Virus record (IMG/VR): IMGVR_UViG_3300015209_000001
Coordinates: 1 to 46,533 of that record
DNA length: 46,533 nucleotides
Direction: 5' to 3' (one strand)
From: a virus
Made by a program: the position numbers and the translations under genes
Shown: positions 1 to 46,533 of the stretch, piece after piece
How the letters are laid out: every line of letters begins with the position of its first letter
Position numbering within the stretch: position 1 is the stretch's first letter
The notes under the pieces: model-generated
Seen by the model: only the letters and a program-made list of their open reading frames with translations
Database searches by the model: none
What the model was told of the DNA's origin: nothing

Positions 1-99
1 CGGCGCCGCCTTCCCCGCGGTGGGAGTCGACCCCACCCCCAACGGCGTGAGCATCGAGGCGTGGTCGAAGCGTTCCAACAGCGACCTCTCCGCTCCCTC
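1..99. repeat. Terminal direct repeat, identical to 46435-46533 (circular-contig overlap or terminal redundancy)
   Basis: Read directly. Both copies run cggcgccgccttccccgcggtgggag...gacctctccgctccctc with no mismatch. Confidence 0.95.
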
Positions 100-346
100 A
101 GGGGCCGGGTTCTACCGCTGGATCGTCCCTCGTGCCTACTTCCAGGGCGGCCCCAAGACGCTGGAGAACGGCCCCATGACCCATGCCTTCACCGGCTTCG
201 GGATCGAGAACACCGGCTTCGGCAACGGGCCGGCCAACGACGTCCCCGTCACCCATCCCTCCTCCCGCGCCTTCTCGTGGTACGCCGACTCCACCACGCC
301 TCCGGCAGCGGTCACGGGATACTCACAAATCCCCGTGCAGTCGTAG
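1..346 (+). CDS. 3' part of the wrap-around structural gene that starts at 46121; possible tail-tube/major-tail-like protein (function uncertain)
   Basis: The reading frame is continuous across the 99-nt overlap and stops at TAG 344-346. The closed-circle product is about 220 aa, beta-rich, with no TM segment. No tube gene lies before the tail chaperones, so this is the best remaining candidate. Confidence 0.6.
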   Translation, partial: GAAFPAVGVDPTPNGVSIEAWSKRSNSDLSAPSGAGFYRWIVPRAYFQGGPKTLENGPMTHAFTGFGIENTGFGNGPANDVPVTHPSSRAFSWYADSTTPPAAVTGYSQIPVQS

Positions 347-348
347 CC

Positions 349-621
349 GTGGCGCCCACCCGCATCATCTTCGGCAACTCGGCTCCCCACGAAAAGAGCG
401 TGGATGGCGAGTCCTTCGACCCGATCGACATCCAGGACGCCTCCACCACGGTGGTCGTGCCCGAGGGCGTGGGTATCGCCGATGCACTGGTCGCGGTGGT
501 GGACCTGTGGCCGTCGCACTCCTCGGCCCCGCCCGAGTGGGTGTCGTCGTCCTCGCAGTCCCTCGCTGACCTGCTGGGCGAGCACTTCGGCTGTCCCGTG
601 CACCCCTACGAGGAGGACTGA
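349..621 (+). CDS. hypothetical virion-module protein (90 aa)
   Basis: GTG start 2 nt after the upstream stop. Codon third positions are almost all G/C. No recognisable motif. Confidence 0.5.
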   Translation: MAPTRIIFGNSAPHEKSVDGESFDPIDIQDASTTVVVPEGVGIADALVAVVDLWPSHSSAPPEWVSSSSQSLADLLGEHFGCPVHPYEED

Positions 622-624
622 GCC

Positions 625-1023
625 TTGTTGGTCAACGCAGGACGGGACTACGCCAGCAGGCTTCTGGGTGACGTGTCCCTGGCCACCCGGCCGGCGGCGG
701 ACTACCTCGCCCTGTCCGAGGACGCCACCGCACCAGCGCAGACCGACACCTCCCTGACGGCCGAGATCACCGCCGCAGCCAACGTCGGGCTGTCGCGCTC
801 GGAGGCGACCTTCGCCCATACGACCGCGGCCACCACCTACACCCTGACCAAGACCTTCACCTCCTCGGTCGGATCGCCCGCGGCCACGATCCGCAAGGTG
901 GCGGTGCTCAACGCCGTCACCGCTGGCGTGATGGTGTTCGAGTCGCTGCTGGCCTCGCCCCCGACGCTCCAGCCTGGTGACAGCCTGACCATCACCGAGA
1001 CCGTGTCGGTCGTCTGCCCGTAG
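625..1023 (+). CDS. small beta-sandwich-type virion protein (132 aa)
   Basis: TTG start with AGGAGGA 8 nt upstream. The pattern LVNAGRDY..LALSEDATAP..TDTSLTAEI..LQPGDSLTITETV resembles a small structural family found beside phage fibre genes (recalled, not searched). Confidence 0.5.
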   Translation: MLVNAGRDYASRLLGDVSLATRPAADYLALSEDATAPAQTDTSLTAEITAAANVGLSRSEATFAHTTAATTYTLTKTFTSSVGSPAATIRKVAVLNAVTAGVMVFESLLASPPTLQPGDSLTITETVSVVCP

Positions 1024-1025
1024 GG

Positions 1026-2294
1026 GTGGACGCGCCTGTTCGCTACCTGCGCTCGGTAGACGCCGCCTTTCGGCCCGGGCCCACCGGCAACATGAAGGCG
1101 GCCAGCACCACCGTCAACGCCACCTTCACGGCCACCACAATCGCCCGCTACGCCAGTGGCGAGAGCGGGTACCGCCGGCTGGTCCCCCTCACTGCCAACG
1201 CCACGGTCACTCCTCCCCCAGCGGCCAACGGCGCGGCGGCCAACATCGGGTGGCGAGACGAGAGCTACACCCGCGTCGGGCAGAATCTCCAGCCGGTGAA
1301 GTTCACCGGGACGTGGACGTTCAGCCTCCAACAGCAACTCCAGGTCGCCCTGGCCGACATCGCCGCCAACTTCACCGTCGTCGTCTACGCCGTCTCGGCG
1401 ACCAACGGAACCCGTGAGCTGTTCCGGGCCACGCTCGCCAGCGTCTCCACCATCCTCGTCGCTACGAGAACGATCACCGCCGCTCCCGGTACGATCACCC
1501 TCGCCGCGGATGAGATCGTGCAGTACGAGTTCTACGTCGAGACCACCGCTGCCGCGGTTCCCGCGTCGGCAGCCGACATCGTGGTGTTCCTGGGCACCGA
1601 CGCCACGCATCCCAACGCCAGCCAGCTCGATCCCCCCGACGCAGCCCTGACCGCTACGGCAGGGATCGCAGAGCAGGTCGGGCCCGTTGACGTGGTGTCG
1701 CGGGGGATCAACTCGACGCGCGCCGTGCCCGAGTCCGCCGGGCCCGTCGGGTCGTTGTCCGCGACCCTTTCCTATGCCCGTCCTATCGCCGACGCGGTGG
1801 GCCCTGTTGCTACGCCGTCGTCGGCCGTGGCCTACTCGCGTCCGGTGGCCGAGCAGGTCGGCCTCACCGACACGCCGAGGATGGCGCTGGTCTACCCGCG
1901 TTCGGTTACCGAGGCCACCGGCCCCAACGGCACGGTGTCGATCTCTCTGGCCTACCCCCGCGCCGTGGCCGAGGCCGCCGGCCTGGTGGACACGACCCGC
2001 GCCGTGCCCCGCTTCTCCCGCACAGCCTCGGATGCCGTCGGCCCCCTCGACCTGCCCTCAGTTCGCAGGGACAGCTACGTCCGGGGGTCCTCTGAGTCGG
2101 TGGGGATCGTGGCAACGGTGTCCTCCTCCTACGTGGAGGGCCCCAGCGACTCGCCGGCCTGCATCTCCGCCTCCGTCGCCGCCCTGTCGGGGATCGGTGT
2201 CACGGTGGCGCCCCCTACCATGATCGGCGTGAGCGTGAGTGCGGTGACCGTCGTTACCGCCAGCGTCGGGCCCTGCCCCTCGGACTGCTCATGA
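1026..2294 (+). CDS. structural protein with eight tandem ~20-aa repeats (422 aa)
   Basis: GTG start. The N-terminal half is beta-rich. Residues 211-370 form repeats of type xRxVxExxGPxDxxxxxxxxY. The C-terminus is hydrophobic and Val/Ser-rich. Confidence 0.65.
   Translation: MDAPVRYLRSVDAAFRPGPTGNMKAASTTVNATFTATTIARYASGESGYRRLVPLTANATVTPPPAANGAAANIGWRDESYTRVGQNLQPVKFTGTWTFSLQQQLQVALADIAANFTVVVYAVSATNGTRELFRATLASVSTILVATRTITAAPGTITLAADEIVQYEFYVETTAAAVPASAADIVVFLGTDATHPNASQLDPPDAALTATAGIAEQVGPVDVVSRGINSTRAVPESAGPVGSLSATLSYARPIADAVGPVATPSSAVAYSRPVAEQVGLTDTPRMALVYPRSVTEATGPNGTVSISLAYPRAVAEAAGLVDTTRAVPRFSRTASDAVGPLDLPSVRRDSYVRGSSESVGIVATVSSSYVEGPSDSPACISASVAALSGIGVTVAPPTMIGVSVSAVTVVTASVGPCPSDCS
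1656..2135 (+). repeat. Eight tandem degenerate 60-nt (20-aa) coding repeats
   Basis: Units read from the translation: TAGIAEQVGPVDVVSRGINS / TRAVPESAGPVGSLSATLSY / ARPIADAVGPVATPSSAVAY / SRPVAEQVGLTDTPRMALVY / PRSVTEATGPNGTVSISLAY / PRAVAEAAGLVDTTRAVPRF / SRTASDAVGPLDLPSVRRDSY / VRGSSESVGIVATVSSSYV. Confidence 0.8.
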
Positions 2295-2560
2295 TCATCG
2301 GAGAGGTGGCCAGGATCGCCGTGAAGGTCACCAACGCCGCCGCCGCTCCCATCACCCCAACCTCCGTGCGCGTGTGGGTACGCCGCCCCTCCGCCGCGGT
2401 GACTGAGGTGGCCGTGACCGCGGACCTCGGAGCCGGGGCCTACCACGCGGATGTGGACGTGGATCAGGCGGGCCAGTGGGGCTACCGCATCCAAACGACC
2501 ACACCCAAGGGGGCGCACGAGGGACGGTTCGTGGTTCGACCTCAGGAGGTCTTCGTGTGA
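2291..2560 (+). CDS. small Ig-like/beta-sandwich protein (89 aa)
   Basis: ATGA overlap with the upstream stop. The pattern VKVTN..PITPTSVRVWV..GAYHADVDVDQAGQWGYRI..GRFVV is typical of Ig-like decoration or fibre-accessory domains. Confidence 0.55.
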   Translation: MIIGEVARIAVKVTNAAAAPITPTSVRVWVRRPSAAVTEVAVTADLGAGAYHADVDVDQAGQWGYRIQTTTPKGAHEGRFVVRPQEVFV

Positions 2561-4920
2561 CTTGGCCCACCGCTGCGCCCTTCTCTGCCGAGGCGATCCT
2601 TCGCTCATCCGGCACCACCCTGACCTTCGCTGCCTTCACTCCGGTGATGATCCGCACCGAGGCCGGCGCTGCCGCGACGCTGTGGTCGAACCCCACTCGC
2701 ACCGACCCCCAGCCGAACCCCGTGGTCACCGGCCCAACGGGCAACCTGGCCGGGTTCTACCTGGACGAGCCGGGAACCTACCTGCTGGTCCCTCTGATCG
2801 GGGGAGTAGAGGGCACGGGGGTTCGAGTGGTGGTGCCGCCGGCAACCGCCGACCTGGTGCCTGTGCTTACCACCGCAGCGGGCCTCGCCGCCGAGGTAGT
2901 GGCGCGAGCCGACGCCGACGCCCTGCTCATCCCCCTCGCCCAGAAGGGAGCGGCGAATGGGGTAGCTACCCTCGACGGAGGGGGCCTGGTCCCGGTTGGG
3001 CAACTCCCGGCCCTGGCCATCACCGACACCTTCCCCGTGAACTCCCAGGCGGCCATGCTCGCGCTCGTTGCCCAGCGAGGCGACGTGGCCGTCCGCTCCG
3101 ACCTCTCCAAGTCCTTCATCCTCGCCGCCGATCCTGCTTCCACCTTGGCGAACTGGCTGGAGTTGGCGACCCCTGTGGACGCGGTGCAATCGGTCAACGG
3201 CCGAGCAGGGGTGGTGTCCGGCCTGGCCGAGCAGACGGCGGTCACCGCGGAGGCGTCGGCCCGTACCGCCGCCGACGCCGCCCACGACGGCTCGGCGGCC
3301 GCACACCCTGGCACGTTTGTACCCGTTACCGCCGGTCGGCTGATCCAGCCGACCGGCGGTGCGACACTCGACGCTGAGGCCCGCCGCACCCTTGAGGACA
3401 TCATCGCCACCCTGAACCGCTCGGTGGTGAAACCATCTGCGACCTTCGCCCCGTCGAATGCGAAGAACATCGCCTACTGGTGGCGAGCCGACCGTGGGCA
3501 CTCGGCCACGGATGGCGGTGGGGTCAGTTCGTGGACTGACGTGGTGGGTGGCTTGGCGATGGTCCAGGCGACTGGGGCCGCCAAGCCTGTCTACCGTGCC
3601 GCATCTCCAGACATGGGCAACCAGCCCAGCATCGAGTTCGACGGGGTGGGGCAGTTCTTGGCCGCCCCGTCGATGCCTGCGGTGGCGCAGCCATTCACCG
3701 TCGTCGTGGTCGGCTGCTTCGACTCGTGGGACGAAACGGGCCAACGGATGTTGATGAACCTGTCCTACGGGTGGAACATCTCGAACTTCACGCAGTCGTT
3801 GTCGCAGTACGCAGGAGCGAACGTCGTGCTGTTGAACACCACGCCGGAGTTGAGCGGGCTCGTTCACGCCCTCCACGTTCACAGCGACGGCGCTTACACC
3901 CAGGGGCGTGTAGACGGTGTGGCCGGGGCTGTCGCTGCCGGAGCCGGAGCCGCCGGGATTACCGCAGGCCAACCGGGTGCTATCGGGACCCAATGGAACG
4001 GCGACACTTCCCTGTGCTTTCGGGGCCGCATCGCCCACGTCATCATCATGTCCAACACAGCCGCCCCTGGCTCGGTGACGGCTGGGGCGACGAAGTTCAC
4101 CGAGTCGATGTATCGCCAGACCGAGGATCAGGTGCAGGCCATCTACAGGACGGCCCGCTCGGTGCTCACCCAGCCGTACAAGGCGTCCACGGTTGCCATG
4201 TCGGATGGGCAGAACGCGACCATCTACGTTCCCGCCGACTACAGCGCAGCGGTTGGAGCGCCGCTTGTCCTATGGCACCACGGTTACGGCGGCACCAACA
4301 CCGACCCGTCGTCTAGCGCTGGTCCGCTCGCCTTGCTTTACGAGCTGATCGGTGCCGGGTGCATTGTCGCCTGCTCGAACGCCTCGGGCGACAACTGGGG
4401 CAACAACGCCTCTCTTGCCAACAACAAGGTTCTGTACGCCTACATGGTGGCGAACTACACCATCACCAAGACGTTCGGTGTCGGGTTGTCGATGGGCGCC
4501 CTCGACATGCTGCTGCTCGTCAACGACGGCACCATCCCCTACAAGGGTTGCGTCGGCATATGCCCTGCCACCAGCCTCGCCTACATGTACACGGCCTTCG
4601 GGGCGACCATCAACACCGCCTACAACATCCCTGGCGGTGGCTCCTACGCAACACAGACTGCGGGACACGACCCGAACTTGCTTGCTCTAGCGGGGGCGAA
4701 GTGGGCGATTCCGTTTCGGTTCTACGACGACTCAAGCGGCGACGGCACCACCCTTCCTTCCTCGAACGGCAGGGCCATGGCTACGAAGATCGTCGCTTCG
4801 GCGTTGTCGCCCGAAGCCCGTTTCGTGAACGCCGTGTTCGGCCACCTGGCGGTGTCGCAGTTCACCGACACCGCCGCCGATGTGCGCCGGTTCTTCGACA
4901 GGGCCATTTACGGGGTATGA
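2557..4920 (+). CDS. fibre-like multidomain protein: fibre motif + LamG/ConA-like lectin domain + C-terminal alpha/beta-hydrolase (esterase/lipase-type)
   Basis: GTG overlaps the upstream TGA (GTGA). Fibre motif AQKGAANGVATLDGGGLVPVGQLP. LamG-like segment SIEFDGVGQFL..FRGRIAHVIIMS. Hydrolase part LVLWHHGYGG with nucleophile elbow GLSMG (Ser codon 4489-4491) and a late His (FGHLAV). Confidence 0.75.
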   Translation: MTWPTAAPFSAEAILRSSGTTLTFAAFTPVMIRTEAGAAATLWSNPTRTDPQPNPVVTGPTGNLAGFYLDEPGTYLLVPLIGGVEGTGVRVVVPPATADLVPVLTTAAGLAAEVVARADADALLIPLAQKGAANGVATLDGGGLVPVGQLPALAITDTFPVNSQAAMLALVAQRGDVAVRSDLSKSFILAADPASTLANWLELATPVDAVQSVNGRAGVVSGLAEQTAVTAEASARTAADAAHDGSAAAHPGTFVPVTAGRLIQPTGGATLDAEARRTLEDIIATLNRSVVKPSATFAPSNAKNIAYWWRADRGHSATDGGGVSSWTDVVGGLAMVQATGAAKPVYRAASPDMGNQPSIEFDGVGQFLAAPSMPAVAQPFTVVVVGCFDSWDETGQRMLMNLSYGWNISNFTQSLSQYAGANVVLLNTTPELSGLVHALHVHSDGAYTQGRVDGVAGAVAAGAGAAGITAGQPGAIGTQWNGDTSLCFRGRIAHVIIMSNTAAPGSVTAGATKFTESMYRQTEDQVQAIYRTARSVLTQPYKASTVAMSDGQNATIYVPADYSAAVGAPLVLWHHGYGGTNTDPSSSAGPLALLYELIGAGCIVACSNASGDNWGNNASLANNKVLYAYMVANYTITKTFGVGLSMGALDMLLLVNDGTIPYKGCVGICPATSLAYMYTAFGATINTAYNIPGGGSYATQTAGHDPNLLALAGAKWAIPFRFYDDSSGDGTTLPSSNGRAMATKIVASALSPEARFVNAVFGHLAVSQFTDTAADVRRFFDRAIYGV

Positions 4921-5005
4921 GAAATCCCTCGCGCCGCTCCATGACCCCGCACAAAATGAACGGTTGTGTGCGGCTATCTGGCGGTCGATTGCGCCAGGCC
5001 ACGCC

Positions 5006-5752
5006 ATGAGCCCGATCGTCATCGACGGGGGGACCTCCGGCGGTCTGGACGAGTGGATCACCCCCGCCGACTTGCCGTGCTGCGATCCGGCGGACCCCCA
5101 GCCCGACTACGCCAAGGCCATCGACGTCGCCACGGTCATCCTCCACTCCTTCGCCGGAGGGCGCATCGGCACACAGACGGTCACCGTCCGCCCCTCCTGC
5201 CTGCCCACCTGTGACTGCCGCTTCCGCTGGGACGGGTCGCTCTACCGGGATCGCCCGTACGCGGGGTGCGCCTGCTCGCCCGCGGAGTGGAGGCTGCCCG
5301 GGCCGGTTGTCTCCGTCTCGATGGTCAAGGTGGACGGTGCGGTGATGACGGCATGGCAACTGGCCGGCTCGACGCTCGTCCGCACCGATGGGCGGAGTTG
5401 GCCCTGCTGCCAGAGCCTCTCTGTGGCGACGACGGAGCCGGGGACGTGGGAGGTCGTCTACGTCCGCGGGGTGGTCCCGGACAGCGCGGCCAAGGCCGCA
5501 GCCGCCGAGCTGGCGTGCGAGTTGGCGAAGGGCTGGAGCGGGAGCGGCGAGTGCCGGCTGCCCCAGCGCGTCACCACCATCACCCGCCAGGGCGTCACCG
5601 TGGCGCTCACCGATCCCATGGACCTGTTCGACAAGTCCCAGACCGGGCTCCCCCTGGTGGACCTGTGGCTGGCCGCGGTCAACCCGGCTCGTCTGCGGCG
5701 GCCTGCGAGCATCGCCTACCCTGGAGCACCGACGACGAGGAGGACGGCATAG
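5006..5752 (+). CDS. head-to-tail adaptor (connector) protein
   Basis: ATG at 5006. The signature ..TVTVRPSC..C.C..VKVDGAV..LVRTDGRSWPCCQ..CRLPQRVTTITRQGVTV..VDLWLAAVNP matches the Cys-rich actinophage adaptor family as I recall it. Confidence 0.55.
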   Translation: MSPIVIDGGTSGGLDEWITPADLPCCDPADPQPDYAKAIDVATVILHSFAGGRIGTQTVTVRPSCLPTCDCRFRWDGSLYRDRPYAGCACSPAEWRLPGPVVSVSMVKVDGAVMTAWQLAGSTLVRTDGRSWPCCQSLSVATTEPGTWEVVYVRGVVPDSAAKAAAAELACELAKGWSGSGECRLPQRVTTITRQGVTVALTDPMDLFDKSQTGLPLVDLWLAAVNPARLRRPASIAYPGAPTTRRTA

Positions 5753-5922
5753 TGCCCAAGCCCAGGACCCGCTCATACCGAGCCAAGGCCAACGTGGCTG
5801 TCGACGGCCACTTCTTCGTCTACGACGAGGTGAAAGAGGTGGAGGAGAGCGACGAGGCCAAGGCGATGGTGGAGGCGGGCCTGCTGGAGCTGGCGCACGC
5901 CGAAGTCTCCGAGGGTGGCTGA
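5752..5922 (+). CDS. small acidic protein (56 aa), paralog of 6364-6561
   Basis: GTG shares one base with the upstream TAG. It shares the pattern V.DG...VY.E..E.E..DE..A..AG.L.EL with the 6364 product. Confidence 0.45.
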   Translation: MPKPRTRSYRAKANVAVDGHFFVYDEVKEVEESDEAKAMVEAGLLELAHAEVSEGG

Positions 5923-6367
5923 CGCCCACAAGGCGGCGCTGGCCCTGCTGGGCGCGCTCCCCTCAGGGTTGCCGGCGCGGCGCTATGTCCTGAACAGCCC
6001 CCTGGCTGCTGCTGCCTTCGACTGTGAGGCGACCCTGGTGGCGGTGGAGCGGGTGTTCTCCGGGCTCCCCGGCGCAGAGTCGGCCACCCCCGCGTTCTGT
6101 CTGTCGCCTCGCTCGGCGGAGATGAGCGTGGCCGTGGTGCGCTGCGTCCCCACCGGCGGCAGCAACCCCCCCTCCGTCGCCGAGATGGCCGCTTCGGCGG
6201 CATCCCTGCTGGCGGACCTGGCTGTGCTGGAGTCGGCCGTGGTCGCCTCCGCTACCAACGGCACGGTGGCAGACGACCTCAGCGAGATCGTGATGGGCCG
6301 GGGCTACCTGCTGTCGCCCTCGGGAGGCTTCGGCGGCGCCGCCCTGAGCGTCACCGTCTCGCTGTGA
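5915..6367 (+). CDS. head-tail joining module protein (150 aa), function unassigned
   Basis: GTG start. Lies between the adaptor and the gp10-like neck protein. High third-position GC. Confidence 0.5.
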   Translation: MADAHKAALALLGALPSGLPARRYVLNSPLAAAAFDCEATLVAVERVFSGLPGAESATPAFCLSPRSAEMSVAVVRCVPTGGSNPPSVAEMAASAASLLADLAVLESAVVASATNGTVADDLSEIVMGRGYLLSPSGGFGGAALSVTVSL

Positions 6368-6561
6368 TTGTCCGCTCCGCCTCGAACACCTACGTCGATG
6401 GGCGCGCCCTGGTCTACGGCGAGATCGTGGAGCTGGAGCGCACCGACGAGGTAGAGGCGGGGCTGGTGGCGGGCAGGCTGGTGGAGTTGGACGAGGCCGG
6501 CGCTGCTGTGATGCGCTCAGCGCCCCCTCCTGCCACGCGTGGGGGCTGCTGCGGTGGTTAG
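6364..6561 (+). CDS. small acidic protein (65 aa), paralog of 5752-5922
   Basis: GTGA overlap with the upstream stop. Similar to the 5752 product (see that entry). Confidence 0.45.
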   Translation: MIVRSASNTYVDGRALVYGEIVELERTDEVEAGLVAGRLVELDEAGAAVMRSAPPPATRGGCCGG

Positions 6562-6976
6562 CGTCCGTCTGGACCCGGCCGCCCTGCGCTCGCTTCTGAG
6601 CGGCACTCAGGGGCCCGTCGCCCGGGTCCTGCTCGACGAGGGGCGCATCTTGACCAACGAGGCCAAGCAGGCGTGCCCGGTGGATGAGGGGCGGCTGCGG
6701 TCCTCCATCTCCTCCCGGCTGGTGCAGGGGCCGCGCGGGCTCGCCGTCGAGGTCGGCAGCGCGGTCAGTTACGCGCTGTTCGTCGAGGCAGGAACCAAGC
6801 CGCACTTCCCGCCAGTGGTCGCGCTGGGAGGGTGGGCGAGACGCCACGGTGGAGGTTCGGCGTTCACCGTGGCCCGGGCCATCTCGCTTCGCGGGACAAA
6901 GGCCCACCGCTACCTCGCCGGGCCTCTTGTGCGCCGCCACCCTGGCGCTCGCCTCCTCGTCACGTACCGCGACTAG
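6554..6976 (+). CDS. HK97 gp10-like neck/tail-completion protein
   Basis: CPVDEGRLRSSI...LAVEVGSAVSYALFVEAGT matches the gp10-like signature (..P.dTG.L..SI....v.vgs...YA..vE.G). An alternative GTG start lies at 6539. Confidence 0.6.
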   Translation: MVSVRLDPAALRSLLSGTQGPVARVLLDEGRILTNEAKQACPVDEGRLRSSISSRLVQGPRGLAVEVGSAVSYALFVEAGTKPHFPPVVALGGWARRHGGGSAFTVARAISLRGTKAHRYLAGPLVRRHPGARLLVTYRD

Positions 6977-7031
6977 GACAGCCACGGGCGCTCGCAAAGG
7001 CGCAGGTAGGGGCGATGTTTGGGGGAAGTGG

Positions 7032-7061
7032 TTGACTCACCTACCCTAACCGCGCTATGGT
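7032..7061 (+). promoter_or_regulatory. Strong promoter: TTGACT-N18-TATGGT, containing motif copy CTAACCGCGCTATGGT (7046-7061)
   Basis: -35 at 7032-7037 and -10 at 7056-7061. ATG at 7068 follows 6 nt after the -10, which predicts a leaderless mRNA. Confidence 0.65.
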
Positions 7062-7067
7062 GTGTCC

Positions 7068-7445
7068 ATGACCACCACAGACACCACCCGCCCCCGTACC
7101 TCCGCCGAGTGGAGCCGATGGGAGGAGGAGCGCCGGGGCATCATCCGCCCCCCCGAGACCACAGCGGCGGCCGAGGCGGCCAGCGTTGTTGGCGCCCTGC
7201 TCCGCGTTGCCGGCAGCCTGCTCGTGCTGTTCTTCATCGTCTCCGTGGCCTGGGGCTCCCTGCGCCCCGCCTCATCGACCCCCGCGCCCGTCACCCCTGC
7301 CTACGTCGCCGATTGCGACGTCATCAACGCCAGCCTGAACGACGCCGCGCAGGCTGCGGCCGACGCTCCCGACGCCGCGTCAGAGGCCCGAGCGTTCGGC
7401 GATGGCGTGGACGCGGCGGTGCAACAACAGGCCAACGGCTGCTGA
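7068..7445 (+). CDS. single-pass membrane protein (moron-like) inside the tail module
   Basis: Begins MTTTDTT. Hydrophobic helix VVGALLRVAGSLLVLFFIVSVAWG. High GC3. Has its own consensus promoter. Sits where a major tail protein would normally be. Confidence 0.65.
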   Translation: MTTTDTTRPRTSAEWSRWEEERRGIIRPPETTAAAEAASVVGALLRVAGSLLVLFFIVSVAWGSLRPASSTPAPVTPAYVADCDVINASLNDAAQAAADAPDAASEARAFGDGVDAAVQQQANGC

Positions 7446-7463
7446 GGTCTACGCTGGGGAATC

Positions 7464-7826
7464 GTGACCACCCCAAACGGCTCGGCTGTCCGCTCCCGTA
7501 GCTTCGACGCTGAGGTGCCGGAGGAGCCGGGGGTGGAGTTCAGCCTGGCCGGCCAGACGTTCCACTGCCTGCCCCTGTTCCCCGGGGGGGTGATGGCTGA
7601 CCTCATCATCGCCGCCGACAAACCGCTCGGGGTGATCCTCGACGCCGCCGTCGCCCTCATCCGGGGCGTGCTGGTGCCCGAGGACGAGGAGAGGTGGGAC
7701 GCGGCGATCTACGGCAAGGAGCACGTCATCTCTGCTCCTCAGATTGCCGAGATTGCCGAGTGGCTGGTGGAGGTGGGCCTGGGCGCCCCTTTCGGGCAAC
7801 CCAGCGACTCGCCGCGTGGGCCATAG
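7464..7826 (+). CDS. tail assembly chaperone (G-like)
   Basis: GTG start. Lies directly upstream of the tape measure. The 3' end overlaps a -1 frame ORF and contains the slippery heptamer. Confidence 0.65.
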   Translation: MTTPNGSAVRSRSFDAEVPEEPGVEFSLAGQTFHCLPLFPGGVMADLIIAADKPLGVILDAAVALIRGVLVPEDEERWDAAIYGKEHVISAPQIAEIAEWLVEVGLGAPFGQPSDSPRGP

Positions 7827-8080
7827 CCCATGACACCCACCTCAGGGGCCGGGTGCTGCTCGCCGGCCTGGAGCCTCGCTCGCTGGCTCCCGCAGACTGG
7901 ATCGCCGTGGCGCATGTGGTCGTGACAGAGCAGGGCGAACGCGTGGAGGCGATCGACGAGTGGCTGTCGACGCGCTTCCCCTGGAGCCCCGCGCCGGTGG
8001 TTGACCTCCAGGCATGGGCCGAGGACCCCGCCTGGCTCGCCCAGCAGGCGGCGATGATGGCGCAGTTGGGCACACCGTGA
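7464..8080 (+). CDS. tail assembly chaperone frameshift product (GT-like): 7464-7793 joined by a -1 shift to 7793-8080
   Basis: Frame 0 reads ..GAPFGQP. After a -1 slip on CCCTTTC it reads ..PFRATQRLAAW.., which matches ORF 7694-8080 and ends in GTGA with the tape-measure start. Confidence 0.6.
7787..7793 (+). promoter_or_regulatory. -1 programmed frameshift slippery heptamer C CCT TTC
   Basis: X XXY YYZ form in the zero frame (codons cct 7788-7790, ttc 7791-7793), 33 nt before the G-like stop. Confidence 0.55.
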
Positions 8081-10092
8081 CCGTCGTCGGCACCGCCTCC
8101 ATCGAGGTCCACGCTGACACCTCCAGAGTGGGCAGGGAGATTCAGGCCGGCGTCGGGCGTGCCGGGGCCACGGCTGAGAAGTCCCTCGGCCGACAGTTGG
8201 GAGGGGTGGCGGCACGCCTGGGCCTCGCTGCCGCATTCAAGGGAGCGGCCGCCGCCGCCGCCGCGGAGAACATCGCCGTCCGTGCTCTCGACCAGACCCT
8301 TCGCCGTGCCGCGGGGGCCTCCGACGCCACCGTGAAGTCGAGCGAGCGGTACGTCACCTCGCTCCAAAACGCCACCGGCATCGCCGATGACAGCCTGCGC
8401 CCGGCCCTGGCCCGCCTCGTCTCCTCGACCAAAGACGCCGCCGCCGCGCAACGACTCCTCGCCCTGGCCGCGGACGTGTCGGTGGCCCGCTCGATCCCCC
8501 TGGAGGCCGTCGCTACCGCCCTGGGGCGTGCCTACAACGGCAACGTGGCCGGCCTGTCCCGCCTGGGGGTGCAGACCAAGGACGCCGCCGGCAAGACCAA
8601 GAGCTTCCAGGCCATCCTCCAGGACCTTCAGAAGACCTTCGGCGGAGTGGCCGTGGCCTCGGCCGACCCCCTCCAGAAGATCCGGGTGAAGCTCGACGAC
8701 ATCAAGGAGGACATCGGCCGGGCCACCCTGCCGGCGGTAACCACCCTCGGCGGGGCCGTCGCTTCGGTCGGCTCCGCGTTCACCCATCTGCCCGCTGCGG
8801 CGCAGAGCGTGACTGTCATCGGCGGCCTTGCCCTCGCTGCTGCCGGACCCATCTCAAGCCTCATCGGCGGTATCGGGCGTCTCCGCGTTGCCCTGGCCGG
8901 GCTGAGCACGACCTCGGCGCTCGCCTTCGGCATCCCCACTGCCCTCGCGCTCGGTGCGGCAATCAACGACGCCATCCAGGCCAAGTTTTTTCCCAAGCCG
9001 ACAGCCCAGGTCAACGAACTGGTGGAGGCCTACAAGCACCTAGCGGCGTCCGCTACCAACGGAGCGGGCAAGGCCAAGGGGTTCCTCGATGCGCTGACCA
9101 ACTCCAGCGACAAGAACGCCCAGGCGGCGGCGAGCGCCATCGTCGCCATGAACGGGGAGGCCGGTGCACTGGGCGGCCTCGCCGGCGCGACGGGAAGGGC
9201 GACGACCGAGGCAGACAGGCTGTCGCTCGCCCTCGATGCCGTCAAGAAGTCAATCGACGACCAGCTCAACCCGACCCTCGACCTGGCCGACGCACAGAGC
9301 CGCCAAGCGGGCGGAGCAGCCGCGCTCCGTGAAGCCCTGAAGGGCACGGGCGAGGCTTCCAAGGCCGTTCGGGATGCCGGGCGCGACGTGGCCAAGGCCA
9401 ACGACGACGCAGCCAAGGCGCTTCGGGAACACGGGGCGGGCTCAGATGAACTCCGGGCCGCTCAGGACGCCCAGGCTCAGGCCCAGGACCGCCTCAGCGA
9501 TGCCAAGGCACGATCCGCCAAGGACGACCCGAAGTCCGAGGAGAATCGCCGCAAGCAGGGCGACCTCGTGCGCGACCAGATCCGCAACATCGAAGCAGTC
9601 GTGGAGGCTCAGGTCCGGGCCGGCCAGTTGACTCAGAAGGGGGCCAAGCTGGAGTTGACCCGGCAACTGCTGGAGCTGCGCAGCATCGTTCCGACTCTCG
9701 GCCCGCTGTTCGATGAACTCGCTGCCCACATCGCCGCCCTGCCGGACTTCCCCACCTTCGACGCCCTCCTCCAGAGCCGGGAGGGACCGGCCTTCCTAGG
9801 CATCAGCGCCGCACGACGTCGCCGCAACCGTCCCCCGGGGCGCCAGCACGGCGGTCCTGTCCTGCCGGGCTCGGTCTACACCGTGGGCGAGGCTGGCCCG
9901 GAGTTGGCCGTGTTCCCCCGTTCCGGCCAGGTGATCCCCGCGGATGCTTCGGCGCAGCTCCTCGCCGCACTCCAGGGCCAAGGCACCACGAGCAGTACCT
10001 CGCATACCTACAACATCAAGGGGGCGTTCCCCTTTGACCCCGCCGCCCTTGCCCGCGCCCTGCTGCGCGAGCAGGACTGGGCCCTGCGCTGA
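8077..10092 (+). CDS. tape measure protein (671 aa)
   Basis: GTGA overlap with the chaperone. Long Ala/Leu/Gly-rich protein with helical and hydrophobic stretches. C-terminal VYTVGEAGPELAVFP motif is typical of tape measure proteins. Position is canonical. Confidence 0.85.
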   Translation: MTVVGTASIEVHADTSRVGREIQAGVGRAGATAEKSLGRQLGGVAARLGLAAAFKGAAAAAAAENIAVRALDQTLRRAAGASDATVKSSERYVTSLQNATGIADDSLRPALARLVSSTKDAAAAQRLLALAADVSVARSIPLEAVATALGRAYNGNVAGLSRLGVQTKDAAGKTKSFQAILQDLQKTFGGVAVASADPLQKIRVKLDDIKEDIGRATLPAVTTLGGAVASVGSAFTHLPAAAQSVTVIGGLALAAAGPISSLIGGIGRLRVALAGLSTTSALAFGIPTALALGAAINDAIQAKFFPKPTAQVNELVEAYKHLAASATNGAGKAKGFLDALTNSSDKNAQAAASAIVAMNGEAGALGGLAGATGRATTEADRLSLALDAVKKSIDDQLNPTLDLADAQSRQAGGAAALREALKGTGEASKAVRDAGRDVAKANDDAAKALREHGAGSDELRAAQDAQAQAQDRLSDAKARSAKDDPKSEENRRKQGDLVRDQIRNIEAVVEAQVRAGQLTQKGAKLELTRQLLELRSIVPTLGPLFDELAAHIAALPDFPTFDALLQSREGPAFLGISAARRRRNRPPGRQHGGPVLPGSVYTVGEAGPELAVFPRSGQVIPADASAQLLAALQGQGTTSSTSHTYNIKGAFPFDPAALARALLREQDWALR

Positions 10093-10943
10093 TGCCCCGG
10101 ACCGTGGACCTGGGCGGTGCCGCCGACCCCGACCGCATCCTGTTCAACGGCTCGCCCGATGCCTTCGGCGTGTCGTGGTGCGCCGAGGGACTCACCGGGT
10201 GGGACTCGCCGGACATGGAGCTGATCCGTGCCGACCACCCCCTAGACGACGGCCAGGTGCGGATACTGGGCCGCCACCAGGGACGGCCCCTGGACCTCAT
10301 CGCCGCCACTCTGCTCGCCCCCTCCGAGGCGGCGCGTGTGACTGCGATGGACCGCCTGGCCCATACCACCGATGTCCTGCGTTCCACGCGACGGTTGGTG
10401 GTGATCGACGGCGCGGCGTCGCGCTTCGCCGACGTGCATCGCCGGGAGCCGGTGCGGATGCGCCTACGTCCTCCTGCGGTGGACAGCCGACGCGGGATGG
10501 TGTGGCCGGCGGCGCTGGAGGTGCCCCTGGTGGCCCCCGACCCGCGCAAGTACGACCTCAACGAGACAGTCGCCCAGACATCGGCAAGCAGCGGCGGGAC
10601 CACGGGAACGGCGACCACCGTCAACCAGGGCAACTACGCAACCCCGTGGGTCGCCACGATCACCGCGAGTGGGTGGCCGGGTGGGGCGCTCAACCTGTTC
10701 ACCCCGGACAACATGCCCGTTGTGAACCTGACGTTGGTCCCGGCCATGACCGGCTCCGATGCGCTGGTAGTCGACTCTGCCAAGCGCACCGTCACCCTCA
10801 ACGGCGTCAACCGCCGTGACCTGGTAGCGGCCCTGCCTGACTGGAGCGGCATCGCCCCCGGCTTCGACACCTTCAGTTTCAACCGCGCCAACACGACCGG
10901 CTCGGTGCTCCTCCAGGTTGCCTACCGCTTCGCCTGGATCTAA
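10092..10943 (+). CDS. distal tail protein (Dit-like minor tail protein)
   Basis: TGATG overlap. Lies directly after the tape measure. Siphovirus tail pattern: GLTGWDSP..DG..LVAPDPRKY..N.GN..TPW..LNG..R..L...S.W..IAPG. Confidence 0.6.
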   Translation: MPRTVDLGGAADPDRILFNGSPDAFGVSWCAEGLTGWDSPDMELIRADHPLDDGQVRILGRHQGRPLDLIAATLLAPSEAARVTAMDRLAHTTDVLRSTRRLVVIDGAASRFADVHRREPVRMRLRPPAVDSRRGMVWPAALEVPLVAPDPRKYDLNETVAQTSASSGGTTGTATTVNQGNYATPWVATITASGWPGGALNLFTPDNMPVVNLTLVPAMTGSDALVVDSAKRTVTLNGVNRRDLVAALPDWSGIAPGFDTFSFNRANTTGSVLLQVAYRFAWI

Positions 10944-12476
10944 GTGGAGGGAGCGCAGCTTCTCGTCGTGGATCGTGCGGGGGTGCCGGTCTACGAGTTG
11001 GAGGAGGCCACCGTGGACTCGGCCACGCGGGAGCTGTGGACCTCGGAGTCCTCCGTGGGGTCGATGGACTTCTCCATCCCCACCACCGACGCCAAGTTGG
11101 CCGTCCTGGGGGAGGCTCTGCTTCTCGGCTACGAGGTGCAGCTCTGGTACGAGGGGGTGCTGTGGTGGTGGGGGATTCCCGTCACCATCCCCGAGGCCAA
11201 CCGCACCATCACCCGGGTGGGGTGCGTGGGCCTGCCGTGGTACTACCACCAGCGGGTCTTCGGGCCCATCGGGACGAACTTCCTGACCGACCCGAGCTTT
11301 GAGGCCGTCGGCACGCCAGCGTGGACAGCGGTGAACTGCACCAAGTCCTCCTTCCCTGAGGCGGTGGTTCTCGGCTCCAGAGCGGTCCTGTTGCAGTCAC
11401 CCACGTCCTCGGACGCCTACCTCCGCCAGCGCGTGACTGTGACGGGGTATCCCAACCAGGCGGTGCGGTACTTTCCAGCCGCCTGGTACTACATCCTCAC
11501 CAAGTACAACCCGTTCCTCGGTGTCGCCTTTGACGAGCGGGGCATCTACATCGAGCGGCAGAACCCCACCACGGGGGCGCTGATTGGTGCGCCGGTGTTC
11601 TATCCCATCCCCTACTCGACCCCGAGGGACACCCCCGTCCGCATCGAAATCGAGGAGGGGATCAGCGTCCCGGCCGGCGCCACCGAACGGCTGGAGGTGC
11701 GCTTGTACTGCCCAAACGGAAACATCGTCTGGGACGCGGCCAGCCTCACCATTCAGGAATCGGTGAGCACCCCTCCCGAAGGCGAGGACGCCAACCTGCT
11801 CATCCAGCAGATCAACACCTACGCCCAGGACCCCGCCCTGGGAAAGAGCGCACTCAACATCGGCTTCACCGGCTCGGCCACCGGCAAGCTGCTCCTTCGC
11901 TCCTACCAGTTCTCCCAGGTGGCCAACATCGGCGAGGCCCTGTCGCAGTACCCGGCCGAGGGCATCTGCGATCTGGGGGTGGAGTGGGCCGCCGATGGCC
12001 GCTCGCGCAGTCTCCGGGTGTTCCCTGGCCTCCGGGGGGCCATCCGCAACGACCTGGGGGTTGACCTGACCACCGATCCCCTGGGGGACTTCTCGTGGAG
12101 CCTCGACGCCCGCCAGACTCGCACCGCCGTCCATGTTCTCGGGCAGGGGGAGGGCTCGGACCGGGAGACGGCCTCGGCCCGCGACGCGTCTTTCCTCGCA
12201 GGGCTGGTGCTGGAGGCGGTGCAGTCGGCTCCCCCCGAGACTGCGGTGGGTGGCCTGGCCCCCCTGGCGGCAACGGAGCTGGCCCGGCTGCGCAAGCGTG
12301 TCCGCGTCCCCTCCGTCACTGTCCCCGCCTCTGCCTACCTCGCTCTGTCCGAGGGCGACACCATCCCCGTGCGGGCCAACTACGGCATCGTCCAGGCCAA
12401 CGGGGACCTCCAGCGGGTGCAGCGGCTCACCCTCCGCCCCCAGGCCCGTACGATCGAGATCGGGTTCTCCCAATGA
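10944..12476 (+). CDS. tail hub / Tal-like minor tail protein with an inserted carbohydrate-binding-like segment
   Basis: GTG directly after the stop. 510 aa. Second gene after the tape measure. NFLTDPSFEAVGTPAW resembles CBM4/9-type openings. Confidence 0.5.
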   Translation: MEGAQLLVVDRAGVPVYELEEATVDSATRELWTSESSVGSMDFSIPTTDAKLAVLGEALLLGYEVQLWYEGVLWWWGIPVTIPEANRTITRVGCVGLPWYYHQRVFGPIGTNFLTDPSFEAVGTPAWTAVNCTKSSFPEAVVLGSRAVLLQSPTSSDAYLRQRVTVTGYPNQAVRYFPAAWYYILTKYNPFLGVAFDERGIYIERQNPTTGALIGAPVFYPIPYSTPRDTPVRIEIEEGISVPAGATERLEVRLYCPNGNIVWDAASLTIQESVSTPPEGEDANLLIQQINTYAQDPALGKSALNIGFTGSATGKLLLRSYQFSQVANIGEALSQYPAEGICDLGVEWAADGRSRSLRVFPGLRGAIRNDLGVDLTTDPLGDFSWSLDARQTRTAVHVLGQGEGSDRETASARDASFLAGLVLEAVQSAPPETAVGGLAPLAATELARLRKRVRVPSVTVPASAYLALSEGDTIPVRANYGIVQANGDLQRVQRLTLRPQARTIEIGFSQ

Positions 12477-13147
12477 CCAAGATCACCCAACCCCCCTCCG
12501 ACAAGCACCGGGTGACGGCCCTGGAAACCCACGTGCGCGACCTCCAGCGCCAGCGGCGGCCGGACCGCTTCGCCATGCGCGACCTCACCGACGCCTCCCT
12601 GGTGCCCGTGCTGGACGGCCAGGTGCCCACCTACGACTGGAACTCGGGACTGTGGGTGCCGAAAACGCCACAAACATTCAGGCGTTCTCGGGGCATCCGC
12701 CGTCGCCGAGGTTCCTCTCAACAGATTTACAACGCAGCCCTCACCATCATTGGGATGGAGTACAACGCCTACAACTACTCCGGCATTGCCTCCCACCCGG
12801 TGACGGGGATCACCGTGCCTGCGACCGGCCTGTACACGATGAGTGCCGGCCTGACCTGGAACGCCACCTCCAACGCGGGCATCCGCTGGATCGAGATATA
12901 CCTGGCGAACACTGGCGTTGCTGGTGGTGACGGGCCCATCGTTCGTGCCGTAGGCCCTCCGGCCTCGGATGGTTCCTGCATCCAGAACGTGTCGTGCGAG
13001 TGGTACCTCGGGCCGCCCCAGGAGGTGCAACTGCGGGTGTACCAGAACTCCGGGGCCGACATTTTCACCTACGTGGACGACCGGACTGGCGGGTGGCCTT
13101 ACCTGTCCATCCTCATGGTCGATCACCAACTGGAGGCTTACCCCTGA
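12473..13147 (+). CDS. minor tail / receptor-binding-like protein with a C1q/TNF-like C-terminal jelly-roll (224 aa)
   Basis: ATGA overlap. N-terminal coiled segment (HRVTALETHVRDLQRQ). C-terminal pattern GLYTMSAGLTW..IEIYL..VQLRVYQNSG. Confidence 0.5.
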   Translation: MTKITQPPSDKHRVTALETHVRDLQRQRRPDRFAMRDLTDASLVPVLDGQVPTYDWNSGLWVPKTPQTFRRSRGIRRRRGSSQQIYNAALTIIGMEYNAYNYSGIASHPVTGITVPATGLYTMSAGLTWNATSNAGIRWIEIYLANTGVAGGDGPIVRAVGPPASDGSCIQNVSCEWYLGPPQEVQLRVYQNSGADIFTYVDDRTGGWPYLSILMVDHQLEAYP

Positions 13148-13261
13148 TGCCCAACGAACCCGTGACGCCGCCGCCACCTCCGACCCCCGACCCCGAGCCG
13201 GTTCCGCCGGAGCAGTCCCCTGTGCCCTGACTCGCCCGTGTCACGGCGTAGCCTGTTGCCC

Positions 13262-13513
13262 ATGGCCAAGCGCAGCGAAACGGACGGACCAGACCAGGCA
13301 GTGACCGAGGAACGGTTCATCACCGAGCCAGTCGGCCCGCCCTCCTCCCAGGAGACCTACGAGCAGCCGGCCAAGGACCAGCGCGGCCGCGACCTCGGCC
13401 CCTTCGAGTCGCCGAACACCCCCGACCCCTCGGAGTCCGTCTTCATCGACACCCGCCAGGTGGAGGGCAGCGAAACGGTGCTCATGCGGGGCGATCAACC
13501 CGACCGCGGCTGA
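13262..13513 (+). CDS. acidic, low-complexity hypothetical protein (83 aa)
   Basis: ATG lies 7 nt after a TAGCCT -10-like box (13249-13254), so it is possibly leaderless. High GC3. Confidence 0.45.
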   Translation: MAKRSETDGPDQAVTEERFITEPVGPPSSQETYEQPAKDQRGRDLGPFESPNTPDPSESVFIDTRQVEGSETVLMRGDQPDRG

Positions 13514-13525
13514 CCCGGTGAAGGC

Positions 13526-14158
13526 GTGACCGACTACGCCGCCATCACCGACGCGTCAAATACCTTCACGACCACAGGGCTGAGCGAGGAGGACCGGGCC
13601 CTGCTCGCCTACGTGATGGCGATGAAGGCGGGCGGGCTCGACGTCGTGGTCACGGCCACCACCGACCATCCCCTGCGCACGTCCTCGGGCAACCTCTCGC
13701 GTCACCGCATGGCCGGCACCAAGGGGGAGGGCCTGGCCATCGACGCCAGGATGCGGACCCGGGGCAACGACATCCACCGGGCGGTGTTCGACGGCTTCGC
13801 CCTGGTGGAGACGCACCTCCACGAGCTGATCTACTCCGGCGCCCCCTACTCAATCAAGGCGGGCAAGCGGGTGAAGCCCTATGCGGTGGCCGCGCACCAC
13901 AGCCACGTTCACTGCGCTGTGGGTCCGGGCACGTTCGTCCGGTTCCCTTCCGCCCCGCCCGCTCCCGCCCCGCCCCCACAGGAGGACGACATGAACTTCC
14001 ACTACGTCTACGCCAACGCCTACTACACGACCAACATGGTGCACCGCCAGCACTGGGATTCGGCCGGCCCCGGGTTCACCATCATGCTCGCCCACACCAA
14101 GCCGCTGGGCGAGGTGCCCCAGGACTTCCACGACTCGCTGGTGGACGCGGAGCGGTGA
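13526..14158 (+). CDS. putative LAS/M15-type zinc peptidase (endolysin candidate)
   Basis: SRHRMAGTKGEGLAIDAR and HHSHVH fit the H..D / HxH metal-ligand layout of VanY/M15-like peptidases. It opens the lysis cassette. Confidence 0.5.
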   Translation: MTDYAAITDASNTFTTTGLSEEDRALLAYVMAMKAGGLDVVVTATTDHPLRTSSGNLSRHRMAGTKGEGLAIDARMRTRGNDIHRAVFDGFALVETHLHELIYSGAPYSIKAGKRVKPYAVAAHHSHVHCAVGPGTFVRFPSAPPAPAPPPQEDDMNFHYVYANAYYTTNMVHRQHWDSAGPGFTIMLAHTKPLGEVPQDFHDSLVDAER

Positions 14159-14607
14159 CCACGGTCCTGCTGCTGTTGCTGGTGGTCATCACCGGCGCCA
14201 CCCTGGCCGTGCTCGTGAAGCTGATGAGCTTCGTGCAGGGGCTCGACATCCCCGAGATCGCCATGGTGCTCCAGGTGGACAAGATCCTGGCCGGCCTCAC
14301 CACCGCAGCGGACCTCGCTGCCGAGGTCGCCCGGGACCTCAAGATCGACGTGGCCGTGTCCAGCCAGCAGTTCAGCCGGCTCGTGATCCTGCTCGACCGC
14401 CTGCAGATCGACGCCACCGCCACCGCCGCGTCGGGTGTGCGCATCGAGGCCGAGGGCGACAGGGTGGCCTCGGATCTAGCCGACGTGCAAAGCCACGCTC
14501 GCATCATCGAGGCCGAGCCCACCACCCCGCCCGGCTCCGCCGCTGATTTCGCCGCCGGCGGTAACGATCGTCCCATGCCGAAGGTCGCTCGCAAGCGTAG
14601 GAACTGA
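14155..14607 (+). CDS. membrane-anchored coiled-coil protein (holin/lysis accessory candidate)
   Basis: GTGA overlap. N-terminal TM VLLLLLVVITGATLAVLV, followed by a long helical region. Confidence 0.6.
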   Translation: MTTVLLLLLVVITGATLAVLVKLMSFVQGLDIPEIAMVLQVDKILAGLTTAADLAAEVARDLKIDVAVSSQQFSRLVILLDRLQIDATATAASGVRIEAEGDRVASDLADVQSHARIIEAEPTTPPGSAADFAAGGNDRPMPKVARKRRN

Positions 14608-15161
14608 TGCGCTCGGCCGCCGCGGTGGTCAAGCTGACCAAGGACGTTGCCCTGCTCAAGGTCTTCAGCGACCACCTGGTCCATCAGGCGACCCAGCTAC
14701 GGGAGCGCTCGGCGCTGGTCGATGTGCTGATCCCGGTCTCGAGGCGCACCGATGTGTTCTCCGAGATCCTCGCCGGTGTCGAGCGCATGGCCGCGGTGTA
14801 TCCCGGGTTCGCCATCGACGTGAACCTCATCAACAACCGCTCGTGTCTGGCCGTCAACACCGGCGCCGAGGTGGCCCAGGAGACCACGATGTGTCGGTAC
14901 TCCATCGCCTCGGGAGCGGTGTTGTCCGTCGACGACAGCCTGGAGGACGCCATCGTCTGCGACAACCCCTACGCCCAGATCGTGCGGTCCTACCTGGGGG
15001 CGCCGATCGTGGTTCGGGGGTGGGTGGTGGGGGTGTGCTGCATGCACGGCCCCCACGTCGCCTGCTGGGCCCAGGTGGACCGGGACCGGGTGGCGGCGTG
15101 GGCCAAGTCAGTGTCGTCGGTGTTGGAGATGGGCTTCATCCTGCCTGCCCATGGTCCATGA
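14607..15161 (+). CDS. stand-alone GAF-domain protein (184 aa)
   Basis: MCRYSIASGAVLSVDDSLEDAIVCDNPYAQIVRSYLGAPIVVRGWVVGVCCMHGP...VDRDRVAAWAKSVSSVLE follows the classic GAF pattern (C....g..l.v.D...D.....NP.....irSYlG.Pi...g..vG.lc......w...d...l...A). Confidence 0.6.
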   Translation: MRSAAAVVKLTKDVALLKVFSDHLVHQATQLRERSALVDVLIPVSRRTDVFSEILAGVERMAAVYPGFAIDVNLINNRSCLAVNTGAEVAQETTMCRYSIASGAVLSVDDSLEDAIVCDNPYAQIVRSYLGAPIVVRGWVVGVCCMHGPHVACWAQVDRDRVAAWAKSVSSVLEMGFILPAHGP

Positions 15162-15463
15162 CCTTTGTCATCACGGGCATAGCTGCTTCGCTCATCACGG
15201 CGCTGGGCGCCATGCTCTTGGCGAGGTACTCCAAGAGCGGGCGGATCAAGACCAGTGAAGCGGTCGATTTGTGGACGACGTTGCGTAGCGAGCTGACCCG
15301 TCTGCAGGAGGAGGCGGTGCGGCTGCGGGCCGAGATCACCGTGGGTCAACAGGAGATGGCGGCACTGCGCGTCGAGGCCACCGAGATCCGGGTGCGCATG
15401 GCCGAGGTGCAGGCCCAACTGGTGATCTGCTCGGCCACGCTGAAGGAGTACGAAAGTGGTTGA
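15158..15463 (+). CDS. membrane-anchored coiled-coil protein (101 aa)
   Basis: ATGA overlap. N-terminal [22 protein letters not shown], then heptad-like [19 protein letters not shown].. Confidence 0.6.
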
Positions 15464-16124
15464 CCGCCTTCCGGTCGCCCCACCGGTGCCAGAGCACAAC
15501 CACCACCCCGGCGCCATCGCCTTTGCCATCCTCACCGCCTCGTTGTGCCTGGCGATACTCGGCGCCGCCCTCGCCGCCCAGACCACCCGGCGCCAGGCCC
15601 GAGCCGCGGTGGAAGCGAACTGCCGCACGCAACTGAAGACCCAGCGGGTGATGGTGGCGCTCATCAACCAGTTGACCGCCCCCCGGGTCTTCGAGGGCAT
15701 GGTCGACTCCGCCACCATGGCCGCTCAGGAGGCCGAGAACGCCGAGGCGGCCAAGAACCGCAAGGCGCTGTTGGCGGAGCTGGCCGCGCTCGACTGCGGG
15801 GCGCTCGGGCAGGGCGATGTGTCGCCCGTGGTGGTTCCCCTCCCACCCGCGCCTCCCCCCGGCGTGGTCGGCCTCGACGGAGCTCGGGGGGCTGATGGTT
15901 TTACCGGGCCCGCGTCGATGGTTCCGGGTCCGCAAGGGGTTCCGGGTCCCCAAGGCGAACCGGGGGCAAGTATTGTGGGACCCCGCGGGGACCCCGGCCC
16001 CAAAGGCGACCCCGGGCCTGAGGGCCCTCCGGCGCCCACAACCACTACGACCACCACCATTCCCTCCACTACGACGACTCAGCCGTGCCAGCTCCTGCTG
16101 CAAGGCCAGTGCATTGCACCGTGA
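15456..16124 (+). CDS. membrane-anchored collagen-like (G-X-Y) repeat protein with a poly-Thr tract
   Basis: [27 protein letters not shown] run [44 protein letters not shown] (nt 15870-16028). [15 protein letters not shown]-terminal CQLLLQGQC. Confidence 0.65.
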
Positions 16125-16240
16125 ACGAGTGGCCCTCCTGGCAGGTCGTGCTCGCCGCCGTAGTTCTCGCCCTGGTCGGCGTGGTGGTCGTGCTGTTCGG
16201 CGCCGGGTTCGTCGCCTGGGCCATCCTGTTCGGCCGATGA
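16121..16240 (+). CDS. 39-aa single-TM protein (holin-like)
   Basis: GTGA overlap. [39 protein letters not shown]. Below the ORF-track size cut-off. Confidence 0.4.
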
Positions 16241-16250
16241 AAGGACACCT

Positions 16251-16949
16251 ATGACCTACCTTCCCCTGCCCCGCCCCACCTTCGACCGAGGTGGTCTGTC
16301 GCTGACCAGCCACGACCCGCGCAACCGCGCCTTCCCCGTGCGCGCCCTGCTCTCGCCTGCGCCCATCCGGGACCGCTCCTGGCGGCGCTGGAGGCCGATC
16401 CAAAATCAGGGGAGGACATCGAGCTGTGTCGGGCAGGCGTTCGTCGGCCTCACCGTGACGCGGCCCCACTACGGGCTGCTGTCCCCCCTCCAGCGCAGGG
16501 CCATCCCCGACCCCTATGACCTCTACCTCGCCGCTCAGGGCCTCGATGACTTCGAGGGAGCCGAGCCGACCTACCAGGGCACCTCCACCCTTGCCGGGGC
16601 CAAGGCGGCCAAGGCGGCCGGGCTGATCCGCGAGTACCGCTGGTGCTTCGGCATCGCGGACGTGATCGACGCCCTCAACACCCTCGGGCCGGTGACCACC
16701 GGGCTGGACTGGACGATGGCTATGGCGCGGCCGATGAGCGACGGCCGCCCCGATCCCGGCGCGGGAGAGGCGATTCTGGGGGGCCACGAGACGTGCCTGG
16801 TGGGCATCGACGCCGAACGCAAGGAGGTTCTCGGCGTGAACTCGTGGGGCTCGGAGTGGAGCGTCAAAGGCAGATTCCGGTGGTCGTGGAAGCTGCTGGA
16901 GGAGCGCCTGGCCGCTCAGGGCGACGCGTGTGTGGGGCTGGTGGCGTGA
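16251..16949 (+). CDS. papain-like (C1 family) cysteine peptidase, endolysin candidate
   Basis: GAAAGGA upstream of the ATG. Catalytic layout NQGRTSSCVGQAF (Cys), GGHETCLVG (His), VNSWGSEW (Asn). Confidence 0.75.
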   Translation: MTYLPLPRPTFDRGGLSLTSHDPRNRAFPVRALLSPAPIRDRSWRRWRPIQNQGRTSSCVGQAFVGLTVTRPHYGLLSPLQRRAIPDPYDLYLAAQGLDDFEGAEPTYQGTSTLAGAKAAKAAGLIREYRWCFGIADVIDALNTLGPVTTGLDWTMAMARPMSDGRPDPGAGEAILGGHETCLVGIDAERKEVLGVNSWGSEWSVKGRFRWSWKLLEERLAAQGDACVGLVA

Positions 16950-17098
16950 TCCTCGGCTCCCACACCGGAGACGCCCGCTGCGCCTGTGTTGACCAGCACC
17001 GGCCCCGCGTCTACGAGTTCGACATTCACCACGTTTTGAGGAGTCAGCGTCGGGTGCCGTTCAAGATTCGTCGGATGTGCTCGTGGCTGACGCCATAA
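16946..17098 (+). pseudogene. possible truncated HNH-like remnant (50 aa ORF)
   Basis: GTGA overlap. The first ~29 codons have high GC3 and read ..ARCACVDQHRPRVYEFDIHHV. Codon bias is lost where the ORF runs into the 3' end of the opposite-strand HNH gene. Confidence 0.3.
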
Positions 17099-17625
17099 GC
17101 GCGAGCCAACTTGGCCTTGTCTCCGTATCGGAGGCCTCCGTGATTCCGGATAGCGGCGACCTGTTCGTCAGTGAGCCTCCTCTGGAGATCGCCAAGGAAG
17201 CCCGTCTCGTTCCCTCGCTGTCGACCCTTGGCGAGCTTGTCGGCGATGTTGTCTGCGTTCGTACCGACGAACAGGTGAGCCGGGTTCACGCACGGCGGGT
17301 TGTCACATCGGTGGAGCACGTGCAGCCCGAGCGGCACTGGTTCGCCGGTTGCAACCTCTACAGCAACACGATGCGCACGCACGGGAACGCGAGGACGCTG
17401 CTGAAAAACTCCGTACCCGTCCTTGTCCCGCCCACCGAACCATTCCCAGCACTCGTCGGGCGAGCCTTTGACGAAGTAACGCCGAAAGCGTATGGGCCAT
17501 GGTGCGCGGAACTCAAACGTGATATTGCCGTGAGCCCTGAACCGTTTGTAGTGCTTCGGACACAGACCTCGCGCCCCCTTGTCGCCTACGGGACGGTCGC
17601 AGTCGGGAGCTTCGCACATTCTCAC
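17044..17625 (-). CDS. HNH homing endonuclease with C-terminal HTH
   Basis: GYGVF..AHRVAVE..VLHRCDNPPCVNPAHLFVGTNADNIADKLAKGR. Local GC is visibly lower than the flanks. It is a lone reverse-strand gene. Confidence 0.9.
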   Translation of the reverse strand: MRMCEAPDCDRPVGDKGARGLCPKHYKRFRAHGNITFEFRAPWPIRFRRYFVKGSPDECWEWFGGRDKDGYGVFQQRPRVPVRAHRVAVEVATGEPVPLGLHVLHRCDNPPCVNPAHLFVGTNADNIADKLAKGRQRGNETGFLGDLQRRLTDEQVAAIRNHGGLRYGDKAKLARAYGVSHEHIRRILNGTRR

Positions 17626-17669
17626 CTTCCAAATATAGCGGCAAATACACCAAGGGAACAGGGAGAATC

Positions 17670-18014
17670 ATGACCTACGACTACCCCAATGCCAAGGTGC
17701 TGAACGTCGTGGACGGCGACACCATCGACGTGGCCATCGACTACGGCTTCCGCCTCGTGCAGACCCACCGGGTACGGCTGGCCGGGATCGACGCCCCCGA
17801 GATCAACGCCGTGGGCACGGCCGGTGAGGAAGCTCGGGACTGGCTGCGTGGACACCTCCCCGTCGGGTGCGCCGTCCACCTGCGCACCGAGAAGCCCGCC
17901 GACAAGTTCGGCAGGTACCTGGCCTGGGTCTTCGCCGAGGGCGACATCGCCTCGACGAATGACCAGCTCATCGACACCGGCCACGCTGTGGCCTACGACG
18001 GAGGCAAACGATGA
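17670..18014 (+). CDS. staphylococcal-nuclease-like (thermonuclease/SNase fold) protein
   Basis: VVDGDTIDV..HRVRLAGIDAPE..GEEARDWL..DKFGRYLAWV..LIDTGHAVAY matches the SNase signature. AGGGAG RBS. Confidence 0.8.
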   Translation: MTYDYPNAKVLNVVDGDTIDVAIDYGFRLVQTHRVRLAGIDAPEINAVGTAGEEARDWLRGHLPVGCAVHLRTEKPADKFGRYLAWVFAEGDIASTNDQLIDTGHAVAYDGGKR

Positions 18015-18059
18015 CCCCGCAGGCTGGACTGCCTACCGCCAGGGCGTAACCTCAGGACC

Positions 18060-18221
18060 GTGAACGATCCCCGCCGCAACCTGCTGCTCATCATCATCGC
18101 CATCGTCTGCTTCCTGCTCGCCCTCGCCTCGTTCCAGGACGCGGACGGGGAGGTCCTGCTGACCGCGGGATCGTGGCTGGCGCTGGGCCTGGCCTCCTTC
18201 GCCGCTTCCCACATCCCGTGA
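18060..18221 (+). CDS. 53-aa two-TM membrane protein
   Basis: GTG start. LLLIIIAIVCFLLALASF and WLALGLASFAA hydrophobic segments. Below the ORF-track cut-off. Confidence 0.35.
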   Translation: MNDPRRNLLLIIIAIVCFLLALASFQDADGEVLLTAGSWLALGLASFAASHIP

Positions 18222-18270
18222 TATCGGGGACCGTGGTGGTCGTGCTGTTCCTGCTCATCGTCCTGCTGCT

Positions 18271-18561
18271 GTGGCTGCTGTGAGCCTTGACCTCGACGAG
18301 CAGGCCCCCGTCCTGAGCCTGGGGCCAGGGCGGGTGGCGCCGCCGGTGATCCGCACCGGAGTCCAGATCGGCGTCGGCCAGTTCCTCGTGGAGGGCATCG
18401 CGTTGTTCAACCTGGCCCACCTCAACCCCGGCCAGGAGAAGTGGTTGGGCGCTGCGCTGACGCTGGCGGTGTGCGCCATCCAGAACCAGCTGGAGAAGAT
18501 GGCGAACAAGAAGCTGCTGGGGCGCACTCCCGCTCCGCCTGTTCTGCCGCCCGAGGGGTAG
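18271..18561 (+). CDS. hypothetical protein (96 aa)
   Basis: GTG start (alternative at 18280). High GC3. Followed by a hairpin and a promoter motif. Confidence 0.5.
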   Translation: MAAVSLDLDEQAPVLSLGPGRVAPPVIRTGVQIGVGQFLVEGIALFNLAHLNPGQEKWLGAALTLAVCAIQNQLEKMANKKLLGRTPAPPVLPPEG

Positions 18562-18606
18562 TCGCTCGCCTGAGCGATGCACCGCCCGGCCAGTTTCCCC
18601 GAGGAG

Positions 18607-18629
18607 GGGGCCGGCCGAGTGTCGGCCCC
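18607..18629 (+). terminator. GC-rich hairpin (7-bp stem GGGGCCG/CGGCCCC, 9-nt loop), candidate I-shaped terminator
   Basis: Read directly. Lies between the end of 18271-18561 and the promoter motif at 18679. No U-tract. Confidence 0.35.
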
Positions 18630-18678
18630 TGACCACGACTGACCGGGCGGTCCCCGCAGGATAGCCGTCTCGCCCGGC

Positions 18679-18694
18679 CTAAGCGCGCTAGGCT
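18679..18694 (+). promoter_or_regulatory. Motif copy CTAAGCGCGCTAGGCT (-10 TAGGCT)
   Basis: Intergenic, 27 nt upstream of ATG 18722, which has its own GAGGAAAGGA RBS. Confidence 0.55.
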
Positions 18695-18721
18695 TTGGGT
18701 CCCCGAGGAAAGGACCACGAG

Positions 18722-19474
18722 ATGAATCTGCCCATCCCCCCCGAGCTGGCCGTAGAGGTGGCACCGTTCGAGGTCGAGCTACTGGACGCCGAGAGCCCAG
18801 CCATCCCCCGGTGGCGCATCGAGAGCGACGGAGAGGCGGAGTGGTCGCTTCGCCACCTGGCCGAGGCGCAGATGAGCGTGTCCACCGTGGAGGAGCAGGC
18901 AGCCGAGTGGCGGCGACGGATCGACGAGTACGTCGACAACGCGGTGAAGCCCATGAGGCGGCGGGCCGAGTTCTTCCGCGTCCACCTGGAGGACTACGCC
19001 CTGCGGGTGCGCGAAGCCTCCGGCGACGAGATCAAGGCCGTCCGTCTGCCCTCAGGTGACGTGCAGACCCACGCCAGCGCCCAGCGGGTAGAGGTGTGGG
19101 ACGCCGAGGGATTCACCCTCTGGGCCGGCGATCACGCCGACGATCCGATGGTGCGCACGAAACACGAGCTGGCGAAGGCCGAAGCCAAGGCGTGCGTGGT
19201 CATCGACCGCGAGCACTACGCCGACCGCCACCTCGCCACCCTCGCTTGCGGAGCGGAGCTGGTGGAGGTGACCGAGCCCGGCTACACCCTGGAGGAGTGG
19301 GGCGGGTTGGACATCGCGTGCCCCGACGAGGACTGCCCCCGTGAGCGCTGCCCAATCGCGGAGGTCAGGGTCGAGGAGGTCACCCGGGCGGCCGCGTGGC
19401 ACAAGGCCACCGGCGAGCGTCTGGAGTGGGCCGCCGTCATTTCGCCGACCGTGACGGCGAAGGTGAAGCTGTGA
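18722..19474 (+). CDS. Gam-like host-nuclease-inhibitor/recombination accessory protein (tentative)
   Basis: W.IESDGEAEWSLRHLAEAQ...EW..RI...........F...LEDYA......KAVRLPSGDVQT resembles the Mu Gam-like family layout. Lies upstream of the Erf-like gene. Confidence 0.45.
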   Translation: MNLPIPPELAVEVAPFEVELLDAESPAIPRWRIESDGEAEWSLRHLAEAQMSVSTVEEQAAEWRRRIDEYVDNAVKPMRRRAEFFRVHLEDYALRVREASGDEIKAVRLPSGDVQTHASAQRVEVWDAEGFTLWAGDHADDPMVRTKHELAKAEAKACVVIDREHYADRHLATLACGAELVEVTEPGYTLEEWGGLDIACPDEDCPRERCPIAEVRVEEVTRAAAWHKATGERLEWAAVISPTVTAKVKL

Positions 19475-19806
19475 ACGCCCACTGCCTGACCTGCACCTGT
19501 ACCGAGCCAGACGAGGTTCAGGACGAGGTTCATTCGTGCCAGTGGTGCGCGATCAACCTGAATCACCCGAGGTGCCCGGAGAACGACGACGAAGAACGGT
19601 GCCCTCACTGCGGGAGCGAACCCGAGGACGTGACTTGTCACAGGGGGACGTGTCCCACCTTGGGCACCTGCGCTCAGACGTACATGGACCTTCCGCGGCC
19701 CTGGCACCCAGAGTCGGAATGGCTCGACGGGGCAAAGTTCACGGCTGCCGCAGTCTTCAAGCACCTTCGTGAACATCACGCCGGACAGACCGGGGTGAAG
19801 CTCTGA
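19471..19806 (+). CDS. Cys-rich (zinc-binding-like) hypothetical protein (111 aa)
   Basis: GTGA overlap. CLTCTC, CQWC, CPHCG and CHRGTCPTLGTC motifs. Confidence 0.5.
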   Translation: MNAHCLTCTCTEPDEVQDEVHSCQWCAINLNHPRCPENDDEERCPHCGSEPEDVTCHRGTCPTLGTCAQTYMDLPRPWHPESEWLDGAKFTAAAVFKHLREHHAGQTGVKL

Positions 19807-19876
19807 TGTGGCCCGTGGATTTGTGGGCTGACGACCAGGGCGGAGGCGAGGATGCCATCACGCCCACCTGGACGCC

Positions 19877-20077
19877 GTGAGGCTGCTGCTCGTCCGCCGG
19901 CCCAACGGCGCGCTCGCCGCGTGGCCCCTGCCGCCGAGCTCCTCGGTGGCCGAGGTGGTGGAGGCGATCTACGCCGTGGCCCCCTCGCCCGAGTGGCACG
20001 CGCAGACGGAGTGGTGCGTGGTCAAGGCCCCGTCCGCCAGGCTGGCCGAGTGGCCCGAACCCGCGGGCGCACCCTAA
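19877..20077 (+). CDS. hypothetical protein (66 aa)
   Basis: GTGA overlap with a 24-codon upstream ORF. High GC3. Confidence 0.4.
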   Translation: MRLLLVRRPNGALAAWPLPPSSSVAEVVEAIYAVAPSPEWHAQTEWCVVKAPSARLAEWPEPAGAP

Positions 20078-20089
20078 GCGCGCTAGAGT
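20074..20089 (+). promoter_or_regulatory. Motif copy CTAAGCGCGCTAGAGT (-10 TAGAGT)
   Basis: Overlaps the stop of 19877-20077. Lies 35 nt upstream of ATG 20125, which has a GAGGAGGA RBS. Confidence 0.55.
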
Positions 20090-20124
20090 TAGGGGACCAC
20101 TCAACCCCCGAGGAGGACCCACCC

Positions 20125-21018
20125 ATGACCCCCACCGAACCTGAAGATCCTGAGCCGGCGGATCGCCCGACCAACGTCATCGCCGCCCTGGCCGCGGTGA
20201 TGCGGGACCTGCCCGGCATCGGCCGAGACGAACGAAGTGATGCCGGATACAACTACCGGGGGATCGAGCAGATCACCCGCCACGCCCAGCAGCTCCTCGG
20301 CAAGTACGGCGTGGTGTTCGTGCCGAAGGTGTTGGAGCGGCACACGAAGGAGCTGACCATCAACGGCCGGCCGTGGACCGAGGACTCCCTCTCGGTGGCC
20401 TACACCGTGTTCGGCCCCGGTGGCACCGAGGACTCCATCGGTGTCGGTCCGATCATCGGCGTCGGCCGGGACAACAGCGACAAGGGCTGCAACAAGGCGA
20501 TGACGATGGCCTACAAGGTCGCCTTGATCCAGACGATGTGCATAGGCGACGGCAAAGACGATCCCGACAAGGACGTCGCGGAGGCCGACGCCCGCCACGC
20601 ACCCCCTGACCCCGGAGCGGTCGTGCGCCACGAGCTACGCCAGCGGATCACCTCGCTGTCGGTGCCCAAGCGGGAGGCCGTACGCGCCTTCTGTGACCTC
20701 CACCACATCCCCCGGGTTACCGCCCAGATGGACGATGCCCAGGTGGAGGCCGTCACCGCGGAGGTCGACCGGCTCGCCGCTCTGCCCGAGAGCGCCCCAG
20801 AATCGCCCCAGAGCCCCGCTCCCGAGGCCGAAGGGGAATCACCGCCCGAGGTCGACCCGCAACGCCTGGAGCGAGCCATCGAGACGGTGAGCACCATGAC
20901 GCAGATGGAGGTCCTGGCCGAGTGCGGGCGGCGGTCGTTGGTGCCGGGCAAGGACAAGGCCGAGCAGCGACGGGTCCTGGCCCTCTCCATGGCGGTCGGC
21001 GAGGTGTCGGCGACATGA
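20125..21018 (+). CDS. Erf-family single-strand annealing protein
   Basis: AGYNYRGIEQI..LLGKYGVVFVP...GVGRDNSDKGCNKAMTMAYKVALIQ matches the ERF signature (Y.YR.id.v...l....gi.....D.gDK...KA.T.A.K.aL.Q). Confidence 0.7.
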   Translation: MTPTEPEDPEPADRPTNVIAALAAVMRDLPGIGRDERSDAGYNYRGIEQITRHAQQLLGKYGVVFVPKVLERHTKELTINGRPWTEDSLSVAYTVFGPGGTEDSIGVGPIIGVGRDNSDKGCNKAMTMAYKVALIQTMCIGDGKDDPDKDVAEADARHAPPDPGAVVRHELRQRITSLSVPKREAVRAFCDLHHIPRVTAQMDDAQVEAVTAEVDRLAALPESAPESPQSPAPEAEGESPPEVDPQRLERAIETVSTMTQMEVLAECGRRSLVPGKDKAEQRRVLALSMAVGEVSAT

Positions 21019-21242
21019 CGCTGAGCCTGGCCGTCACCCTCGTCACCGCCCTGTGGGCCTCCCACGGCGGCACCCTCGACCTGGCCGAGGTCGATGAGAT
21101 CGACTTCGACAACCCCTGCGGCCTGTTGTCTACCGAGCACGAGGATGGGCGAGTCTCGCGACACGTGGCCTGGTACGCCCGCTGCGGTGGCCGACTCCAT
21201 GCGCAGCTCGCCATGACCATCGACCGTGAGCCGGCGGCGTGA
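21015..21242 (+). CDS. hypothetical protein (75 aa)
   Basis: ATGA overlap. High GC3. Confidence 0.45.
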   Translation: MTLSLAVTLVTALWASHGGTLDLAEVDEIDFDNPCGLLSTEHEDGRVSRHVAWYARCGGRLHAQLAMTIDREPAA

Positions 21243-21757
21243 AGGCGCTGAGTTTGCACCAACCGTGGGCCAGCCTCGTCGCCGTGGGCGTCAAGACGAT
21301 CGAGACCCGCTCGTGGTCGACGCTGTACCGGGGGCCCCTAGCCATCCACGCCACGTTGAAACGCCCTCCGTACGCGGTCGTAGGCGTCGGGCTGGCGGGA
21401 CCCGTCCGTGGCGATGATCCCCACTGGGCAATGGACCTACGCGACGGCCAGCGGATTCGTCTACCGCTCGGCGGCGTGGTCGCCACCTGCATGCTGGTCG
21501 ATGTGGTGCCGATGGTGCATTCCGGCGAAGAGGGAGCCATTCGCACGCTCGACATTGACGCCGATGGCTCGCTGTGGATCGTTGAGGCCGAAGGCGACGA
21601 CCCCGAAGACCGGGACCAACGCGACGTGTCCGCCCAGCGCCCCTACGGCGAGTTCACACCCGGTCGGTTCGCCTGGTTGCTATCTGGCATCGCACCCGTC
21701 GAACCACCCATCCCGGCCAAGGGTCGCCAAGGGCTCTGGACGTGGGAGCCCGAGTGA
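21239..21757 (+). CDS. ASCH-domain protein
   Basis: KALSLHQPWASLVAVGVKTIETRSWSTLYRGPLAIHA is the typical ASCH/PUA-like opening. Confidence 0.7.
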   Translation: MKALSLHQPWASLVAVGVKTIETRSWSTLYRGPLAIHATLKRPPYAVVGVGLAGPVRGDDPHWAMDLRDGQRIRLPLGGVVATCMLVDVVPMVHSGEEGAIRTLDIDADGSLWIVEAEGDDPEDRDQRDVSAQRPYGEFTPGRFAWLLSGIAPVEPPIPAKGRQGLWTWEPE

Positions 21758-21936
21758 CCCTGCCCGAGGTCCGCTGCGCCGAGACGGTGACCATCGGCGA
21801 CGAGCGATGGGGCAGCTTCGTGTCCCGCTGCGAGCTGGCTGAGGGCCACGACGGCGACCACCGCAGCGAGCGCACCGCCTGCGACCCTCCGGCCTACCTG
21901 GCGTGGCCGTCCATCACGCCCACCTACCCCGCATGA
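21754..21936 (+). CDS. hypothetical protein (60 aa)
   Basis: GTGA overlap. In-frame continuation of ORF 21742-21936. Confidence 0.4.
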   Translation: MTLPEVRCAETVTIGDERWGSFVSRCELAEGHDGDHRSERTACDPPAYLAWPSITPTYPA

Positions 21937-22379
21937 CCAAGCCGAGCGGCCGGTCCCCGACCACCACAGAAGGGGACGCAGGCCGCTCGATGCCCGACAC
22001 AGAGAGGAAAGCTCACCCCATGCCAGACCTAGAACCTACCTGCGAAGAGTGCCAACGCCACCACGACACCGGCTCGGCGCGCCCTGGACCTCGCTGGACG
22101 CACTGCCATACCTGCCACCGCTCATGGCGGGCATCCAAGGAGGCGCACTGCTCTCGATGCTGTCGCGCCTTCTCCACCCCCAACGCCTTCGACCTCCACC
22201 TGTTGCCACGAGGCTGCACCGATCCCGGCGAGGTTCGCTCGAAAAAGGGCGATCAAGCCCGTTTGAGCCTCCGGGGCGATGGAGTGTGGCAAATGCCGCC
22301 GCCGCCGCCAAATGAGGGTTCCCCTTGGGCGATGAGGGCATTCCGAGGCACCGAAGCGTCCGGCGAATCTTCGGGCTAG
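21933..22379 (+). CDS. Cys/His-rich zinc-binding-like protein (FDxH-type motif)
   Basis: ATGA overlap. CEECQRHH..HCHTCH..HCSRCCRAFSTPNAFDLHL..GCTDP resembles a zinc-binding family common in actinophages (recalled). Confidence 0.5.
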   Translation: MTKPSGRSPTTTEGDAGRSMPDTERKAHPMPDLEPTCEECQRHHDTGSARPGPRWTHCHTCHRSWRASKEAHCSRCCRAFSTPNAFDLHLLPRGCTDPGEVRSKKGDQARLSLRGDGVWQMPPPPPNEGSPWAMRAFRGTEASGESSG

Positions 22380-22400
22380 GGTCCGCTCCACAAACGCGAA

Positions 22401-22432
22401 CGAGGACCGGCCCAGCCGGGTACCGGTCCTCG
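22401..22432 (+). terminator. Perfect 10-bp GC-rich hairpin (CGAGGACCGG-N12-CCGGTCCTCG): terminator or leader structure
   Basis: Read directly. Intergenic, between stop 22379 and ATG 22463. No U-tract. Confidence 0.4.
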
Positions 22433-22462
22433 TATCGCCAGACGAAAGGAGCTATCCCTCCC

Positions 22463-22648
22463 ATGTCCACCACCAAGCGTAGCAAGCGCGGTGACGAAGC
22501 GGTGACCGAGGCCCTGCCGCGGGTCCGAGCGGCCCGCCAGGCCCTCGCCTCCGTCCGAAGCAGAGACTTCCCTCCTGCCGAGCGGTTGCCCGTGCTGCTG
22601 TACGTCGAGAGGCTGCTGGAGCAGGTCGAGGAATGGCTGGTGCCATGA
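22463..22648 (+). CDS. hypothetical protein (61 aa)
   Basis: AAAGGAG RBS 10 nt upstream of the ATG. Confidence 0.5.
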   Translation: MSTTKRSKRGDEAVTEALPRVRAARQALASVRSRDFPPAERLPVLLYVERLLEQVEEWLVP

Positions 22649-23466
22649 CGATCGTCCGTGGTCCCCGGCTGGAACGCAACTTCACGATCCTCGACAACAA
22701 CGTTCTGCGGGACACCAGCCTCAGCTTTCGCTCCCGTGGCGTGCTCGGCTACCTGCTGTCACTCCCCCCGGACTCGACGGTCAGCGCGGCCGAGATAGCA
22801 CGTCAGGGTTCCGAGGGACGAGAAGCCATCCGCTCGGCCCTGACCGAGCTGGAGGCCGCTGGCTACCTGGTCCGAGGCCACCGACGCCGGCCCGATGGCA
22901 CCTTCACCTCGTTCTCGACGATCTACGAACAGCCGCAAACAGGCGAGGAATCGGCCGATTCTCCGGCGCCCAGAAACCCGCCTCCGGTCCCACCTGCGGA
23001 TTCACGCGAAAGGGCAGGTCAGACCGGCGCCCAGAAACCCGCCTCCGGATTCCTGGGCGATCAAAGAGAAGGACTAAGTGAAGAAGGACTGAAACAAGAA
23101 GGACTGACCGCGTGCTCGCCGCAACCCGAGCCGATCACGTTCGAGGACTTCTGGTCCATCTACCCGCTGAGAGCAAAGCCGCCTGACGCGCGCAGGGCAT
23201 GGGACAAAGCGATCAAGACCACCGCGCCTGAGGTGGTTATCCAAGGGGTCATCCGCTACCGCGACGACCCCAACCGCGACCCCGCCTTCACTGCCTACCC
23301 CGCCTCCTGGCTCAACTCCCGCCGCTGGGAGGATGACCCGCTCCCCGCCCGCCCATTGCCCCGGACCACCACCACGACCTCAGCACGCACCCTCGCCAAC
23401 CTCGCCGCTCGTCGAGCCGCCCTGCCCGAGATCACCCCGACTACCGCAAAGGAGATCACACAGTGA
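22645..23466 (+). CDS. replication initiator / replisome-organizer-like winged-helix protein
   Basis: ATGA overlap (alternative ATG 22633). FTILDNNVLRDTSLSFRSRGVLGYLLSLPPDSTVSAAEIA...LTELEAAGYLVR and C-terminal FEDFWSIYP...ASWLNSRRWEDD are typical of this family. Contains DNA repeats (see the next entry). Confidence 0.65.
   Translation: MTIVRGPRLERNFTILDNNVLRDTSLSFRSRGVLGYLLSLPPDSTVSAAEIARQGSEGREAIRSALTELEAAGYLVRGHRRRPDGTFTSFSTIYEQPQTGEESADSPAPRNPPPVPPADSRERAGQTGAQKPASGFLGDQREGLSEEGLKQEGLTACSPQPEPITFEDFWSIYPLRAKPPDARRAWDKAIKTTAPEVVIQGVIRYRDDPNRDPAFTAYPASWLNSRRWEDDPLPARPLPRTTTTTSARTLANLAARRAALPEITPTTAKEITQ
22963..23105 (+). repeat. Iteron-like repeats inside the initiator gene (candidate origin)
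   Basis: A 25-nt exact direct repeat CCGGCGCCCAGAAACCCGCCTCCGG at 22963-22987 and 23024-23048 (61-nt offset, so read in different frames). Also AGAAGGACT x3 at 23067-23075, 23082-23090 and 23097-23105 (15-nt period). Confidence 0.6.
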
Positions 23467-23768
23467 AGCGATCGACCGTGGAGGAGGCCTGCGCCGTGCT
23501 GTTCATCGCCGCCGGCCGAGAAGCAGGAGAGGCCGAGTTCCTCGTCTGGGAACGGGCCCTGGCCGACACCCCCGACGACCAGGCGCAGGAGGTGGTCACG
23601 CGCATCTTGCAGATGGTGGACCTCGGCGCCCGATTCGGCCCACCGACACCGGCGCTGTTCCTGGCCGAGCGCGCCGCCATGCTGGGCCAGGAGCCACCGG
23701 GCCACAACCGACACAGCGGGATCGAGCTGTACCGGACATCGGCGCGGCTTCGTGGCGGTGAGTCATGA
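23463..23768 (+). CDS. hypothetical replication-module protein (101 aa)
   Basis: GTGA overlap. High GC3. Confidence 0.5.
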   Translation: MKRSTVEEACAVLFIAAGREAGEAEFLVWERALADTPDDQAQEVVTRILQMVDLGARFGPPTPALFLAERAAMLGQEPPGHNRHSGIELYRTSARLRGGES

Positions 23769-23998
23769 CCCACGGCGAGTACGTCGAGATCGCCGGGCTG
23801 ATCGAGCGGGCCTGGCCGAAGCGCGGTTGGCCGTTGGGCACCGTGGCGGCGGGCGAGGAAATCCTCCTCGACCTCGACTACCTGGCCGTCCGCTCCGCCG
23901 TGGTGGAGTTGGCCAAGGAGGGCAGCCCGTTCGCCCCCGTCCCCGGCCAGGTCTACCGGGCCACCGTCGGCGAGCCGGAGTGGGTCCCCGATTGGTAG
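23765..23998 (+). CDS. hypothetical replication-module protein (77 aa)
   Basis: ATGA overlap. High GC3. Confidence 0.5.
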   Translation: MTHGEYVEIAGLIERAWPKRGWPLGTVAAGEEILLDLDYLAVRSAVVELAKEGSPFAPVPGQVYRATVGEPEWVPDW

Positions 23999-24003
23999 CG
24001 GCC

Positions 24004-25221
24004 ATGCCGCATTCCTCCACGGCTGAGCGCCAGGTGCTCGGCGTGGTGCTGCTCGGCACCCACTACGCCAGCGCGGCGGAGGCGTTGTTCGCCGAGTTGT
24101 CGCCCGAGGACTTCTACGTGCCCTCCCACGCCCGGATCTGGCGGGTAGCGGCCGAGGCGTGGCGGCGGCACTCCACCGGCGACGTGGCCACCATCGTGCG
24201 CACCGGCGAGGACATGGGCGAGGCCATGGACCCCGTGGAGTTGATCGAGATCCTCGCTGCCTCCTCCGGCGTACTGGGCGCCAAGGCATCAGCGACGGTG
24301 GTGGACAGGGCCAGCCGGCGATGGCTGCTCGCGGCCCTGTCCACCGCCATCGACAACGCCGCCGAGCCCTCCGTCGACCTGGGAGCGGTGACCGATGGCC
24401 TGCGAGCGGCCCTGGCGCATGTGGACATCCCCACCCGCACCGCCGTCTGTCCCCCGGATATCCACGACCTGTTGGTGACCAGCGAGCCTGAGTACGACTG
24501 GCTGGTGCCGGGCCTGCTGGAGCGCGGCGACCGGCTCATGGTCACCGCCCGAGAAGGCGCGGGCAAGACGCTGTGGCTGCGACAGCTCGCCGTGCAACTC
24601 GCCGGGGGGTACCACCCGATCAACGCCCGAGAGATCGAGCCGGTCAGGGTCCTGGCCGTCGACCTGGAGAACAGCGCCCGCCAGGCCCGGCGCTGGTACC
24701 GCATCCTCAACCGGGCCATGATCCTGCACGGCCGCATGATCCCCGAGGACACGCTCTACCCCGTCCCCCGCCCGGGAGGCCTTGACCTGCTCGACCGCAG
24801 TGACCTGCGATGGCTGATGGAGCACTGCGCCGCCACAAAGCCGCAGGTGCTCATGATCGGCCCGGTGTACAAGCTGCACTCGGGTGACCCGCACGAGGAG
24901 GCGCCGGCCCGCAAGGTCATCGCCGCCCTCGACCGCATCCGCGACCTCTACGGCTGCGCCATCGTCATGGAGACCCACTCACCGCACGACACCTCGCATC
25001 GCCCGGGCCGCCCCTTCGGAGCCTCGATCTGGATGCGCTGGCCCGAGTTCGGCTTCGCCCTGATCGCCGACAAGTCCAAGCGCAACCGGTTCCGCTTCGT
25101 GGCCTGGCGCGGGCCCCGCGACGAGCGTGGATGGCCGGCGGCCTACGCCAAGGGCGGACAATGGCCCTGGACCCCTGAGCAACGAGACGGGCCCGACACC
25201 GACCACGAGGAGCTGTTCTGA
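24004..25221 (+). CDS. DnaB-like / RepA-type replicative helicase (RecA-fold ATPase)
   Basis: N-terminal AERQVLGVVLLG (DnaB N-domain opening). Walker A VTAREGAGKTLWLRQLAVQLAGG. Walker-B-like VLMIGPVYKL. Confidence 0.8.
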   Translation: MPHSSTAERQVLGVVLLGTHYASAAEALFAELSPEDFYVPSHARIWRVAAEAWRRHSTGDVATIVRTGEDMGEAMDPVELIEILAASSGVLGAKASATVVDRASRRWLLAALSTAIDNAAEPSVDLGAVTDGLRAALAHVDIPTRTAVCPPDIHDLLVTSEPEYDWLVPGLLERGDRLMVTAREGAGKTLWLRQLAVQLAGGYHPINAREIEPVRVLAVDLENSARQARRWYRILNRAMILHGRMIPEDTLYPVPRPGGLDLLDRSDLRWLMEHCAATKPQVLMIGPVYKLHSGDPHEEAPARKVIAALDRIRDLYGCAIVMETHSPHDTSHRPGRPFGASIWMRWPEFGFALIADKSKRNRFRFVAWRGPRDERGWPAAYAKGGQWPWTPEQRDGPDTDHEELF

Positions 25222-25592
25222 TGAAGCGCACCCGCATCAAGCGCCTCTCCCCTGACGAGGTGAAGAGCGTGGCATGGATCATCCGCTCTACCGAGGTCAT
25301 GGTCCGCGCCCGGTGGTACTGCGAGTTGGCGACCCCGCGATGTGCCACCGGCCGCCACGACGCCGAGCACGTCCATCACCGCAAGCTGCGCTCCCAGGGC
25401 GGCAGCGACGAATCGGTGAATCTTCTGGCCGTCTGCTTCAACGGGCACCGCTACGTGCATGACCACCCGGCCGAGTCCTACGCCCGGGGTTGGCTTCTGC
25501 GCTCATGGGAGGCCGAGACGCCCTATTCCCCATCCCCGCCCGTAGCGGGCCTCCAGGACGACCCCCGGGGGCGGAGAAGCGATCCTGCGTGA
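25221..25592 (+). CDS. HNH endonuclease (small)
   Basis: CELATPRC..AEHVHHRKLRSQGGSDESVNLLAVCFNGHRYVHDHP. Confidence 0.8.
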   Translation: MKRTRIKRLSPDEVKSVAWIIRSTEVMVRARWYCELATPRCATGRHDAEHVHHRKLRSQGGSDESVNLLAVCFNGHRYVHDHPAESYARGWLLRSWEAETPYSPSPPVAGLQDDPRGRRSDPA

Positions 25593-25906
25593 TCGAGCCG
25601 AGCCACGTCGAGCTACAGGAGCAGGTGGTGGAGTTGGCCCACCTGTACCACTGGCATCACCTCCACGTGCGCCGTACGGTCGGTCGCGGCAAGATGTGGA
25701 CAACCTCCACCAACCTCAAAGGTTGGCCCGACCTGCTTTTCTGGAAGGCGGACAAGGGCTTCGTCGGAGTGGAAATTAAGGTGGGCCGGGACAAACCAAC
25801 CCCCGAGCAGGTGGCCGTCCTCGCCTCCCTGGCTGCGGCCGGCGCCCGGACGATGGTCTGCCGCCCTGAGGATTTTGACACGCTCGCAGCCATGCTCCGG
25901 GCCTAA
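25589..25906 (+). CDS. VRR-NUC domain nuclease
   Basis: GTGA overlap. ELQEQVVELA..KGWPDLLFWK..GFVGVEIKVGRDKPTPEQ fits the PD-(D/E)xK VRR-NUC layout. Confidence 0.7.
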   Translation: MIEPSHVELQEQVVELAHLYHWHHLHVRRTVGRGKMWTTSTNLKGWPDLLFWKADKGFVGVEIKVGRDKPTPEQVAVLASLAAAGARTMVCRPEDFDTLAAMLRA

Positions 25907-25918
25907 CTGCGCTAGCGT
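25903..25918 (+). promoter_or_regulatory. Motif copy CTAACTGCGCTAGCGT (-10 TAGCGT)
   Basis: Overlaps the stop of the VRR-NUC gene and lies upstream of 26010-26231. Confidence 0.5.
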
Positions 25919-26009
25919 ATGGGCCTACCCCGACCGAAAGCAGGCGTTACGTGACGGACCTGGCAACAGCGTGAGCATCGTTCCCCTCTCTGGCTTCGAC
26001 GGGGACCGG

Positions 26010-26231
26010 ATGAGCGCACTCCGAGACGTGCGGTCGGTGGATGAAATCGCTCAGAAGATCCTCGCTGACCACCACCAGCGGGTCACCTTGGCCGATGTCC
26101 TCGCCGCCTTCGACCACGAGGCGACCCACGCTGAGTGGGACAATGCTGCTCGCCTCGGCATCGCCGAGCAGCTCCGCGAGGCCCTTCGTGCCAACGCCGA
26201 GCAGATCATCGCTGGGGTGCAGGCAGGATGA
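26010..26231 (+). CDS. hypothetical protein (73 aa; alternative GTG start 25971)
   Basis: In-frame part of ORF 25875-26231, downstream of the promoter motif. Confidence 0.45.
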   Translation: MSALRDVRSVDEIAQKILADHHQRVTLADVLAAFDHEATHAEWDNAARLGIAEQLREALRANAEQIIAGVQAG

Positions 26232-26530
26232 CCGACAACCACCACGACGACAACCACCACGACGAACGCCGCCGGGTCCTCGCCGCCCTGCGCTCCACCC
26301 GCGTACGCCTCGCCAGCCTCCACCGCAAGGAAGCGGCCATCTACGCCGAGCGCCTGGCGCTGTACAAGACGGGCCGGGCGGTCAAGCTGAGCCAGCGGGA
26401 GATGGGCGATGCCGCGGGGATCAGCGAGCCAGCCATCATTCAGGCCCTGAGGAAAGATCGACTGGAGCGCGAGGCCCAGGCGAGCGGCGGGGTGGAGCTG
26501 GGGCCAGCCCGACTTGACTCTCTGACCTAA
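26228..26530 (+). CDS. HTH DNA-binding protein (sigma region-4-like HTH), His/Asp-rich N-terminus
   Basis: ATGA overlap. KLSQREMGDAAGISEPAIIQALRK helix-turn-helix. N-terminal DNHHDDNHHDE. Confidence 0.55.
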   Translation: MTDNHHDDNHHDERRRVLAALRSTRVRLASLHRKEAAIYAERLALYKTGRAVKLSQREMGDAAGISEPAIIQALRKDRLEREAQASGGVELGPARLDSLT

Positions 26531-26542
26531 CCGCGCTATGGT
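26514..26542 (+). promoter_or_regulatory. Strong promoter TTGACT-N17-TATGGT containing motif copy CTAACCGCGCTATGGT (26527-26542)
   Basis: -35 at 26514-26519 and -10 at 26537-26542. ATG 26549 follows 6 nt after the -10 (leaderless). 26526-26559 is identical to 7045-7078. Confidence 0.65.
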
Positions 26543-26548
26543 GTGTCC

Positions 26549-26974
26549 ATGACCACCACCACAGAGAAGACCTACGCAACGATCGCCCCTAACGACGTCT
26601 CCCGCTCCATCGCAGCCGAGGCGCGTGCTGTAGAGGAGGGCCACAGAGCCTTCGTCCAGCCCGGAGGCCGCATCCGCATCGTCTCCGACACCATCCCGGA
26701 CCGCCACTACCACGTCGCCTACGTCGGCCGAGGGGGCCTCGTGGAGTTCTGCTGCGACCACCCCATCGTCGCCGGCTGGAGCGATCAGCCCTGCATGACG
26801 CGGCCCGGGTTGACGAACTGCAAACACTCGGCCTTGGCGGCGCGCCGCCTGGAGCGCGAGGGCCTCGCCCGCTGGGACAACGGCTGGTACCTCACCGAGC
26901 GCGCCGAGCACCTGGCCGCTGAGGTCCCCCGCCCCTGCGCTCCTCCCGCCCCTGCCAGCCAGTTCGTCGACTGA
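26549..26974 (+). CDS. SWIM-zinc-finger-like protein
   Basis: Begins MTTTT. FCCDHP...C....LTNCKHSALAARRLEREG fits a CxC..CxH SWIM-type finger. Confidence 0.5.
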   Translation: MTTTTEKTYATIAPNDVSRSIAAEARAVEEGHRAFVQPGGRIRIVSDTIPDRHYHVAYVGRGGLVEFCCDHPIVAGWSDQPCMTRPGLTNCKHSALAARRLEREGLARWDNGWYLTERAEHLAAEVPRPCAPPAPASQFVD

Positions 26975-27114
26975 TGAACTGCCCGACGACTCCCAACCAG
27001 GAGGCATACGAGGACGCCTACACGGCGTGGTGCGAGGAGCACGACCTCGACCGCAACGACCCGGGCTGCCAGGAGTCCTACGACGCAGCGGTGGCCGCAA
27101 GGCAAGACGCCTAG
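26974..27114 (+). CDS. 46-aa acidic hypothetical protein
   Basis: TGATG overlap. Below the ORF-track cut-off. Read by hand. Confidence 0.35.
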   Translation: MNCPTTPNQEAYEDAYTAWCEEHDLDRNDPGCQESYDAAVAARQDA

Positions 27115-27117
27115 TCC

Positions 27118-27342
27118 GTGACCACCACCTACATCAACGTCCTCGACCTCGCCGCCTCCCGCTCCCCAGCCCTCGCAGCTCGCCTCACCGACGACGACGG
27201 CCCCGCCATCAGTGGCGAGGAGCTGGCCGCCGTAGGGGTCCACCTCACGTACTCCTGCGCCGAGTGCGGTGCCACCATCGGCGTGTACAACGCCTGGGTC
27301 GACACCGACCGCACCCACATCATCGGCGGATGCTGCAAGTGA
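27118..27342 (+). CDS. hypothetical protein (74 aa) with a CxxC pair
   Basis: GTG start. SCAECG..GGCCK. Confidence 0.45.
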   Translation: MTTTYINVLDLAASRSPALAARLTDDDGPAISGEELAAVGVHLTYSCAECGATIGVYNAWVDTDRTHIIGGCCK

Positions 27343-27710
27343 TGGCCGAGGTACAGCGTTCCTCGCTGCCGTCGGTGACTGAGCCCTCGGTGTTCGAGCG
27401 GGTACTGGCGGAGGCGTTGGAGCTGATCGCCCACGGCGGCGATCAATGGTGCGTGGCCCACTCCGAGGGGCAAACCTGCTGCATCGACGTCGCCGACCTG
27501 CCCGCCGCCTCCCTCCATGCCTTCGCCACGGACGGGCGAGTTCTAGCGGCGCTCCAAGGCGTCGTGAATGAGGGTGTGGCGAGGTATCACCTGCCCGGCC
27601 CCTGTGCGTGCCGGGAGACCAACCCACGACTTCTCGTGGACGACACGCTGGAGGTCATCCTCGCCGCCCTCGCCCTATGGGTCACCCCCCCTGCCGAGGC
27701 CACGTCGTGA
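27342..27710 (+). CDS. hypothetical protein (122 aa), paralog of 30948-31223
   Basis: TGATG overlap. Shares the N-terminal EPSVFE.V.AEAL motif with the 30948 product. Confidence 0.5.
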   Translation: MAEVQRSSLPSVTEPSVFERVLAEALELIAHGGDQWCVAHSEGQTCCIDVADLPAASLHAFATDGRVLAALQGVVNEGVARYHLPGPCACRETNPRLLVDDTLEVILAALALWVTPPAEATS

Positions 27711-27913
27711 CCCAGGGAAAGGTGTGGTGGAAGTACGCCGTGCTGCGAGGCAAATGGCTACCTGTCGGGCTAGACGGCCGGTGGTACGAGTTGTCGGACC
27801 TCTCGCCGGAGCTTGGAAACGTCCCAAACGCTGTTTCATTCGGCCCCACCCACGAGTGGGAGCAGCGTGAAGACGGCGAAGTGGCGGTCGTTTACCGTCT
27901 GGAGACGCCGTGA
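27707..27913 (+). CDS. hypothetical protein (68 aa)
   Basis: GTGA overlap. Confidence 0.45.
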   Translation: MTQGKVWWKYAVLRGKWLPVGLDGRWYELSDLSPELGNVPNAVSFGPTHEWEQREDGEVAVVYRLETP

Positions 27914-28245
27914 CACCCGAGGAGCGCCAGGACGCAGCGTGCCGGACCTCCACGGTCAACTTCTTCCCCGAACCAGTCGACCACGCGGGCATCGCCGCCG
28001 CCGTGGCTGTCTGCGGCTCCTGCCCGGTCCTCTCGTCCTGCGCCACCCAAGGCGAGAAGGAGACGGCCGGTGTGTGGGGCGGCATCTACCGAGGCCGCAA
28101 GGTCCACCGTCCACGCCGGTACTGCGCCTGGTGCGGGTCGGTCCATCGCACGCCGTGGGTCTACTGCTCGCCCGCCTGTCGCTCCCGAGCCAACGCCGAA
28201 AACGCCCTCAACCGCTACCGGACCCGTCATCAGGTGGACGCATGA
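27910..28245 (+). CDS. whiB: WhiB-family Fe-S transcription factor
   Basis: GTGA overlap. C..(n)..FFP....A.AVCGSCPVLSSC....ETAGVWGG is the WhiB four-Cys signature plus the G[VI]WGG turn. Confidence 0.85.
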   Translation: MTPEERQDAACRTSTVNFFPEPVDHAGIAAAVAVCGSCPVLSSCATQGEKETAGVWGGIYRGRKVHRPRRYCAWCGSVHRTPWVYCSPACRSRANAENALNRYRTRHQVDA

Positions 28246-28472
28246 TCCCGGACTCGGCCACCCCTCCCACCGTGGCAGCAGCAGCAGTGGCGGTCCTGCG
28301 CGGCGCCCGCACGGTGCGCGAGGTGGCAGCCGCCATCGGCCGAAGCTCCGCAGCGACCCACTCGGCCCTGCGGCGTGCCCGGTACCTCGGCCTGGTGGAC
28401 TTCGACGACGGCCAGCGGGGCACGCTGCGCTCCACCCTCGGCGTAGCTGCTGCCGATCCTCCGAAGCGATGA
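28242..28472 (+). CDS. winged-helix/HTH-like small protein (76 aa)
   Basis: ATGA overlap. RTVREVAAAIGRSSAATHSALRRARYLGLV. Confidence 0.45.
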   Translation: MIPDSATPPTVAAAAVAVLRGARTVREVAAAIGRSSAATHSALRRARYLGLVDFDDGQRGTLRSTLGVAAADPPKR

Positions 28473-28497
28473 CCTGCGGGGTCTCCGTGGTGGGAGA

Positions 28498-28513
28498 CTA
28501 ACCGCGCTATGCT
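28498..28513 (+). promoter_or_regulatory. Motif copy CTAACCGCGCTATGCT (-10 TATGCT)
   Basis: Intergenic, 20 nt upstream of ATG 28534, which has a GAAGGAG RBS. Confidence 0.55.
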
Positions 28514-28533
28514 TTGGCGAACGACCGAAGGAG

Positions 28534-28917
28534 ATGATCACCCTGACTGCGACCCAGACCCCGTTGCTGTCCATGACCATGAGGCGACCGAAGTACACCA
28601 CCGGCGAGTTGGTGGAGCTGTCCGGCGCCACCTTCCGCCAGTGCGATTACTGGGCCCGCACCGGCGTCCTGACGCCCTCCATCCCTGCCCAGGGCTCCGG
28701 CACCCAGCGCCGCTACTCCGCCGAGCAGGTCCACACCGCCCGCATACTGGTGCGCCTGTCCGCCTTTGGGATGCAGGGGGACGCCTTCCGCCGAGCGGGC
28801 CAGGAGTTGGGCGGCCACCGGGGCGTGGTGCTCATCGACGAGGCCGGCGCCGTGGCCCCGTTCGGCGGAGCGTTCCCGGGCGTGGTCGGGTGGCTCATCG
28901 ACCTGGACGCGCCATGA
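28534..28917 (+). CDS. MerR-family HTH DNA-binding protein
   Basis: YTTGELVELSGATFRQCDYWARTGVLTPS...GTQRRYSAEQVHTARILVRL matches the MerR N-terminal HTH signature. Confidence 0.7.
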   Translation: MITLTATQTPLLSMTMRRPKYTTGELVELSGATFRQCDYWARTGVLTPSIPAQGSGTQRRYSAEQVHTARILVRLSAFGMQGDAFRRAGQELGGHRGVVLIDEAGAVAPFGGAFPGVVGWLIDLDAP

Positions 28918-29015
28918 CCCTGCTGATCATCCTCGCCCTGCTGGCGGTGATCTTCGTGCTGATGGTGGTGGACGTCAGGCGCATGGATGACGACGACGAG
29001 GAGGGGCGGCGGTGA
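28914..29015 (+). CDS. 33-aa single-TM protein
   Basis: ATGA overlap. MTLLIILALLAVIFVLMVV followed by an acidic tail. Confidence 0.35.
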   Translation: MTLLIILALLAVIFVLMVVDVRRMDDDDEEGRR

Positions 29016-29209
29016 TCGACTGGAGCTTCTTCCTCCTCATCGCCGCCGGCTTTGGCCTCGGCACCGCCTACGCCCATCGCCGCACCATCGTGGATGTGCT
29101 GTGTGAGTGGCGCTGGCTGGTGGGCGAGGGCGACGAGTTCGAGCTGCCGGCGAGCCGGTCGAGCGTGCGGGTGGTGCGTGGGCCGTTCGATTGGGAGGGG
29201 GAGGGGTAG
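29012..29209 (+). CDS. small membrane protein (65 aa)
   Basis: GTGA overlap. TM WSFFLLIAAGFGLGTAYA. Confidence 0.45.
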   Translation: MIDWSFFLLIAAGFGLGTAYAHRRTIVDVLCEWRWLVGEGDEFELPASRSSVRVVRGPFDWEGEG

Positions 29210-29451
29210 TGCCTAATCCCTACCGACGTGGCGGGTTCTATTGCTCGGGCTGTGGGGCGTGTTTTACCACGGCCGGATGGGGTGTCATCACCTGCCAAAA
29301 ATGCGGACAACTCGGCTTGCGCCAGTTCACGAAGATGCCACGGTCGGTTACCTGCCCGAAGGCTGAGTGCGACTGGCGCGGGTGGGATGACGGCGGCGTC
29401 AACGACGACCTCGGACGGCACCTGCGACGCGAGCACAAGGCGCCGGCATGA
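29209..29451 (+). CDS. zinc-ribbon protein (80 aa)
   Basis: GTG shares one base with the upstream TAG. CSGCG..CQKCG..CPKAEC. Confidence 0.5.
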   Translation: MPNPYRRGGFYCSGCGACFTTAGWGVITCQKCGQLGLRQFTKMPRSVTCPKAECDWRGWDDGGVNDDLGRHLRREHKAPA

Positions 29452-29660
29452 ATCTCCGCCGCCCGCCGCCGCCACGACGCACCCTCGGTGTCTGGCTGCG
29501 CCATTCCCGCCCGCTGCGGTGGTCGTGGAGGAACTGGCGCCAGGGCTACCAGTTTCGGCCCATCAGTCGGTGTCGTCGTTGCGACCACACAAGCCCATTC
29601 CACTACTCGACATGTGTGTTGCTGGTGGACCAACCAAAGGAGAACCATGAACACATCTGA
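29448..29660 (+). CDS. Arg-rich hypothetical protein (70 aa), weakly supported
   Basis: ATGA overlap. By hand count, GC3 is higher than in the two competing frames. GC falls towards the 3' end. Confidence 0.3.
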   Translation: MNLRRPPPPRRTLGVWLRHSRPLRWSWRNWRQGYQFRPISRCRRCDHTSPFHYSTCVLLVDQPKENHEHI

Positions 29661-29706
29661 GGCATTGAAGCTCGTGGCCTGTCGCAGATGGGGCTAGACT
29701 TTAGGT

Positions 29707-30021
29707 ATGACCCAAGCATGGATTCCGAACCCGATCCGGAGGGAAGTGTCGATCAAGTCAGGGGGTCGATGCTTCCATTGCCAGAAGGTAGCGACCTCCG
29801 TCAAGGTGGACCGTTGGTCCATTCCTCGGTTCGCAGATGAAGAGGGCGTTCCCTTCGAGGTAGACCACCTTCTCCCTCGGAGCCAAGGCGGCACCACCGA
29901 CGCCGGCAACCTCGTCGTGGCCTGCCGTTCGTGCAATAGGAGCCGCAAGCGGACAACAGCTAGCGACCAGGACGCCGTGAGACAACTTGTCGAGAACATC
30001 AACGGGTCGAGGTCGGGGTGA
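29707..30021 (+). CDS. HNH endonuclease
   Basis: CFHCQK..FEVDHLLPRSQGGTTDAGNLVVACRSCNRSR. ATG lies 6 nt after a TAGACT box (29695-29700). The upstream region is lower in GC. Confidence 0.85.
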   Translation: MTQAWIPNPIRREVSIKSGGRCFHCQKVATSVKVDRWSIPRFADEEGVPFEVDHLLPRSQGGTTDAGNLVVACRSCNRSRKRTTASDQDAVRQLVENINGSRSG

Positions 30022-30491
30022 CGCGCTACGTGGCCTTCTTCGCTGCCGCCGTGCTCATCTCCTGCACGCCCCCAACCACCCAATCCACCGCCCCACCGAC
30101 TACAACCTCTACGACCACTTCTACACAGGTCCCCACCAAGACGATTCCCGCCGACTCGTCTGGTGGGATGGCTGCCGTTCCTGCCGTCGAGCCCCCCCAG
30201 GCTCCGGTGGGGGCGGTGGCCGACTCGCACGTACTCGAAAGAATTGAGAGTGGCGACGTGCTGGCACGAATAGCACGGTGCGAGGGGTATCCCCGCTTCG
30301 TCAACGCCAGCCATCCGGGGCGCTCGTCGGCGTCGGGCAAGTACGGCGCACTCGACGGCACCTGGGGCGGCTACGGCGGCTACAGGCAGGCCAAGGACGC
30401 TCCCGAGGCCGTGCAGGACGCTTGGGCGGCTGAGTTGTACGCCAAGGCCGGGACGCGGCCATGGGCGGCGTCTAGGGGGTGCTGGGGATGA
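30018..30491 (+). CDS. secreted lipoprotein with an Rpf/transglycosylase-like domain
   Basis: GTGA overlap. Lipobox AAVLISC. Thr/Pro linker. ARCEGYP..SGKYGALDGTWGGYGG..AVQDAWAAELYAKAGTRPWAASRGCW resembles the transglycosylase-like (Rpf) domain. Confidence 0.6.
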   Translation: MTRYVAFFAAAVLISCTPPTTQSTAPPTTTSTTTSTQVPTKTIPADSSGGMAAVPAVEPPQAPVGAVADSHVLERIESGDVLARIARCEGYPRFVNASHPGRSSASGKYGALDGTWGGYGGYRQAKDAPEAVQDAWAAELYAKAGTRPWAASRGCWG

Positions 30492-30883
30492 TCGAGCGCA
30501 ACGGCTACCTCATGCGTTACGTAGGTCCTCGGCGCGGGCCGGGTTCTCCGTACAAATACGTGCATCGACTCGTCATGGCCGAACACCTGGGCCGACCACT
30601 GCTGGCGAGCGAAATAGTCCATCACATCAACCACGACAAGCACGACAATCGCCTGGAGAACCTGGAAATAACGACGGCTGCCGAACACGCTCGGCAGCAC
30701 ATCGCAGATGGAACCGCCGGCATCGGCAAAATCGGCCCCCGTCATGATCTGAGGATGCCGAAGGTGCCATGCCCTATCTGCGGCGCAATGTTCACGCCGT
30801 ACCAGCACCGGCCGGGCCAACGTCAGGCAGCGTGCTCGTTCTCCTGTTCCAACAAGCTGCGGCCGCGTGGAGTGGCCGTATGA
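30488..30883 (+). CDS. HNH homing endonuclease (HNH_3-type) with a C-terminal zinc ribbon
   Basis: ATGA overlap. [52 protein letters not shown]. Confidence 0.85.
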   Translation: MIERNGYLMRYVGPRRGPGSPYKYVHRLVMAEHLGRPLLASEIVHHINHDKHDNRLENLEITTAAEHARQHIADGTAGIGKIGPRHDLRMPKVPCPICGAMFTPYQHRPGQRQAACSFSCSNKLRPRGVAV

Positions 30884-30947
30884 CCCGCGCTGCGGAGTTG
30901 ATGCGCCGGCGTGGACTGCAGCCGTGGAGCGTGCGGGAGAAGTGCCG

Positions 30948-31223
30948 GTGAGTGAGCCATCGGTCTTCGAGCAGGTGGTGGCCGAGGCCCTCGCACCTTT
31001 GGAGCCATTTCACCGAGATGGCAGAGTTATGCAAATCCGTATTGAGAAGCGCAGCAAGGCTGTTCTCCACGCCCTCGCCACCGACCCCCGGTGCTTGGAA
31101 GCCATGACGGCGGCGATGAACCACTATCGACCTTTAGACGGAATGGCGCAGGTGGCAAGCACGCCAGCCAACCTGGCTCGGCGTGCCCTCGCCGCCTTCG
31201 ACCCCGAGAAGGAGACACCGTGA
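30948..31223 (+). CDS. hypothetical protein (91 aa), paralog of 27342-27710
   Basis: GTGA overlap. VSEPSVFEQVVAEAL. Confidence 0.5.
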   Translation: MSEPSVFEQVVAEALAPLEPFHRDGRVMQIRIEKRSKAVLHALATDPRCLEAMTAAMNHYRPLDGMAQVASTPANLARRALAAFDPEKETP

Positions 31224-31330
31224 CCATCCCTGTGTTTACGACAACGTGCGAGCAATGCGGCACTCGTTTTCATGCTTCCTCTGCAGAGGAAAGGCTGTGT
31301 GCTGATTGCGAGAGGGAGGAGACACCGTGA
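31220..31330 (+). CDS. 36-aa zinc-ribbon peptide
   Basis: GTGA overlaps at both ends. CEQCG..CADC. Confidence 0.4.
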   Translation: MTIPVFTTTCEQCGTRFHASSAEERLCADCEREETP

Positions 31331-31449
31331 CCCACCACTACGTCTCCACCTACTGCATCCACGACCTCCACGATGCCTGCCGCCTCACCTGCAAGCACTG
31401 CAAGGCGCCGTGTCTTTGTCGGTGCCATGTGGAGAAGGAGACGGCGTGA
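31327..31449 (+). CDS. 40-aa Cys/His-rich peptide
   Basis: GTGA overlaps at both ends. HHYVSTYCIHDLHDACRLTCKHCKAPCLCRCH, a motif I recall from other actinophages. Confidence 0.45.
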   Translation: MTHHYVSTYCIHDLHDACRLTCKHCKAPCLCRCHVEKETA

Positions 31450-31718
31450 GCGACAACCCGCCGTGTTGCAACCCGGCTCATTGGTTCGCAGGCACAAACC
31501 AATCAAACGTGGACGACAGGCAGGCGAAAGGCCGCGGCGTTGCCGTGTGGGGGTTGCCGCTTCTGAACTCACGTAAGACCCATTGCAACCGAGGCCATGA
31601 GTTCACGCCGGAGAACACTCGCATTTACCAAGGCAACCAGAGACGCTGCAAAGCGTGCGAACCCATCAACTCTCGTGAGTGGTACCACAATAAGAAGGCC
31701 GAGAATGAAGGGAGGTAA
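31446..31718 (+). CDS. N-terminally truncated HNH-like protein (C-terminal two thirds only)
   Basis: DNPPCCNPAHWFAGTNQSNVDDRQAKGR and CNRGHEFTPENT..RRCKAC parallel the 17044-17625 HNH protein. The upstream His-containing part is missing. Confidence 0.55.
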   Translation: MSDNPPCCNPAHWFAGTNQSNVDDRQAKGRGVAVWGLPLLNSRKTHCNRGHEFTPENTRIYQGNQRRCKACEPINSREWYHNKKAENEGR

Positions 31719-32825
31719 GGGGGCGGGGCTAATACAGGCCAACGCAATCGCTCTGCCATTGGCAGACGCGAGCGTGGACTTGATAATCACCTCGCCCCCG
31801 TGAGGCCTTACTTCGCCCTTCGCTCCTACCGCGACGCTGGCGAGCACTACGACGCTCAGATCGGTAGCGAGCCAACGCCACAAGCGTTTCTGGAGGCCCT
31901 GTGGTCCGTCCTGAGCGAGTGCTGGCGCGTGCTGAAGCCGACCGGCTCATGCTGGGTCAATCTCGGGGACAAGCGCAGCGGGAGCGGCGGGCACAACAAC
32001 GCCGGCATCTCGTCCAAGTCCACCCTGAGCGGCAATGGACACGTCGGCGGCGTGGGCAAGGCGGGCCCGACGAAGATCAAGGCCACGCTTCGCAACGCCC
32101 CCGACCGCTACAACCAGGCCGCCTTCGGTCGCACCAAGTCGAAGATGCTGCTCCCGCACCGCTTCGCCATCGGGTGCGAGGACGGGTTGGCCGACCCCGA
32201 GGGCATCGGGTGGATCGTGCGGCAGGACGTGGTGTGGAGCAAGAGAAATTCGCTTCCAGAATCAGTGACCGACCGGACCCGGGATAGTCACGAGTTTTGG
32301 TTTCATCTGACCAAGCAGGGGCGGTACTTCTCGGCGGTGGACGAAATCCGCCAGCCATCGGTGCCTCAGAACGGCCTAGCCGGCACGTTCAAGCGGCCCA
32401 AGCCCAGCCACGACCTTGTGCCGGGGCAGGCTGCTACCCAGCAGCGAGCAGAGCGCAACGGGGACGACGCCTACCACCCGAAGGGCGCCCTCCCTGGCTC
32501 AGTCTGGACCGTCGCCTCCGAGCCCCTACGCATCCCCGACGCGGTGAAGGCGCACTACGACCTGCCCGACCACTTCGCCGCCTTCCCGCAGGAACTTCCA
32601 CGGCGCATCATCCTCGGCTGGTCGCCGTCTGGCATCTGTGTGGAGTGTGGTGAGGGCCGACGTCCGGTGGTGATCCGAGAGTTCCACGGTGAGTTCAACG
32701 AGCAGGAAGCAGGAAGGCAACGTGAACGAGGCGTGGTGAGCGGGGCCGTCGACAAGGTGACGCTCGGCAGGACGGACGACGTGGAACGCACTATCACCGG
32801 CTACGCCTGCGCCTGCCCCCCGTGC

Positions 32826-33341
32826 GGGGATTGTTCTAGGACGCTAAGATTGTCCTATGACAAAACCGTGTCTCCAGTGCGGGTCACAGATAACCCTCGA
32901 CCACCTAAAAGTGAAGTGGGAGTCGGATCGTCTACGGGCGCTCAAGAAGGCTCGGTTTTGCTGCAAGGCATGTTCGAGTCGCTGGAACGCGGCACACCGG
33001 GCGTCAACGACGTATCGCCGGCTGACGACTCGCGGATACGTGGAACTGTGGAAGCCGAGTCACCCGATGGCGAACAAGGGCGGGTACATCATGGAGCACC
33101 GCTACTTGATGGCGGAGCACCTAGGGCGGCTCCTGACCTCGGCCGAGGTCGTGCATCACAGGAACGAGATCAAGACGGACAACCGGCTAGAAAACCTCGA
33201 AGTCCTGCAAAAGAAGGACCACGACCGCCGGCCGAAGCCGCTGCCGAAGCCGTTTCAGTGCCCTCACTGTCAGGGCTGGTTACAGACGTTCGGGAGCCAC
33301 AGCCGTGTCCGCACTGTCGTCCCGCTCCCACCAGAGCCAGT
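32826..33341 (+). mobile_element. Insertion carrying an HNH homing endonuclease inside the methyltransferase gene (free-standing or intron-borne)
   Basis: A lower-GC junction (gattgttctaggacgctaagattgtcctatgac) follows the methyltransferase sequence GYACACPP. Native methyltransferase sequence resumes near ..[18 protein letters not shown]. Boundaries are approximate. Confidence 0.5.
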
Positions 33342-33345
33342 GTGA
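32857..33345 (+). CDS. HNH homing endonuclease (HNH_3-type) with an N-terminal zinc ribbon
   Basis: [63 protein letters not shown]. Paralog of 30488-30883. Its frame differs from the methyltransferase frame. Confidence 0.85.
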
Positions 33346-33573
33346 TTCTTGATCCCTTTTCTGGAACCGGCACCGTCCCCGGAGTCGCCCGCCAGCTCGG
33401 CCGATTCGGCGTCGGCATCGACCTGAGCTTCGACTACCTGCGCCTGGCCCGTTGGTTTTTGGATGACGGCCGTAGGTTCTCAAAAACCAGCACGAGAACC
33501 GACCGGGAGCGCCAGGGCGTGCTCCTGTGACCCTGCCCGCCGCCGCCTGCGCCGCACCGCGTAACACGGCCTC

Positions 33574-33589
33574 CTAAGCCCACTACCCT
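33574..33589 (+). promoter_or_regulatory. Degenerate motif copy CTAAGCCCACTACCCT (-10 TACCCT)
   Basis: Intergenic. GTG 33597 of the small terminase follows 7 nt after the -10 (leaderless arrangement). Confidence 0.45.
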
Positions 33590-33596
33590 GTCCTGC

Positions 33597-34172
33597 GTGG
33601 CCCGCCCCCGAGGACAACCCAGCGTCATCGACTCCATCGTCGGCCACACCGCCCAAGGCGTGCCTATCACCGCCGCTGAGCGCATCCTCGACGCCATGCG
33701 AGCCGGCAACTACCTGGAGACCGCAGCCCATTCCTGCAAGATCACCAAGCAGAGCATCTTCGAGTGGCTCGGCGTCGGAGCCCAGGCCCATGCGATGCTC
33801 CATAGGGGCGAGAAGCTCACGGCCCATCAGAAACGTTGTAAGGATTTCTCTGACTCTGTAATGGAAGCAATGGGCATCGCCGAGGCCACTGACGTCGCTC
33901 GACTGGCCCAGCTGGCCCGTGGAGGACAGGAGATAACCACCACCACCACGAGGACTTTGACGGACGGAACCACCGAGACGACCGTGCGTAAGGAGTGGAC
34001 CCAGCCCGACGCCAAGGTGCTGATGTGGCGCCTGGAGCGACGGTTCGGGGACCGCTGGGGACGCCAGCGCATCGAGATCGGCCCCGTCACCCCCACGGAG
34101 CTCGCCGGCATCGAGGACGTCAAGCGCCTCCGCGACGAGTTGGCCCAGCGCCGGGGCATCACCGCGGGGTGA
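33597..34172 (+). CDS. terS: terminase small subunit
   Basis: HTH-like ILDAMRAGNYLETAAHSCKITKQSIFEWL. C-terminal VLMWRLERRFGDRWGR motif typical of small terminases. Lies directly upstream of the large terminase. Confidence 0.65.
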   Translation: MARPRGQPSVIDSIVGHTAQGVPITAAERILDAMRAGNYLETAAHSCKITKQSIFEWLGVGAQAHAMLHRGEKLTAHQKRCKDFSDSVMEAMGIAEATDVARLAQLARGGQEITTTTTRTLTDGTTETTVRKEWTQPDAKVLMWRLERRFGDRWGRQRIEIGPVTPTELAGIEDVKRLRDELAQRRGITAG

Positions 34173-35761
34173 ACGACCTCCTCGTCATCGACGACGAGCT
34201 ACTGGCCCTCGCCTCGCCCTCCGAGCTGTCGGCCTACCGGGCATGGCTGGAGGCCGAGTCCCTCGCCGACGCCGAGAGGGACCTGGAGGGCCTGGAGAAG
34301 GACTGGAAGCGGTGGCTGTGGGGCGTGTTCCCCCACCACGTTTCCGCCGGGTTTGCCCCTCACCACGAGGAGCTATGGCGGTGGGTCTGGAGCATTGAGG
34401 CAGGCCAGCCGGCTCACCCCTACGTCGCTGTGTGGGCCCGCGGTGCGGGAAAGAGCAGCACGGCAGAAATGGCCGTGGTCGCCCTCGGCGCCCGCAAGAA
34501 ACGCCAGTACGTCATCTGGTGCGGAGCGACCCAAGCCCAGGCGGATGACCACGTGCAGAACATCGCCGCCCTCCTGGAGGGCCCGGGCATCTCCCGCCTC
34601 TACCCAGCCCTGGCCACCCGCCAGCTCGGCAAGTACGGCAACTCCCGGGGGTGGAGACGCAACCGCCTGTGGACCTCCACGGGCTTCGTGGTCGACGCGC
34701 TGGGGCTCGACACCGCGGCCCGCGGGGTGAAGATCGAGGACCAGCGCCCGGACATGGCCCTGCTCGATGACCTGGACGAGGAGCACGACTCCAAAGCGGC
34801 GGTCGACCGCAAAGAAGCGACCCTGACCCGCAAGCTGCTGCCTGCGGGCACCGGGCACATGGCCGTGCTGGCGGTGCAGAACCTCGTGCACGTCGACTCG
34901 ATCTTCTCCCGCCTGGCCGATGGAAGCGCCGAGTACCTGGCCCGAAGGACGGTGAGCGGCCCCGTCCCCGCCATCGAGGGCCTGAGCACCCAGCGCAGAG
35001 AAGGGCGCAGCATCATCATCGCCGGCCGCCCGACGTGGGACGGCCAAGACCTCGACGCCTGCCAGCACGCCATCGACGAGTACGGCGAGAGCGCATTTCG
35101 CATCGAGGCCCAGCACGAGGTGAGCGTGCGGGCCGGGGGCATCTTCTCCCACCTGGAGTACGAGCACTGCGCCCCCGAGGACGTCCCCGAGCTGGTCCGG
35201 GTGGCGGTGTGGGTGGACCCGGCGGTCACCGACACCGACCAGAGCGACTCCATGGGCATCCAAGCCGACGGGCTGGGGGTCGACGGGCGGGTCTACCGCC
35301 TGCGCACCTACGAGCAGCGATCCTCCCCCCGCCTGGCCCTCGGCACGGCGATCCGGTGGGCCTACGACCTGGGGGCAGACACCGTTGGGGTGGAGACAGA
35401 CCAGGGAGGAGACACGTGGGCAAGCGTGTACCGCGAGGCGCTGGCGGATGTGGAGAAGCCCGAGGGGGCGCGCGCCCCTCGCTTCCGCTGGGAGAAGGCA
35501 GGCGCCGGCCACGGGCCCAAGGTGGCCCGAGCGATGAGGATGCTGGTGTTCTACGAGCGCAACCCCTCCGCCTTCGTCCACGTGCTCGGCTACCACACCG
35601 TGCTGGAGAACGCCCTCAACCGCTTCCCGCTGACCAAGCCGCATGACGCCGTCGACGCGAGCTACTGGGCCGCCCACGACCTGCTCGGCGGGATCAAGCG
35701 CAAGGTGACGGCCAACCCGAGCGCCCTGCGCCAGAGTGTGAGCATGTCGCACCGAGGATGA
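34169..35761 (+). CDS. terL: terminase large subunit
   Basis: GTGA overlap. Walker A VAVWARGAGKSSTAE. Walker-B-like MALLDDLDE. A C-terminal nuclease-like half. 530 aa. Confidence 0.9.
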   Translation: MNDLLVIDDELLALASPSELSAYRAWLEAESLADAERDLEGLEKDWKRWLWGVFPHHVSAGFAPHHEELWRWVWSIEAGQPAHPYVAVWARGAGKSSTAEMAVVALGARKKRQYVIWCGATQAQADDHVQNIAALLEGPGISRLYPALATRQLGKYGNSRGWRRNRLWTSTGFVVDALGLDTAARGVKIEDQRPDMALLDDLDEEHDSKAAVDRKEATLTRKLLPAGTGHMAVLAVQNLVHVDSIFSRLADGSAEYLARRTVSGPVPAIEGLSTQRREGRSIIIAGRPTWDGQDLDACQHAIDEYGESAFRIEAQHEVSVRAGGIFSHLEYEHCAPEDVPELVRVAVWVDPAVTDTDQSDSMGIQADGLGVDGRVYRLRTYEQRSSPRLALGTAIRWAYDLGADTVGVETDQGGDTWASVYREALADVEKPEGARAPRFRWEKAGAGHGPKVARAMRMLVFYERNPSAFVHVLGYHTVLENALNRFPLTKPHDAVDASYWAAHDLLGGIKRKVTANPSALRQSVSMSHRG

Positions 35762-35766
35762 GCGAC

Positions 35767-35782
35767 CTAACTGCGCTAGGGT
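35767..35782 (+). promoter_or_regulatory. Motif copy CTAACTGCGCTAGGGT (-10 TAGGGT)
   Basis: Intergenic. ATG 35790 follows 7 nt after the -10 (leaderless). Confidence 0.55.
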
Positions 35783-35789
35783 AACGCCC

Positions 35790-36104
35790 ATGACCACCCA
35801 CTTCTACGGCGATCGCTGCTTGGAGCCCCACGGGACCTGCACCCATGAGTCGGCGTCAGGCGTCGATCAGACGGAGGGCCCGGCCAAGGTGTGGTGCTGC
35901 GACGGCTGCGGTTGGCTGCACCGCTACGAGGTCAGAGATGGGATCAGCCGGGCCGTGAACGTCACGGTGCTGTCCCGGCGCCTCCTTCCATCCGACGCCG
36001 ACAACGAGGCCAGGGCGCTGCTGCCGCACCTCTTCCCCGACCGCACGTGGTCGGCGAGGATCACCGCCGAGGGGTTGGTGGAGTGGATGATCGAGGATGA
36101 GTAA
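35790..36104 (+). CDS. hypothetical protein (104 aa) with a CCDGCG motif
   Basis: Begins MTTH. High GC3. Confidence 0.5.
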   Translation: MTTHFYGDRCLEPHGTCTHESASGVDQTEGPAKVWCCDGCGWLHRYEVRDGISRAVNVTVLSRRLLPSDADNEARALLPHLFPDRTWSARITAEGLVEWMIEDE

Positions 36105-36309
36105 CGATCCCGACCGCTGGCACGCCACGCTGAAAAGGGAGAGCCGCTGGGGCTGGTGGATCGAGTACCACCGGGGCCGGGGCCTCCTGGAGGGCGACAC
36201 CCACTTCTGCTGGGGCTCCCGTGAACGGGCCGAGCGCCGAGCCCGACGAGGAGTCGCCAAGCGCCAACGCCGCGAGGACGCCCGCCAGGTAGTCGAGGTG
36301 TGGCCGTGA
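36097..36309 (+). CDS. basic hypothetical protein (70 aa)
   Basis: ATG overlaps the upstream 3' end by 8 nt. Confidence 0.45.
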   Translation: MSNDPDRWHATLKRESRWGWWIEYHRGRGLLEGDTHFCWGSRERAERRARRGVAKRQRREDARQVVEVWP

Positions 36310-36596
36310 GCCCCCTCGTCCTGTGGCTCCTCGCCTCCTTCGCGTCATGGCGGATCGCCCACCTCATCGCCCGCGACTCCTTCCCCCCCACCCTTGCCCT
36401 GCGGCGGTGGAGGATTCGCAAGAGCCCCACCGGCTTCGTGACCACCCTGCTCGCCTGCCCCCTGTGCGTCTCGGCCTACTCCGCGGGGGCGGTGCTGGGG
36501 GGCATGGCGGTCGCGGGGTACTCGGTGCCTGCTCCTGGGCTGCTGTGGCTGGCTACGTGGGGCGGGGCCAGCTTCATCGTGCTCGCCGTCGAGTAG
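36306..36596 (+). CDS. DUF1360-like membrane protein
   Basis: GTGA overlap. WLLASFASWRIAHLIARD...LLACPLCVSAYSAG resembles the DUF1360 layout (recalled). Confidence 0.5.
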   Translation: MSPLVLWLLASFASWRIAHLIARDSFPPTLALRRWRIRKSPTGFVTTLLACPLCVSAYSAGAVLGGMAVAGYSVPAPGLLWLATWGGASFIVLAVE

Positions 36597-37298
36597 CTAC
36601 CGCCCCCGCTTCAGGGTGGAGTCGCAGCGTGAGCAGTAGTCCCCGACGGGGGTTGGGTGGCGGCAGTCCTTTGGGTCGACGCGGTTGGCATCGCGCCGGT
36701 CCTTGGCGTTCGTCCCCGTCGGCCGAGTCAAGGGGACGACGCCTGCCCCCTTGCACGTTGGGCACGTGCGCTGGTCGTCGCGCGGCGGCTGAACAGACGC
36801 CACCGGGTGATGGTTGGGCGGTTGGTAACCCTCATCGGGGGCCGCTGGCGTTGGTTCATCCCTGGGCGCCGCCGCCTCCGGTGAGGAAGGAAGGGCAGGC
36901 GGCCGCTTGTCGCGCTGCGCGGTAAGCGGTGGTTCTCGCCCCCGGCGGGCTCGTTGAACTTCCGTCCGCTTTGACGGCGGGGCGAGGTGTTCCGCCCTCT
37001 CGGCAGCCGTTCGCCACCGGGTCAACGTCTTGTCCCCCACGCCGACCTCTCTGGCAATCCGGGCGAGTGCCGTCCCGTAGGCGCCGTCTGGAAGCCCCAC
37101 CCTCATTGACCAAAGATGAAGGCCCACCGCCCGCCGCATTTCAACCGTGCGAGCCTCGGCAAGAACGAGCAGGGGAGCCTTCTCGATCAGCCACGCCTCG
37201 CTCTGCTCCGGGGTGTAGGCGTCTAGGTCCTGAGCGGTGAGCGTCTTGACATCGGGGATGGAGAGTTGGATATCAGGAAGGCTCACGGCACCAGCCAT
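36597..37298 (-). CDS. HTH DNA-binding protein with a C-terminal CxxCxGxG / CxxC zinc module (233 aa)
   Basis: GAYGTALARIAREVGVGDKTLTRWRTAAE HTH. Pro/Arg-rich linker. TCPTCKGAG and CSRCDS. Visibly lower GC3 than neighbouring genes. Alternative GTG starts at 37304 and 37316. Confidence 0.6.
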   Translation of the reverse strand: MAGAVSLPDIQLSIPDVKTLTAQDLDAYTPEQSEAWLIEKAPLLVLAEARTVEMRRAVGLHLWSMRVGLPDGAYGTALARIAREVGVGDKTLTRWRTAAERAEHLAPPSKRTEVQRARRGREPPLTAQRDKRPPALPSSPEAAAPRDEPTPAAPDEGYQPPNHHPVASVQPPRDDQRTCPTCKGAGVVPLTRPTGTNAKDRRDANRVDPKDCRHPTPVGDYCSRCDSTLKRGR

Positions 37299-37606
37299 GT
37301 CCACTCGCCGTCCCACAGATGGGACCGCTTCGGCTGCCAGATGGATCGACCTCCCGACAGTGAGTCTCCATCGTGGAGCTTGTACAGAAGCCGACGAGCA
37401 ACCTCTTCGGGGTGGGCGAGGCTTTGGTCGAAGGTAACTTGAACGGTGACGGTCACCGTCCGGGGGTTCGGGGGTGCAACCTGACCTTCCTCAATCGCCT
37501 GAGCGCGGAACAGAACCCAGTCTGAGTCGTAGTCCTCCCTGCTCGGCTTCGGGTACGCCGCCTCGTAGATTCTGTCGCCTCGCTGGTTGATTACGCTGTC
37601 GCTCAT
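37283..37606 (-). CDS. hypothetical protein (107 aa), first gene of the reverse cassette
   Basis: AAGGAGG lies 6 nt upstream of ATG 37606. Its stop overlaps the downstream ATG region. No recognisable motif. Confidence 0.55.
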   Translation of the reverse strand: MSDSVINQRGDRIYEAAYPKPSREDYDSDWVLFRAQAIEEGQVAPPNPRTVTVTVQVTFDQSLAHPEEVARRLLYKLHDGDSLSGGRSIWQPKRSHLWDGEWTWLVP

Positions 37607-37636
37607 CGTCTGCCTCCTTGCTAGGTGGATGGTCAC

Positions 37637-37665
37637 GCCTCCCGGCCCGCAACGGCGCGGGAGGC
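37637..37665 (-). promoter_or_regulatory. 8-bp GC hairpin (GCCTCCCG-N13-CGGGAGGC) in the leader of the reverse cassette
   Basis: Read directly. Lies between palindromic GCTAGC-centred -10-like boxes (TAGCCT on +, TAGCGT on -, about 37679-37689) and the RBS of 37606. Confidence 0.3.
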
Positions 37666-37816
37666 ATCTTTCGTCTACACGCTAGCCTTCGCCTCCGGCG
37701 GGAGGTCGCTGTGCGATGCTCCTCGGCTCCGTGCTCCAGTTCCGCTGGACGGCCTCCTGCCCCACTTGTGACACCCCCCCGTAGGATGACAAGGTGACCG
37801 CTGCGGCTGCGCGCTG

Positions 37817-39436
37817 ATGGCCCTGTTCGGTCGCCGCGCTCCCCGCCGGTCCTCTCTGACCGCGGCAGCCATGGCCTATGACGCCTCGGTCCCTGCTCCT
37901 CGCATCTCCAAGCGGGGGTGGCAGGCCGACGTGTGGGACTACCGCAAGATGGTTCCCGAGCTGGGGTACTCGGCGCGCTTCGTGGCCAACGCCTTCCGGA
38001 GGATTCGCTTCGTGATCGCGCTGGAGGACGACGACGGCCAGCCCATGGCGGCGCGGGACGGGGACGGCATCGCGGTGTCTCCAATCGTGGAGGAGGCCCA
38101 GGTTGTCCTCCGCCAGTTCCGCTCGCCCATCGGCGGGCCCTCTGCGCTCTACGCCGGCCTGGCGGCCAAGCAGTGGGTGACCGGGGAAGCCTTCGCCGCG
38201 CCCAGCGAGCGGGACGGCCTGATCGTCGGCTACGACGCTCTCTCCACCTCCGAGATCGTCACCAAGGGGACGTGTCGCACCGAGGATGGGGAGTTCGCCG
38301 CCTTCGGACGGTTGCGCGGCCCCAACTCCCAGCCGGTGATGTATCCCTGCGGGACGGTGCCGATCCGGTTCTGGACGCCCGACGACGAGTACGGCGAGGA
38401 GCCCGACTCCTGCGTGCGGCCCTTGATCGAGCTGCTGGAGGTGATGGTGCTGCTCACCCGGGCCATGCGAGGAGCGGCGCTGTCCCGGCTCCACTCCGGC
38501 ATCATCCTCGTCCCCGACGAGCTGTCGTTCCCCCCCCTGCCCGACATCCCCGACGAGGACGCCTTCCAGGCTTTGCTGGTCGAGGCGTTCTCCGCCCCCA
38601 TCCAGGACAAGGCCGCCGCCGCCGCATTCACCCCCTTCGCCCTGACCGGGCCGGCGGATTTGATCGACAAGGTGCGACACCTGGACCTGTCCAAGGTCAC
38701 CGACGCCACGGTGCTGATGGCGCTGAGGATGCAAGCGACGACCCTGTTCGCACAGGGTGTGGATTTGCCTGTGGAAACTGTCACGGGCCATTCCAACACG
38801 ACCTACGCCAACGCCCTCCAGGTGTCGGCCGATGTCTACCAACAGCATTTGGAACCCCTGGCGCTGGGCATCGGAGACGGGGTGGCCTCCGCGTTCCTGC
38901 GCCCCCTGCTCGACGGACGGCCTGACGCTGAGCGGGTCCTGGTCATCCCCGAGCCCTCCGGGCTGGTCTCCCGCCCGGACAACTCCGCTGACGTGCTGGA
39001 GGCCTACAAGGTCGCGCCCACGGCCATCTCCAACGCCACCCTCATCGACGCCCTCGGCCTGCCCGAGAACCCCCCCTCGCCCGAGGAGCTTGACCAGCGC
39101 ATCTCGGTAGCCAACGCCATGGGATCGACCCAGCCGCCGAGCATGACCGCGGCGGTGGACGTGGCCGTGCAGCGAGCGGTATCCGCGGCGGGGGCACGGC
39201 TGCGCTCGCGGCTCAACGGCAAGCCCGAAGCCCTGACCCTCGCAGGCGTGCCCAACGACAAGGTGCCCGCCGCCCTGGGCCCGGCGAGAGTCGCCGCCCT
39301 GTCGGCGTCGGGCTCGCTGATCGCCGGGGAGTTCGCCGCCCTCGCTGAGGTGATCGGTCGCACGCACGGTCCCGAGGCGGCGCGCCAGGCGTGCGCGCAG
39401 GCCGAGGCCCGGGCCCTGGCCCTAATCGGCGGCTGA
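37817..39436 (+). CDS. portal protein
   Basis: 539 aa. First large + strand gene after the terminase and followed by a MuF-like gene. Size and position are typical. No motif checked. Confidence 0.75.
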   Translation: MALFGRRAPRRSSLTAAAMAYDASVPAPRISKRGWQADVWDYRKMVPELGYSARFVANAFRRIRFVIALEDDDGQPMAARDGDGIAVSPIVEEAQVVLRQFRSPIGGPSALYAGLAAKQWVTGEAFAAPSERDGLIVGYDALSTSEIVTKGTCRTEDGEFAAFGRLRGPNSQPVMYPCGTVPIRFWTPDDEYGEEPDSCVRPLIELLEVMVLLTRAMRGAALSRLHSGIILVPDELSFPPLPDIPDEDAFQALLVEAFSAPIQDKAAAAAFTPFALTGPADLIDKVRHLDLSKVTDATVLMALRMQATTLFAQGVDLPVETVTGHSNTTYANALQVSADVYQQHLEPLALGIGDGVASAFLRPLLDGRPDAERVLVIPEPSGLVSRPDNSADVLEAYKVAPTAISNATLIDALGLPENPPSPEELDQRISVANAMGSTQPPSMTAAVDVAVQRAVSAAGARLRSRLNGKPEALTLAGVPNDKVPAALGPARVAALSASGSLIAGEFAALAEVIGRTHGPEAARQACAQAEARALALIGG

Positions 39437-39437
39437 G

Positions 39438-39605
39438 ATGCGCATCGAGGAGCTGTTCACCTGCGACGACGCGTGCGTGTACTGCCGCGGGTGCGGGCAC
39501 GTCTGCGAGGCTCATCCCCTGGAGCCGTGGGGCGGAGTGGACGAGAGCGGCTGCCAGTGCGGGGCGCCGGGGATGCCGTGCCGACCTGATCGACGCAGGC
39601 TGTGA
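39438..39605 (+). CDS. 55-aa Cys-rich peptide
   Basis: ATG 1 nt after the portal stop. GTGA overlap with the next gene. CDDACVYCRGCGHVC..CQCG..C. Confidence 0.4.
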   Translation: MRIEELFTCDDACVYCRGCGHVCEAHPLEPWGGVDESGCQCGAPGMPCRPDRRRL

Positions 39606-40360
39606 TCCCCGCCCTCAACGGCAGGCGCACCATCGCCGCCTACCGGATGGCGCGGTGGGAGCTACGCCTTCGTCGAGCCCTGCGCGCCGCCATCAAGGTC
39701 CAACAGCACGCCCTGGAGGCCCGCCTGCGCTCCCGCACGGCCTCGGTGCCCCCCTGGGACGACGGCGAGTGGAACGACGACCTGGACGAGGTGGGGGATG
39801 TGGTGCGCTCCATCCTGAGCGAGGCCGCGGTGGTCGCTGTCCACAAGCTGGGCAAGGACGCCCTGGTCCTGTCCTCGGTGGAGGACGCCCTTCGCGCCCG
39901 CATCGCCCGCTTCTCCGATCAGGTGCGGGGCCTGTCGAGCCACCTCGTGCCCCGGCTGGAGAGCGAGCTGGCGACGGGGCTGGCTCACGGTGAGTCCGTG
40001 GACGCCCTCGTAGCGCGGGTGCAGGAGGTGTTCGTGCGGGTGGAGCACCAGCAGCGGACCTTGGTCAGGACGTGGGTGGTGGGTAGCTCCAACCAAGCCG
40101 CCTTCGAGGCCGGGGACGCCCTTGTTCAGGCAGGGGAGGATGCCCTGGATCGGGTGTGGCTGAGCGCCGGCAACGACGGAAGAACCCGGCCTGACCACGC
40201 TGAGGCTGACGGCCAGAGGGTCGGTCCTGGTGAACCCTTCATCGTGGGCGGCGAGGAGCTGATGTGGCCAGGAGACCCGGATGGCTCGCCGGAGCAGGTC
40301 ATGAATTGCCGGTGCGTCACGCTGAGCCTCGCCCCCGATGAGGAGATAGCGCCCGCCTAG
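39602..40360 (+). CDS. MuF-like / SPP1 gp7-like head morphogenesis protein
   Basis: WLSAGNDGRTRPDHAEADGQ...PGDPDGSPEQVMNCRCV is the Phage_Mu_F signature (..R..H...dG.......P.....NCRC). Confidence 0.75.
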   Translation: MIPALNGRRTIAAYRMARWELRLRRALRAAIKVQQHALEARLRSRTASVPPWDDGEWNDDLDEVGDVVRSILSEAAVVAVHKLGKDALVLSSVEDALRARIARFSDQVRGLSSHLVPRLESELATGLAHGESVDALVARVQEVFVRVEHQQRTLVRTWVVGSSNQAAFEAGDALVQAGEDALDRVWLSAGNDGRTRPDHAEADGQRVGPGEPFIVGGEELMWPGDPDGSPEQVMNCRCVTLSLAPDEEIAPA

Positions 40361-40405
40361 GACGGCACACCCTACCTGCGCCGTGTCACGCGTACGATTC
40401 CGCGC

Positions 40406-41851
40406 ATGCCGCGCCGCGCCCGCTTCTTCATCCAGCCCTGCGAGTGCGGAGGAACGTGTGGGGGCTGCGACGAGGAGACGGTAACCGCCGCCATCGAGGG
40501 AACGACCGCCGCGGTTGGTGATCCGCCAGCTGACGGCCCCCTGCCGGAGCGGTGGCACGCCGTGGTCCTGCTCGAAGGGCTGAGGACCGGCGACCACCGC
40601 GCCATCCGGCCGATGGCCCTGGAGTTCCGTGACCTCCCCCTGCCCCTGTGGGCCCAGGCACGCAACTCCTCCCACTTCGACGCCCCGTTGGTTGGCTCGA
40701 TCGAGACGCTGGAGCGGGTGGAGTGGGACGCGGTGCCGGGAGTGCAGCTCATCATGGGCACCGGGACCTTCGACCTCGGAGGGACCGAGGGCCAGGAAGC
40801 GGCTCGTCTCGTGCGCGACCAAGTGCTTCGGTGGGGATCGGCCGACATCGACGTGTTCGCCTCCGAGGTCATGGGCACGCCACCGTGGGCCGAGGACGGG
40901 CTCGACATCATCCTTGGCGGAGCTGACGTGGAGGACTGGTGGGAGGAGATCACCTCCGGGCGGGTGGCCGGCTTCACCCTGCACCCCCACCCCGCCTTCC
41001 AGCAGTGCGTCGTGGCCCCCGACTCCGTGGAGTTGGAGATCCCCGCCCCCATCGAGACCGAGGGCGCCACTCTTCCGGGCCTCATCGCCGCCTCCACCCC
41101 TGCCGAGCCCCCCTCTGGGTGGTTCGCTGACCCGTCCCTCGACGCTCCCACGCCCCTTCGTGTCGGAGACGACGGGCGGGTGTGGGGCCACATCGCCACG
41201 TGGAGAACCTGTCACACCGGCCTCCTACGCTCCGGCTGCACGCGCCCCCCGCGCTCCAGCCTCAACTACGAGCCCTTCCACTCCGGCGGCTTCGTCCAGA
41301 CCGACTCCGGAGCCGTGCGGGTGGGGCACCTGACGATGGACGGCGGACATGCGGAGCTGCCCTTCGACGCCCGGAGGACGCGGCGCCACTACGACGACTC
41401 GACCACGGTCTGGGCCAACGTGCGCGCCGGTGAGGACGCCCTCGGCATCTGGGTAGCAGGAGCGGTTGCGCCGGGGATCACCACCGAGCAGATCATGCGT
41501 GCCCGCTCCCTGGCCGTGTCAGGCGACTGGAGGGCGTGGCCCGGCGCCGGCCTGGAACTGATCGCCGCGCTGTCGGTTCCCGTACCGGGATTCCCGGTAT
41601 CGATGGCCGCAGGGGCCGAGCAGATGGTGGAAGTGCGCCCGCGGGCCCGGCTGGTGGACGACGAGCCCATGGCCCTGGTGGCCGCGGGGATGCTCGCCCC
41701 TGCCCGGCACGAGGGACTGACGGCGGCGGCGGTGCAGGCCATCGTGGACCGCTCGGTGGCTGACCTCCGGGCTTCGTTGCTGGTCCTTGACCCCCTCGTC
41801 ACCGCGTCGCTGGTGGCCGAGATGGACACCCTGGTCGCCGCATCGCCGTGA
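40406..41851 (+). CDS. capsid maturation protease (actinophage type)
   Basis: DGRVWGHIATWRTCHTG..C..PP.S...Y..FH.G...T..G...VGHLT..GGHA...........HYDDSTTVWA.VRAGEDALGIWVAGAV.PG......RA..LAVSGDWR matches the family as I recall it. TACGAT box lies 7 nt before the ATG. Confidence 0.6.
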   Translation: MPRRARFFIQPCECGGTCGGCDEETVTAAIEGTTAAVGDPPADGPLPERWHAVVLLEGLRTGDHRAIRPMALEFRDLPLPLWAQARNSSHFDAPLVGSIETLERVEWDAVPGVQLIMGTGTFDLGGTEGQEAARLVRDQVLRWGSADIDVFASEVMGTPPWAEDGLDIILGGADVEDWWEEITSGRVAGFTLHPHPAFQQCVVAPDSVELEIPAPIETEGATLPGLIAASTPAEPPSGWFADPSLDAPTPLRVGDDGRVWGHIATWRTCHTGLLRSGCTRPPRSSLNYEPFHSGGFVQTDSGAVRVGHLTMDGGHAELPFDARRTRRHYDDSTTVWANVRAGEDALGIWVAGAVAPGITTEQIMRARSLAVSGDWRAWPGAGLELIAALSVPVPGFPVSMAAGAEQMVEVRPRARLVDDEPMALVAAGMLAPARHEGLTAAAVQAIVDRSVADLRASLLVLDPLVTASLVAEMDTLVAASP

Positions 41852-42063
41852 GCGACCACGGCACGCGCACGAGCTACACCCACGGGGGCTGTCGCGAGGC
41901 GTGCTGCCAGAAGCCCAACGCCGAGTACGTGGCCTCCTACCGGGCCAAGACCCGCCGCCAGTCCTCGGTCAAGCCCGCCCCCTCCGCCGCTCCGCGGGGG
42001 GAGCGGATGACGCCGTGGGAGCAGCAGCTACGGCGAGCGGCGGCTGAGTCAGCCGACTGGTAG
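41848..42063 (+). CDS. hypothetical protein (71 aa) with an HGTRTSYTHGGCREACC motif
   Basis: GTGA overlap. Its 3' end overlaps the convergent gene 42049-42303 by 15 nt. Confidence 0.45.
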   Translation: MSDHGTRTSYTHGGCREACCQKPNAEYVASYRAKTRRQSSVKPAPSAAPRGERMTPWEQQLRRAAAESADW

Positions 42064-42303
42064 CCGAGCGGGGCGAACCTCGGTGGTGCTCACCGTGAGG
42101 CCCCACCCGCAGGGCAGGCAGAACACCGAGTGCGTCTCCGTCGTCGCTCCGTACCCGCCGTGTCGGAACAGCGCCGGCTGGTCCATCGTCACCTCGTGCA
42201 GCGCACCGCCGCACATCGGGCACGCGCTGCGGTCGATGGGCACCAGTGCCCGGCTCCCTGCCCAGCGGACCTTGGGGGCCACGTCGATGAGGCGAGCGGG
42301 CAT
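42049..42303 (-). CDS. zinc-ribbon protein (84 aa), last gene of the reverse-strand island
   Basis: CPMCGG..CLPCGWG. Very high GC3. ATG lies 6 nt after a minus-strand motif copy. Confidence 0.6.
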   Translation of the reverse strand: MPARLIDVAPKVRWAGSRALVPIDRSACPMCGGALHEVTMDQPALFRHGGYGATTETHSVFCLPCGWGLTVSTTEVRPARLPVG

Positions 42304-42309
42304 GGACGG

Positions 42310-42325
42310 AAGGTAGGGCGGTTAG
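42310..42325 (-). promoter_or_regulatory. Minus-strand motif copy CTAACCGCCCTACCTT (-10 TACCTT)
   Basis: Reverse complement of aaggtagggcggttag. ATG 42303 follows after 6 nt (leaderless). Confidence 0.5.
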
Positions 42326-42331
42326 TTGCCC

Positions 42332-42622
42332 TCATCGGCCGTGGTGTACGGCCGTCCACAAAGACTGGATGGCTTCGCCCGCTGTCGGAGCGTGCCTGTT
42401 GATCCCGTTGGGGAACCCGTCGTAGATGTTGAACGGCGGGTTGCTCTCCTCAGGCAGGGCCAGAAGCCCGCTTGCCAGCCCTTGTCCCGATGCGCCGTCG
42501 CGGTCGAGCAGTGCGGCCCCGGCCATCCATCCGCCATCGGGCCACGGCCAAACGGCTACGACCACGGCATAGTCGGGCAGCCCAACCATGCGTTCCACGA
42601 GAGCCCAATCCGGGGGGGTCAT
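42332..42622 (-). CDS. hypothetical protein (96 aa)
   Basis: ATG 42622 overlaps the upstream stop (TGATG). Product MTPPDWALVERMVGLPDYAVV...ESNPPFNIYDGFPNG. Replaces the 154-aa ORF-track model (see rejected list). Confidence 0.55.
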   Translation of the reverse strand: MTPPDWALVERMVGLPDYAVVVAVWPWPDGGWMAGAALLDRDGASGQGLASGLLALPEESNPPFNIYDGFPNGINRHAPTAGEAIQSLWTAVHHGR

Positions 42623-42948
42623 CACTCGTTCGACCACTCGGTCGACAGGAACCGGATGGGCCCACGCTGTGCCGTAAACGTCGGCAGGTCCATCCTCGGA
42701 GCGCAGCCCTCGTGGAACCACACCCCGTCGCCCATGGCGAACGGGTTCAGCCACCCGGGCGTGACCCAAGGCGGTTTCCGGAGCGGCAGGTGGCATCCCG
42801 ATAGCTGCGGTGGGACCCGACGACGCTTGCCAGCGAACCGCCCTGAGCTGTGCACGACCGCCACCGTCGGCGGCCCGCCGCAGAGCGCGGCCGGATCGGG
42901 CTCGGAGAACTTAGTGATCGGAAAGCAGAGACCCCGACTGACGGTCAC
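42622..42948 (-). CDS. hypothetical protein (108 aa)
   Basis: GTG 42948 overlaps the upstream stop (GTGA). By hand count, about 50 of 57 codons end in G/C in this frame versus 34 of 58 in the competing frame across 42622-42796. Confidence 0.5.
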   Translation of the reverse strand: MTVSRGLCFPITKFSEPDPAALCGGPPTVAVVHSSGRFAGKRRRVPPQLSGCHLPLRKPPWVTPGWLNPFAMGDGVWFHEGCAPRMDLPTFTAQRGPIRFLSTEWSNE

Positions 42949-43097
42949 GTCCGACCTTGGGTGGGATGCCGGTCGCCGCACGCGACGTAGTCGAGCTGGC
43001 CGTCCCAATGCTGGCCGTAGTCGGGCCAGATCAGGCTCTCAGGCCAGGCACTCAGGCCAGGCGGTAGCACGGTAGCCCCCACGATCCTGGCGTTCAC
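42945..43097 (-). CDS. hypothetical protein (50 aa)
   Basis: GTGA overlaps at both ends. GC3 is high by hand count. Contains DNA direct repeats. Confidence 0.35.
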   Translation of the reverse strand: MNARIVGATVLPPGLSAWPESLIWPDYGQHWDGQLDYVACGDRHPTQGRT

Positions 43098-43105
43098 GAT
43101 CCTGG
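43038..43105. repeat. Short direct repeats: CTCAGGCCAGGC x2 (43038-43049, 43051-43062; 13-nt period) and CACGATCCTGG x2 (43080-43090, 43095-43105; 15-nt period)
   Basis: Read directly on the + strand. The 13-nt period is not a multiple of three, so this is a DNA-level rather than a protein-level repeat. Confidence 0.7.
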
Positions 43106-43225
43106 GTATCTCGCCATCGCCCGACCATGCGACCGGCTCGGGCCGACCCAGCGGACCTTGCCGTCGCTGCGAGTGGTGCGCACGAAGAAAGTGGGCTTGC
43201 GGGTGGTGGTCTGTGTCGTCGTCAT
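43094..43225 (-). CDS. hypothetical protein (43 aa), leaderless first gene of the reverse operon
   Basis: ATG 43225 lies 6 nt after a minus-strand TAGGGT -10. Product MTTTQTTTRKPTFFVRTTRSDGKVRW... GC3 is very high for the first ~32 codons. Confidence 0.4.
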   Translation of the reverse strand: MTTTQTTTRKPTFFVRTTRSDGKVRWVGPSRSHGRAMARYPGS

Positions 43226-43231
43226 GACCCC

Positions 43232-43260
43232 ACCCTAACCGCGCTATGATCAGGAGTCAA
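43232..43260 (-). promoter_or_regulatory. Minus-strand promoter TTGACT-N17-TAGGGT driving the reverse operon
   Basis: -35 is the complement of 43255-43260 and -10 is the complement of 43232-43237. Then 6 nt to ATG 43225. Confidence 0.6.
43235..43250 (+). promoter_or_regulatory. Motif copy CTAACCGCGCTATGAT (-10 TATGAT) facing the capsid genes, overlapping the minus-strand promoter
   Basis: Same 16-nt motif as the other copies. The next + strand gene starts at 43492. Confidence 0.5.
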
Positions 43261-43491
43261 GAGGTTCGAGGTGGCGCTCGCTGGAAGCACGGCATGACTT
43301 GGCTTCGTTGACGACCTGCGTGGCCCGGTTCTACATCGACGACCTGATGGATACTCTGCGCTCGGTGCCGAGGTAGAAAAATCGCCCGACCTTGTGTTAC
43401 GGCCACACTGAGAGGGCCGACTCGACCTCGTTGAGCGGATGTCACGGGACCTCGTCCCAGCCCCGCCCCTGCGATTCCAAGAGGTAGCCCC

Positions 43492-45198
43492 GTGGACAAC
43501 ATCGAGATCCCCGCCCTTCCCGAGAACCTGGCCGAGCTGAGCGATGAGGACATCGCCGAGCTGGCCGCACAGATCGCCGCCACCTTCGGCGAGGTGCGCG
43601 AGGCCGATCCCTCCCCCGAGCGGACCGCAGCCATGCGGACCCTGGTGGAGTCCGCACGCACGATCACCACCGCGCAGGGCGAGAGGGCCGAGGCATCGCG
43701 CCTGATGGCCGAGGAAGCCGCCACCCTGGAAGCGGAGATGGCCGCCCTGAGCGACACCGGCACCCCCGACGAGCCCGAGGGCGAGCCGGAGCCCGAAGCC
43801 ACCCCCGAGCCCGTGGAGGTCACCACGACCGTCCCCGTGGCCCCTGCCCAGACGGCGAGCGCACGGGTGCCTGCCGTGGCACGAAGGGTGCCGGCCAACC
43901 GCCAGCCCCGCGCCGTGCCCTCCGGGCCGCGGGTGTCGATCACCGCGGGAGCAGACGTGCCCGGGTTCGGGATCGGCCAGCGCCTCGCCGGCATGGACGA
44001 GATCGTGACGGCCATGGTGGCGCGCTCCGAGCAGCTCGGCAGTGCCTCCCGGGGCGTGGACGAGAAGGTGGTCGTCGCCTCGATCCACCTGGACATCCCC
44101 TCCGAGCGGATGCTGTCGCCCATGCACTCCGAGCGGGCCAACTCCCGCATGGTGCGCGACGCCATCGATCGCACCAACATGCGCGACGTCAACGCCCTGA
44201 CCGCCGCGGGTGGTCTGTGCGCCCCCGTGGGGACGTTCTACGACCAGCTCAACGTCGGCAACACCGGCGAGCCCGTGGGCGATGCACTCCCCGGCTTCGG
44301 GGCTGAGCGCGGCGGTATCCGCTTCGTGCCCGGTCCGGCCCTGTCCTCGATCACCGGCAGCGTGGCGACCCTCACCGCGGCGATCGACCTGGCCGGCGGC
44401 GCCCCGGCCGTCAAGACCTGCCTCAACGTGGCCTGCGATGCCATCGTGGAGGTGGACACCGTGGCCATCTACTCCTGCCTGGAGTTCAACAACTGGGGCG
44501 CCCTCACGTTCCCCGAGCGGGTGGAGGCCCAGACGCAGCTTGCGCTGGTTCAGGCCGCCCGCGTGTCCGAGCAGGTGCGCCTCGACGGCATCGCCGCCGG
44601 GTCGCTGGCTGTCAACCGCACCTCGCCGCTCGGATCGGTGCGGGAGTTCACCGCGGCGCTGGCTTCGGCCGCTGCCGGCATCCGCTCGCGCAACCGCCTC
44701 GCGCCCGACTACGTGCTCGACCTCTACGCCCCGTCGTGGACCCCGGCCCTGTTCGACGCCGACTGGGCCGCGGGACAGTTCCTCAACCCCTCCGACGCTC
44801 CCTCCGCGGGAGAGATCGCCGCTGACCTCGCCGGCCTCGGCATCCGGGTGACGTGGTACTTCGACTCCAAGACCGCCGGCTCCCAGGTCTTCGCGGCGCA
44901 GAGCGCGGGCGTGCTCAACGCCTTCCCGACCAACTGCCTGATGTACCTGCACGTCCCCGGCACCTTCGTCGGCCTCCAGGGCGCCACGCTCAACATCGGC
45001 CTCATCCGGGACTCGGCGCTGACCATGGGCTCGGGCACCTCTCCCGGCAACCGCTACCGGGTGTTCACCGAGACGTGGGCGAATGTCGCCAAGGTCTCGA
45101 ACCTGGAAGCCCTCGAAATCTCCATCCCCTCCTGCCCGACCGGCACGACCGGCGCACCTTCGGCCACCGCCCTTACCTGCGCCACCGTTCAGGCGTAG
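43492..45198 (+). CDS. major capsid protein candidate with an N-terminal scaffold/delta-like domain (568 aa)
   Basis: AAGAGG RBS, GTG start. N-terminal ~150 aa are helical and acidic with a Pro/Glu linker (scaffold-like). The remainder has ..TAAGGLCAPV..ERGGIRF..IGLIRDSALT..NRYRVFTETW, which I recall from actinophage capsid proteins. Confidence 0.65.
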   Translation: MDNIEIPALPENLAELSDEDIAELAAQIAATFGEVREADPSPERTAAMRTLVESARTITTAQGERAEASRLMAEEAATLEAEMAALSDTGTPDEPEGEPEPEATPEPVEVTTTVPVAPAQTASARVPAVARRVPANRQPRAVPSGPRVSITAGADVPGFGIGQRLAGMDEIVTAMVARSEQLGSASRGVDEKVVVASIHLDIPSERMLSPMHSERANSRMVRDAIDRTNMRDVNALTAAGGLCAPVGTFYDQLNVGNTGEPVGDALPGFGAERGGIRFVPGPALSSITGSVATLTAAIDLAGGAPAVKTCLNVACDAIVEVDTVAIYSCLEFNNWGALTFPERVEAQTQLALVQAARVSEQVRLDGIAAGSLAVNRTSPLGSVREFTAALASAAAGIRSRNRLAPDYVLDLYAPSWTPALFDADWAAGQFLNPSDAPSAGEIAADLAGLGIRVTWYFDSKTAGSQVFAAQSAGVLNAFPTNCLMYLHVPGTFVGLQGATLNIGLIRDSALTMGSGTSPGNRYRVFTETWANVAKVSNLEALEISIPSCPTGTTGAPSATALTCATVQA

Positions 45199-45201
45199 TC
45201 G

Positions 45202-46098
45202 GTGGAGCAGTCCACGCTCGCCCGGGTTCCTCACTCCGCCGATTGGTCGGAGTGGGTGGCCCGGGACGCGGCACTTGTCGCAGGGGTGGGGCCGGAGTCC
45301 GTCATCGACGGCCCGCCCCAGTTCGCCCAGCCCTTCGGGCTCATCGCCTCGGCCACCACGGTCGACCACGGCGACCACGAGTGGATGGGCGGGATGCGCC
45401 TCACCCCGGAGTCCTGCCAGGGGATCGACATGTGGGCGCCGTGCTCCTCCTCCCAACTCACCAGCGGCCGCAACCGCGCCGCCATCTACTCCTACGACCC
45501 GTTTGTGGGCATGGTGCGCGACGAGTGCGGGACCTGGGGGTGGGAGGCCCAGGACTACGAGGGCCGCGCCCGTCGTCGCTTGGCCGCCATCGAGTCCTTC
45601 GGCGTAGAGGCGGAGTTCTGGACCGGCACGCTGACCGCGGCCAACCCGCATCTTGCAGCAGCAACAGCGACGACCCTCGGCACCGGCCTCGGCCTGGCCC
45701 GGGGTCTGGCCCTTCTCGTTCAGGGCCTCGCTACCAACCTCGTCGGACGGGGCATGATCCACGCCCGGCCCTACCTCGTGGAGTTGTGGCAGGCCGGAGG
45801 ACACCTCATGGAGCGCCAGGGCAGGCTCACCACCATCGGAGGCCACGTGGTGGTCCCCGGAGGGGGATACACCGGCTCCTCGCCTGCGGGAGTGGCTCCT
45901 GCGGGGACCCTGGAGTACGCCTACGCCACGGACTGGATCATCGTCGACCGCTCCCCCGTGCAGGTCTTCGAGGGCGACATGGGCGAGGCGACCGACGAGT
46001 CGAACAACATCGTCGCCTTCCGTGCCCAGCGTGGCTACGGCATCCGCTGGAACCGCTGCGCGCACCTCGCCGCCCAGATCGACACGGCCGTAGCGTGA
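45202..46098 (+). CDS. second capsid-fold (HK97/encapsulin-like) protein candidate (298 aa)
   Basis: AAIESFGVEAEFWTG...GMIHARPYLVELW...GRLTTIGGHVVVPGGGY...NNIVAFRAQRGYGIRW parallels the A/P-domain pattern of HK97-fold proteins. Assigned by pattern only. Confidence 0.45.
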   Translation: MEQSTLARVPHSADWSEWVARDAALVAGVGPESVIDGPPQFAQPFGLIASATTVDHGDHEWMGGMRLTPESCQGIDMWAPCSSSQLTSGRNRAAIYSYDPFVGMVRDECGTWGWEAQDYEGRARRRLAAIESFGVEAEFWTGTLTAANPHLAAATATTLGTGLGLARGLALLVQGLATNLVGRGMIHARPYLVELWQAGGHLMERQGRLTTIGGHVVVPGGGYTGSSPAGVAPAGTLEYAYATDWIIVDRSPVQVFEGDMGEATDESNNIVAFRAQRGYGIRWNRCAHLAAQIDTAVA

Positions 46099-46120
46099 CC
46101 CCCGACAGTAGGAGCTTCTC

Positions 46121-46533
46121 GTGGCAAACCTGACCGGCCCTGTCTCCATCCGGGGCATCGTGGCCCGCTTCGCACGTCTCGACGCCGCCGGGCTGACGCC
46201 TGCGGGAGCGACCAACGGCTACATCATCAAGTTCGTGCAGTTGGTCCTCACCCCGGAGTACCGCGAGGGGGAGGACTTCGAGGTCAAGCTGGCCGACGGG
46301 TCCCGCTGCGTCGACGCACAGGAGCACGCCGTACCCCGAAGGGTGGGCCTGGAGCTCCAGGTGTGCAACCCCGACGCCGAGCTTCACGAGCTGCTGGCCG
46401 GCTACACCCTGTCCACCGTCTCCACCGATACTGTCGGCGCCGCCTTCCCCGCGGTGGGAGTCGACCCCACCCCCAACGGCGTGAGCATCGAGGCGTGGTC
46501 GAAGCGTTCCAACAGCGACCTCTCCGCTCCCTC
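46121..46533 (+). CDS. 5' part of the wrap-around structural gene (continues at 100 / equivalently 1-346)
   Basis: GTG 46121 with GGAG 7 nt upstream. The frame stays open to the window end and runs in frame into 1-346. Confidence 0.6.
   Translation, partial: MANLTGPVSIRGIVARFARLDAAGLTPAGATNGYIIKFVQLVLTPEYREGEDFEVKLADGSRCVDAQEHAVPRRVGLELQVCNPDAELHELLAGYTLSTVSTDTVGAAFPAVGVDPTPNGVSIEAWSKRSNSDLSAP
46435..46533. repeat. Terminal direct repeat, identical to 1-99
   Basis: Read directly. 99/99 identity. Confidence 0.95.

Follow-up and report, generated by a model that had tools for sequence, protein, structure and literature searches.

Ten copies of an oriented block abutting a -10 box form a predicted promoter family in the genome of an uncultivated actinophage

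The window analysed here, i.e., the whole 46,533-nucleotide stretch of DNA, is the circular 46.4-kb genome of an actinophage that was derived from a metagenome and is uncultivated. It carries exactly ten copies of the motif cCTAAsyGCGC-TAnnnT, eight exact and two degenerate (Table 1), and this signal of 16-17 bases, with which about ten transcription units would start, is probably the core of the phage's main promoter family, joining a -10 box for the host sigma factor to a phage-specific block that would act as a putative protein contact. As predicted promoters the ten copies are well supported by their sequence, and from them we infer the use of host sigma, the contact of a protein with the block and, since the phage is uncultivated, every transcription start. 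Phages commonly carry repeated promoters that rely on the host polymerase. A 10-bp oriented block that abuts the -10 box, in the stead of a -35 box, is a promoter class undescribed for Actinobacteria and their phages.

The coding share of the genome is about 94%, leaving 5.7-6% as non-coding DNA. Judged from the phage sequence the host is a high-GC actinobacterium, and it is placed in Actinobacteria because the phage encodes a WhiB-like gene (27910) (PMC13013590). Pfam and PHROGs searches that covered nearly all open reading frames detected no gene for an integrase, a repressor, a sigma factor or an RNA polymerase, a result that speaks against both a stoperator system and a phage polymerase. 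The large open reading frames of unknown function are located in the virion module or are similar to tail proteins, and Rfam and tRNA scans of the genome returned no matches.

The original prediction had placed eight intact and two degenerate copies of the motif in this genome, and all ten were recovered. Each of the eight intact copies, all on the plus strand, matches CTAASYGCGCTANNNT exactly (8/8), a pattern with no match in 100 dinucleotide-preserving shuffles, and allowing two mismatches added 33574 (+), 42310-42325 (-) and 8054-8069 (-). A scan with a 17-nt weight matrix was cleanly bimodal, with ten sites scoring 18.7-27.9 bits and the next best 13.0 bits, against a maximum of 16.8 bits in a null of 30 Markov shuffles. 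The match at 8054-8069 (-), inside the tape-measure gene, was rejected as a chance match because its 13.0 bits fall within the null range. Neither the coding sequence nor the shuffles contained a true copy, and the number of copies expected by chance is zero. Each of the ten sites is non-coding over at least 75% of its length and runs in the direction of the gene that follows it; the chance probability is about 4e-13 for this location and 1e-3 for this orientation. This agrees with the earlier description of the copies as intergenic or at gene ends and on the strand of the next gene; one caveat is the copy at 43235, which is 241 nt from the capsid gene. When the 10-nt sequences preceding all TAnnnT hexamers were clustered without bias, exactly these ten sites were recovered, and the 7-mers most enriched in non-coding DNA all derive from the motif.

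Conservation is sharply bounded, extending over positions 0-16 with no similarity in the flanks, and so upholds the proposal that it continues about 10 nt upstream of the hexamer. Nine positions (C1, T2, A3, A4, C8, C10, T11, A12 and T16) are invariant in all ten copies, and variability is highest at positions 13-15, which form the nnn of the -10 box. Alignment of the sites by their motif leaves zero residual information in the -35 region. The perfect palindrome AGCGCGCT reported in two copies is present in those at 18679 and 20074; the motif as a whole is asymmetric, and this 8-bp palindrome occurs in 2/10 copies only. Recent duplication or gene conversion of one cassette, or a role as linkers in module exchange, would account for the 34-nt identity between 7045-7078 and 26526-26559 (repeat D16) and for two promoter alleles that recur at non-syntenic positions in a related contig. 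However, the similarity of the other eight copies ends exactly at the motif edges, and the 25 differences from the consensus fall mostly at positions 5, 6 and 13-15, with nine positions never varying, which is a pattern of selection and not of drift after duplication. We therefore regard descent or mobility as a highly improbable origin for the family.

Table 1. Motif copies and associated features in the phage genome. Elements are given 5' to 3' on the strand indicated; leaderless status and promoter function are predictions.
Position	Strand	Elements	Downstream gene and remarks
7032..7070	+	TTGACT 7032-7037, 18-nt spacer with CTAACCGCGC 7046-7055, TATGGT 7056-7061	Full promoter; 6 nt then ATG 7068, leaderless 125-aa gene at head of tail module
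within 18555-18678		Strong hairpin, z = -2.57	Likely terminator; precedes the 18679 copy only
18679..18694	+	CTAAGCGCGC-TAGGCT	Before Mu Gam-like gene ATG 18722 (phrog_2205), ribosome-binding site GGAAAGGA
20074..20089	+	CTAAGCGCGC-TAGAGT	Before Erf-like annealing protein ATG 20125 (phrog_155), which has a ribosome-binding site; TAA (20075-20077) is stop codon of ORF 19877-20077
25903..25918	+	CTAACTGCGC-TAGCGT	Before gene 25971-26231, function unknown; TAA (25904-25906) is stop codon of resolvase/endonuclease-like gene 25589-25906
26514..26551	+	TTGACT 26514-26519, 17-nt spacer with CTAACCGCGC, TATGGT 26537-26542	Full promoter; 6 nt then ATG 26549, leaderless, 141 aa; TAA (26528-26530) of the 26527 copy is stop codon of ORF 26228-26530
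28498..28513	+	CTAACCGCGC-TATGCT	Directly before MerR-like gene ATG 28534, ribosome-binding site GAAGGAG
33574..33599	+	CTAAGCCCAC-TACCCT	Degenerate, 18.7 bits; 7 nt then GTG 33597, leaderless putative small terminase gene (so assigned because it lies directly before terL); large terminase gene next
35767..35792	+	CTAACTGCGC-TAGGGT	7 nt then ATG 35790, leaderless, 104 aa, just past terL
42301..42325	-	CTAACCGCCC-TACCTT	Degenerate, 20.5 bits; 6 nt then ATG 42303, leaderless gene for 84-aa cysteine-rich protein
43235..43250	+	CTAACCGCGC-TATGAT	241 nt before major capsid gene GTG 43492 (phrog_777)
43223..43260	-	TTGACT 43260-43255, 17-nt spacer, TAGGGT 43237-43232	Block-free divergent promoter; 6 nt then ATG 43225, 43-aa ORF

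The 3' hexamer fits TAnnnT in all ten copies, as originally stated, with only the T, the A and the final T fixed, and the invariance of T-12, A-11 and T-7 is the pattern expected for recognition by sigma region 2. Across the genome TAnnnT occurs 69 times against an expectation of 182 +/- 17, a 2.6-fold depletion, and 32 of the 69 (46%) fall in the 5.7% of the DNA that is non-coding. Selection acts on TAnnnT, which has been cleared from coding sequence and clusters at the starts of genes. Furthermore, the arrangement TAnnnT-N5-8-[AG]TG opening an ORF of at least 35 aa occurs 14 times in the genome, and 14/14 are at gene boundaries. At five of the ten motif copies a start codon (ATG or GTG) lies 6-7 nt past the hexamer, so that the predicted +1 falls on the first base (A or G) of that codon and the mRNA would be leaderless. 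TTGACT is found 17-18 nt from the -10 box in two copies (7032 and 26514) and the other eight have no -35 box. In actinobacterial start-site maps TANNNT is present at 91% of starts and a -35 box at 60%, spacers are 18-19 nt, and 98% of leaderless mRNAs have TANNNT directly upstream (PMC6614810); the geometry of the motif sites and the distribution of TAnnnT match these maps.

The sites thus resemble the leaderless SigA/HrdB promoters of Streptomyces and mycobacteria in their TAnnnT hexamer, which is depleted elsewhere, in an optional TTGAC at a distance of 17-19 nt and in a transcription start that falls on the start codon 6-7 nt past the hexamer, whereas host promoters have no conserved sequence at -13 to -23 and the ten phage sites share an 11-bp block. 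Among phages, the Cluster O mycobacteriophages similarly have 8-10 predicted SigA-like promoters per genome; for several a leaderless mRNA is predicted, and both divergent pairs and promoters within the virion operon are among them (PMC4351075). Unlike the present family, Cluster O promoters are by that paper's description defined by their -35 and -10 hexamers, and the repeated 17-bp element of those phages is a separate palindrome that is unoriented and not fused to the -10 box (PMC4351075).

Only one genome-level relative was found, contig JALYDQ010000035.1, the capsid of which is 67% identical, and the comparison covers 17.6 kb of this relative. Its promoters keep the -35 box, the spacer and CTAACC, but vary the GCGC part and shift the spacing between CTAACC and the hexamer by one base, so the expectation of conservation in relatives was borne out for CTAACC and not for GCGC. 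The two alleles common to both genomes at non-syntenic positions are TTGACyCACCTAsCCTAACC and TTGACTCTCTgACCTAACC. The TerL of this contig is not among the best 120 matches of a TerL protein search. Megablast found no close relatives in INPHARED, and the motif and its core were absent from all 95 TerL-related loci (80 viral and 15 genome loci, 41-61% identity). A scan of 2.9 million viral contigs gave no multi-copy contig, the 59 and 58 single-copy matches in the viral-contig motif scans are at chance level, and a metagenome scan with a 14-mer gave scattered single matches among the matches listed. One locus (L264, 47% GC) had two weight-matrix matches, neither a true copy. CTAACC-type promoters were absent from distant capsid relatives (37-44% identity), a DnaB search led to a relative (69%) whose contig of 4 kb, with 61% GC, has no copy of the motif, and searches of viral contigs with the capsid, MerR-like and WhiB-like proteins gave no usable relatives. 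As judged from the relatives and viral contigs covered, the motif family is specific to this phage lineage, and no other examined genome has such a family. The phage-specific promoter class originally proposed is supported by this absence from the 95 loci, by the lack of multi-copy viral contigs, by the site geometry and by the purge of TAnnnT.

In the reading that we favour, TAnnnT would be the -10 box read by the host primary sigma (SigA/HrdB type) in RNA polymerase, with transcription starting 6-7 nt past the hexamer and giving leaderless mRNA at five of the ten sites. The duplex block cCTAAsyGCGC, at about -23 to -13 and in fixed register with the -10 box, would be contacted by a protein; because a -35 box is present in 2/10 copies only, the block may be what remains where a -35 box would help. 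The contact would most probably be made by a small DNA-binding protein of the phage, or by polymerase carrying one, and would stabilise or gate polymerase binding at the ten sites; the outcome would be coordinated control of the phage's own genes, in contrast to the mobile HNH genes. A dedicated reader is favoured by the bounded and position-specific conservation, by the presence of block-free promoter-like sites in the same genome, by the relative's retention of CTAACC but not GCGC and by the lack of such a family in every other genome examined. Against it, the fixed register and the G at -14 are also compatible with a host holoenzyme that reads the block unaided.

Such direct reading, in which an unusually long extended -10 element would compensate for the missing -35 box, is a possibility that we take seriously but consider unlikely. 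It may involve contacts with, e.g., sigma region 3, the beta-prime zipper, RbpA or CarD, and the copies would then be strong constitutive promoters that need no phage regulator. It agrees with the spacing between block and hexamer, which is invariant in 10/10 copies, with the serving of early and late genes alike and with the lack of a dedicated regulator that can be linked to the motif. Position -14 is an extended -10 position in actinobacterial promoters; a G is present there in 8/10 copies, and several of the block-free promoters also read cgc-TAnnnT. On the other hand, both copies with the consensus TTGACT still carry a perfect block, from which it follows that the block is not merely a substitute for the -35 box. 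Other promoters of the genome, as judged by geometry, do without the block, the relative's promoters vary GCGC and shift the CTAACC-hexamer spacing by one base, and ten conserved base pairs exceed what the known spacer contacts of sigma A would account for. The phage motif shares a non-35 upstream element at fixed distance with the extended -10 (TGn) promoters and with the Streptomyces TGTC-N12-TANNNT class (PMC6614810), and with the former also the G at -14. Unlike in TGn promoters, -15 is an invariant C instead of T, so that the TGn pattern is not present, and the block is 10 bp long; its sequence and spacing also differ from those of the TGTC-N12-TANNNT class (PMC6614810).

About nine further promoter-like sites in the genome have no block. 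They include those of HNH genes (17625 (-), 29707 and 32857) and others at 13262, 18060, 40406 and 43225 (-), and since they use the same type of hexamer without the block, the block marks a sub-class and is no general requirement. The motif precedes early genes (Gam-like, Erf-like, MerR-like) as well as late ones (terS, capsid, tail), so the copies define neither a temporal class nor a temporal switch. The suggestion that binding of one factor could switch the whole genome programme at once found no support, on these two grounds.

The asymmetry of the sites, their co-orientation with transcription, their scatter over short intergenic gaps and their number of about ten recall the stoperators of Cluster A mycobacteriophages and Streptomyces phage R4, at which a monomeric phage repressor blocks both initiation and elongation. 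Asymmetry and transcription-oriented intergenic placement are defining features of stoperators (PMC9283540), eight or more sites are reported in R4-like phages (PMC10276819), and in both systems an asymmetric motif of about 13 bp occurs at many intergenic sites (PMC9283540, PMC10276819). Nevertheless, stoperators serve the immunity repressor of temperate phages and are for the most part not promoters (PMC9283540, PMC10276819), whereas in the present phage each block has a -10 box of its own at a fixed distance. The PHROGs and Pfam searches of nearly all ORFs detected neither integrase nor immunity-repressor-like genes, and the start codon at the predicted +1 in half of the copies suggests promoters themselves and not roadblocks inside operons. 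We consider a stoperator function very improbable.

Still less credible, to the point of being extremely unlikely, is a promoter that serves an RNA polymerase or an alternative sigma factor of the phage itself, in the style of T7 or T4 late promoters, even though the motif is long and invariant, lies near the predicted start site and recurs across the genome. The genes for it were not found in the searches of nearly all ORFs, and the conservation stops at -7 without crossing +1, in contrast to promoters of T7-like single-subunit polymerases, which are conserved through +1. Moreover, the hexamer fits the host consensus and is of the type used by the block-free promoters. For the protein of ORF 26228, which had been put forward as sigma-region-4-like, that assignment is not supported: its best Pfam match is HTH_37 (E = 0.089), comparison with PDB sequences gave no relevant match, and its structural model (pLDDT 75) has no sigma fold, with a best Foldseek E of 2.5.

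The other two proposed regulators are what they were said to be, although none of the candidates can be linked to the motif. ORF 28534 is MerR-like (PF13411, E = 1.3e-7), and the WhiB-like protein (27910) contains four Cys and a GVWGG motif, together with a basic RGRKVHRPRR tract and, at the C terminus, an additional CxxC…CxxxC module. A MerR operator is a dyad-symmetric site inside an over-long -35/-10 spacer of 19-20 bp. The motif is asymmetric, 8/10 copies have no -35 box and the spacers of the TTGACT-bearing copies are 17-18 bp, and a classical MerR operator was rejected. CTAACC also resembles half of the IdeR/DtxR iron box; this reading was dropped, as the match is 6-7 nt only and the dyad partner is absent.

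A functional analogy may be drawn with the T4 middle promoters, in which the host -10 box is kept and the -35 box is replaced by a phage box in many copies per genome. The T4 MotA box is centred near -30 and does not abut the -10 box, and homologues of AsiA and MotA were not seen in the present phage. Proteins of the Wbl family bind sigma A region 4 (PMC13013590), and the phage encodes one of them. By this analogy an actinophage sigma-appropriation system would dock at the block, and in this system the WhiB-like protein on sigma A region 4 would remove the need for a -35 box, the same protein or a partner (e.g., the MerR-like protein, the gene of which is just downstream of one copy) would read cCTAAsyGCGC next to the -10 box, and polymerase of the host would in this way be diverted to the phage's ten promoters. 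We regard this specific version as very improbable.

If a phage protein reads the block, a 16-bp promoter and one factor would make a compact, portable control module for high-GC hosts, and would offer a way to study the little-understood control that actinophages exert over the polymerase of their hosts. If the host polymerase reads it directly, the block would be a new spacer element for SigA-type holoenzymes. Under either reading the ten sites are a ready-made predicted transcription map of an uncultivated phage.

Punctuation of the genome by terminator-plus-promoter units was rejected, since only 1/8 upstream regions folds significantly into a hairpin (that of the 18679 copy) and a scan for consensus terminators stayed at background level. 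The copy at 43235 lies inside a divergent control region with a long leader (241 nt), where the -10 box of the opposing block-free promoter overlaps the CTAA of the motif, and the two divergent promoters should therefore exclude each other. Finally, as half of the phage's units are predicted to be leaderless, several start-codon calls were corrected, e.g., to ATG 7068 and 26549 in place of upstream GTGs.

The promoter family built on cCTAAsyGCGC-TAnnnT, in which a conserved block (cCTAAsyGCGC, about -23 to -13) runs into a -10 hexamer (TAnnnT), is real and statistically unambiguous. Eight plus-strand copies named in the original prediction are exact matches to CTAASYGCGCTANNNT, and the two copies it listed as degenerate were recovered at one or two mismatches. 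No exact match arose in 100 shuffles, and all ten true sites lie in non-coding DNA (~ 6% of the genome), facing the next gene. A weight-matrix scan set these sites apart from all else, at 18.7–27.9 bits against 13.0 bits for the next-best match and a null maximum of 16.8 bits; that next-best match, at 8054 (minus strand) inside the tape-measure gene, was dismissed as noise. When the ten copies were aligned, information content was restricted to positions 0–16, with C1, T2, A3, A4, C8, C10, T11, A12 and T16 invariant, the nnn of the hexamer most variable, and no signal at -35 or in the flanks. Unbiased searches, i.e., of 7-mers enriched in non-coding DNA and by clustering the 10 nt before every TAnnnT, returned the same family and nothing stronger. 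Pure copy-and-paste ancestry was rejected because the copies are alike only as far as the ends of the motif, and because most of their differences are at five positions, with nine invariant.

The copies are very probably promoters. The fixed and free positions of the hexamer follow the pattern of a sigma-70-family -10 box, and at half of the copies an ATG or GTG lies 6 or 7 nt past it (7068, 26549, 33597, 35790 and 42303 minus), which is the geometry of leaderless mRNA; three others have a ribosome-binding site and then ATG 20–35 nt downstream. The two best-scoring copies carry TTGACT 17 and 18 nt upstream. Genome-wide, TAnnnT-N5-8-[AG]TG opens an ORF of ≥ 35 aa in 14 cases, all 14 at gene boundaries. 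On both strands TAnnnT occurs 69 times against 182 ± 17 expected (2.6-fold under-represented) and 32 of the 69 are non-coding; it is removed from genes and retained at gene starts, and the genome appears cleared of spurious -10 boxes. These promoters agree with the measured start map of Streptomyces clavuligerus, where 91% of starts have TANNNT and 60% a -35 box, with spacers of 18–19 nt, and where ~ 23% of mRNAs are leaderless, 98% of those with TANNNT directly upstream (PMC6614810). Only copy 18679 has a strong hairpin upstream; the others are promoters within a long run of genes that point the same way. Separately, a 34-nt perfect repeat (7045–7078 = 26526–26559) spans motif, 6-nt discriminator and first four codons (ATG ACC ACC AC) of two otherwise unrelated genes, and a Met-Thr-Thr start recurs in several leaderless genes of the window and its relative.

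The window (68% G+C) is a genome of 46,434 bp that assembled as a circle and is circular or circularly permuted, because an exact 99-nt terminal repeat (bases 1–99 = 46435–46533), an assembly overlap, joins its ends and a separate Logan assembly (ERR4837089) reads across them. Nearly every gene lies on the plus strand. The presence of a WhiB-like gene places the host among the Actinobacteria (PMC13013590). Pfam and PHROGs scans covering nearly all ORFs turned up no gene for an integrase, CI-type repressor, sigma factor or RNA polymerase, and tRNA and Rfam scans of the window found no tRNA and no Rfam family. The 46-kb genome has at least five HNH-type endonuclease genes, clustered mainly in a region of lower G+C (61–66%, 29–34 kb), and three of the five listed have private, predicted leaderless promoters without the motif. 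At the start of this region, 497 nt (29210–29706) carry no convincing gene call and no Rfam match. The N6/N4 DNA methyltransferase (31800–33530) is one 576-codon ORF with its Pfam match in two stretches, and an HNH endonuclease ORF, read in a different frame and preceded by a leaderless promoter of its own (TAAGAT-N6-ATG), is nested within it; at 32857–33345 the gene may have been split by an insertion of the homing-endonuclease or intron type.

Genes and promoter-like sites in the window
Feature	Position	Strand	Remark
Putative small terminase (terS)	33597		Position directly before terL
Large terminase (terL)	34169		
Portal	37817		
MuF-like	39602		
Capsid	43492		
Head-tail adaptor	5006		
Tape measure	8077		
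Dit-like	10092		
Peptidase	16251		
Gam-like	18722		
Erf-like	20125		
Replication initiator	22645		
DnaB-like helicase	23992		
WhiB-like	27910		
MerR-like	28534		
Lower-GC stretch	29.2–33.5 kb		Several HNH genes, N6/N4 methyltransferase
HNH-type gene	17044–17625	-	
HNH-type genes	25221–25592, 29707–30021, 30479–30883, 32857–33345		
Block-less promoter-like site	17625	-	HNH gene start
Block-less promoter-like sites	29707, 32857		HNH gene starts
Block-less promoter-like sites	18060, 7464		
Block-less promoter	43260–43223	-	TTGACT-N17-TAGGGT-N6-ATG, textbook form
Block-less late-gene sites	13238, 40383, 37768		GTGWCAC just before hexamer
GTGWCAC promoter-associated word	13238–13254, 40383–40398, 37768–37787		

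About nine other promoter-like sites lack the block, so the host polymerase does not need it, and the block defines a promoter sub-class. Conversely, the block is perfect in both of the copies whose -35 box is perfect. It marks no temporal class, since the genes it precedes include early ones (Gam-like, Erf-like, MerR-like and two of unknown function) and late ones (terS, the gene after terL, capsid and tail module). A separate late promoter class may be represented by GTGTCAC or GTGACAC, found 3–7 nt before the TAnnnT of three late genes (starts at 13262 and 40406, and a site ahead of the portal gene). At 43223–43260 a plus-strand and a minus-strand promoter overlap, facing away from each other, the minus-strand one leading into a 43-aa ORF and a minus-strand operon (43225 to 42049). 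The two should be mutually exclusive because the minus-strand -10 box (TAGGGT) overlaps the CTAA of the plus-strand copy facing the capsid gene, and they may form a small switch.

No near match to the window was found among 50,697 phage records, and no motif copy in TerL relatives (41–61% identity, ~ 1.2 Mb of DNA). A capsid search gave one genome-level relative, contig JALYDQ010000035.1 (capsid identity 67%; virion module 58–74%), compared over 17.6 kb with three informative sites. Here CTAACC lies within the spacer of two intact promoters, TTGACC-N17-TAAGGT-N6-ATG and TTGACT-N17-TACAAT-N6-ATG, which match the window's two full promoters (copies 7046 and 26527) allele for allele, TTGACyCACCTAsCCTAACC and TTGACTCTCTgACCTAACC, at non-syntenic places. 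Their GCGC part differs (CTGC, GGGGT) and their block-to-hexamer spacing is one base off. At the position syntenic with 7046 the copy has decayed, having lost 10 nt and carrying G in place of A at -11. Because CTAACC is present in the relative's promoters, the 5′ half of the block predates the window genome; the complete block, and its expansion to ten sites, are private to that genome. Nothing similar to the block promoters occurred in capsid relatives at greater distance, 2.9 million viral contigs yielded single matches at chance level only, a 14-mer scan of metagenome contigs gave scattered single matches among those listed, and ~ 50 high-GC relatives had no comparable family fused to a -10 box. 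One TerL relative (L093, a Caldilineales MAG contig) carries four tandem GyGGGTTGTC-TAGACT copies at 237–455 (period ~ 74 nt), which looks like a local repeat array unrelated to the window motif.

Phage promoters using host polymerase are a known kind, and what makes this family unusual is a 10-bp block that abuts its -10 box. TAnnnT would be used by a host SigA-type holoenzyme, with a predicted start 6–7 nt downstream, and the block would be a protein contact stabilising or gating the polymerase. Such a contact is favoured because conservation of the block is position-specific and covers a whole helical turn, and because the block is lineage-specific, stands where the -35 box is missing and is dispensed with by other promoters of the same genome; reading by a separate factor is our tentative preference, at slightly below even chances. 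Direct reading by the polymerase holoenzyme, the main rival, would suit the fixed block-hexamer register and the G at -14, and we regard it as rather unlikely. A stoperator-like system has asymmetry, orientation and intergenic scatter in common with the motif copies (PMC9283540, PMC10276819), but fails, as no repressor or integrase was found in the window and every copy itself reads as a promoter. A phage polymerase or sigma factor was discarded, no such gene being found in the window, and a classical MerR mechanism was ruled out on symmetry and spacer length.

Two of the factors put forward in the original prediction were confirmed, namely the WhiB-like protein (four Cys, GVWGG, basic tract, extra Cys-rich tail) and the MerR-type helix-turn-helix protein, whose gene lies directly downstream of one motif copy; for the "sigma-region-4-like" assignment of ORF 26228, neither Pfam nor searches of PDB sequences and folds gave support. 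Past its GVWGG turn, the WhiB-like protein (27910–28245) has a basic tract, RGRKVHRPRR, and at its C-terminus an additional CxxC…CxxxC module; such an extension is uncommon among Wbl proteins and may serve to bind DNA.

Follow-up and report, generated by a model that had tools for sequence, protein, structure and literature searches.

Lysis regulators and GAF domains in described systems

The fitness of a phage is set by when it lyses its host. Holin accumulation determines this time in the best-studied systems, and T4 uses antiholins that sense superinfection. Lysis by actinobacterial phages is only now being resolved, with LysF1a/b, LysZ and LysY as examples, and the cassettes contain several unexplained genes.

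Among the described regulators, T4 RIII is a soluble cytoplasmic antiholin that binds one domain of the holin, so that the time of lysis is set according to a signal (PMC11413866). GAF domains are found in two cellular systems related to lysis. In SpoIISA, a holin-like membrane toxin of Bacillus subtilis, a cytoplasmic GAF domain with an extended N-terminal helix is attached to the membrane; this domain dimerises and has been proposed as a regulator of the assembly of a holin-like membrane lesion (PMC3057836). [quoted passage not shown] The closest solved structure to the protein described here is the GAF domain of Dcsbis (PA2771, PDB 4zmu), which dimerises via a four-helix bundle, has a large hydrophobic ligand pocket and binds neither cAMP nor cGMP (PMC4937426).

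Among actinophage holin-like proteins, LysF1b was experimentally shown to be required for normal lysis (PMC13056207) and LysZ was experimentally tied to lysis (bioRxiv 10.1101/2025.06.24.661397), and neither of these papers describes a GAF protein or soluble sensor in such cassettes. When searching the literature on GAF domains with lysis cassettes, actinobacteriophages and antiholins, we found no earlier description, and only SpoIISA and LytS emerged as cellular parallels. This agrees with the preliminary description of this DNA, whose author was not aware of a role for a lone GAF protein in phage lysis.

A GAF gene within a late tail/lysis operon

We analysed a stretch of 46,533 nucleotides (IMG/VR record IMGVR_UViG_3300015209_000001), called the window here, which is a complete-looking actinophage genome from a phage of high-GC, actinobacterial-type bacteria. 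On its plus strand, the gene at 14607..15161 starts with ATG and encodes a stand-alone, cytoplasmic GAF-domain protein of 184 aa, whose translation includes the peptide quoted earlier. Its GC3 is 0.91 and its GC2 0.45, in a genome with a GC content of 69%, and the best full-length homologue matches with an E-value of 8.6e-30. Judged by this GC3/GC2 pattern and by the full-length homologues, the ORF is a real gene and did not arise by chance from this high GC content.

The translational coupling proposed for both sides can be read from the sequence. At the 5′ junction, the upstream stop and the GAF start share TGATG (14605-14609), and at the 3′ junction the GAF stop and the downstream start share ATGA (15158-15161). 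Across 14155-15463, the genes are joined by overlaps of 1 to 8 nt. Promoter and terminator signals inside the lysis operon did not rise above background. The GAF gene is part of a late, translationally coupled tail/lysis operon.

The cassette, entirely on the plus strand, opens with the genes of a putative Zn-peptidase and an N-terminal-TM protein; next come those of the GAF protein, a one-TM coiled-coil holin-like protein and a LysZ-like protein, and the series ends with those of a small hydrophobic protein and a cysteine peptidase. TM segments and topology were predicted throughout with a simple hydropathy scan and the positive-inside rule. The clearest lysis marker is the last gene (16251..16949), encoding a papain-like cysteine peptidase of 232 aa that matches phrog_16701 'peptidase' (E 9.4e-41). 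It is 35-39% identical to genes annotated as cysteine protease, peptidase or putative lysin in Gordonia, Mycobacterium and Streptomyces phages, and in Sixama and Lilbeanie the homologues lie between lysin A and the holin. Together with the LysZ-like and LysF1b-class neighbours, these homologues in annotated lysis cassettes bear out the proposed lysis-cassette setting.

The first cassette gene (13526..14158) directly follows the tail genes, and its stop overlaps the start of the next gene (GTGA). It encodes a putative cell-wall hydrolase of 210 aa with a LAS-type Zn-peptidase-like motif. In the alignment of its family (A3), H60, D73, H124, H127 and H129 are invariant, resembling a metal site of the H...D / HxxHxH type. 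No significant match was found in Pfam, NCBIfam or PHROGs, nor by tblastn against phages. Searches against the PDB by phmmer and profile gave only the non-significant LasA (E 0.36) and a domain of the LysM protein 9flh (E 0.07). The AF2 model with Foldseek gave nothing significant, and hhalign against a VanY-like protein from a related locus (L022) was likewise negative. The conserved residues are therefore only suggestive of a peptidase or cell-wall hydrolase. The GAF gene had been placed between two peptidase genes; this holds for the downstream one, whereas the upstream one has the motif but no significant profile or fold match.

Directly upstream of the GAF gene, 14155..14607 encodes a 150-aa membrane protein with a predicted N-terminal TM segment (residues ~1-29, hydropathy maximum 2.8); the rest of the chain is predicted to be soluble and ends in a basic tail. 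Its pairwise similarity to the 94-aa N-terminal-TM counterpart in L022 is marginal. Directly downstream, 15158..15463 encodes a holin-like protein of 101 aa with one TM segment (residues 1-23) followed at once by R/K-rich residues, predicted to be N-out/C-in with a cytoplasmic coiled coil; its matches to coiled-coil families in Pfam and to Rz-like spanins in PHROGs are weak. In architecture (one TMD, N-out/C-in) it matches the LysF1b class, and it is of the same class as the one-TM holin-like proteins of Gordonia phages (PMC9671378). Both flanking proteins had been described as membrane-anchored coiled coils: the N-terminal TM segment was recovered in both, while the coiled coil has weak support in the downstream protein.

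The next gene (15456..16124) encodes a LysZ-like protein of 222 aa with a TM segment at residues 17-43 and a match to Pfam Collagen (E 1.2e-5). Its layout, with a disordered N-terminus, TM segment, long helix, Pro-rich/collagen G-x-y linker, poly-Thr stretch and C-terminal Cys motif, matches that of LysZ, the likeness being architectural. The counterpart in a related locus (L023) was found by phmmer with E 1.9e-10. It is followed by a gene (16085..16240) for a small, very hydrophobic protein of 51 aa, a candidate holin-like protein with a hydropathy maximum of 3.18 over residues 15-51 and a GC3 of 0.80. This gene overlaps the preceding one by 40 nt and its true start is uncertain.

Sequence and predicted fold of the GAF protein

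The GAF protein matches Pfam PF01590 at residues 75-156 (14829-15074) with 26.6 bits, above the gathering threshold of 22.4 (E 9.7e-6), and a precomputed annotation likewise assigned PF01590. The family profile (alignment A1) matched Dcsbis GAF (4zmu_A) over profile positions 49-182 with E 1.8e-14. The AlphaFold2 model has a pLDDT of 93.3 and a pTM of 0.86, and in a Foldseek search against the PDB its best 50 matches were all GAF domains, led by 4zmu (TM 0.70, RMSD 2.8 Å). The predicted fold is accordingly the three-layer alpha/beta type of GAF domains, in which N- and C-terminal helices pack against an antiparallel beta-sheet. These profile and model data agree with each other and confirm the 184-aa product as a genuine stand-alone GAF domain, as had been proposed. 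The Pfam scan showed no output domain in the 184 aa, also in line with the earlier claim, and the hydropathy scan found neither a TM segment nor a signal peptide. Weak Foldseek matches of the model to T-type holins were also seen.

In the model, a long family-specific N-terminal helix (residues 4-29; 14616..14693) precedes the GAF core (residues 32-178; 14700..15140). Across the family, R34, C96, D110, Y129, G131, G142 and C145 are invariant; the distal (pocket) half of the domain is well conserved, and two cysteines are invariant. The homology with Dcsbis GAF covers the whole domain at the profile level, and both proteins have the Cys at the start of alpha3, the D, Y-x-G-x-P and G-x-L-C. However, Dcsbis is a cellular proteobacterial enzyme with a GGDEF output domain, whereas the phage protein, from a gene of a lysis operon, carries the additional helix at its N-terminus and has no output domain.

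Another reading is that the protein belongs to the free methionine-R-sulfoxide reductase (fRMsr) type, which are thiol enzymes with a GAF fold; its family has two invariant cysteines. The fRMsr structures 3rfb, 3mmh, 4mmn and 3ksf were indeed among the fold matches (TMq 0.5-0.6), but with an identity of only 12-16% and RMSD values mostly far above that for Dcsbis. Moreover, the PDB profile search at E <= 0.01 gave sensor GAFs and no fRMsr, and the invariant Cys pair is common to non-enzymatic sensor GAFs such as Dcsbis. We consider an fRMsr-type enzyme scarcely probable at all.

It had also been suggested earlier that the protein is an anti-defence sponge for host cyclic (oligo)nucleotide signals, as in anti-CBASS, anti-Pycsar or anti-Thoeris strategies. 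Some GAF domains bind cAMP or cGMP, those of PDE2A, PDE5A and Lcd1-cAMP are among the fold matches, and the protein is small, soluble and lacks an output domain. However, the NKFDE motif for cNMP binding is absent from the 184-aa sequence, which contains no NK or DE dipeptide, and the closest solved relative, Dcsbis GAF, combines a large hydrophobic pocket with a lack of cAMP and cGMP binding (see above). Early action is what one would expect of a sponge, whereas this gene belongs to a late tail/lysis operon, with coupling to membrane-protein genes; TM-anchored homologues (see below) also fit poorly with a bulk cytoplasmic sponge. Sponge families (Tad1, Tad2, Acb2 and similar) were found neither in PHROGs nor in BFVD, nor among the top 50 PDB fold matches, which were only GAF domains. 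This suggestion was not upheld, and we regard a sponge as very improbable.

A rare family with recurrent membrane neighbours

Relatives of the GAF protein were found by an exhaustive HMMER search. The family is rare, with about 14 clusters among 1.84 billion representatives, and its members diverge strongly (23-41% identity, on contigs of 45-73% GC). Most of the related contigs are short (1-3 kb), so that their contexts are partial. Other searches returned no relatives: megablast of the cassette against 50,697 GenBank phages found none, and tblastn against the same phages with the window's GAF protein (P0001), P0009 and P0018 gave only chance or ptsP-GAF matches. With the single GAF protein, a word-indexed search of 5.8 billion proteins returned only the query itself, and a related-locus search of viral and genome contigs found nothing. 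A degenerate DNA pattern for V-R-S-Y-L-G-x-P had 0 matches in IMG/VR; in genomes it had more than 120, but after HMM filtering these proved to be cellular GAF domains from outside the family. P0122 (E 5e-13) was excluded from the family on account of its bacterial context with NUDIX and IS genes.

A membrane link was present in 10 of 11 independent contexts, as a TM fusion in three, a clearly TM-encoding adjoining gene in six and a doubtful 26-aa hydrophobic ORF in one. This TM adjacency exceeds the base rate of TM genes in the window's genome (13%; P ~0.004). Four homologues (P0006, P0009, P0018 and P0026) carry a fused TM helix immediately before the N-terminal helix. The N-terminal TM segment is followed by Arg-rich residues in four of the ~14 clusters, so the GAF domain of TM-fused members is predicted to be on the cytoplasmic face.

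Cell-wall hydrolase genes lie within the visible flank in five contexts (the window, L001, L013, L016 and L022). In L013, the GAF gene stands between an amidase-like gene and one for a one-TM coiled coil, and in L016 between the gene of a protein with PG-binding repeats and a tiny TM ORF and coiled coil. The order in L022 is SLT, VanY-like, a 108-aa protein, the 94-aa N-terminal-TM protein and GAF, the last two genes overlapping by 4 nt. In L001/L002, an Amidase_2 gene further upstream is followed by TM-GAF and then a two-TM coiled coil. Further contexts encode a TM coiled coil, a TM protein, TM-GAF and Gam (L024), or a TM coiled coil, a 59-aa protein, a two-TM coiled coil and GAF (L005). In L023, the three-gene order GAF, one-TM coiled coil and LysZ-like TM/collagen protein is the same as in the window at only ~30% identity. 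When the window's neighbours were compared with those of the relatives by BLASTP and phmmer, only this TM/collagen pair matched, and we therefore claim synteny for architecture only. In L026, the homologue of the upstream peptidase is directly followed by a TM coiled-coil protein, with no GAF gene, indicating that GAF is dispensable for this kind of cassette.

A rival reading is that the GAF protein binds the endolysin in the cytoplasm and keeps it inactive or helps its export; the chaperone idea reportedly put forward for Ms6 Gp1 offers a comparison. Consistent with this, the GAF gene is directly downstream of the amidase-like gene in L013 and of the PG-binding-repeat gene in L016, and in the window a single gene separates it from that of the putative peptidase. 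On the other hand, the immediate partners in L023, L024, L005 and L001 are TM proteins and not hydrolases, and the TM-fused variants indicate a membrane-proximal role. Furthermore, the hydrolases found with the GAF gene come from families that are not related to each other (amidase, SLT, VanY-like, LAS-like and C1), which makes a specific hydrolase partner unlikely. We consider binding to the endolysin to be decidedly unlikely.

Three further contexts are not obviously lysis cassettes. In L015 the GAF gene adjoins a divergent HTH_3 gene, in L017 a lone TM-GAF is found among small early-type genes near an HTH_17 gene, and L021 has a PNKP-like neighbour but no TM neighbour. Moreover, unrelated accessory genes are often found at the boundary between tail and lysis modules. 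These contexts suit another explanation, in which the gene would be an accessory 'moron' that plays no part in lysis and is simply located at an accessory-prone module boundary. A captured host-type sensor would then mimic or titrate a host GAF partner, and the TM-fused forms would act in superinfection exclusion or prophage defence. In its favour, cellular stand-alone GAF proteins of ~180 aa from Streptomyces and Saccharopolyspora have every core motif. In addition, gp43 of Gordonia phage Finkle, the best viral structural match with two TM segments and a GAF-like fold, is encoded beside an integrase and a repressor, outside the lysis cassette. With an hhalign probability of 3%, however, gp43 is no sequence relative; it was rejected as a family member and kept as a structural analogue. 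Against a moron speak the overlaps of the window's GAF gene with TM-protein genes on both sides, the three-gene order repeated in L023 despite ~30% identity and the hydrolase genes in five independent contexts. A PADLOC search for defence systems with the GAF protein and its neighbours also gave no match. Taken together, we think a moron unlikely, if less so than an endolysin partner.

Stand-alone GAFs of Streptomyces and related actinobacteria (~180 aa) are single-domain proteins with the motifs Y-C, D, VRSYLGAPL, LGTVC and PR-x-W in common with the phage protein. In contrast to family members, which score at least 190 bits against the family HMM, they score 50-58 bits. They are chromosomal, and match only HMM positions ~38-183, meaning that they are without the N-terminal helix.

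A proposed accessory regulator of lysis

The reading we favour, tentatively and at slightly less than an even chance, is that the GAF protein is a soluble cytoplasmic, membrane-proximal accessory regulatory subunit of the phage lysis machinery and its holin-like proteins, an antiholin-like sensor. Translation of the gene is coupled to that of holin-like single-pass membrane proteins, which are predicted to lie mostly in the cytoplasm (N-out/C-in). The proposal that the protein regulates a holin or lysis timing received circumstantial support, in that divergent relatives recur beside, or fused to, TM or holin-like proteins, with hydrolases in five contexts. Against a role in lysis, the link rests on gene order, the contexts on the short contigs are partial, and those of L015, L017 and L021 are not obviously lysis cassettes; the L026 cassette does without the GAF gene, and accessory genes are frequent at the tail/lysis boundary.

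In this proposal, the GAF protein would probably dimerise through its N- and C-terminal helices and dock on the coiled-coil domains that the flanking membrane proteins expose to the cytoplasm. It may restrain or promote their assembly into lethal holes, comparable to a cytoplasmic antiholin. Occupancy of the pocket by a small, probably non-cNMP, ligand would shift the balance of hole assembly; alternatively, the redox state of C96/C145 could do so. Lysis timing would thereby be tied to the physiological state of the host. The domain itself was probably captured from the large actinobacterial pool of stand-alone GAFs and gained its own N-terminal helix.

The comparison with T4 RIII is one of functional principle. 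Both proteins are soluble and phage-encoded, and for the GAF protein we infer the holin binding. The GAF protein resembles a RIII-type antiholin in being soluble and cytoplasmic, as it is predicted to be TM-free and is co-encoded with N-terminal-TM proteins in a recurrent context. However, RIII is small and helical, lacks a sensor domain and is not homologous to the phage GAF. The sole PHROGs match of the GAF protein was the weak phrog_14602, annotated without function, and no homologue of RIII or another antiholin was found there. The master regulator of T4, RI, differs further in acting in the periplasm.

With SpoIISA, the layout of TM, helix and GAF is analogous in the four TM-fused homologues. 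SpoIISA has three TM segments and an antitoxin, SpoIISB, whereas the window's protein has no TM segment and the TM-fused homologues have one at the N-terminus. SpoIISA was not among the PDB profile matches at E <= 0.01, nor among the top 50 fold matches. LytS is similar in having a cytoplasmic GAF domain right after membrane helices, in a pathway that governs antiholin-like proteins. LytS works transcriptionally, via its histidine kinase and LytR, whereas the kinase-less phage GAF would need direct protein contact.

A more far-reaching version, which we hold to be doubtful, is that the GAF protein is the first antiholin, or co-regulator of a holin, with a sensor domain. Holin triggering would then depend on an intracellular host metabolite or redox state and not just on holin concentration, and in the TM-fused relatives the same device would be built as one chain.

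Should the association with lysis be positional only, the protein would be a captured host GAF domain of modest interest. The 184-aa protein would also be a tractable minimal member of the Dcsbis-type GAF subclass. A conserved soluble sensor among holin-like proteins would offer a testable case of lysis control by a signal in phages of Actinomycetota, which include relatives of therapeutic mycobacteriophages and phages of industrial Streptomyces. If true, the proposed role would represent a possible, previously undescribed way for a phage to tune the time of host lysis.

A stand-alone GAF domain in a tightly packed operon

The GAF gene (14607-15161, + strand) starts with ATG and encodes 184 aa. 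Since the genome has a GC content of 69%, long open frames arise by chance on every strand. The GAF frame shows the coding signature of this genome (GC3 0.91, GC2 0.45), and full-length homologues of its product were recovered in an exhaustive HMMER scan (best E 8.6e-30). The peptide quoted in the preliminary description is present in the translation, and the proposed translational coupling can be read directly from the sequence on both sides: the TGA of the preceding gene overlaps the GAF start codon (TGATG, 14605-14609), and the ATG of the next gene overlaps the GAF stop codon (ATGA, 15158-15161). Overlaps are also found at the adjacent junctions 14155/14158 and 15456/15463. Together with the absence of promoter-like or terminator-like signals above background within 12.4-18.2 kb, these junctions indicate that the GAF gene is a member of a tightly packed operon.

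As described previously, the product is a GAF domain. Pfam GAF (PF01590) matches residues 75-156 with 26.6 bits (gathering threshold 22.4), and the AlphaFold2 model, computed with the family alignment, has a pLDDT of 93.3 and a pTM of 0.86. The model consists of N-terminal helices (4-29, 32-45 and 48-64), a beta-sheet and a long C-terminal helix (156-178). In a Foldseek search of the PDB, the best 50 matches were all GAF domains, with the GAF domain of the GAF-GGDEF cyclase Dcsbis (4zmu) on top (TM 0.70, RMSD 2.8 Å). The family profile matches the whole GAF domain of the same protein (4zmu_A, E 1.8e-14) as well as the GAFs of PtsP, DevS and cyanobacteriochromes. Pfam and a hydropathy scan revealed no second domain, TM segment or signal peptide, which bears out that an output domain is missing. 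That the product is an fRMsr-type enzyme is unlikely. In BFVD, the model gave weak Foldseek matches to several T4-type holins (E 3e-4 to 2.5e-2, TMq about 0.4), namely the Serratia phage PS2 'T holin lysis mediator', the Proteus phage Stubb class III holin and the phiP4-3 holin.

The HMMER scan, covering 1.84 billion representative proteins (E <= 1e-3), gave 116 matches. Roughly a dozen of these are stand-alone proteins (170-215 aa) that can be aligned over their full length at 23-41% identity; the remaining matches are GAF repeats that form part of large sensors. Clustered at 50% identity, this rare family comprises about 14 clusters among these representatives, and it has no member in GenBank phages. 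Invariant residues are R34, C96, D110, Y129, G131, G142 and C145. Conservation is strongest within residues 96-145, the distal half of the domain; in other GAFs, the ligand pocket is built from this half.

The lysis cassette of a novel actinophage

The window is one whole 46,533-bp contig. It encodes the small and large terminase, portal, head-morphogenesis protein, protease, major capsid protein, head-tail adaptor, tape measure, Dit and further tail proteins. These structural and tail genes are followed by the GAF region and then by genes for HNH, nuclease, Gam-like, Erf-like and helicase proteins and a WhiB-like regulator. The capsid protein is 35-39% identical to those of Arthrobacter, Gordonia, Streptomyces and Microbacterium phages, and no relative at the nucleotide level was found in GenBank phages. 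The window thus represents a novel phage, which its gene content places among actinophages. The WhiB-like transcriptional regulator gene (27910-28245, +; phrog_14459, E 3.7e-11) is consistent with an actinobacterial host. In a non-exhaustive scan of the ORFs no integrase was seen, and ARAGORN detected no tRNA gene anywhere in the contig. The genome carries three separate HNH endonuclease genes (17044-17625, -; 25221-25592, +; 30479-30883, +). Separating the lysis operon from the nuclease/Gam/Erf module, the first of these is the sole clear minus-strand gene in the vicinity of the cassette. The third falls into a lower-GC block (29.2-33.6 kb) together with an N6/N4 DNA methylase gene (31800-33530) and, far from the lysis cassette, a 157-aa ORF (30018-30491, +) matching the Rpf-like 'Transglycosylas' family (PF06737, 27.7 bits, threshold 27).

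The GAF region can largely be regarded as a lysis cassette. Four of the seven TM-bearing genes of the genome are concentrated here; for all TM and topology calls, a plain hydropathy window was combined with the positive-inside rule. Directly downstream of the GAF gene, 15158-15463 encodes a holin-like protein of 101 aa with one N-terminal TM and a coiled-coil tail. Basic residues after the TM indicate an N-out/C-in topology. The protein belongs to a class reported for Gordonia phages (PMC9671378) and to the LysF1b class, in which deletion of LysF1b causes severe lysis defects (PMC13056207). The claim that the GAF gene is coupled to membrane-anchored coiled-coil proteins stands for the overlaps on both sides and for this downstream partner. 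In the 222-aa product of the following gene (15456-16124, +), a disordered N-terminus precedes a TM and a long helix; then come a Pro-rich/collagen linker containing G-x-y repeats, a stretch of poly-Thr and a short C-terminal segment with a 14-residue Cys motif. This architecture is the one published for the recently reported actinophage lysis factor LysZ (bioRxiv 10.1101/2025.06.24.661397).

The GAF gene had been placed between two peptidase genes. This holds for the downstream one (16251-16949, 232 aa), a cysteine peptidase (phrog_16701 'peptidase', E 9e-41) with 35-39% identity to 'cysteine protease/peptidase/putative lysin' genes of Gordonia, Mycobacterium and Streptomyces phages; in Sixama and Lilbeanie its homologues sit between lysin A genes and the holin. 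The upstream gene (13526-14158, +) encodes a putative peptidase of 210 aa, for which Pfam, PDB and Foldseek searches gave no significant match. The invariant residues of its family (H60, D73, H124, H127 and H129) resemble the pattern of LAS-type zinc peptidases. Its N-terminal 140 residues are modelled confidently (pLDDT >90), and the C-terminal third varies among homologues (such as L026:8001-8777). This family may represent an undescribed endolysin catalytic domain.

Genomic contexts of the relatives

We recovered DNA around eleven independent family members, mostly on short contigs. On L013 (P0002, 41% identity, GC 69%), the GAF gene lies between genes for an amidase-like protein and an 80-aa 1-TM coiled coil, all three overlapping by 4 nt, and a 56-aa coiled coil follows. 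The order on L016 (P0004, GC 61%) is a PG-binding-repeat protein (PG_binding_3 above threshold), GAF, a tiny hydrophobic ORF and a coiled coil; on L022 (P0007, GC 45.5%) it is an SLT transglycosylase (above threshold), a VanY-like protein, a 108-aa protein, a 94-aa protein with an N-terminal TM, and GAF. L023 (P0008, GC 68%) repeats the order of three genes seen in the window: GAF, a 110-aa 1-TM coiled coil and a 181-aa TM/collagen/poly-Thr/Cys protein. The third proteins match (L023:996-1541, phmmer E 1.9e-10), and the collagen-type linker and terminal Cys pair are found again. Apart from this pair, the neighbours in the window and in the relatives have no detectable sequence similarity, and the likeness is one of architecture. 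On L005 (P0119, GC 64.5%), tail genes precede a TM coiled coil, a 59-aa protein, a 2-TM coiled coil, GAF and nuclease/HNH.

In three of the eleven contexts the GAF is fused to a TM. On L024 (P0006, GC 73%), a TM coiled coil and a TM protein precede TM-GAF and Mu Gam, a cassette-to-Gam transition as in the window. On L001/L002 (P0018, GC 72%), Amidase_2 lies further upstream of TM-GAF, which is followed by an overlapping 2-TM coiled-coil protein. The phage-like contig L001 also encodes a TROVE (Ro60-like) protein and a Band_7/SPFH lipoprotein (lipobox LLGGC; 797-2443 and 4355-5359), the lipoprotein gene being close to the GAF gene. On L017, a lone TM-GAF lies amid small genes. Among the eight unfused contexts, six have a clearly TM-bearing adjacent gene (P ~0.004 as a rough estimate at the 13% TM-gene base rate of the window genome); on L016 there is just a doubtful hydrophobic ORF of 26 aa, and the GAF on L021 has no TM neighbour. 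Cell-wall hydrolase genes are found in the visible flank of five contexts (window, L001, L013, L016 and L022). The GAF protein could instead serve the endolysin as a chaperone or an inhibitor, a reading in poorer agreement with the data since the hydrolases found alongside come from unrelated families.

The GAF gene is not universal in such cassettes: on L026 a homologue of the 210-aa protein is directly followed by a TM coiled-coil protein. Nor are L015, where a divergent HTH gene lies upstream of GAF and a coupled TM protein downstream, L017 and L021 lysis contexts. They speak for an accessory gene without a role in lysis, as does the best viral structural match, Gordonia phage Finkle gp43 (L018:16622-17377, ON456347). 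This 251-aa 'membrane protein' has two TM helices and a GAF-like fold, and its gene adjoins a tyrosine integrase and an immunity repressor. Such a slot is usual for prophage-expressed genes. However, gp43 is no sequence relative (hhalign probability 3%), which rules it out as a family member. We consider the accessory reading plausible, though of rather low probability.

Topology and origin

In four family clusters, the first helix of the family comes just after an N-terminal TM helix and its trailing Arg-rich residues, which places the GAF on the cytoplasmic face. This agrees with the lack of a signal peptide in the soluble forms and with the pair of invariant cysteines. The TM-anchored relatives and the late, coupled operon both argue against the proposal that the protein is a sponge for cyclic-nucleotide signals. 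In addition, the NKFDE motif is absent from the 184-aa sequence, Foldseek searches of PDB and BFVD gave no similarity to known sponge folds, and the Dcsbis GAF binds neither cAMP nor cGMP (PMC4937426). The sponge idea is thus poorly supported.

Related GAF domains are numerous in the genomes of actinobacteria, mainly of Streptomyces, and some of them are stand-alone proteins of ~180 aa with all core motifs (Y-C, VRSYLGAPL, LGTVC and PR-x-W). These chromosomal proteins form a widespread family (Streptomyces, Saccharopolyspora; loci L115, L047, L052, L140, L082, L056 and others) with a different N-terminus (LLxTPxDREAPxR...LGLG). Since their scores against the family HMM reach only 50-58 bits and they do not have the N-terminal helix, the phage family looks like a captured host-type GAF that would have gained a new N-terminal helix.

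A putative regulator of lysis

In the searchable literature we found no paper joining 'GAF domain' and 'bacteriophage' with 'lysis cassette' or 'actinobacteriophage', in line with the earlier remark that no described role of a lone GAF in phage lysis was known. 'GAF' and 'antiholin' returned only LytS and a B. subtilis review, and recent actinophage lysis papers report only membrane proteins and lysins in such cassettes (PMC9671378; PMC13056207; bioRxiv 10.1101/2025.06.24.661397). The nearest known kinds would be soluble regulators of holins or GAFs close to the membrane. There are precedents: the antiholin T4 RIII is soluble and cytoplasmic (PMC11413866), the holin-like toxin SpoIISA carries a GAF attached to the membrane (PMC3057836), and LytS, which combines TM segments, a GAF and a kinase domain, controls the antiholin-like lrgAB (PMC4830213). 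GAF domains usually dimerise through their N- and C-terminal helices (PMC4937426; PMC3057836).

The fold, coupling, synteny and TM fusions are observed features, and a functional link of the GAF protein to lysis is suggested by comparative genomics. The best-supported model is that of a cytoplasmic, membrane-proximal regulatory subunit. The protein would attach to the coiled-coil domains that the N-out/C-in proteins on either side have in the cytoplasm, and modulate how these proteins assemble, with the state of the GAF pocket, through a putative ligand, or of the Cys pair as input, and in this way it may affect the timing of lysis.

Follow-up and report, generated by a model that had tools for sequence, protein, structure and literature searches.

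The window, which is the whole stretch of viral DNA analysed here, is a complete contig of 46,533 bp with direct terminal repeats and 68% GC. The locus of interest consists of a gene for a 90-aa HNH/His-Me endonuclease (31446-31718), a PF01555 DNA methyltransferase gene and the genes for the small and large terminase subunits, in that order. A megablast search of 31200-34200 against phage records gave no match. The features of the locus are as follows.

31446..31718, + strand: small free-standing HNH/His-Me endonuclease gene, 90 aa (PHROG phrog_1492, E 7e-18, and phrog_826)
31706..31803, + strand: N-terminal 32 codons of the methyltransferase (MKGGKGAGLIQANAIALPLADASVDLIITSPP), ending in TGA (three-frame translation; aligns with the N-termini of uninterrupted orthologs)
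31800..32822, + strand: methyltransferase body, from the remainder of motif IV to the target-recognition region and Cys cluster (GICVECGE...GYACAC; PF01555)
31801..31808, + strand: 8-nt stop-led gap (TGAGGCCT) within catalytic motif IV (SPP/Y; sequence and three-frame translation)
32823..33317, + strand: insertion element of 495 nt, or 165 methyltransferase-frame codons (alignment with orthologs)
32838..32847, + strand: AGGA (32838-32841) and a TAA (32845-32847) that closes the HNH frame 5' of the ATG (sequence)
32857..33345, + strand: HNH_3 homing-type endonuclease gene, 162 aa, from ATG 32857 to TGA 33345 (Pfam HNH_3, PHROG HNH families)
33297..33345, + strand: dual-coding overlap of the HNH C-terminus and the methyltransferase (both readings conserved in their own families)
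33318..33530, + strand: C-terminal part of the methyltransferase, from motif I to the stop codon (same frame as the N part)

As called, the methyltransferase ORF runs from a GTG at 31800 to 33530 (576 aa; PF01555, Pfam E 4.5e-25). The true start is the ATG at 31706, in a region overlapped by the stop of the upstream 90-aa HNH gene (31718). The two sides of the insertion share one frame: in a tblastn search with the ortholog P0001, residues 363-435 fall at 33306-33527, in the frame also used at 31806-32819, and the Pfam PF01555 match includes a second stretch on the C-terminal part. Uninterrupted orthologs are plentiful, and P0001-P0011, at about 430 aa, are 62-71% identical to the window methyltransferase. 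AlphaFold2 models the methyltransferase core confidently, with M.RsrI (1nw8) and M.PvuII (1boo) as the nearest solved folds. With regard to the beta-class N4/N6 methyltransferases, the PF01555 domain and the fold are present and motif I is intact, and the SPP|Y of motif IV is broken by 8 nt that include a stop.

A Pfam search with the upstream 90-aa HNH protein (31446-31718) returned no match. A homolog of this protein (47% identity) precedes a gapped methyltransferase in contig L002 (2140-2370), and a further homolog sits within a different methyltransferase insertion in L054 (3448-3600) and L058 (1258-1410). A promoter-like sequence, TTGGCA-17-GATAAT (31759-31787; 10/12 matches), lies within the N-terminal codons of the methyltransferase and ends 12 nt 5' of GTG 31800. 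The conserved PLAD..LII codons make up this sequence, which may be promoter-like by coincidence; no support for it was found in relatives.

The insertion element and its nested HNH gene

Comparison with the uninterrupted orthologs defines the ends of the insert as 32823 and 33317. At this site the orthologs read ..ITGYACAC-PDTS-APTRPAVVLDPF, and the window reads ..GYACAC-PP- followed by an insert that is bounded in the host frame by CGDC and CPHC (CGDCS...CPHC). The inserted sequence is not a conserved domain of the enzyme, as P0001-P0011 read straight across the site. The alignment agrees with the preliminary description in placing an HNH gene between the target-recognition region (GYACAC) and motif I. 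The assignment of 32857-33345 to an HNH_3-type gene nested in the methyltransferase in the +1 frame is likewise borne out, with a Pfam match at E 2.5e-9 that scores 37.1 bits (cutoff 24.8). Composition distinguishes the two readings. The insert has a GC content of 0.596, versus 0.664 in the upstream gene body. Across it the host-frame codon positions (GC 0.74/0.59/0.46) are not coding-shaped, and those of the HNH frame (GC1/2/3 of 0.60/0.46/0.77) are.

The HNH ORF takes up nearly the whole insert: 34 nt at the 5' end lie outside it, and at the 3' end it extends about 28 nt beyond position 33317 into methyltransferase sequence. The last ~15 HNH codons (..HSRVRTVV.., about 45 nt) share their DNA with methyltransferase codons (..CPxC..RPSVI), and the HNH stop, TGA, lies within GTG ATT, the Val-Ile of VILDPF. 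In the relatives described below the HNH stop also always falls inside the Val-Ile or Val codons that precede DPF. At the 5' end, the relatives have CTAGGATCGTCCTATGAC in common, which supplies an AGGA and an upstream TAG that closes the HNH frame; within it, the conserved CTAGGATCGTCCTATG sets the AGGA 7 nt 5' of the ATG. The window has 8 extra nt at this end, which put the AGGA 16 nt from the ATG, and the frame is closed by TAA. On this spacing (16 versus 7 nt), the predicted ribosome-binding site of the window HNH gene is weak relative to those of the relatives.

In the host frame, both ends of the element carry a pair of cysteines, CGDC...CPHC in the window and CxxCG...CPxCG in the relatives. 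These may form a zinc staple that ties the ends of the loop together. AlphaFold2 gave no confident zinc-ribbon geometry at the insert ends, and a regular-expression search for insert-free genes in which CxxCG is followed immediately by ..VxDPF came back empty. The AlphaFold2 pLDDT is only 31-48 across residues 349-498, which belong to the insert, beside the confident core. The insertion site is naturally variable in length, from 13 to about 70 aa in orthologs, and orthologs P0012 and P0047 have CxxC..CxxC inserts at the same site. That of P0047 (587 aa) is a DnaJ-like CxxCxGxG...CxxCxGxG zinc finger at the equivalent of window position 32823, which shows that the position tolerates small zinc modules. 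That of P0012 is a 34-aa in-frame insert at exactly the site used in the window, and its +1 frame resembles the HNH C-terminus. The DNA alignment of the two inserts is convincing at the 3' end only (27/36 nt). From these similarities, the P0012 insert is probably a deletion remnant of the HNH element.

Relatives of the element and the open host frame

The HNH family consists of proteins of 152-162 aa that are 56-71% identical, conserved to the last residues, with invariant HH..N..DN..N..H residues. Eight distinct relatives of the window HNH were found (61-80% identical), all within homologous methyltransferases and each with an open host frame. DNA context is available for loci L101, L102, L105 (partial), L106, L107, L108-110, L115/116 and L117, and for the more distant L103 and L104. 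All of these have the HNH gene in the +1 frame and a single frame for both parts of the methyltransferase, N and C, without any host-frame stop. An IMG/VR scan with the HNH protein returned only relatives at or below 53% identity, and a metagenome scan with the HNH alignment returned only five loci.

The host frame has no stop through the 495-nt insert of the window. The preliminary description had noted this correctly, although it took the foreign stretch to be about 175 codons, where alignment gives 165. It had also judged the open frame unlikely to arise by chance. For the window alone, that judgment finds modest backing, since the chance of an open frame is 1.2% when codons are shuffled, 3.7-4.3% when synonymous codons are permuted and 11% when codons are resampled from the usage of the genome; it is the family-wide pattern that argues against chance. 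Among the relatives, HNH codons ending in T never precede codons starting with AA, AG or GA (0/308), versus 113/951 elsewhere (Fisher p = 5.5e-15). For six genes the joint synonymous-permutation probability is about 1e-10. The genes have a common ancestry, so that joint statistics of this kind overstate their independence and the value is the most that can be claimed for significance. The other forward frame (+1 offset) contains 3-10 stops in each of eight genes, and the reverse-strand frames all contain stops except for one reverse frame that is open in three genes. At the level of sequence comparison this evidence is decisive: the open host frame across the family is beyond chance and indicates selection against host-frame stops.

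The host genes that carry the element look alive, judging from L102, where a single open frame of 918 aa holds a LAGLIDADG intein as well as the nested HNH insert. L108 has an open frame of 684 aa. In L106 (2136-2500), the N-terminal part of the methyltransferase contains an extra T and a compensating downstream shift, which may represent gene decay or an assembly error, so that some host genes may be decaying. When the frame-0 reading of the insert (residues 342-506) was searched against 5.8 billion proteins, nothing matched at E <= 0.001. However, the read-through ORFs were left uncalled by gene callers in the loci inspected, and this null result in protein databases is therefore not evidence against read-through.

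Several of these methyltransferase genes contain other mobile elements. An in-frame LAGLIDADG intein (..WSK|CLSGG...TENS|NGLPES..) is present in L102 (about 1054-2082) and L107 (1 to about 190), both of which carry the nested HNH gene. In L108 (719-1264, minus strand), and also in L109 and L110, a 181-aa LAGLIDADG_3-like ORF (Pfam E 1.9e-5) lies antisense inside the methyltransferase gene, and in L108 the methyltransferase frame is open through this second insert of ~190 codons, which accounts for its 684-aa open frame. By its position and domain match, the antisense ORF looks like another nested homing-endonuclease gene.

More distant 162-aa HNH_3 relatives (37-39% identity) occur in L091, L092, L096 and L097, as ORFs at 2947-3432 or 2836-3321; those of L092 and L096 are flanked by methyltransferase fragments. 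In L112 (Cylindrospermopsis phage Cr-LKS3 g59), the HNH match is out of frame within an annotated "DNA methylase". In these distant relatives and in L111, it is the other alternative frame (+1 offset) that is free of stops. L091/L092/L096/L097, L112 and L111 (Mantra gp64) probably represent further hidden-HNH lineages.

A stop-led gap in motif IV

The methyltransferase gene of the window is also interrupted near its start. The first 32 codons (..DLIITSPP) are followed by TGA, and the gene resumes 8 nt on in another frame (motif context 31792-31811); skipping TGAGGCCT restores TSPPYFALRSY. Gaps of 4-9 nt in motif IV, all of them starting with TGA or TAG, were found in six other divergent contigs, in genes that are otherwise intact.

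L002, 2588-2595: gap TGAAGGCG
L005, 1206-1212: gap TAGCTCG
L084: gap TGAGTCCG
L085: gap TGAGTTTTG, in frame
L086: gap TGACG
L087: gap TGAC, after the Tyr codon

An IMG/VR pattern scan for the motif IV gap returned only the contig of L005 and a chance AT-rich match, L113.

A start codon for re-initiation is present in only five of the seven gapped genes, and frameshifting or read-through at the gap would add 1-3 non-conserved residues to SPPY. If ribosomes made a short hop over the stop at Pro-Pro-stop, all seven genes would regain the motif. With respect to what is expected of a translational bypass, a stop follows the take-off codon in 7/7 cases, and the match of take-off and landing codons is partial: the landing codon is Pro in two of the six gaps with a CCG take-off (CCT in the window, CCG in L084) and NCG in three more. 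A small hairpin, CCUCGC-CCCC-GUGAGG, surrounds the gap in the window, L084 and L085, with fold z-scores that are not significant. The gap is a candidate for a short translational bypass; alternatively, it may be a scar that confers immunity to a homing endonuclease. Whether the methyltransferase of the window is active or dead depends on how the gap is decoded.

Interpretation and comparison with known systems

The insert is very probably a mobile, overprinted homing element of the hidden-HNH (ShiLan-like) kind that is read through as a disordered loop. Under this reading, a 162-aa HNH_3 endonuclease would be translated from the internal ATG at 32857 in the +1 frame, and ribosomes on the methyltransferase frame would be neither stopped nor spliced around; by reading frame 0, they would make a methyltransferase with an extra peptide of ~165 aa. 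This peptide would lie between the Cys cluster and target-recognition region on one side and motif I on the other, where length varies naturally, and would be tolerated through its predicted disorder and through the Cys pair at each end (CGDC...CPHC), which possibly staples the ends. The host frame would be kept open by the avoidance of T-ending HNH codons before codons starting with AA, AG or GA, and at the 3' end of the element the last ~15 HNH codons would overlap genuine methyltransferase coding sequence. We infer that both proteins would be produced and that the HNH endonuclease would home by cutting insert-free alleles. However, the window has its stop-led gap after codon 32, and without recoding, ribosomes that begin at the methyltransferase's own start would never reach the insert.

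The distribution of the element is patchy, which supports its homing character. The nearest methyltransferases of the window (62-71% identity) are without the insert. Every other methyltransferase that carries a member of this HNH family falls in a different subfamily, 45-54% identical to the window enzyme. That carrier subfamily derives from a short form, and its HNH proteins are 61-68% identical to that of the window. These relationships fit a lateral transfer by homing in which the window acquired the element ectopically.

Among the three explanations offered in the preliminary description, comparative evidence supports the last, an overprinted read-through insertion in a variable region. 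HNH ORFs are frequent in phage group I introns. Introns have also been described in actinophages (PMC3706429; discussed in PMC11855218), and a group I or other self-splicing intron that carries the HNH ORF and is removed from the mRNA before translation was the first to be proposed. The search for an intron core that this proposal called for gave only three chance-level matches and no intron (Rfam at E <= 1 over 31000-34500). Moreover, a ribozyme core would not fit: apart from 34 nt at the 5' end, the insert is occupied entirely by the HNH ORF, which also overlaps the downstream exon. The number of inserted nucleotides is divisible by three, and no relative has a stop in the host frame; there would be no point in selecting for an open host frame in a sequence that is spliced out. 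The analogous ShiLan element is likewise without intron signatures (PMC11855218). An intron is extremely unlikely here. The other proposal was that an intron-less homing insertion split the gene, so that the N fragment, the HNH protein and the C fragment are separate, the last restarting at GTG 33342 in coupling with the HNH stop. Free-standing endonucleases do occur in split genes (Aeh1 nrdA/mobE). The window does contain the GTGA overlap at 33342-33345, and one gene caller began a 67-aa C fragment at an ATGA overlap in L107. The overlap is not conserved as a restart, however: relatives have GTAA, GTAG or ATGA. At the position of the HNH stop, L107 has ATG, and L102, L106 and L108 have GTA, which is no start codon. 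In no relative does the upstream frame have a stop anywhere in the insert, and an N fragment would therefore continue into the C part. The selection against host-frame stops (p = 5e-15) would be without purpose in a split gene, and we regard this explanation as very improbable. An atypical intein, excised as an in-frame insert by protein splicing, could be suggested by the in-frame position of the insert, by its initial Cys, by the ..CPN|CG (Asn-Cys) at the end of several relatives and by the true inteins in the same methyltransferases of L102 and L107. Against it, Pfam finds only PF01555 and no Hint/intein domain in the 576-aa read-through product, the frame-0 peptide is of low complexity and predicted by AlphaFold2 to be disordered, the terminal Asn is replaced by His in the window, L101 and L107, and the nuclease is encoded out of frame. 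An intein is hardly credible on these grounds.

Two further readings concern the fate of the methyltransferase itself. The locus could be dead in this phage, with the stop after codon 32 having inactivated the methyltransferase, the open frame a legacy of the design of the element and only the HNH gene expressed. The TGA at 31801-31803 after ..ITSPP, with the rest of the gene in another frame, is what such a loss would look like, the frameshifts in L106 may be an instance of decay, and phage methyltransferases are dispensable (PMC11855218). However, the six other divergent contigs have their stop-led gaps (4-9 nt) at the same codon boundary, with downstream ORFs of ~400 codons and N-terminal peptides that are otherwise intact, and these contigs are scattered over the methyltransferase tree. 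In the window the ORF is intact for 576 codons beyond the gap. All seven gaps are stop-led, and the first Pro codon is CCC in 7/7 gapped genes versus 2/38 ungapped genes, which speaks for a recoding site under selection and against random decay. We consider a dead locus unlikely, if well short of negligible. The alternative is that the methyltransferase is made through two unconventional decodings on one mRNA, a stop-hop and read-through of the nested HNH gene, and this we put forward only tentatively, as a possibility with some way to go before it becomes the expectation. The ribosome would pause at Pro-Pro-UGA (CCC CCG TGA), skip the 8 nt of TGAGGCCT and resume at TAC, restoring SPPY; the peptide made by this putative hop would span DLIITSPPYFALR. 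The gap could at the same time be a transferable immunity scar that breaks the target of a homing endonuclease, for example that of the upstream HNH protein, and preserves the enzyme.

If the overprinting interpretation is correct, the locus illustrates how a homing endonuclease gene can persist with need of neither an intron nor an intein, the host protein being read through in another frame. The hidden-HNH strategy would then extend beyond a few mycobacteriophages to a separate lineage with another frame offset, site and start signal, and in the lineage of the window the selection against host-frame stops is measurable. There are also consequences for annotation, as gene callers report the HNH gene and drop or split the methyltransferase. 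The same methyltransferases gather inteins, antisense LAGLIDADG genes and a stop-led micro-gap in a catalytic motif; with several mobile elements in one gene family, they offer a good natural system for the question of how such elements become harmless to the host gene.

The element can be compared with three kinds of known system. With Aeh1 mobE in nrdA and with T4 mobA, it shares the invasion of a conserved phage gene by an HNH homing gene without an intron or intein; it differs in that the host gene is unsplit at the HNH gene and is read through instead. In the T4 mobA/gene 60 cassette (Bonocora et al. 2011, cited in PMC5009743), the ribosome bypasses a short untranslated gap near the homing gene. 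The motif IV gap of the window resembles this bypassed gap, although it measures 8 nt, versus 50 nt in T4, and its bypass is putative. If the hop does occur, the gap would be a miniature counterpart of the T4 cassette in high-GC phages.

The insertion in Pacc40 gp60 is the second hidden-HNH type described (PMC11855218). It has in common with the window a methylase gene that contains an alternative ORF of ~160 aa and whose own frame gives a disordered peptide there, and a related free-standing HNH gene lies upstream of the methylase in the sister phages of Pacc40. The site is different, however, and the host is a helicase-methylase fusion; Pacc40 is not among the 40 records listed in a tblastn search with the window HNH against phage records.

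The ShiLan domain is a hidden out-of-frame HNH in mycobacteriophage DNA methylases, including ShiLan gp65 and Mantra gp64 (Arsenault, Gosselin and Gogarten 2025 Genes 16:178, PMC11855218; see also Gosselin et al. 2023 Genes 14:288). Its insert adds no host-frame stop, has no intron or intein features, is predicted to form a loop when read through and is disjunct in its distribution (PMC11855218). The element of the window resembles it in each of these respects. Both are found in PF01555 phage methylases (Mantra gp64 in the ShiLan case), both have a stop-free host frame with an HNH containing zinc-finger regions in an alternative frame, and in both cases inteins and LAGLIDADG inserts are found in the same genes. 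The differences are also considerable. The window HNH is only 30.6% identical to the Mantra region (E 4e-6) and has 162 aa rather than 195 aa. It is offset by +1 rather than +2 (third frame) and occupies a different site. It starts at an ATG with AGGA upstream, whereas the ShiLan type starts at a GTG without a ribosome-binding site. Its 3' end overlaps ~45 nt of genuine methyltransferase coding sequence beside motif I, its methyltransferase belongs to another subfamily (about 32% identity to the Mantra gp63-type), and its lineage is known only from metagenomic actinophage-like contigs. Judged by these comparisons of sequence, the element of the window is of the same design as ShiLan and is a distinct, distantly related new lineage.

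Follow-up and report, generated by a model that had tools for sequence, protein, structure and literature searches.

The window analyzed here, i.e., the whole 46,533-nt stretch of DNA, derives from a circular phage assembly of 46.4 kb; this phage is an orphan, high-GC, Rosebush-like actinophage. Five minus-strand open reading frames (ORFs), p43, p50, p108, p96 and p84, tile positions 42049 to 43225 between a capsid protease gene and the major capsid gene, at the positions given in a preliminary description of this DNA (Table 1). The identities of the two flanking genes were borne out by matches to phrog_18402 and phrog_777, and the stop/start overlaps were as described when read on the minus strand: the GTG start of p50 overlaps the p43 stop (GTGA, 43097-43094), p50 and p108 are joined in the same manner (GTGA, 42948-42945), and the ATG of p96 overlaps the p108 stop (TGATG, 42624-42620). 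The 3′ end of p84 overlaps that of a convergent plus-strand gene by 15 nt, and scanning and folding found no terminator between the two. The preliminary description omitted this 71-aa plus-strand gene. The intergenic region on the other side of the island contains no convincing ORF, has no Rfam match and folds unremarkably (z, +0.37); in relatives, the gap ahead of the capsid gene is likewise 243 to 252 nt long but differs in sequence. No Rfam match was detected anywhere in positions 41500 to 44000. A 249-aa plus-strand ORF at 42326-43075 was rejected as a true gene: it has a GC3 (GC at the third codon position) of 0.74 and an Arg/Gly/Pro-rich product, and homologues exist for two of the three minus-strand ORFs that it overlaps.

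Table 1. Genes and sequence features of the island and its flanks
Feature	Position	Strand	Details
MuF-like protein gene	39602-40360		flanking gene
Protease-like protein gene	40406-41851		phrog_18402, E 1e-41
71-aa gene 3′ of protease	41848-42063	+	convergent with p84; GC3 0.92; called by public gene caller
p84	42049-42303	-	ORF, 84 aa
P2, predicted motif-type promoter of p84	42310-42325	-	CTAACCGCCCTA (11/12), -10 TACCTT, no -35 box
p96	42332-42622	-	ORF, 96 aa
p108	42622-42948	-	ORF, 108 aa
p50	42945-43097	-	ORF, 50 aa
Short direct repeats	43032-43105		repeat scans and sequence
p43	43094-43225	-	ORF, 43 aa
Divergent intergenic region	43226-43491	+	266 nt; probable capsid-gene 5′ leader
P1, predicted leftward island promoter	43232-43260	-	TTGACT (43260-43255), 17-nt spacer, TAGGGT (43237-43232)
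Rightward motif copy	43235-43250	+	CTAACCGCGCTA exact, then TATGAT; faces major capsid gene
Major head protein gene	43492-45198		phrog_777, E 8e-72

The GC3 values of p43, p50, p108, p96 and p84 were 0.80, 0.80, 0.83, 0.76 and 0.87, respectively (genome mean, 0.875), and the GC3 frame tracks changed exactly at the boundaries of the island ORFs. A sense-versus-antisense codon score was also determined, for which 24 reference small genes spanned 0.12 to 0.66 and the highest antisense control was -0.01. The scores of p50 (0.49), p96 (0.33) and p84 (0.21) were within the reference range, that of p108 (0.05) was under the lowest reference gene but over the highest antisense control, and that of p43 (-0.06) was under the lowest reference gene and just under the top antisense control. 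The acidic, Trp-rich p50 has gene-like composition (GC1/2/3 of 0.69/0.55/0.80), and the Thr/Arg-rich p43 (pI 12) is atypical (GC1/GC2 of 0.48/0.70). Public gene callers left p43 and p50 uncalled, p43 is missing from the public protein collection, and protein-level searches found no homologues of either. The first codons of p43 (ATGACGACGAC) are similar to the starts of both other ORFs preceded by a TTGACT promoter. The coding status of p43 is doubtful; this ORF could be the first, leaderless cistron or simply a leader. All five ORFs of the preliminary description are present, but the number of genes is possibly four rather than five because p43 is in doubt.

Protein-level relatives were detected for the other three products (one for p108, two for p96, and three or four for p84), all in unrelated high-GC phage contigs, and by these matches p108, p96 and p84 are conserved proteins. 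As stated in the preliminary description, none of the products belongs to a nameable family: no Pfam, PHROG, NCBIfam, PADLOC or PDB family was matched. Searches of Pfam, PHROGs, NCBIfam and PADLOC with the island products and their relatives yielded sub-threshold zinc-finger noise only, and the lowest E-values in three PDB sequence searches were 0.31 to 0.69. Neither tblastn of all five products (E up to 1) nor megablast of the head region gave a match among 50,697 phage genomes. A concatenated five-protein query found a p96 relative only, and single-protein queries were needed for the relatives of p84 and p108.

The p108 protein is basic (pI 9.6), was called at 108 aa by a public gene caller and contains a conserved C-terminal domain, GWLNPFA..G.WFH..C...RGPI...EWS. 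Its sole relative among 1.84 billion proteins is a 95-aa protein, P0006 (E 9e-9; 47% identity over 59 aa), which also contains the PDPA..C motif of the p108 N-terminal part. Four residues, Cys23, Cys52, His79 and Cys82, are conserved and form a putative C2HC zinc site, as judged from their pattern; the first two Cys residues of P0006 form a CxxC, and their p108 counterparts are split by a 26-aa insert. Scans of metagenomes and IMG/VR for the p108 family found nothing. An AlphaFold2 model from the single sequence was unusable (pLDDT, 32).

The p96 protein is acidic (pI 4.6) and has the conserved motifs PDYAV.V..WPWPDGGWMAG, LALPEE and YDGF.NGIN.H. The central domain of a 251-aa protein (P0001, contig L001) and a frameshifted copy in contig L009 of IMG/VR are each ∼50% identical to p96. 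The start of p96 is backed by N-terminal conservation, and the JGI call is 85 aa rather than 96 aa. The family was absent from 185,579 species genomes. AlphaFold2 with a two-sequence alignment gave a poor model (pLDDT, 58), for which Foldseek detected nothing below an E-value of 0.26 in the PDB. Longer forms of p108 (128 aa) and p96 (154 aa) were considered and rejected: GC3 drops in each extension, and homology begins at the short form.

The pattern CPxCG...RHGGYGA...CxxC in p84 is zinc-ribbon-like, and the protein is a candidate zinc binder. Its relatives are 58% (P0004), 54% (P0005) and 52% (L010) identical, with a weak one in contig L011, and conservation among them at the N terminus supports the assigned start. 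Within the family, the first knuckle, CPxCG, is invariant, and the second is CLPC in the window and P0004, is lost in P0005 (CPTDGW) and has a different spacing in L010. Neighbors of the p84 relatives include an HNH gene and a C-5 DNA methylase gene, and one relative lies just upstream of packaging/head genes (a 439-aa unannotated gene and then portal).

Direct repeats claimed for the island were present, though they are small and lie within coding sequence (p50). There is a 13-nt unit in 2.4 copies at 43032-43062. An 11-nt sequence, which reads CCAGGATCGTG on the minus strand, is present twice, at 43080-43090 and 43095-43105; this pair is the p50 start region duplicated 15 nt downstream in frame. 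The repeats are probably slippage duplications, with no function indicated.

A dedicated promoter had been proposed for the island, and P1, predicted from its sequence, fits that proposal: TTGACT, 17 nt, TAGGGT and 6 nt precede the p43 ATG (43260-43223 through the ATG). Sites of the type TTGACN-N16-19-TANNNT occurred three times on the two strands of the window, P1 included, versus an estimated ∼0.6 expected from base composition, and in all three the site was followed by 6 nt and then ATGACnACnAC. P1 is missed by a generic sigma-70 scan, whose -10 requirement is too stringent for promoters with TAnnnT, because its -10 matches TATAAT at just three of six bases. The claim that p84 has a leaderless motif-type promoter of its own likewise held as a prediction (TACCTT-6-ATG): P2 consists of CTAACCGCCCTAccTT, 6 nt and the ATG (42325-42301, minus strand), and its geometry is the same as that of sites at 7046, 26527 and 35767. 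Leaderless promoters of the SigA type have a TAnnnT ending 6 to 7 nt before the start, to which the strong class adds TTGACN 17 to 18 nt upstream. At the sequence level, P1 conforms to this actinobacterial consensus, and P2 has the TACCTT-6-ATG arrangement without a -35 box. Messages from both promoters are predicted to be leaderless.

Both island promoters carry the 12-mer CTAACCGCGCTA followed by TAnnnT, P2 having a one-mismatch copy. The 12-mer was found 11 times versus 2.1 expected, and nine copies in the window differ from it at no more than one position and are followed by TAnnnT. Exact GCGCTANNNT sites numbered eight, all on the plus strand, versus 2.2 expected; one is the rightward motif copy, which is embedded back to back within the P1 spacer. 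P1 and this copy have their -10 boxes on opposite strands at a distance of 8 bp, with 32 bp between the predicted start sites. Among the eight plus-strand copies, seven sit 6 to 40 nt upstream of a start codon; the rightward copy is the exception, the next gene start (43492) being 241 nt away. This copy may be the capsid promoter, and because its distance from the capsid start is unlike that of all other copies, it is perhaps an operator instead. As both island promoters carry a genome-wide motif, the island appears to be wired into the phage's own regulation. The motif recurs at least six times in a contig only ∼30% identical in protein, on its gene strand, and is also present in other distant relatives; conservation of the 12-mer CTAACCGCGCTA spans a deep lineage of high-GC phages. 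Its absence from the portal-to-capsid block of distant relatives hints at a non-late promoter class, and an early or middle class can be assigned only weakly because the motif is also present at 7046, inside the tail region. A literature search for the 12-mer returned unrelated primer sequences only.

Between the protease and capsid genes, this lineage has a slot of variable content. The two genes are adjacent in contig L098 (protease, 9450-11048; capsid, 11301-13085), with only a 252-nt gap, while the slot contains two unrelated forward genes in L097, one small gene in Rosebush and four genes, an RNA ligase gene among them, in Kewpiedoll; the relatives in this comparison are distant (∼30% amino acid identity). 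Elsewhere, the Rosebush structural module carries small reverse-strand genes. A presence/absence check in related phages, as suggested in the preliminary description, found the island genes to be absent from all relatives sharing the protease and capsid families. No sequence relationship of the island genes to genes of Rosebush, Kewpiedoll or Phendrix was detected, and scans of IMG/VR, GTDB genomes and JGI metagenomes with capsid-protein patterns found nothing. The composition of the locus is not foreign (GC of 0.69 in 42001-44000 versus 0.69 to 0.73 in the flanks). Terminator-like sites were not found in 41500-43800, the sequence 3′ of p84 was not more stably folded than its shuffled versions (z, -1.25), and folding of the convergent junction was not unusual.

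The preliminary description regarded the island as an undescribed accessory system, a view of the genes as one unit that found no support in analysis of their relatives. Those of p108 (L005), p96 (L001 and L009) and p84 (L002, L003 and L010) are located in six different contigs, and their neighbors match no other island gene. Homologues of other island genes were not found near any relative of the three proteins, albeit in a small sample of one to four relatives per family, and the neighbors shared nothing else with the island or window. The lack of co-occurrence is weak negative evidence; no observation points to a single co-evolved system. A fusion link of the p108 or p84 families to P0001 was considered and rejected, none being found. 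The tight translational coupling seen for p50, p108 and p96 may nevertheless stem from a partnership in function that is particular to this phage. The suggested role in defense also received no support: PADLOC (PADLOC-DB v2) gave no significant match, with none at all for p43, p50, p108 or p96 and a best match for p84 to Csf1 (E 0.014, 13 bits) on the zinc ribbon. No integrase was detected among ORFs of ≥300 aa, so expression in a lysogen is unsupported, and no sign of a temperate lifestyle was seen (no integrase or lysogeny gene among these ORFs). Nor was an ordinary head-assembly identity, which the preliminary description had named as the case against its own view, detected: there was no match to a PHROG or Pfam head or packaging family.

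On balance, we consider it probable that this locus is a mosaic accessory-gene cassette located in the variable protease-capsid slot, with promoters of the phage type and small proteins acting individually. P1 would drive p43, p50, p108 and p96, with translation passing from cistron to cistron via the 4-nt and 1-nt stop/start overlaps, and P2 would drive p84. P1 shares ∼40 bp with a perfect rightward motif copy aimed at the capsid gene, and RNA polymerase or a factor binding the 12-mer would probably serve one direction at a time; leftward transcripts, if unterminated, would run antisense into the protease operon. The small proteins may have been picked up one by one: p108 as a basic putative C2HC zinc protein, p96 as an acidic Trp-rich protein, p84 as a zinc-ribbon-like protein, and p50 and possibly p43 as orphan peptides. 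Our best guess for the products, based on Cys/His patterns, charge and analogy, is that they would act singly during infection as modulators that bind nucleic acids or proteins, in host takeover, counter-defense or phage gene regulation. Their expression might then be timed with that of the non-structural gene class, and they would not be virion components.

A narrower account of the same cassette has a part of it noncoding: at a GC content of 69%, the p43 ORF, and perhaps the N-terminal portion of p108 as well, would have arisen by chance, and the actual cassette would be p50, p108, p96 and p84 behind a translated or untranslated leader. The low codon score and atypical GC1/GC2 of p43, the public gene calls without p43 and p50 and the shorter JGI call for p96 all point this way. 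The p43 ATG, however, is located exactly at the predicted leaderless start, in the geometry of well-supported genes at 7068 and 26549, the GC3 frame track fits the p43 frame over 43110-43259, and the PDPA..C motif at the p108 N terminus is shared with P0006; we regard a partly noncoding cassette as a serious possibility, with the odds somewhat against it. If instead the small ORFs were secondary, the locus could be a timing device at the DNA or RNA level, in which the leftward promoter occludes the overlapping capsid promoter, an unterminated transcript collides or pairs with that of the protease operon, and a 12-mer-binding factor flips the direction and so releases the head genes. The closely opposed -10 boxes and start sites, the perfect 12-mer on the rightward face, the lack of a terminator after p84 and its 15-nt overlap with the convergent gene favor such a device. 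However, three of the proteins appear to be selected as proteins because they are conserved at 47% to 58% identity in other phages; moreover, relatives express the capsid without any such unit, the rightward site is atypically distant from its gene, and neither a structured RNA nor an Rfam match is present, making a device of this type unlikely.

Two further explanations take the products as partners, either of each other or of the capsid. Components of a single co-adapted defense, superinfection-exclusion or anti-defense system might be expected of four ORFs chained by stop/start overlaps behind one promoter, in a reverse-oriented and separately promoted cassette that is missing in relatives and has orphan or near-orphan products. 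We nevertheless rate such a system as quite improbable, as the relatives of p108, p96 and p84 were never found together, the best PADLOC match is the nonsignificant one to Csf1, no integrase or lysogeny gene for expression of defense genes was found among ORFs of ≥300 aa, representative bacterial genomes lack the p96 family and the promoters are of the phage's general type. A role as head-assembly accessories (scaffold, decoration or chaperone) has in its favor the position inside the head module and nothing else, and is extremely unlikely: the ORFs run against the entire structural operon, PHROG gave no match to a head or packaging family, all relatives with the same protease and capsid genes lack the ORFs, and the relatives of p84 and p96 are found among non-structural genes (methylase, HNH and small early-type genes).

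Read as a mosaic accessory cassette, the locus is one more case of actinophages placing small genes, each mobile on its own, where the structural operon tolerates a gap, which is of value for annotation and is unsurprising. Three new small-protein families are now delimited by conserved motifs. A sharply conserved element, CTAACCGCGCTA followed by TAnnnT, is common to phages whose proteins are only ∼30% identical, and here it stands back to back with a strong predicted leaderless promoter. If a factor reads this element, the locus would offer a compact model of how high-GC phages time the expression of their capsid. A more far-reaching reading, to which we give little credence, would combine undescribed small effectors of takeover or counter-defense (the C2HC GWLNPFA/WFH protein, the acidic WPWPDGGW protein and the RHGGYGA ribbon) with a two-way capsid-promoter switch operated by a factor recognizing CTAACCGCGCTA.

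Among known proteins, Lar (PF14354, TIGR03655) is the closest comparison for p84. Both are small phage proteins, Lar a zinc ribbon and p84 a putative one, weak matches span p84 residues 27 to 72, and one p84 relative is directly upstream of a C-5 DNA methylase gene. However, p84 scored 14.7 and 12.8 bits against cutoffs of 28.6 and 39.6 for PF14354 and TIGR03655, respectively, and none of three p84 relatives had a Lar match. To our knowledge, the p84-family motifs WxGSRALV and RHGGYGA are not features of Lar.

Overlapping divergent promoter pairs serve as switches in phage and bacterial regulation. The two opposed -10 boxes of the island resemble such pairs and, because they lie within ∼20 bp, one polymerase footprint would cover both predicted promoters. 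The island differs in that its promoters are predictions and in that 241 nt separate the rightward site from the gene that it is presumed to serve. With respect to morons, the island differs from such cassettes in having neither a terminator nor a compositional signature, in having promoters with the motif found throughout the phage's own genome and in the lack of temperate signs; the moron footprint named in the preliminary description is only partly present, the insertion between genes that are adjacent in L098 fitting it and the lack of a terminator and the composition not. The insertion between genes adjacent in a relative is the arrangement of lambdoid morons and of gp8 and gp22-23 of the Cluster B mycobacteriophage Rosebush. 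As in moron-type cassettes, the island has its own predicted promoter, runs opposite to the late operon and encodes small products without an assigned function, and Rosebush, a phage with the same head-gene families, likewise has small reverse-strand genes in the structural module.

All five minus-strand ORFs of the island at 42049 to 43225 (p43, p50, p108, p96 and p84), their GTGA, GTGA and TGATG overlaps and the flanking protease and capsid genes were found as given in the preliminary description, and a frame plot of third-codon-position GC (GC3) changed frame at every island ORF boundary. Coding potential was measured as a codon log-odds score, trained on 18 large window genes, of the sense frame versus the antisense frame with third positions aligned. 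Scores per codon ranged from 0.12 to 0.66 for 24 reference small genes and had a mean of −0.28 and a maximum of −0.01 for antisense controls. By these codon statistics themselves, p50 (0.49), p96 (0.33) and p84 (0.21) are gene-like; the gene status of p108 (0.05) depends, due to its score, on its homologue, and p43 (−0.06) is uncertain as a gene. The calls of a public gene caller for p108, p96 and p84 were identical to those of the preliminary description, and neither p43 nor p50 was called. That description had missed a 71-aa gene (GC3 of 0.92) downstream of the protease, which is convergent with p84, the two sharing 15 nt. The product contains the motif HGTRTSYTHGGCREACC and has weak PHROG matches to HNH-family C termini (E of 0.01); the 259-aa protein encoded upstream of the p108 relative (contig L005) contains two occurrences of a similar HGT...GC.C..C motif.

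None of the island products had a meaningful match in Pfam, PHROGs, NCBIfam or PADLOC or a sequence match in the PDB. Homologues were sought in a 5.8-billion-cluster collection and in IMG/VR, and no relatives of p43 or p50 were found. The p96 protein is ∼50% identical to the middle part of P0001 (251 aa, contig L001) and also matches a copy in IMG/VR contig 3300010371_000003 (L009, 8001 to 8263) that is interrupted by a frameshift (stop following ...WPWPDGGWNAGTR) and represents a pseudogene or else an error of assembly. An AlphaFold2 model of p96 was obtained but was poor (pLDDT of 58) and had no Foldseek match, while that of p108 was unusable (pLDDT of 32). For p84, 52 to 58% identity was detected with small proteins in three contigs (L002, L003 and L010), along with a weak zinc-ribbon match in a low-GC contig (L011). 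Among 1.84 billion representatives, p108 had one relative, P0006 (E of 9e-9; 47% identity over the C-terminal 59 residues), the common motifs being PDPA..C, SGC, GWLNPFA, WFH..C, RGPI and EWS. The first two cysteines form a CxxC in P0006 and are separated by a 26-residue insert in p108; this alignment points to a putative C2HC metal site.

A search of both strands of the window for TTGACN and TANNNT separated by 16 to 19 nt detected three sites, at 7032 (+), 26514 (+) and 43260 (−), each followed 6 nt downstream by ATGACnACnAC, an ORF start encoding MTTT. Standard spacing would place transcription initiation at or beside the ATG, predicting leaderless mRNAs. The sites belong to near-identical modules consisting of cTTGACTC, a 17- to 18-nt spacer holding a 12-mer, TAtGGT or TAgGGT, 6 nt and ATGACnACnAC, whose products are otherwise unrelated (a 125-aa protein with a hydrophobic segment, a 141-aa Cys-rich protein and p43). 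The 12-mer, CTAACCGCGCTA, has final two bases that open the −10 box; 11 copies with up to two mismatches were present versus 2.1 expected, nine of them with at most one mismatch. One of these nine lies ahead of p84 and is the motif-type promoter assigned to this gene in the preliminary description. The core GCGCTANNNT occurs eight times, on the plus strand only, versus 2.2 expected. Seven copies precede a plus-strand start codon by 6 to 40 nt; the eighth, CTAACCGCGCTATGAT, faces the capsid gene from a distance of 241 nt and lies within the leftward island promoter, inside its spacer.

Coordinates of features in the window
Feature	Position	Strand	Remark
Tail genes	0-16 kb		
Promoter module	7032-7078	+	
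12-mer with TAnnnT, at most one mismatch	7046, 18679, 20074, 25903, 26527, 28498, 35767, 43235	+	
Peptidase gene	~16 kb		
Gam-like, Erf-like, replication initiator and DnaB-like genes	18.7-25 kb		
Promoter module	26514-26559	+	
Lower-GC stretch	29-33.5 kb		Methyltransferase and HNH gene
Large terminase	33995		
Reverse-strand unit	36597-37606	-	233-aa and 107-aa ORFs
Portal	37817		
MuF-like protein	39602		
Protease-like protein	40406		
71-aa gene	41848-42063	+	
12-mer, ninth copy	42325-42314	-	One mismatch; -10 box TACCTT; p84 ATG 6 nt on
Promoter module	43260-43213	-	Ahead of p43
Eighth core copy	43235-43250	+	
Major capsid protein	43492		
phrog_779 protein	45202		

IMG/VR contig 3300037755_000870 also contained at least six copies of the 12-mer with TAnnnT, every one on the gene strand, and the same combination was detected in other contigs with portal or small-terminase-region proteins 26 to 35% identical to those of the window; the contigs listed with this element are L033, L039, L041, L076, L053, L055, L056 and L088. 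It was absent from the portal-to-capsid block of two distant relatives (L097 and L098; ∼30% amino acid identity), a weak hint that it is a mark of non-late genes. A literature search returned no match to the element, whose recurrence suggests that a factor or a sigma specificity is conserved.

The first 99 nt of the window (1 to 99) are identical to the terminal 99 nt (46435 to 46533), and an independent Logan contig (L004, ERR4837089), 100% identical to the window, spans the end junction, indicating that the assembly, of ∼46,434 bp, is complete and either circular or terminally redundant. The GC content is 69%, and the plus strand holds nearly all genes. No nucleotide-level relative was found among 50,697 phage genomes, in which every capsid protein match was <40% identical; the top matches are annotated as major capsid hexamer protein in Arthrobacter and Gordonia phages, and the remainder are from Microbacterium and Mycobacterium phages. 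No integrase was found among ORFs of ≥300 aa. The 29000 to 33500 stretch (GC of 0.61 to 0.66, weak GC3 signal) ends in a DNA methyltransferase-like ORF (31800 to 33530, phrog_67) and an HNH_3 gene and may be a more recent acquisition. The other reverse-strand unit, located in the packaging/head module between the post-terminase small genes and the portal, has a sub-threshold HTH_Tnp_1 match in its larger ORF (E of 3e-4), no PHROG matches, no 12-mer promoter and an ordinary Shine-Dalgarno sequence.

Distant relatives were found via the promoter motif and then via the portal. In these phages, the protease-capsid interval is a variable slot, containing nothing but a 252-nt gap in L098, two unrelated small forward genes and a 243-nt gap in L097, a single 57-aa gene plus a 173-nt gap in Rosebush, four forward genes, including an RNA ligase, in Kewpiedoll, and an exonuclease directly upstream of the capsid gene in Phendrix. 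The island proteins were absent from all of these phages. Rosebush has further small reverse-strand genes in its structural module (gp8 and gp22-23). The pre-capsid gap is conserved between L097 (14737 to 14979) and L098 (11049 to 11300), opening with a GC-rich hairpin (GACCCCCG...CGGGGGTC) followed by conserved blocks as far as the start codon, and might represent a terminator with a capsid promoter or leader behind it; in the window, the gap has a similar length but a different sequence. The proposal of a moron-like insertion was partly right, as the slot varies in content and the cassette has predicted promoters of its own; of the classical moron features, a terminator, foreign composition and lysogeny were missing.

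Neighbours of each island-gene relative were compared with the entire window by tblastn. Apart from a Gam-like gene in L010, only the single island gene was common. P0001 belongs to a phage-like contig, where small forward genes surround it; the p84 relative P0005 is found at the beginning of its contig, followed by an unannotated gene of 439 aa that probably encodes the large terminase and by genes for the portal, protease and capsid; P0004, another p84 relative, adjoins an HNH gene; the L010 copy is immediately upstream of a C-5 DNA methylase; and P0006 is on a 1.6-kb fragment. The relatives are co-directional with their neighbours, the reversed orientation being restricted to the window, and profile comparisons detected no fusion link between the island families. 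The undescribed multi-component system suggested in the preliminary description was unsupported. A co-adapted defence or anti-defence system is quite improbable, as the genes are distributed separately and PADLOC and lysogeny signals are absent. A role of the ORFs as head-assembly accessories, which we regard as highly improbable, conflicts with their orientation, with the family searches and with their absence from relatives. A mainly regulatory transcription unit would fit the promoter geometry but leaves the protein conservation unexplained, and is unlikely. It is quite possible, at somewhat below even chances, that p43 is no gene, which would agree with our main explanation.

This explanation is of a compact cassette made up of two units, in which the stop/start overlaps suit translational coupling at the sequence level and the promoter-like sequences belong to the phage's own class. 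The leftward sequence overlaps back to back with a rightward copy of the same class (−10 boxes at 43232 to 43237 and 43245 to 43250), with predicted start sites near 43225 and 43257, and no terminator was found between the cassette and the convergent protease operon. The cassette would share its expression with the non-structural promoter class, initiation in the leftward direction would compete with that in the rightward direction, and each product may work on its own, as a small zinc-binding or acidic protein that modulates functions of the host or the phage. We consider this combination rather probable, mostly on the strength of its structural statements, while any specific biochemical role for the products is a low-confidence guess. 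Among the by-products, the conserved promoter element and three small-protein families defined by motifs are the most reusable. The island itself is a familiar arrangement, that of small accessory genes occupying a gap that an actinophage structural operon tolerates.

Follow-up and report, generated by a model that had tools for sequence, protein, structure and literature searches.

In the immI region of phage P22, a strong promoter, Pant, overlaps a weak divergent one, Pmnt. Occupancy of the strong promoter suppresses the weak one, and repressing the strong promoter indirectly activates the weak. Mnt is the known regulator there, acting at a known operator, and the controlled genes are themselves regulators. 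In Escherichia coli, bidirectional promoters are short stretches of shared DNA from which RNA polymerase can depart either way to give divergent transcripts, and a polymerase bound in one orientation sterically blocks the other (PMC12825309). Their -10 elements are pseudo-symmetric and overlapping or adjacent, with starts 18 (also 10 or 23) bp apart, and competition is significant only when one side is strong, for example through a good -35 element (PMC12825309).

Among the actinobacteriophages, BPs carries the divergent promoters P_R and P_rep in one short intergenic region, with a protein-binding site between the -35 and -10 elements and related sites elsewhere in the genome. BPs integrates, and this region is a true lysis-lysogeny switch: the repressor gene is expressed from one of the promoters, and the operator is palindromic over 12 bp (PMC4557955). 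The SigA-like promoters of Cluster O mycobacteriophages are predictions; they include a divergent pair, PL1/PR2, expected to give leaderless mRNAs, and PL2, which is leaderless too and serves a leftward gene lying within a rightward structural operon (PMC4351075). The stoperators of Cluster A phages are short, asymmetric, repeated motifs whose orientation follows transcription. More than 20 are found in short intergenic gaps, independent of promoters, and they stop elongation when bound by a known immunity repressor (PMC9283540). In Actinobacteria, the SigA -10 element is TANNNT, about 6-7 nt before the start, and a -35 element is neither conserved nor obligatory; TANNNT without a -35, leaderless starts, and leaders of more than 200 nt are all normal there (PMC6448022).

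The locus described here lies at 43223-43260 of the window, which is the whole 46,533-nucleotide stretch of IMG/VR record IMGVR_UViG_3300015209_000001 that was analyzed, from a metagenomic, high-GC, actinobacterial phage. Judged by its letters, the locus really is an overlapping promoter-like pair between a minus-strand accessory operon and the major capsid gene. The reading preferred here, at a probability of roughly 60%, is a compact, overlapping, divergent promoter pair used by the host SigA-type RNA polymerase, with mutually exclusive occupancy. Its elements are as follows.

43255 to 43260, minus strand: -35 element TTGACT of P_rev, the leftward promoter; 5/6 to TTGACA, 17-bp spacer
43232 to 43237, minus strand: -10 element TAGGGT of P_rev; fits TANNNT, 6 nt from the ATG
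43235 to 43250, plus strand: distal P_mcp, the putative rightward capsid promoter; core CTAACCGCGC and -10 element TATGAT, predicted start at about 43256-43258
43238 to 43245, no strand: quasi-palindrome ACCGCGCT (reverse complement AGCGCGGT, 6/8), read from the sequence

The initial annotation had placed on the minus strand TTGACT (complement of 43255-43260), 17 nt, TAGGGT (complement of 43232-43237), 6 nt, and an ATG whose A is at 43225, and these coordinates are exact. Its plus-strand core CTAACCGCGC at 43235-43244 and TATGAT at 43245-43250 are also where it put them. The geometry bears out its further point that the P_rev -10 lies inside the distal P_mcp spacer and vice versa, and from known footprints it can soundly be inferred that two polymerases would thus be unable to bind together. 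The gap between the two -10 boxes is 7 bp, the quasi-palindrome fills the space between them and abuts both, and the core shares 3 bp with the P_rev -10. The predicted starts are about 31-33 bp apart, so the polymerase footprints should coincide, or nearly so. Face-to-face promoters are convergent, and the pair had been described as face-to-face; it is divergent (back-to-back). Because the plus start is predicted farther right, at about 43256-43258, than the minus start at 43225, the transcripts should not overlap.

The E. coli class offers a likeness in its short shared DNA, its divergent transcripts, and its steric block, which is predicted here, and P_rev fits the kind of strong side, with a good -35, at which competition is significant (PMC12825309). 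The locus departs from that class in its spacing, with -10 boxes 7 bp apart and predicted starts about 31-33 bp apart, and in its symmetry, which does not extend past the 8 bp of GC core that separate the boxes. Here, too, one side would be leaderless, unlike in that class, and the host is actinobacterial. In one relative, L009, the equivalent elements (TAGGAT / TACCAT) may fit the 23-bp bidirectional class.

The claim that P_rev is a near-consensus leaderless promoter is supported by its sequence and by relatives in which position and design are conserved. It has the actinobacterial -10, TANNNT, and a -35 near TTGACA at 16-19 bp, which is optional in Actinobacteria (PMC6448022) and is found in the relative L007 as well. 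With 6 nt before the ATG, there is no room for a Shine-Dalgarno leader, so its mRNA would be leaderless. Across both strands of the whole genome, TTGAC-N16-19-TANNNT occurs three times against 0.7 expected. P_rev is one of the three, and all share the design TTGACT-17/18-TAnGGT-6 nt-ATGAC(C/G)AC. The other two are on the plus strand.

7032 to 7070, plus strand: paralogous consensus leaderless promoter TTGACT-18-[CTAACCGCGC]TATGGT-6-ATG; heads the tail operon
26514 to 26551, plus strand: paralogous consensus leaderless promoter TTGACT-17-[CTAACCGCGC]TATGGT-6-ATG; closest match to the P_rev cassette of L007

A P_rev-like leaderless geometry is also seen at 7068, 26549, 33597, 35790, 42303, and 17625. 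In L007 (JALYDQ010000035.1, compared over 17.6 kb of its 49,265 bp; capsid protein 67% identical), a reverse block is headed by TTGACT-17-TACAAT-6-ATG. In L009, whose capsid protein is 32% identical, TAGGAT-6-ATG keeps the 6-nt distance. The L007 cassette resembles the plus-strand cassettes of the window even in its spacer, with ctcta-CCTAACCGGGG in L007 against ctctga-CCTAACCGCGC in the window. The P_rev of L007 itself contains the core, on the minus strand, with ACCGGGGT at the same 1-nt offset from the -10 as ACCGCGCT has in the window. This is the single core homologue in the 17.6 kb compared, and no plus-strand match to the motif is found in L007. At the equivalent position, the plus strand of L007 reads TTAGGT / TAGGTA, without a TANNNT, and so the promoter overlap itself is not conserved.

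A built-in consensus sigma-70 scan of 38000-46533 found no promoter. This negative is discounted because its -10 rule is E. coli-centered: it requires at least 4/6 matches to TATAAT, and TAGGGT scores 3/6, whereas the actinobacterial SigA -10 is TANNNT and the -35 is not conserved (PMC6448022). Megablast and blastn searches of the region and the promoter cassette against sequenced phages gave no match, nor did a scan of the single capsid protein against viral_contigs and genome_contigs. The exact 16-mer was found in viral_contigs as five single-copy matches on unrelated contigs, which were put down to chance. With a gapped -35/core/-10 pattern, 12 matches came up, each single copy, in phages of 31-66% GC; these were set aside, about 20 chance matches being the rough estimate.

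P_rev would head a reverse operon of five coupled small ORFs, running from 43225 to 42049 between the protease and capsid genes.

43094 to 43225, minus strand: ORF-A (43 aa, MTTTQTTT...); ATG 43225 is the predicted leaderless start of both transcription and translation
42945 to 43097, minus strand: ORF-B (50 aa); a GTGA overlap couples it to ORF-A
42622 to 42948, minus strand: ORF-C (108 aa), an ORFan; stop/start overlap with ORF-B
42332 to 42622, minus strand: ORF-D (96 aa); its ATG overlaps the TGA stop of ORF-C (ATGA, 4 nt shared)
42049 to 42303, minus strand: ORF-E (84 aa), with a zinc-ribbon-like CxxC...CxxC; last gene of the operon
42310 to 42325, minus strand: internal motif-type promoter CTAACCGCCC-TACCTT; 6 nt before the ORF-E ATG at 42303
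40406 to 41851, plus strand: capsid maturation protease / virion structural gene, matching phrog_859 and phrog_18402; left flank of the reverse block

Neither ORF-A nor ORF-B is called by the gene caller. ORF-A has a GC3 of 0.80, and its frame matches the local GC3 phase; its codon-position GC is odd (GC1 0.48, GC2 0.70). Its start, ATGAC(C/G)AC, is common to the two other consensus leaderless promoters. ORF-C has no homolog but itself among 5.8 billion proteins. Unrelated phages carry two forward-oriented homologs of ORF-E, 54-58% identical to it; identifications of ORF-E as Lar-like or DUF7129 were dropped, the matches being far under the cut-off. Against Pfam and PHROGs, ORFs A to E have no significant family match and no helix-turn-helix (HTH) or other DNA-binding signature.

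The position of this block had been called unusual, which is overstated. Two relatives (L007, L009) use the same slot between protease and capsid genes for a reverse block, and PL2 of Cluster O is a parallel, as a leaderless promoter for a leftward gene within a rightward structural operon (PMC4351075). The Cluster O promoters differ in lying in an AT-rich gap, in not being described as interleaved, and in having no invariant 10-bp core fused to the -10 (PMC4351075). For 65 high-GC loci, a heuristic survey of the minus-strand ORFs preceding the capsid gene was rejected: antisense frames pass its GC3 filter, and it wrongly flagged L170, L172, and L173, in which only plus-strand genes are called.

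The rightward element belongs to a phage-wide module, in which a 10-bp core, CTAAsyGCGC, is fused to TAnnnT. There are ten genomic copies, 8 exact and 2 near. The 16-mer at 43235-43250 has 6 matches at three mismatches or fewer, all on the plus strand, against 0.13 expected; for the degenerate form CTAASYGCGCTANNNT, exact matches number 8, all plus, and those at two mismatches or fewer number 11, against 0.91 expected. Besides the promoters already listed, the copies are as follows.

18679 to 18694, plus strand: motif copy, then a 27-nt Shine-Dalgarno leader to a Gam-like gene
20074 to 20089, plus strand: motif copy, then a 35-nt Shine-Dalgarno leader to an Erf-like gene
25903 to 25918, plus strand: motif copy; downstream start codon ambiguous
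28498 to 28513, plus strand: motif copy, then a 20-nt Shine-Dalgarno leader to a MerR-like gene
33574 to 33589, plus strand: degenerate copy (2 mismatches), 7 nt before GTG 33597, the start of the gene preceding the large terminase
35767 to 35782, plus strand: motif copy, 7 nt before ATG 35790

All ten copies have TANNNT, the core-to-(-10) spacing is 0 nt in every one, and the motif points in the direction of the downstream gene in 10/10, including the sole minus-strand copy (42310-42325), which faces a minus-strand gene. A start codon follows at 6-7 nt in five copies, and three others have short Shine-Dalgarno leaders. Most other copies lack a -35 yet sit exactly at gene starts. The motif heads both early (Gam, Erf) and late (terminase, capsid, tail) operons and so marks no single temporal class. 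Orientation with transcription is also a property of the Cluster A stoperators, which are likewise short, asymmetric, and repeated. The copies here differ from these in number, in being fused to a -10 without exception, and in being placed, in half of the cases, for leaderless starts; neither promoter-independent sites nor a cognate repressor was found.

The ten copies, their co-orientation, and their placement at start codons thus support, at the level of sequence, the claim that the plus-strand motif forms a promoter module directed toward the capsid gene. Distal P_mcp has the TANNNT -10 (TATGAT, 43245-43250) and matches the copy at 7040 (family D17) with 95% identity across 20 nt. It has no -35 near TTGACA, the candidates at 16-18 bp being CATGAC, TCATGA (17 nt upstream of the -10), and GTCATG; a -35 is not obligatory for actinobacterial promoters (PMC6448022). 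It is atypical in that the next real start codon is 241 nt away, against 6-52 nt for the other copies. The antisense TAGGGT is built into the extended motif ACCCTAACC, which recurs at 7046 and 20074, so part of the promoter overlap comes "for free." Taken together, both promoter elements are, on their sequence, present, not due to chance, and members of promoter families; P_rev is conserved in relatives, and the capsid leader, by comparison among them, forms structure as plus-strand RNA.

This leader and the gene behind it contain the following features.

43256 to 43491, plus strand: predicted 5' leader of the capsid mRNA, about 235 nt, if the distal start is used
43405 to 43410, plus strand: candidate proximal -10 CACACT (fits ANNNT), 11 nt before hairpin 1
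43421 to 43435, plus strand: leader hairpin 1, CTCGAC-CTC-GTTGAG
43446 to 43458, plus strand: leader hairpin 2, GGGAC-CTC-GTCCC
43492 to 45198, plus strand: major capsid protein gene (568 aa); phrog_777 major head protein, E = 7.9e-72

The capsid protein is less than 40% identical to that of any deposited phage. No ORF of at least 40 aa with high GC3 was found between the distal start and GTG 43492, and a scan of 38000-46533 found no terminator-like site. Nothing in L007 or elsewhere corresponds to segment 43261-43387, and the conserved leader begins only at about 43388. The tandem hairpins covary as plus-strand RNA when compared as fixed-length units anchored on CCTCG: 94% of cells are paired, the score is 0.754 against 0.173 for shuffled sequence, and G-U pairs occur in the plus sense only, which speaks for rightward transcription downstream of the locus. 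A MAFFT alignment of the whole leader was discarded, hairpin 2 being out of register in it. The whole 245-nt leader folds no more stably than shuffles (z = 0.37), and the hairpins are absent from Rfam. Relatives without any reverse block still have the same leader. The hairpins may be the more original lead.

The mechanism we infer covers start sites, steric exclusion, relative promoter strengths, and any regulation of their balance. P_rev would fire leftward, starting on the A of ATG 43225, and its leaderless mRNA would cover the five accessory ORFs down to 42049. Distal P_mcp would start at about 43256-43258, and its transcript would carry the leader with its two conserved hairpins ahead of the capsid gene. 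The upstream contacts of each promoter would fall on the start site of the other, and one polymerase would exclude the other. P_rev is probably the intrinsically stronger of the two, and heavy occupancy of it should then hold back the distal capsid promoter.

The initial annotation had gone further and called this the architecture of a genetic switch. A regulated switch at 43223-43260 is not supported. In lysis-lysogeny switches such as lambda PR/PRM and BPs PR/Prep, a promoter drives the repressor, whereas the reverse promoter here leads to ORFs A to E, which have no DNA-binding signature. Family scans of about 50 proteins, among them some of the small ORFs, found no integrase or equivalent, no CI-type or immunity repressor, and no phage RNA polymerase or sigma factor; a promoter class read by a phage polymerase or phage sigma was accordingly rejected. 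An 814-aa ORF matches tail and structural PHROGs. The likeness to BPs lies in the divergent promoters, in a core that is a candidate protein-binding site, and in related sites elsewhere in the genome; the core here is asymmetric, unlike the BPs operator (PMC4557955). No regulator gene adjoins the locus. P22 immI differs in having Mnt and in controlling regulators, where the genes on either side here are cargo ORFs and capsid. Two genes elsewhere in the window encode transcription-factor-like proteins, which could be speculated to read the motif.

27910 to 28245, plus strand: WhiB-family transcription factor gene; PF02467, 37.9 bits, and WhiB-like PHROGs
28534 to 28917, plus strand: MerR-family HTH protein gene; PF13411, 32 bits against a cut-off of 21.6; directly behind the motif copy at 28498

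The most serious challenge to a competing pair is that P_rev alone works, the plus copy being weak or silent, with the capsid gene transcribed from a proximal promoter at 43405-43410 and/or by read-through from the portal-protease genes, and without consequential competition. This is fairly unlikely. The plus copy lacks a -35 and is the only motif copy far from a start codon; L007 has kept the capsid leader without a plus-strand TANNNT at the homologous spot; the leader is kept in relatives that lack the reverse block; and overlapping E. coli promoters of ordinary strength show no measurable competition (PMC12825309). The window, L007, L109, and L084 each have an ANNNT hexamer 9-12 nt ahead of hairpin 1: CACACT aligns with CATACT in L007, and TACACT (L109) and TACTGT (L084) stand in the others. 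These hexamers are weak, though (CACACT, CATACT), and not clearly conserved in L009, L170, and L172; CACACT is a low-confidence candidate picked by sequence pattern. Read-through is made possible by the lack of a terminator-like site in 38000-46533, but it would have to traverse 1.2 kb of opposing operon. A perfect core with close identity to the 7040 copy is hard to explain as functionless, and the missing -35 loses force when most copies lack one and still sit exactly at gene starts. That the hexamers are a functionless chance juxtaposition in GC-rich DNA is barely credible: TANNNT-type hexamers are individually common and the generic consensus scan reports no promoter here, but the full -35/17/-10 pattern is found 3 times against 0.7, each with the ATG at exactly 6 nt, P_rev is conserved in L007, and the 16-mer motif has 6-11 matches against 0.13-0.91.

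The RNA polymerase does not normally read the region from -22 to -13 sequence-specifically. The 10-bp block there is invariant although the -35 regions are unrelated, which favors a toggle operated by a factor: a phage regulator, with the MerR-like or WhiB-like protein as candidate, would bind the core and govern all ten module promoters. At this locus, it would cover the P_rev -10 (which overlaps the core by 3 bp) and spacer, 43232-43254, and act on the capsid promoter to flip from accessory to capsid expression; were it a repressor, both promoters would be silenced together. The encoding of two candidate factors, one directly behind a motif copy, is in favor, as are the precedents of BPs, whose operator separates the -35 from the -10 of P_R in a divergent region (PMC4557955), and of Cluster A repressors that bind asymmetric sites oriented with transcription (PMC9283540). 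Still, such a toggle is improbable. The fixed 0-nt spacing is more readily explained by a composite promoter element than by an operator standing on its own, early and late genes carry the motif alike, no integrase or immunity repressor was found, and L007 has one homologous core in 17.6 kb. MerR-activated promoters have spacers of 19-20 bp, longer than the 17-18 bp here, and the core is no dyad operator (6/8 over 8 bp). More improbable again is a two-layer control of the capsid, in which a factor-read CTAACCGCGC toggle orients the host polymerase and the hairpins tune translation of the same mRNA. The toggle may then time the cargo operon, possibly one for host takeover or anti-defense, against capsid production, and the hairpin loops may mimic the 16S rRNA anti-Shine-Dalgarno and pair with the capsid ribosome-binding site. 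If true, this would be a control not described for actinobacteriophages.

Nothing about the proposed divergent pair upsets what is currently understood; what it offers is a well-defined test case. If both promoters fire, it would be a clean natural case outside E. coli in which interleaved promoters vie for one polymerase site, and the transcript of one of them would be leaderless. The locus illustrates, too, how a cargo operon can be lodged between essential head genes without breaking capsid expression. Beyond it, the ten-copy module is a ready transcription map for an uncultured actinophage lineage and a compact promoter part for high-GC hosts.

The G+C content of the window is 69%, and sequence self-comparison shows its first 99 nt (1-99) to be identical to its last 99 nt (46435-46533), so the assembly closes into a circle and the genome measures 46,434 bp; the structural operon crosses the window ends. 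By frame-specific GC3 and family searches, the phage is a siphovirus-like actinobacteriophage whose genes lie almost all on the plus strand. Nucleotide searches with the DNA found no match and no close sequenced relative, and the capsid protein is less than 40% identical to that of any deposited phage. The gene order is as follows:

33597, plus strand: small gene, first in order, before the large terminase
ends 35761: large terminase
37817: portal
39602: MuF-like
40406-41851: capsid protease
43492-45198: major capsid protein, then a head-tail adaptor
8014: tape measure
16251: lysin-like peptidase
18722: Gam-like
20125: Erf-like
22633: replication initiator
23752: DnaB-like helicase
27910: WhiB-like
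28534: MerR-like
31800: methyltransferase

A GAF domain match (PF01590, 26.6 bits; cut-off 22.4), unusual in a phage structural module, lies in the tail-gene-region protein 14607-15161. Between the lysis-region and early genes, the minus strand carries an HNH_3 homing-endonuclease gene (17044-17625) with a leaderless-type start (TATATT-6 nt-GTG); two more HNH genes are at 25221 and 29707. The stretch 29000-33500, with 61-66% GC against 69% for the window and a weak GC3 signal, holds an HNH gene, two possible minus-strand ORFs (30026-30820) and a 576-aa DNA methyltransferase, and may be recently acquired DNA.

The promoter elements between the protease and capsid genes, and two near-match copies of the plus-strand module, are the following:

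43260-43255 TTGACT, 17 nt, 43237-43232 TAGGGT, 6 nt, ATG 43225, minus strand: P_rev, the predicted leaderless promoter of a reverse operon (read from sequence)
43235-43244 core CTAACCGCGC, 43245-43250 -10 TATGAT, plus strand: distal P_mcp, facing the capsid gene (read from sequence)
42325-42310, minus strand: near-match module copy CTAACCGCCC-TACCTT, 6 nt upstream of the ORF-E ATG
33574, plus strand: near-match module copy, 7 nt upstream of GTG 33597

The elements on both strands had been located in the initial annotation, and every coordinate proved correct on re-reading. A generic promoter scan, with a threshold of at least 4/6 matches to TATAAT, found no promoter at this site. In actinobacteria, the SigA -10 hexamer follows TANNNT and the -35 is not conserved (PMC6448022). 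On both strands of the window, TTGAC-N16-19-TANNNT occurs at only 3 sites (7032 and 26514, plus; 43260, minus) against 0.7 expected, and all three read TTGACT-17/18-TAnGGT-6 nt-ATGAC(C/G)AC. They form one consensus-promoter family positioned for leaderless mRNAs, whose encoded proteins start MTTT. By every available sequence test, P_rev is real. The genes after the leaderless promoters at 7068, 26549, 35790 and 43225 (minus) start ATGAC(C/G)AC(C/G), giving MTT(T/H) N-termini; the common ATGAC(C/G)AC may be a sequence preference of leaderless initiation or a duplicated promoter plus 5' cassette.

Closest to the window is L007, a contig of 49 kb from an NCBI metagenome assembly, whose capsid protein is 67% identical. 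Three minus-strand genes separate its protease and capsid genes; the first is preceded by TTGACT-17-TACAAT-6-ATG, and this cassette matches the window's plus-strand cassettes, spacer included (TTGACT-ctcta-CCTAACCGGGG-T-TACAAT versus TTGACT-ctctga-CCTAACCGCGC-TATGGT). L009 (32% identical) likewise has three minus-strand genes there, headed by TAGGAT-6-ATG.

The plus-strand motif is a promoter module. Its degenerate form, CTAASYGCGCTANNNT, matches exactly at 8 sites, each of them on the plus strand; with up to 2 mismatches allowed, the count is 11, where 0.91 is expected. All ten credible copies point the same way as the gene that follows, and in each the 10-bp core directly adjoins a TANNNT hexamer. 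The start codon is 6-7 nt away in five copies, three have 20-35 nt leaders containing a Shine-Dalgarno sequence, and only two have a -35. The 43235 copy, with a perfect core match and 95% identity over 20 nt to the 7040 copy, is the outlier of the family: no real start codon follows it until the capsid GTG, 241 nt downstream.

The two promoters had been described as face-to-face. The minus start at 43225 lies left of the predicted plus start (~43256-43258), so they are divergent, back-to-back. Seven bp separate the -10 boxes, and the 6/8 quasi-palindrome ACCGCGCT (43238-43245) in between directly adjoins the plus -10; its offset from the minus -10 is 1 nt, as also seen in the L007 P_rev (ACCGGGGT-TACAAT). 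The predicted plus start coincides with the P_rev -35, and the minus start codon with the upstream region of the plus promoter. From the known reach of polymerase on promoter DNA, occupancy of both promoters at once would be implausible. In L007, the core points toward the reverse operon, and no TANNNT exists at that place on the plus strand (TTAGGT / TAGGTA), so the overlap is specific to the window. The extended motif ACCCTAACC also carries an antisense TAGGGT at 7046 and 20074, which means that part of the overlap comes free; only at 43235 is it accompanied by a TTGACT (17 bp) and an ATG (6 nt). At L009 7834-7859, the minus -10 TAGGAT (complement of 7843-7848) and a plus-strand TACCAT (7847-7852) overlap by 2 nt, predicting divergent starts ~23 bp apart, a spacing typical of E. 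coli bidirectional promoters.

The favored reading, at a probability of about 0.6, is a pair of host-polymerase promoters, interleaved so that each would sterically exclude the other: a strong leaderless promoter and a copy of the module that has no -35. In E. coli, such exclusion matters only if one side is strongly occupied, as after improvement of its -35 (PMC12825309); P_rev fits that side and should therefore depress the distal capsid promoter. The arrangement would work in the same way as bacterial bidirectional or overlapping divergent promoters, although it falls outside the 18/10/23-bp definition of the E. coli bidirectional class. Similar promoters, leaderless and either divergent or intra-structural, are predicted in Cluster O mycobacteriophages (PMC4351075). 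With BPs (PMC4557955) the arrangement shares a divergent control region and a site between -35 and -10, and with Cluster A stoperators (PMC9283540) an asymmetric motif whose orientation follows transcription, but it lacks the defining features of either.

That the core is invariant, at -22 to -13, points to recognition by a protein, which may shift the balance between the two promoters; the phage encodes two candidates, the WhiB-like and MerR-like proteins. Several features speak against both a simple switch from early to late and a MerR-type mechanism: the fixed core-to-(-10) spacing, the 17-18 bp spacers, the lack of dyad symmetry in the core and the presence of the module at the head of early (Gam, Erf, MerR-like) as well as late (pre-terminase, post-terminase, capsid, tail) operons. 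Support for a lysis-lysogeny switch is lacking. Family searches of about 50 proteins of the window turned up neither an integrase nor a CI-type repressor, and likewise no sigma factor and no RNA polymerase.

Of the elements nearby, the conserved pair of hairpins in the capsid leader is the most original:

43421-43435 and 43446-43458, plus strand: leader hairpins 1 and 2, invariant top AC-CUC-GU, arms covarying freely
L007 9930-9967; L009 7916-7962; L109 435-472; L170 (L170/171) 3916-3960; L172 3915-3961; L173 2894-2937: tandem pairs upstream of the capsid gene in relatives

The hairpins lie 30-54 nt upstream of the capsid start in the window and 30-70 nt across 9 distinct phages, some without any reverse block and some of lower GC. 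In L084/L118 one unit is clean and the other imperfect; in L092 a single unit precedes the end of the contig. Over 17 units, 94% of cells pair (64% shuffled, 27-46% slid), 4/6 pairs show double-sided changes, the covariation score is 0.754 versus 0.173, and G-U pairs occur in the plus sense only. In 1.33 Mb, 16 of 21 sense-strand ACCTCGT hairpins fall within ~80 nt upstream of a capsid start. They have no Rfam match; their ACCUC (loop plus closing pairs) is complementary to GAGGU in the ribosome-binding site for the capsid protein and similar to the 3' end of 16S rRNA. The plus-sense evidence shows that DNA right of 43223-43260 is transcribed rightward as a structured leader.

A proximal capsid promoter just upstream of hairpin 1 is a serious alternative to the distal one, because the leader conserved with L007 starts only at ~43388 and several phages carry an ANNNT hexamer 9-12 nt upstream of hairpin 1 (window CACACT 43405-43410, L007 CATACT, L109 TACACT, L084 TACTGT). 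The preceding ~125 nt (43261-43387) have no L007 counterpart and no similarity to any sequence fetched. One frame there has GC3 ~0.9, with a potential 22-25 aa peptide (TTG 43299 or 43308 to TAG 43376, LASLTTCVARFYIDDLMDTLRSVPR), and the end of the segment carries a CTCGG-tg-CCGAG hairpin followed by an A-run.

GC3 phase changes and stop/start overlaps split the reverse block into five coupled ORFs:

43225-43094, minus strand: ORF-A, 43 aa
43097-42945, minus strand: ORF-B, 50 aa, GTGA overlap with ORF-A
42948-42622, minus strand: ORF-C, 108 aa
42622-42332, minus strand: ORF-D, 96 aa
42303-42049, minus strand: ORF-E, 84 aa, zinc-ribbon-like

After the protease gene, a 71-aa Cys-rich protein (HGT..Y..GCRE.CC...EY..YR; 41848-42063) overlaps ORF-E tail-to-tail by 15 nt and weakly matches the C-terminus of an HNH-endonuclease PHROG. 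L007 has two copies of its coding motif (8565-8662 and 8821-8918; 76% identical over 98 nt), one on either side of the reverse-block start. A second reverse block, of two genes (36597-37606, minus strand), separates the post-terminase genes from the portal gene. The first of the two is not leaderless but has a Shine-Dalgarno leader (AAGGAGG), with a strong hairpin, GCCTCCCG...CGGGAGGC (37637-37665), immediately upstream; the block's 239-aa protein weakly matches a transposase-type HTH.

Family searches gave no significant match for any of ORF-A to ORF-E, and 5.8 billion proteins held no ORF-C homolog. ORF-E has two homologs; both come from unrelated phages, where they are oriented forward in a group of small early genes. 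Compared with one another, the proteins encoded by the reverse blocks of the window, L007 and L009 show no homology, and in L170-L174, L109 and L084 the capsid gene directly follows the protease or another plus-strand gene, which marks the block as mosaic cargo, occupying a recurrent slot, rather than as a conserved regulatory module.
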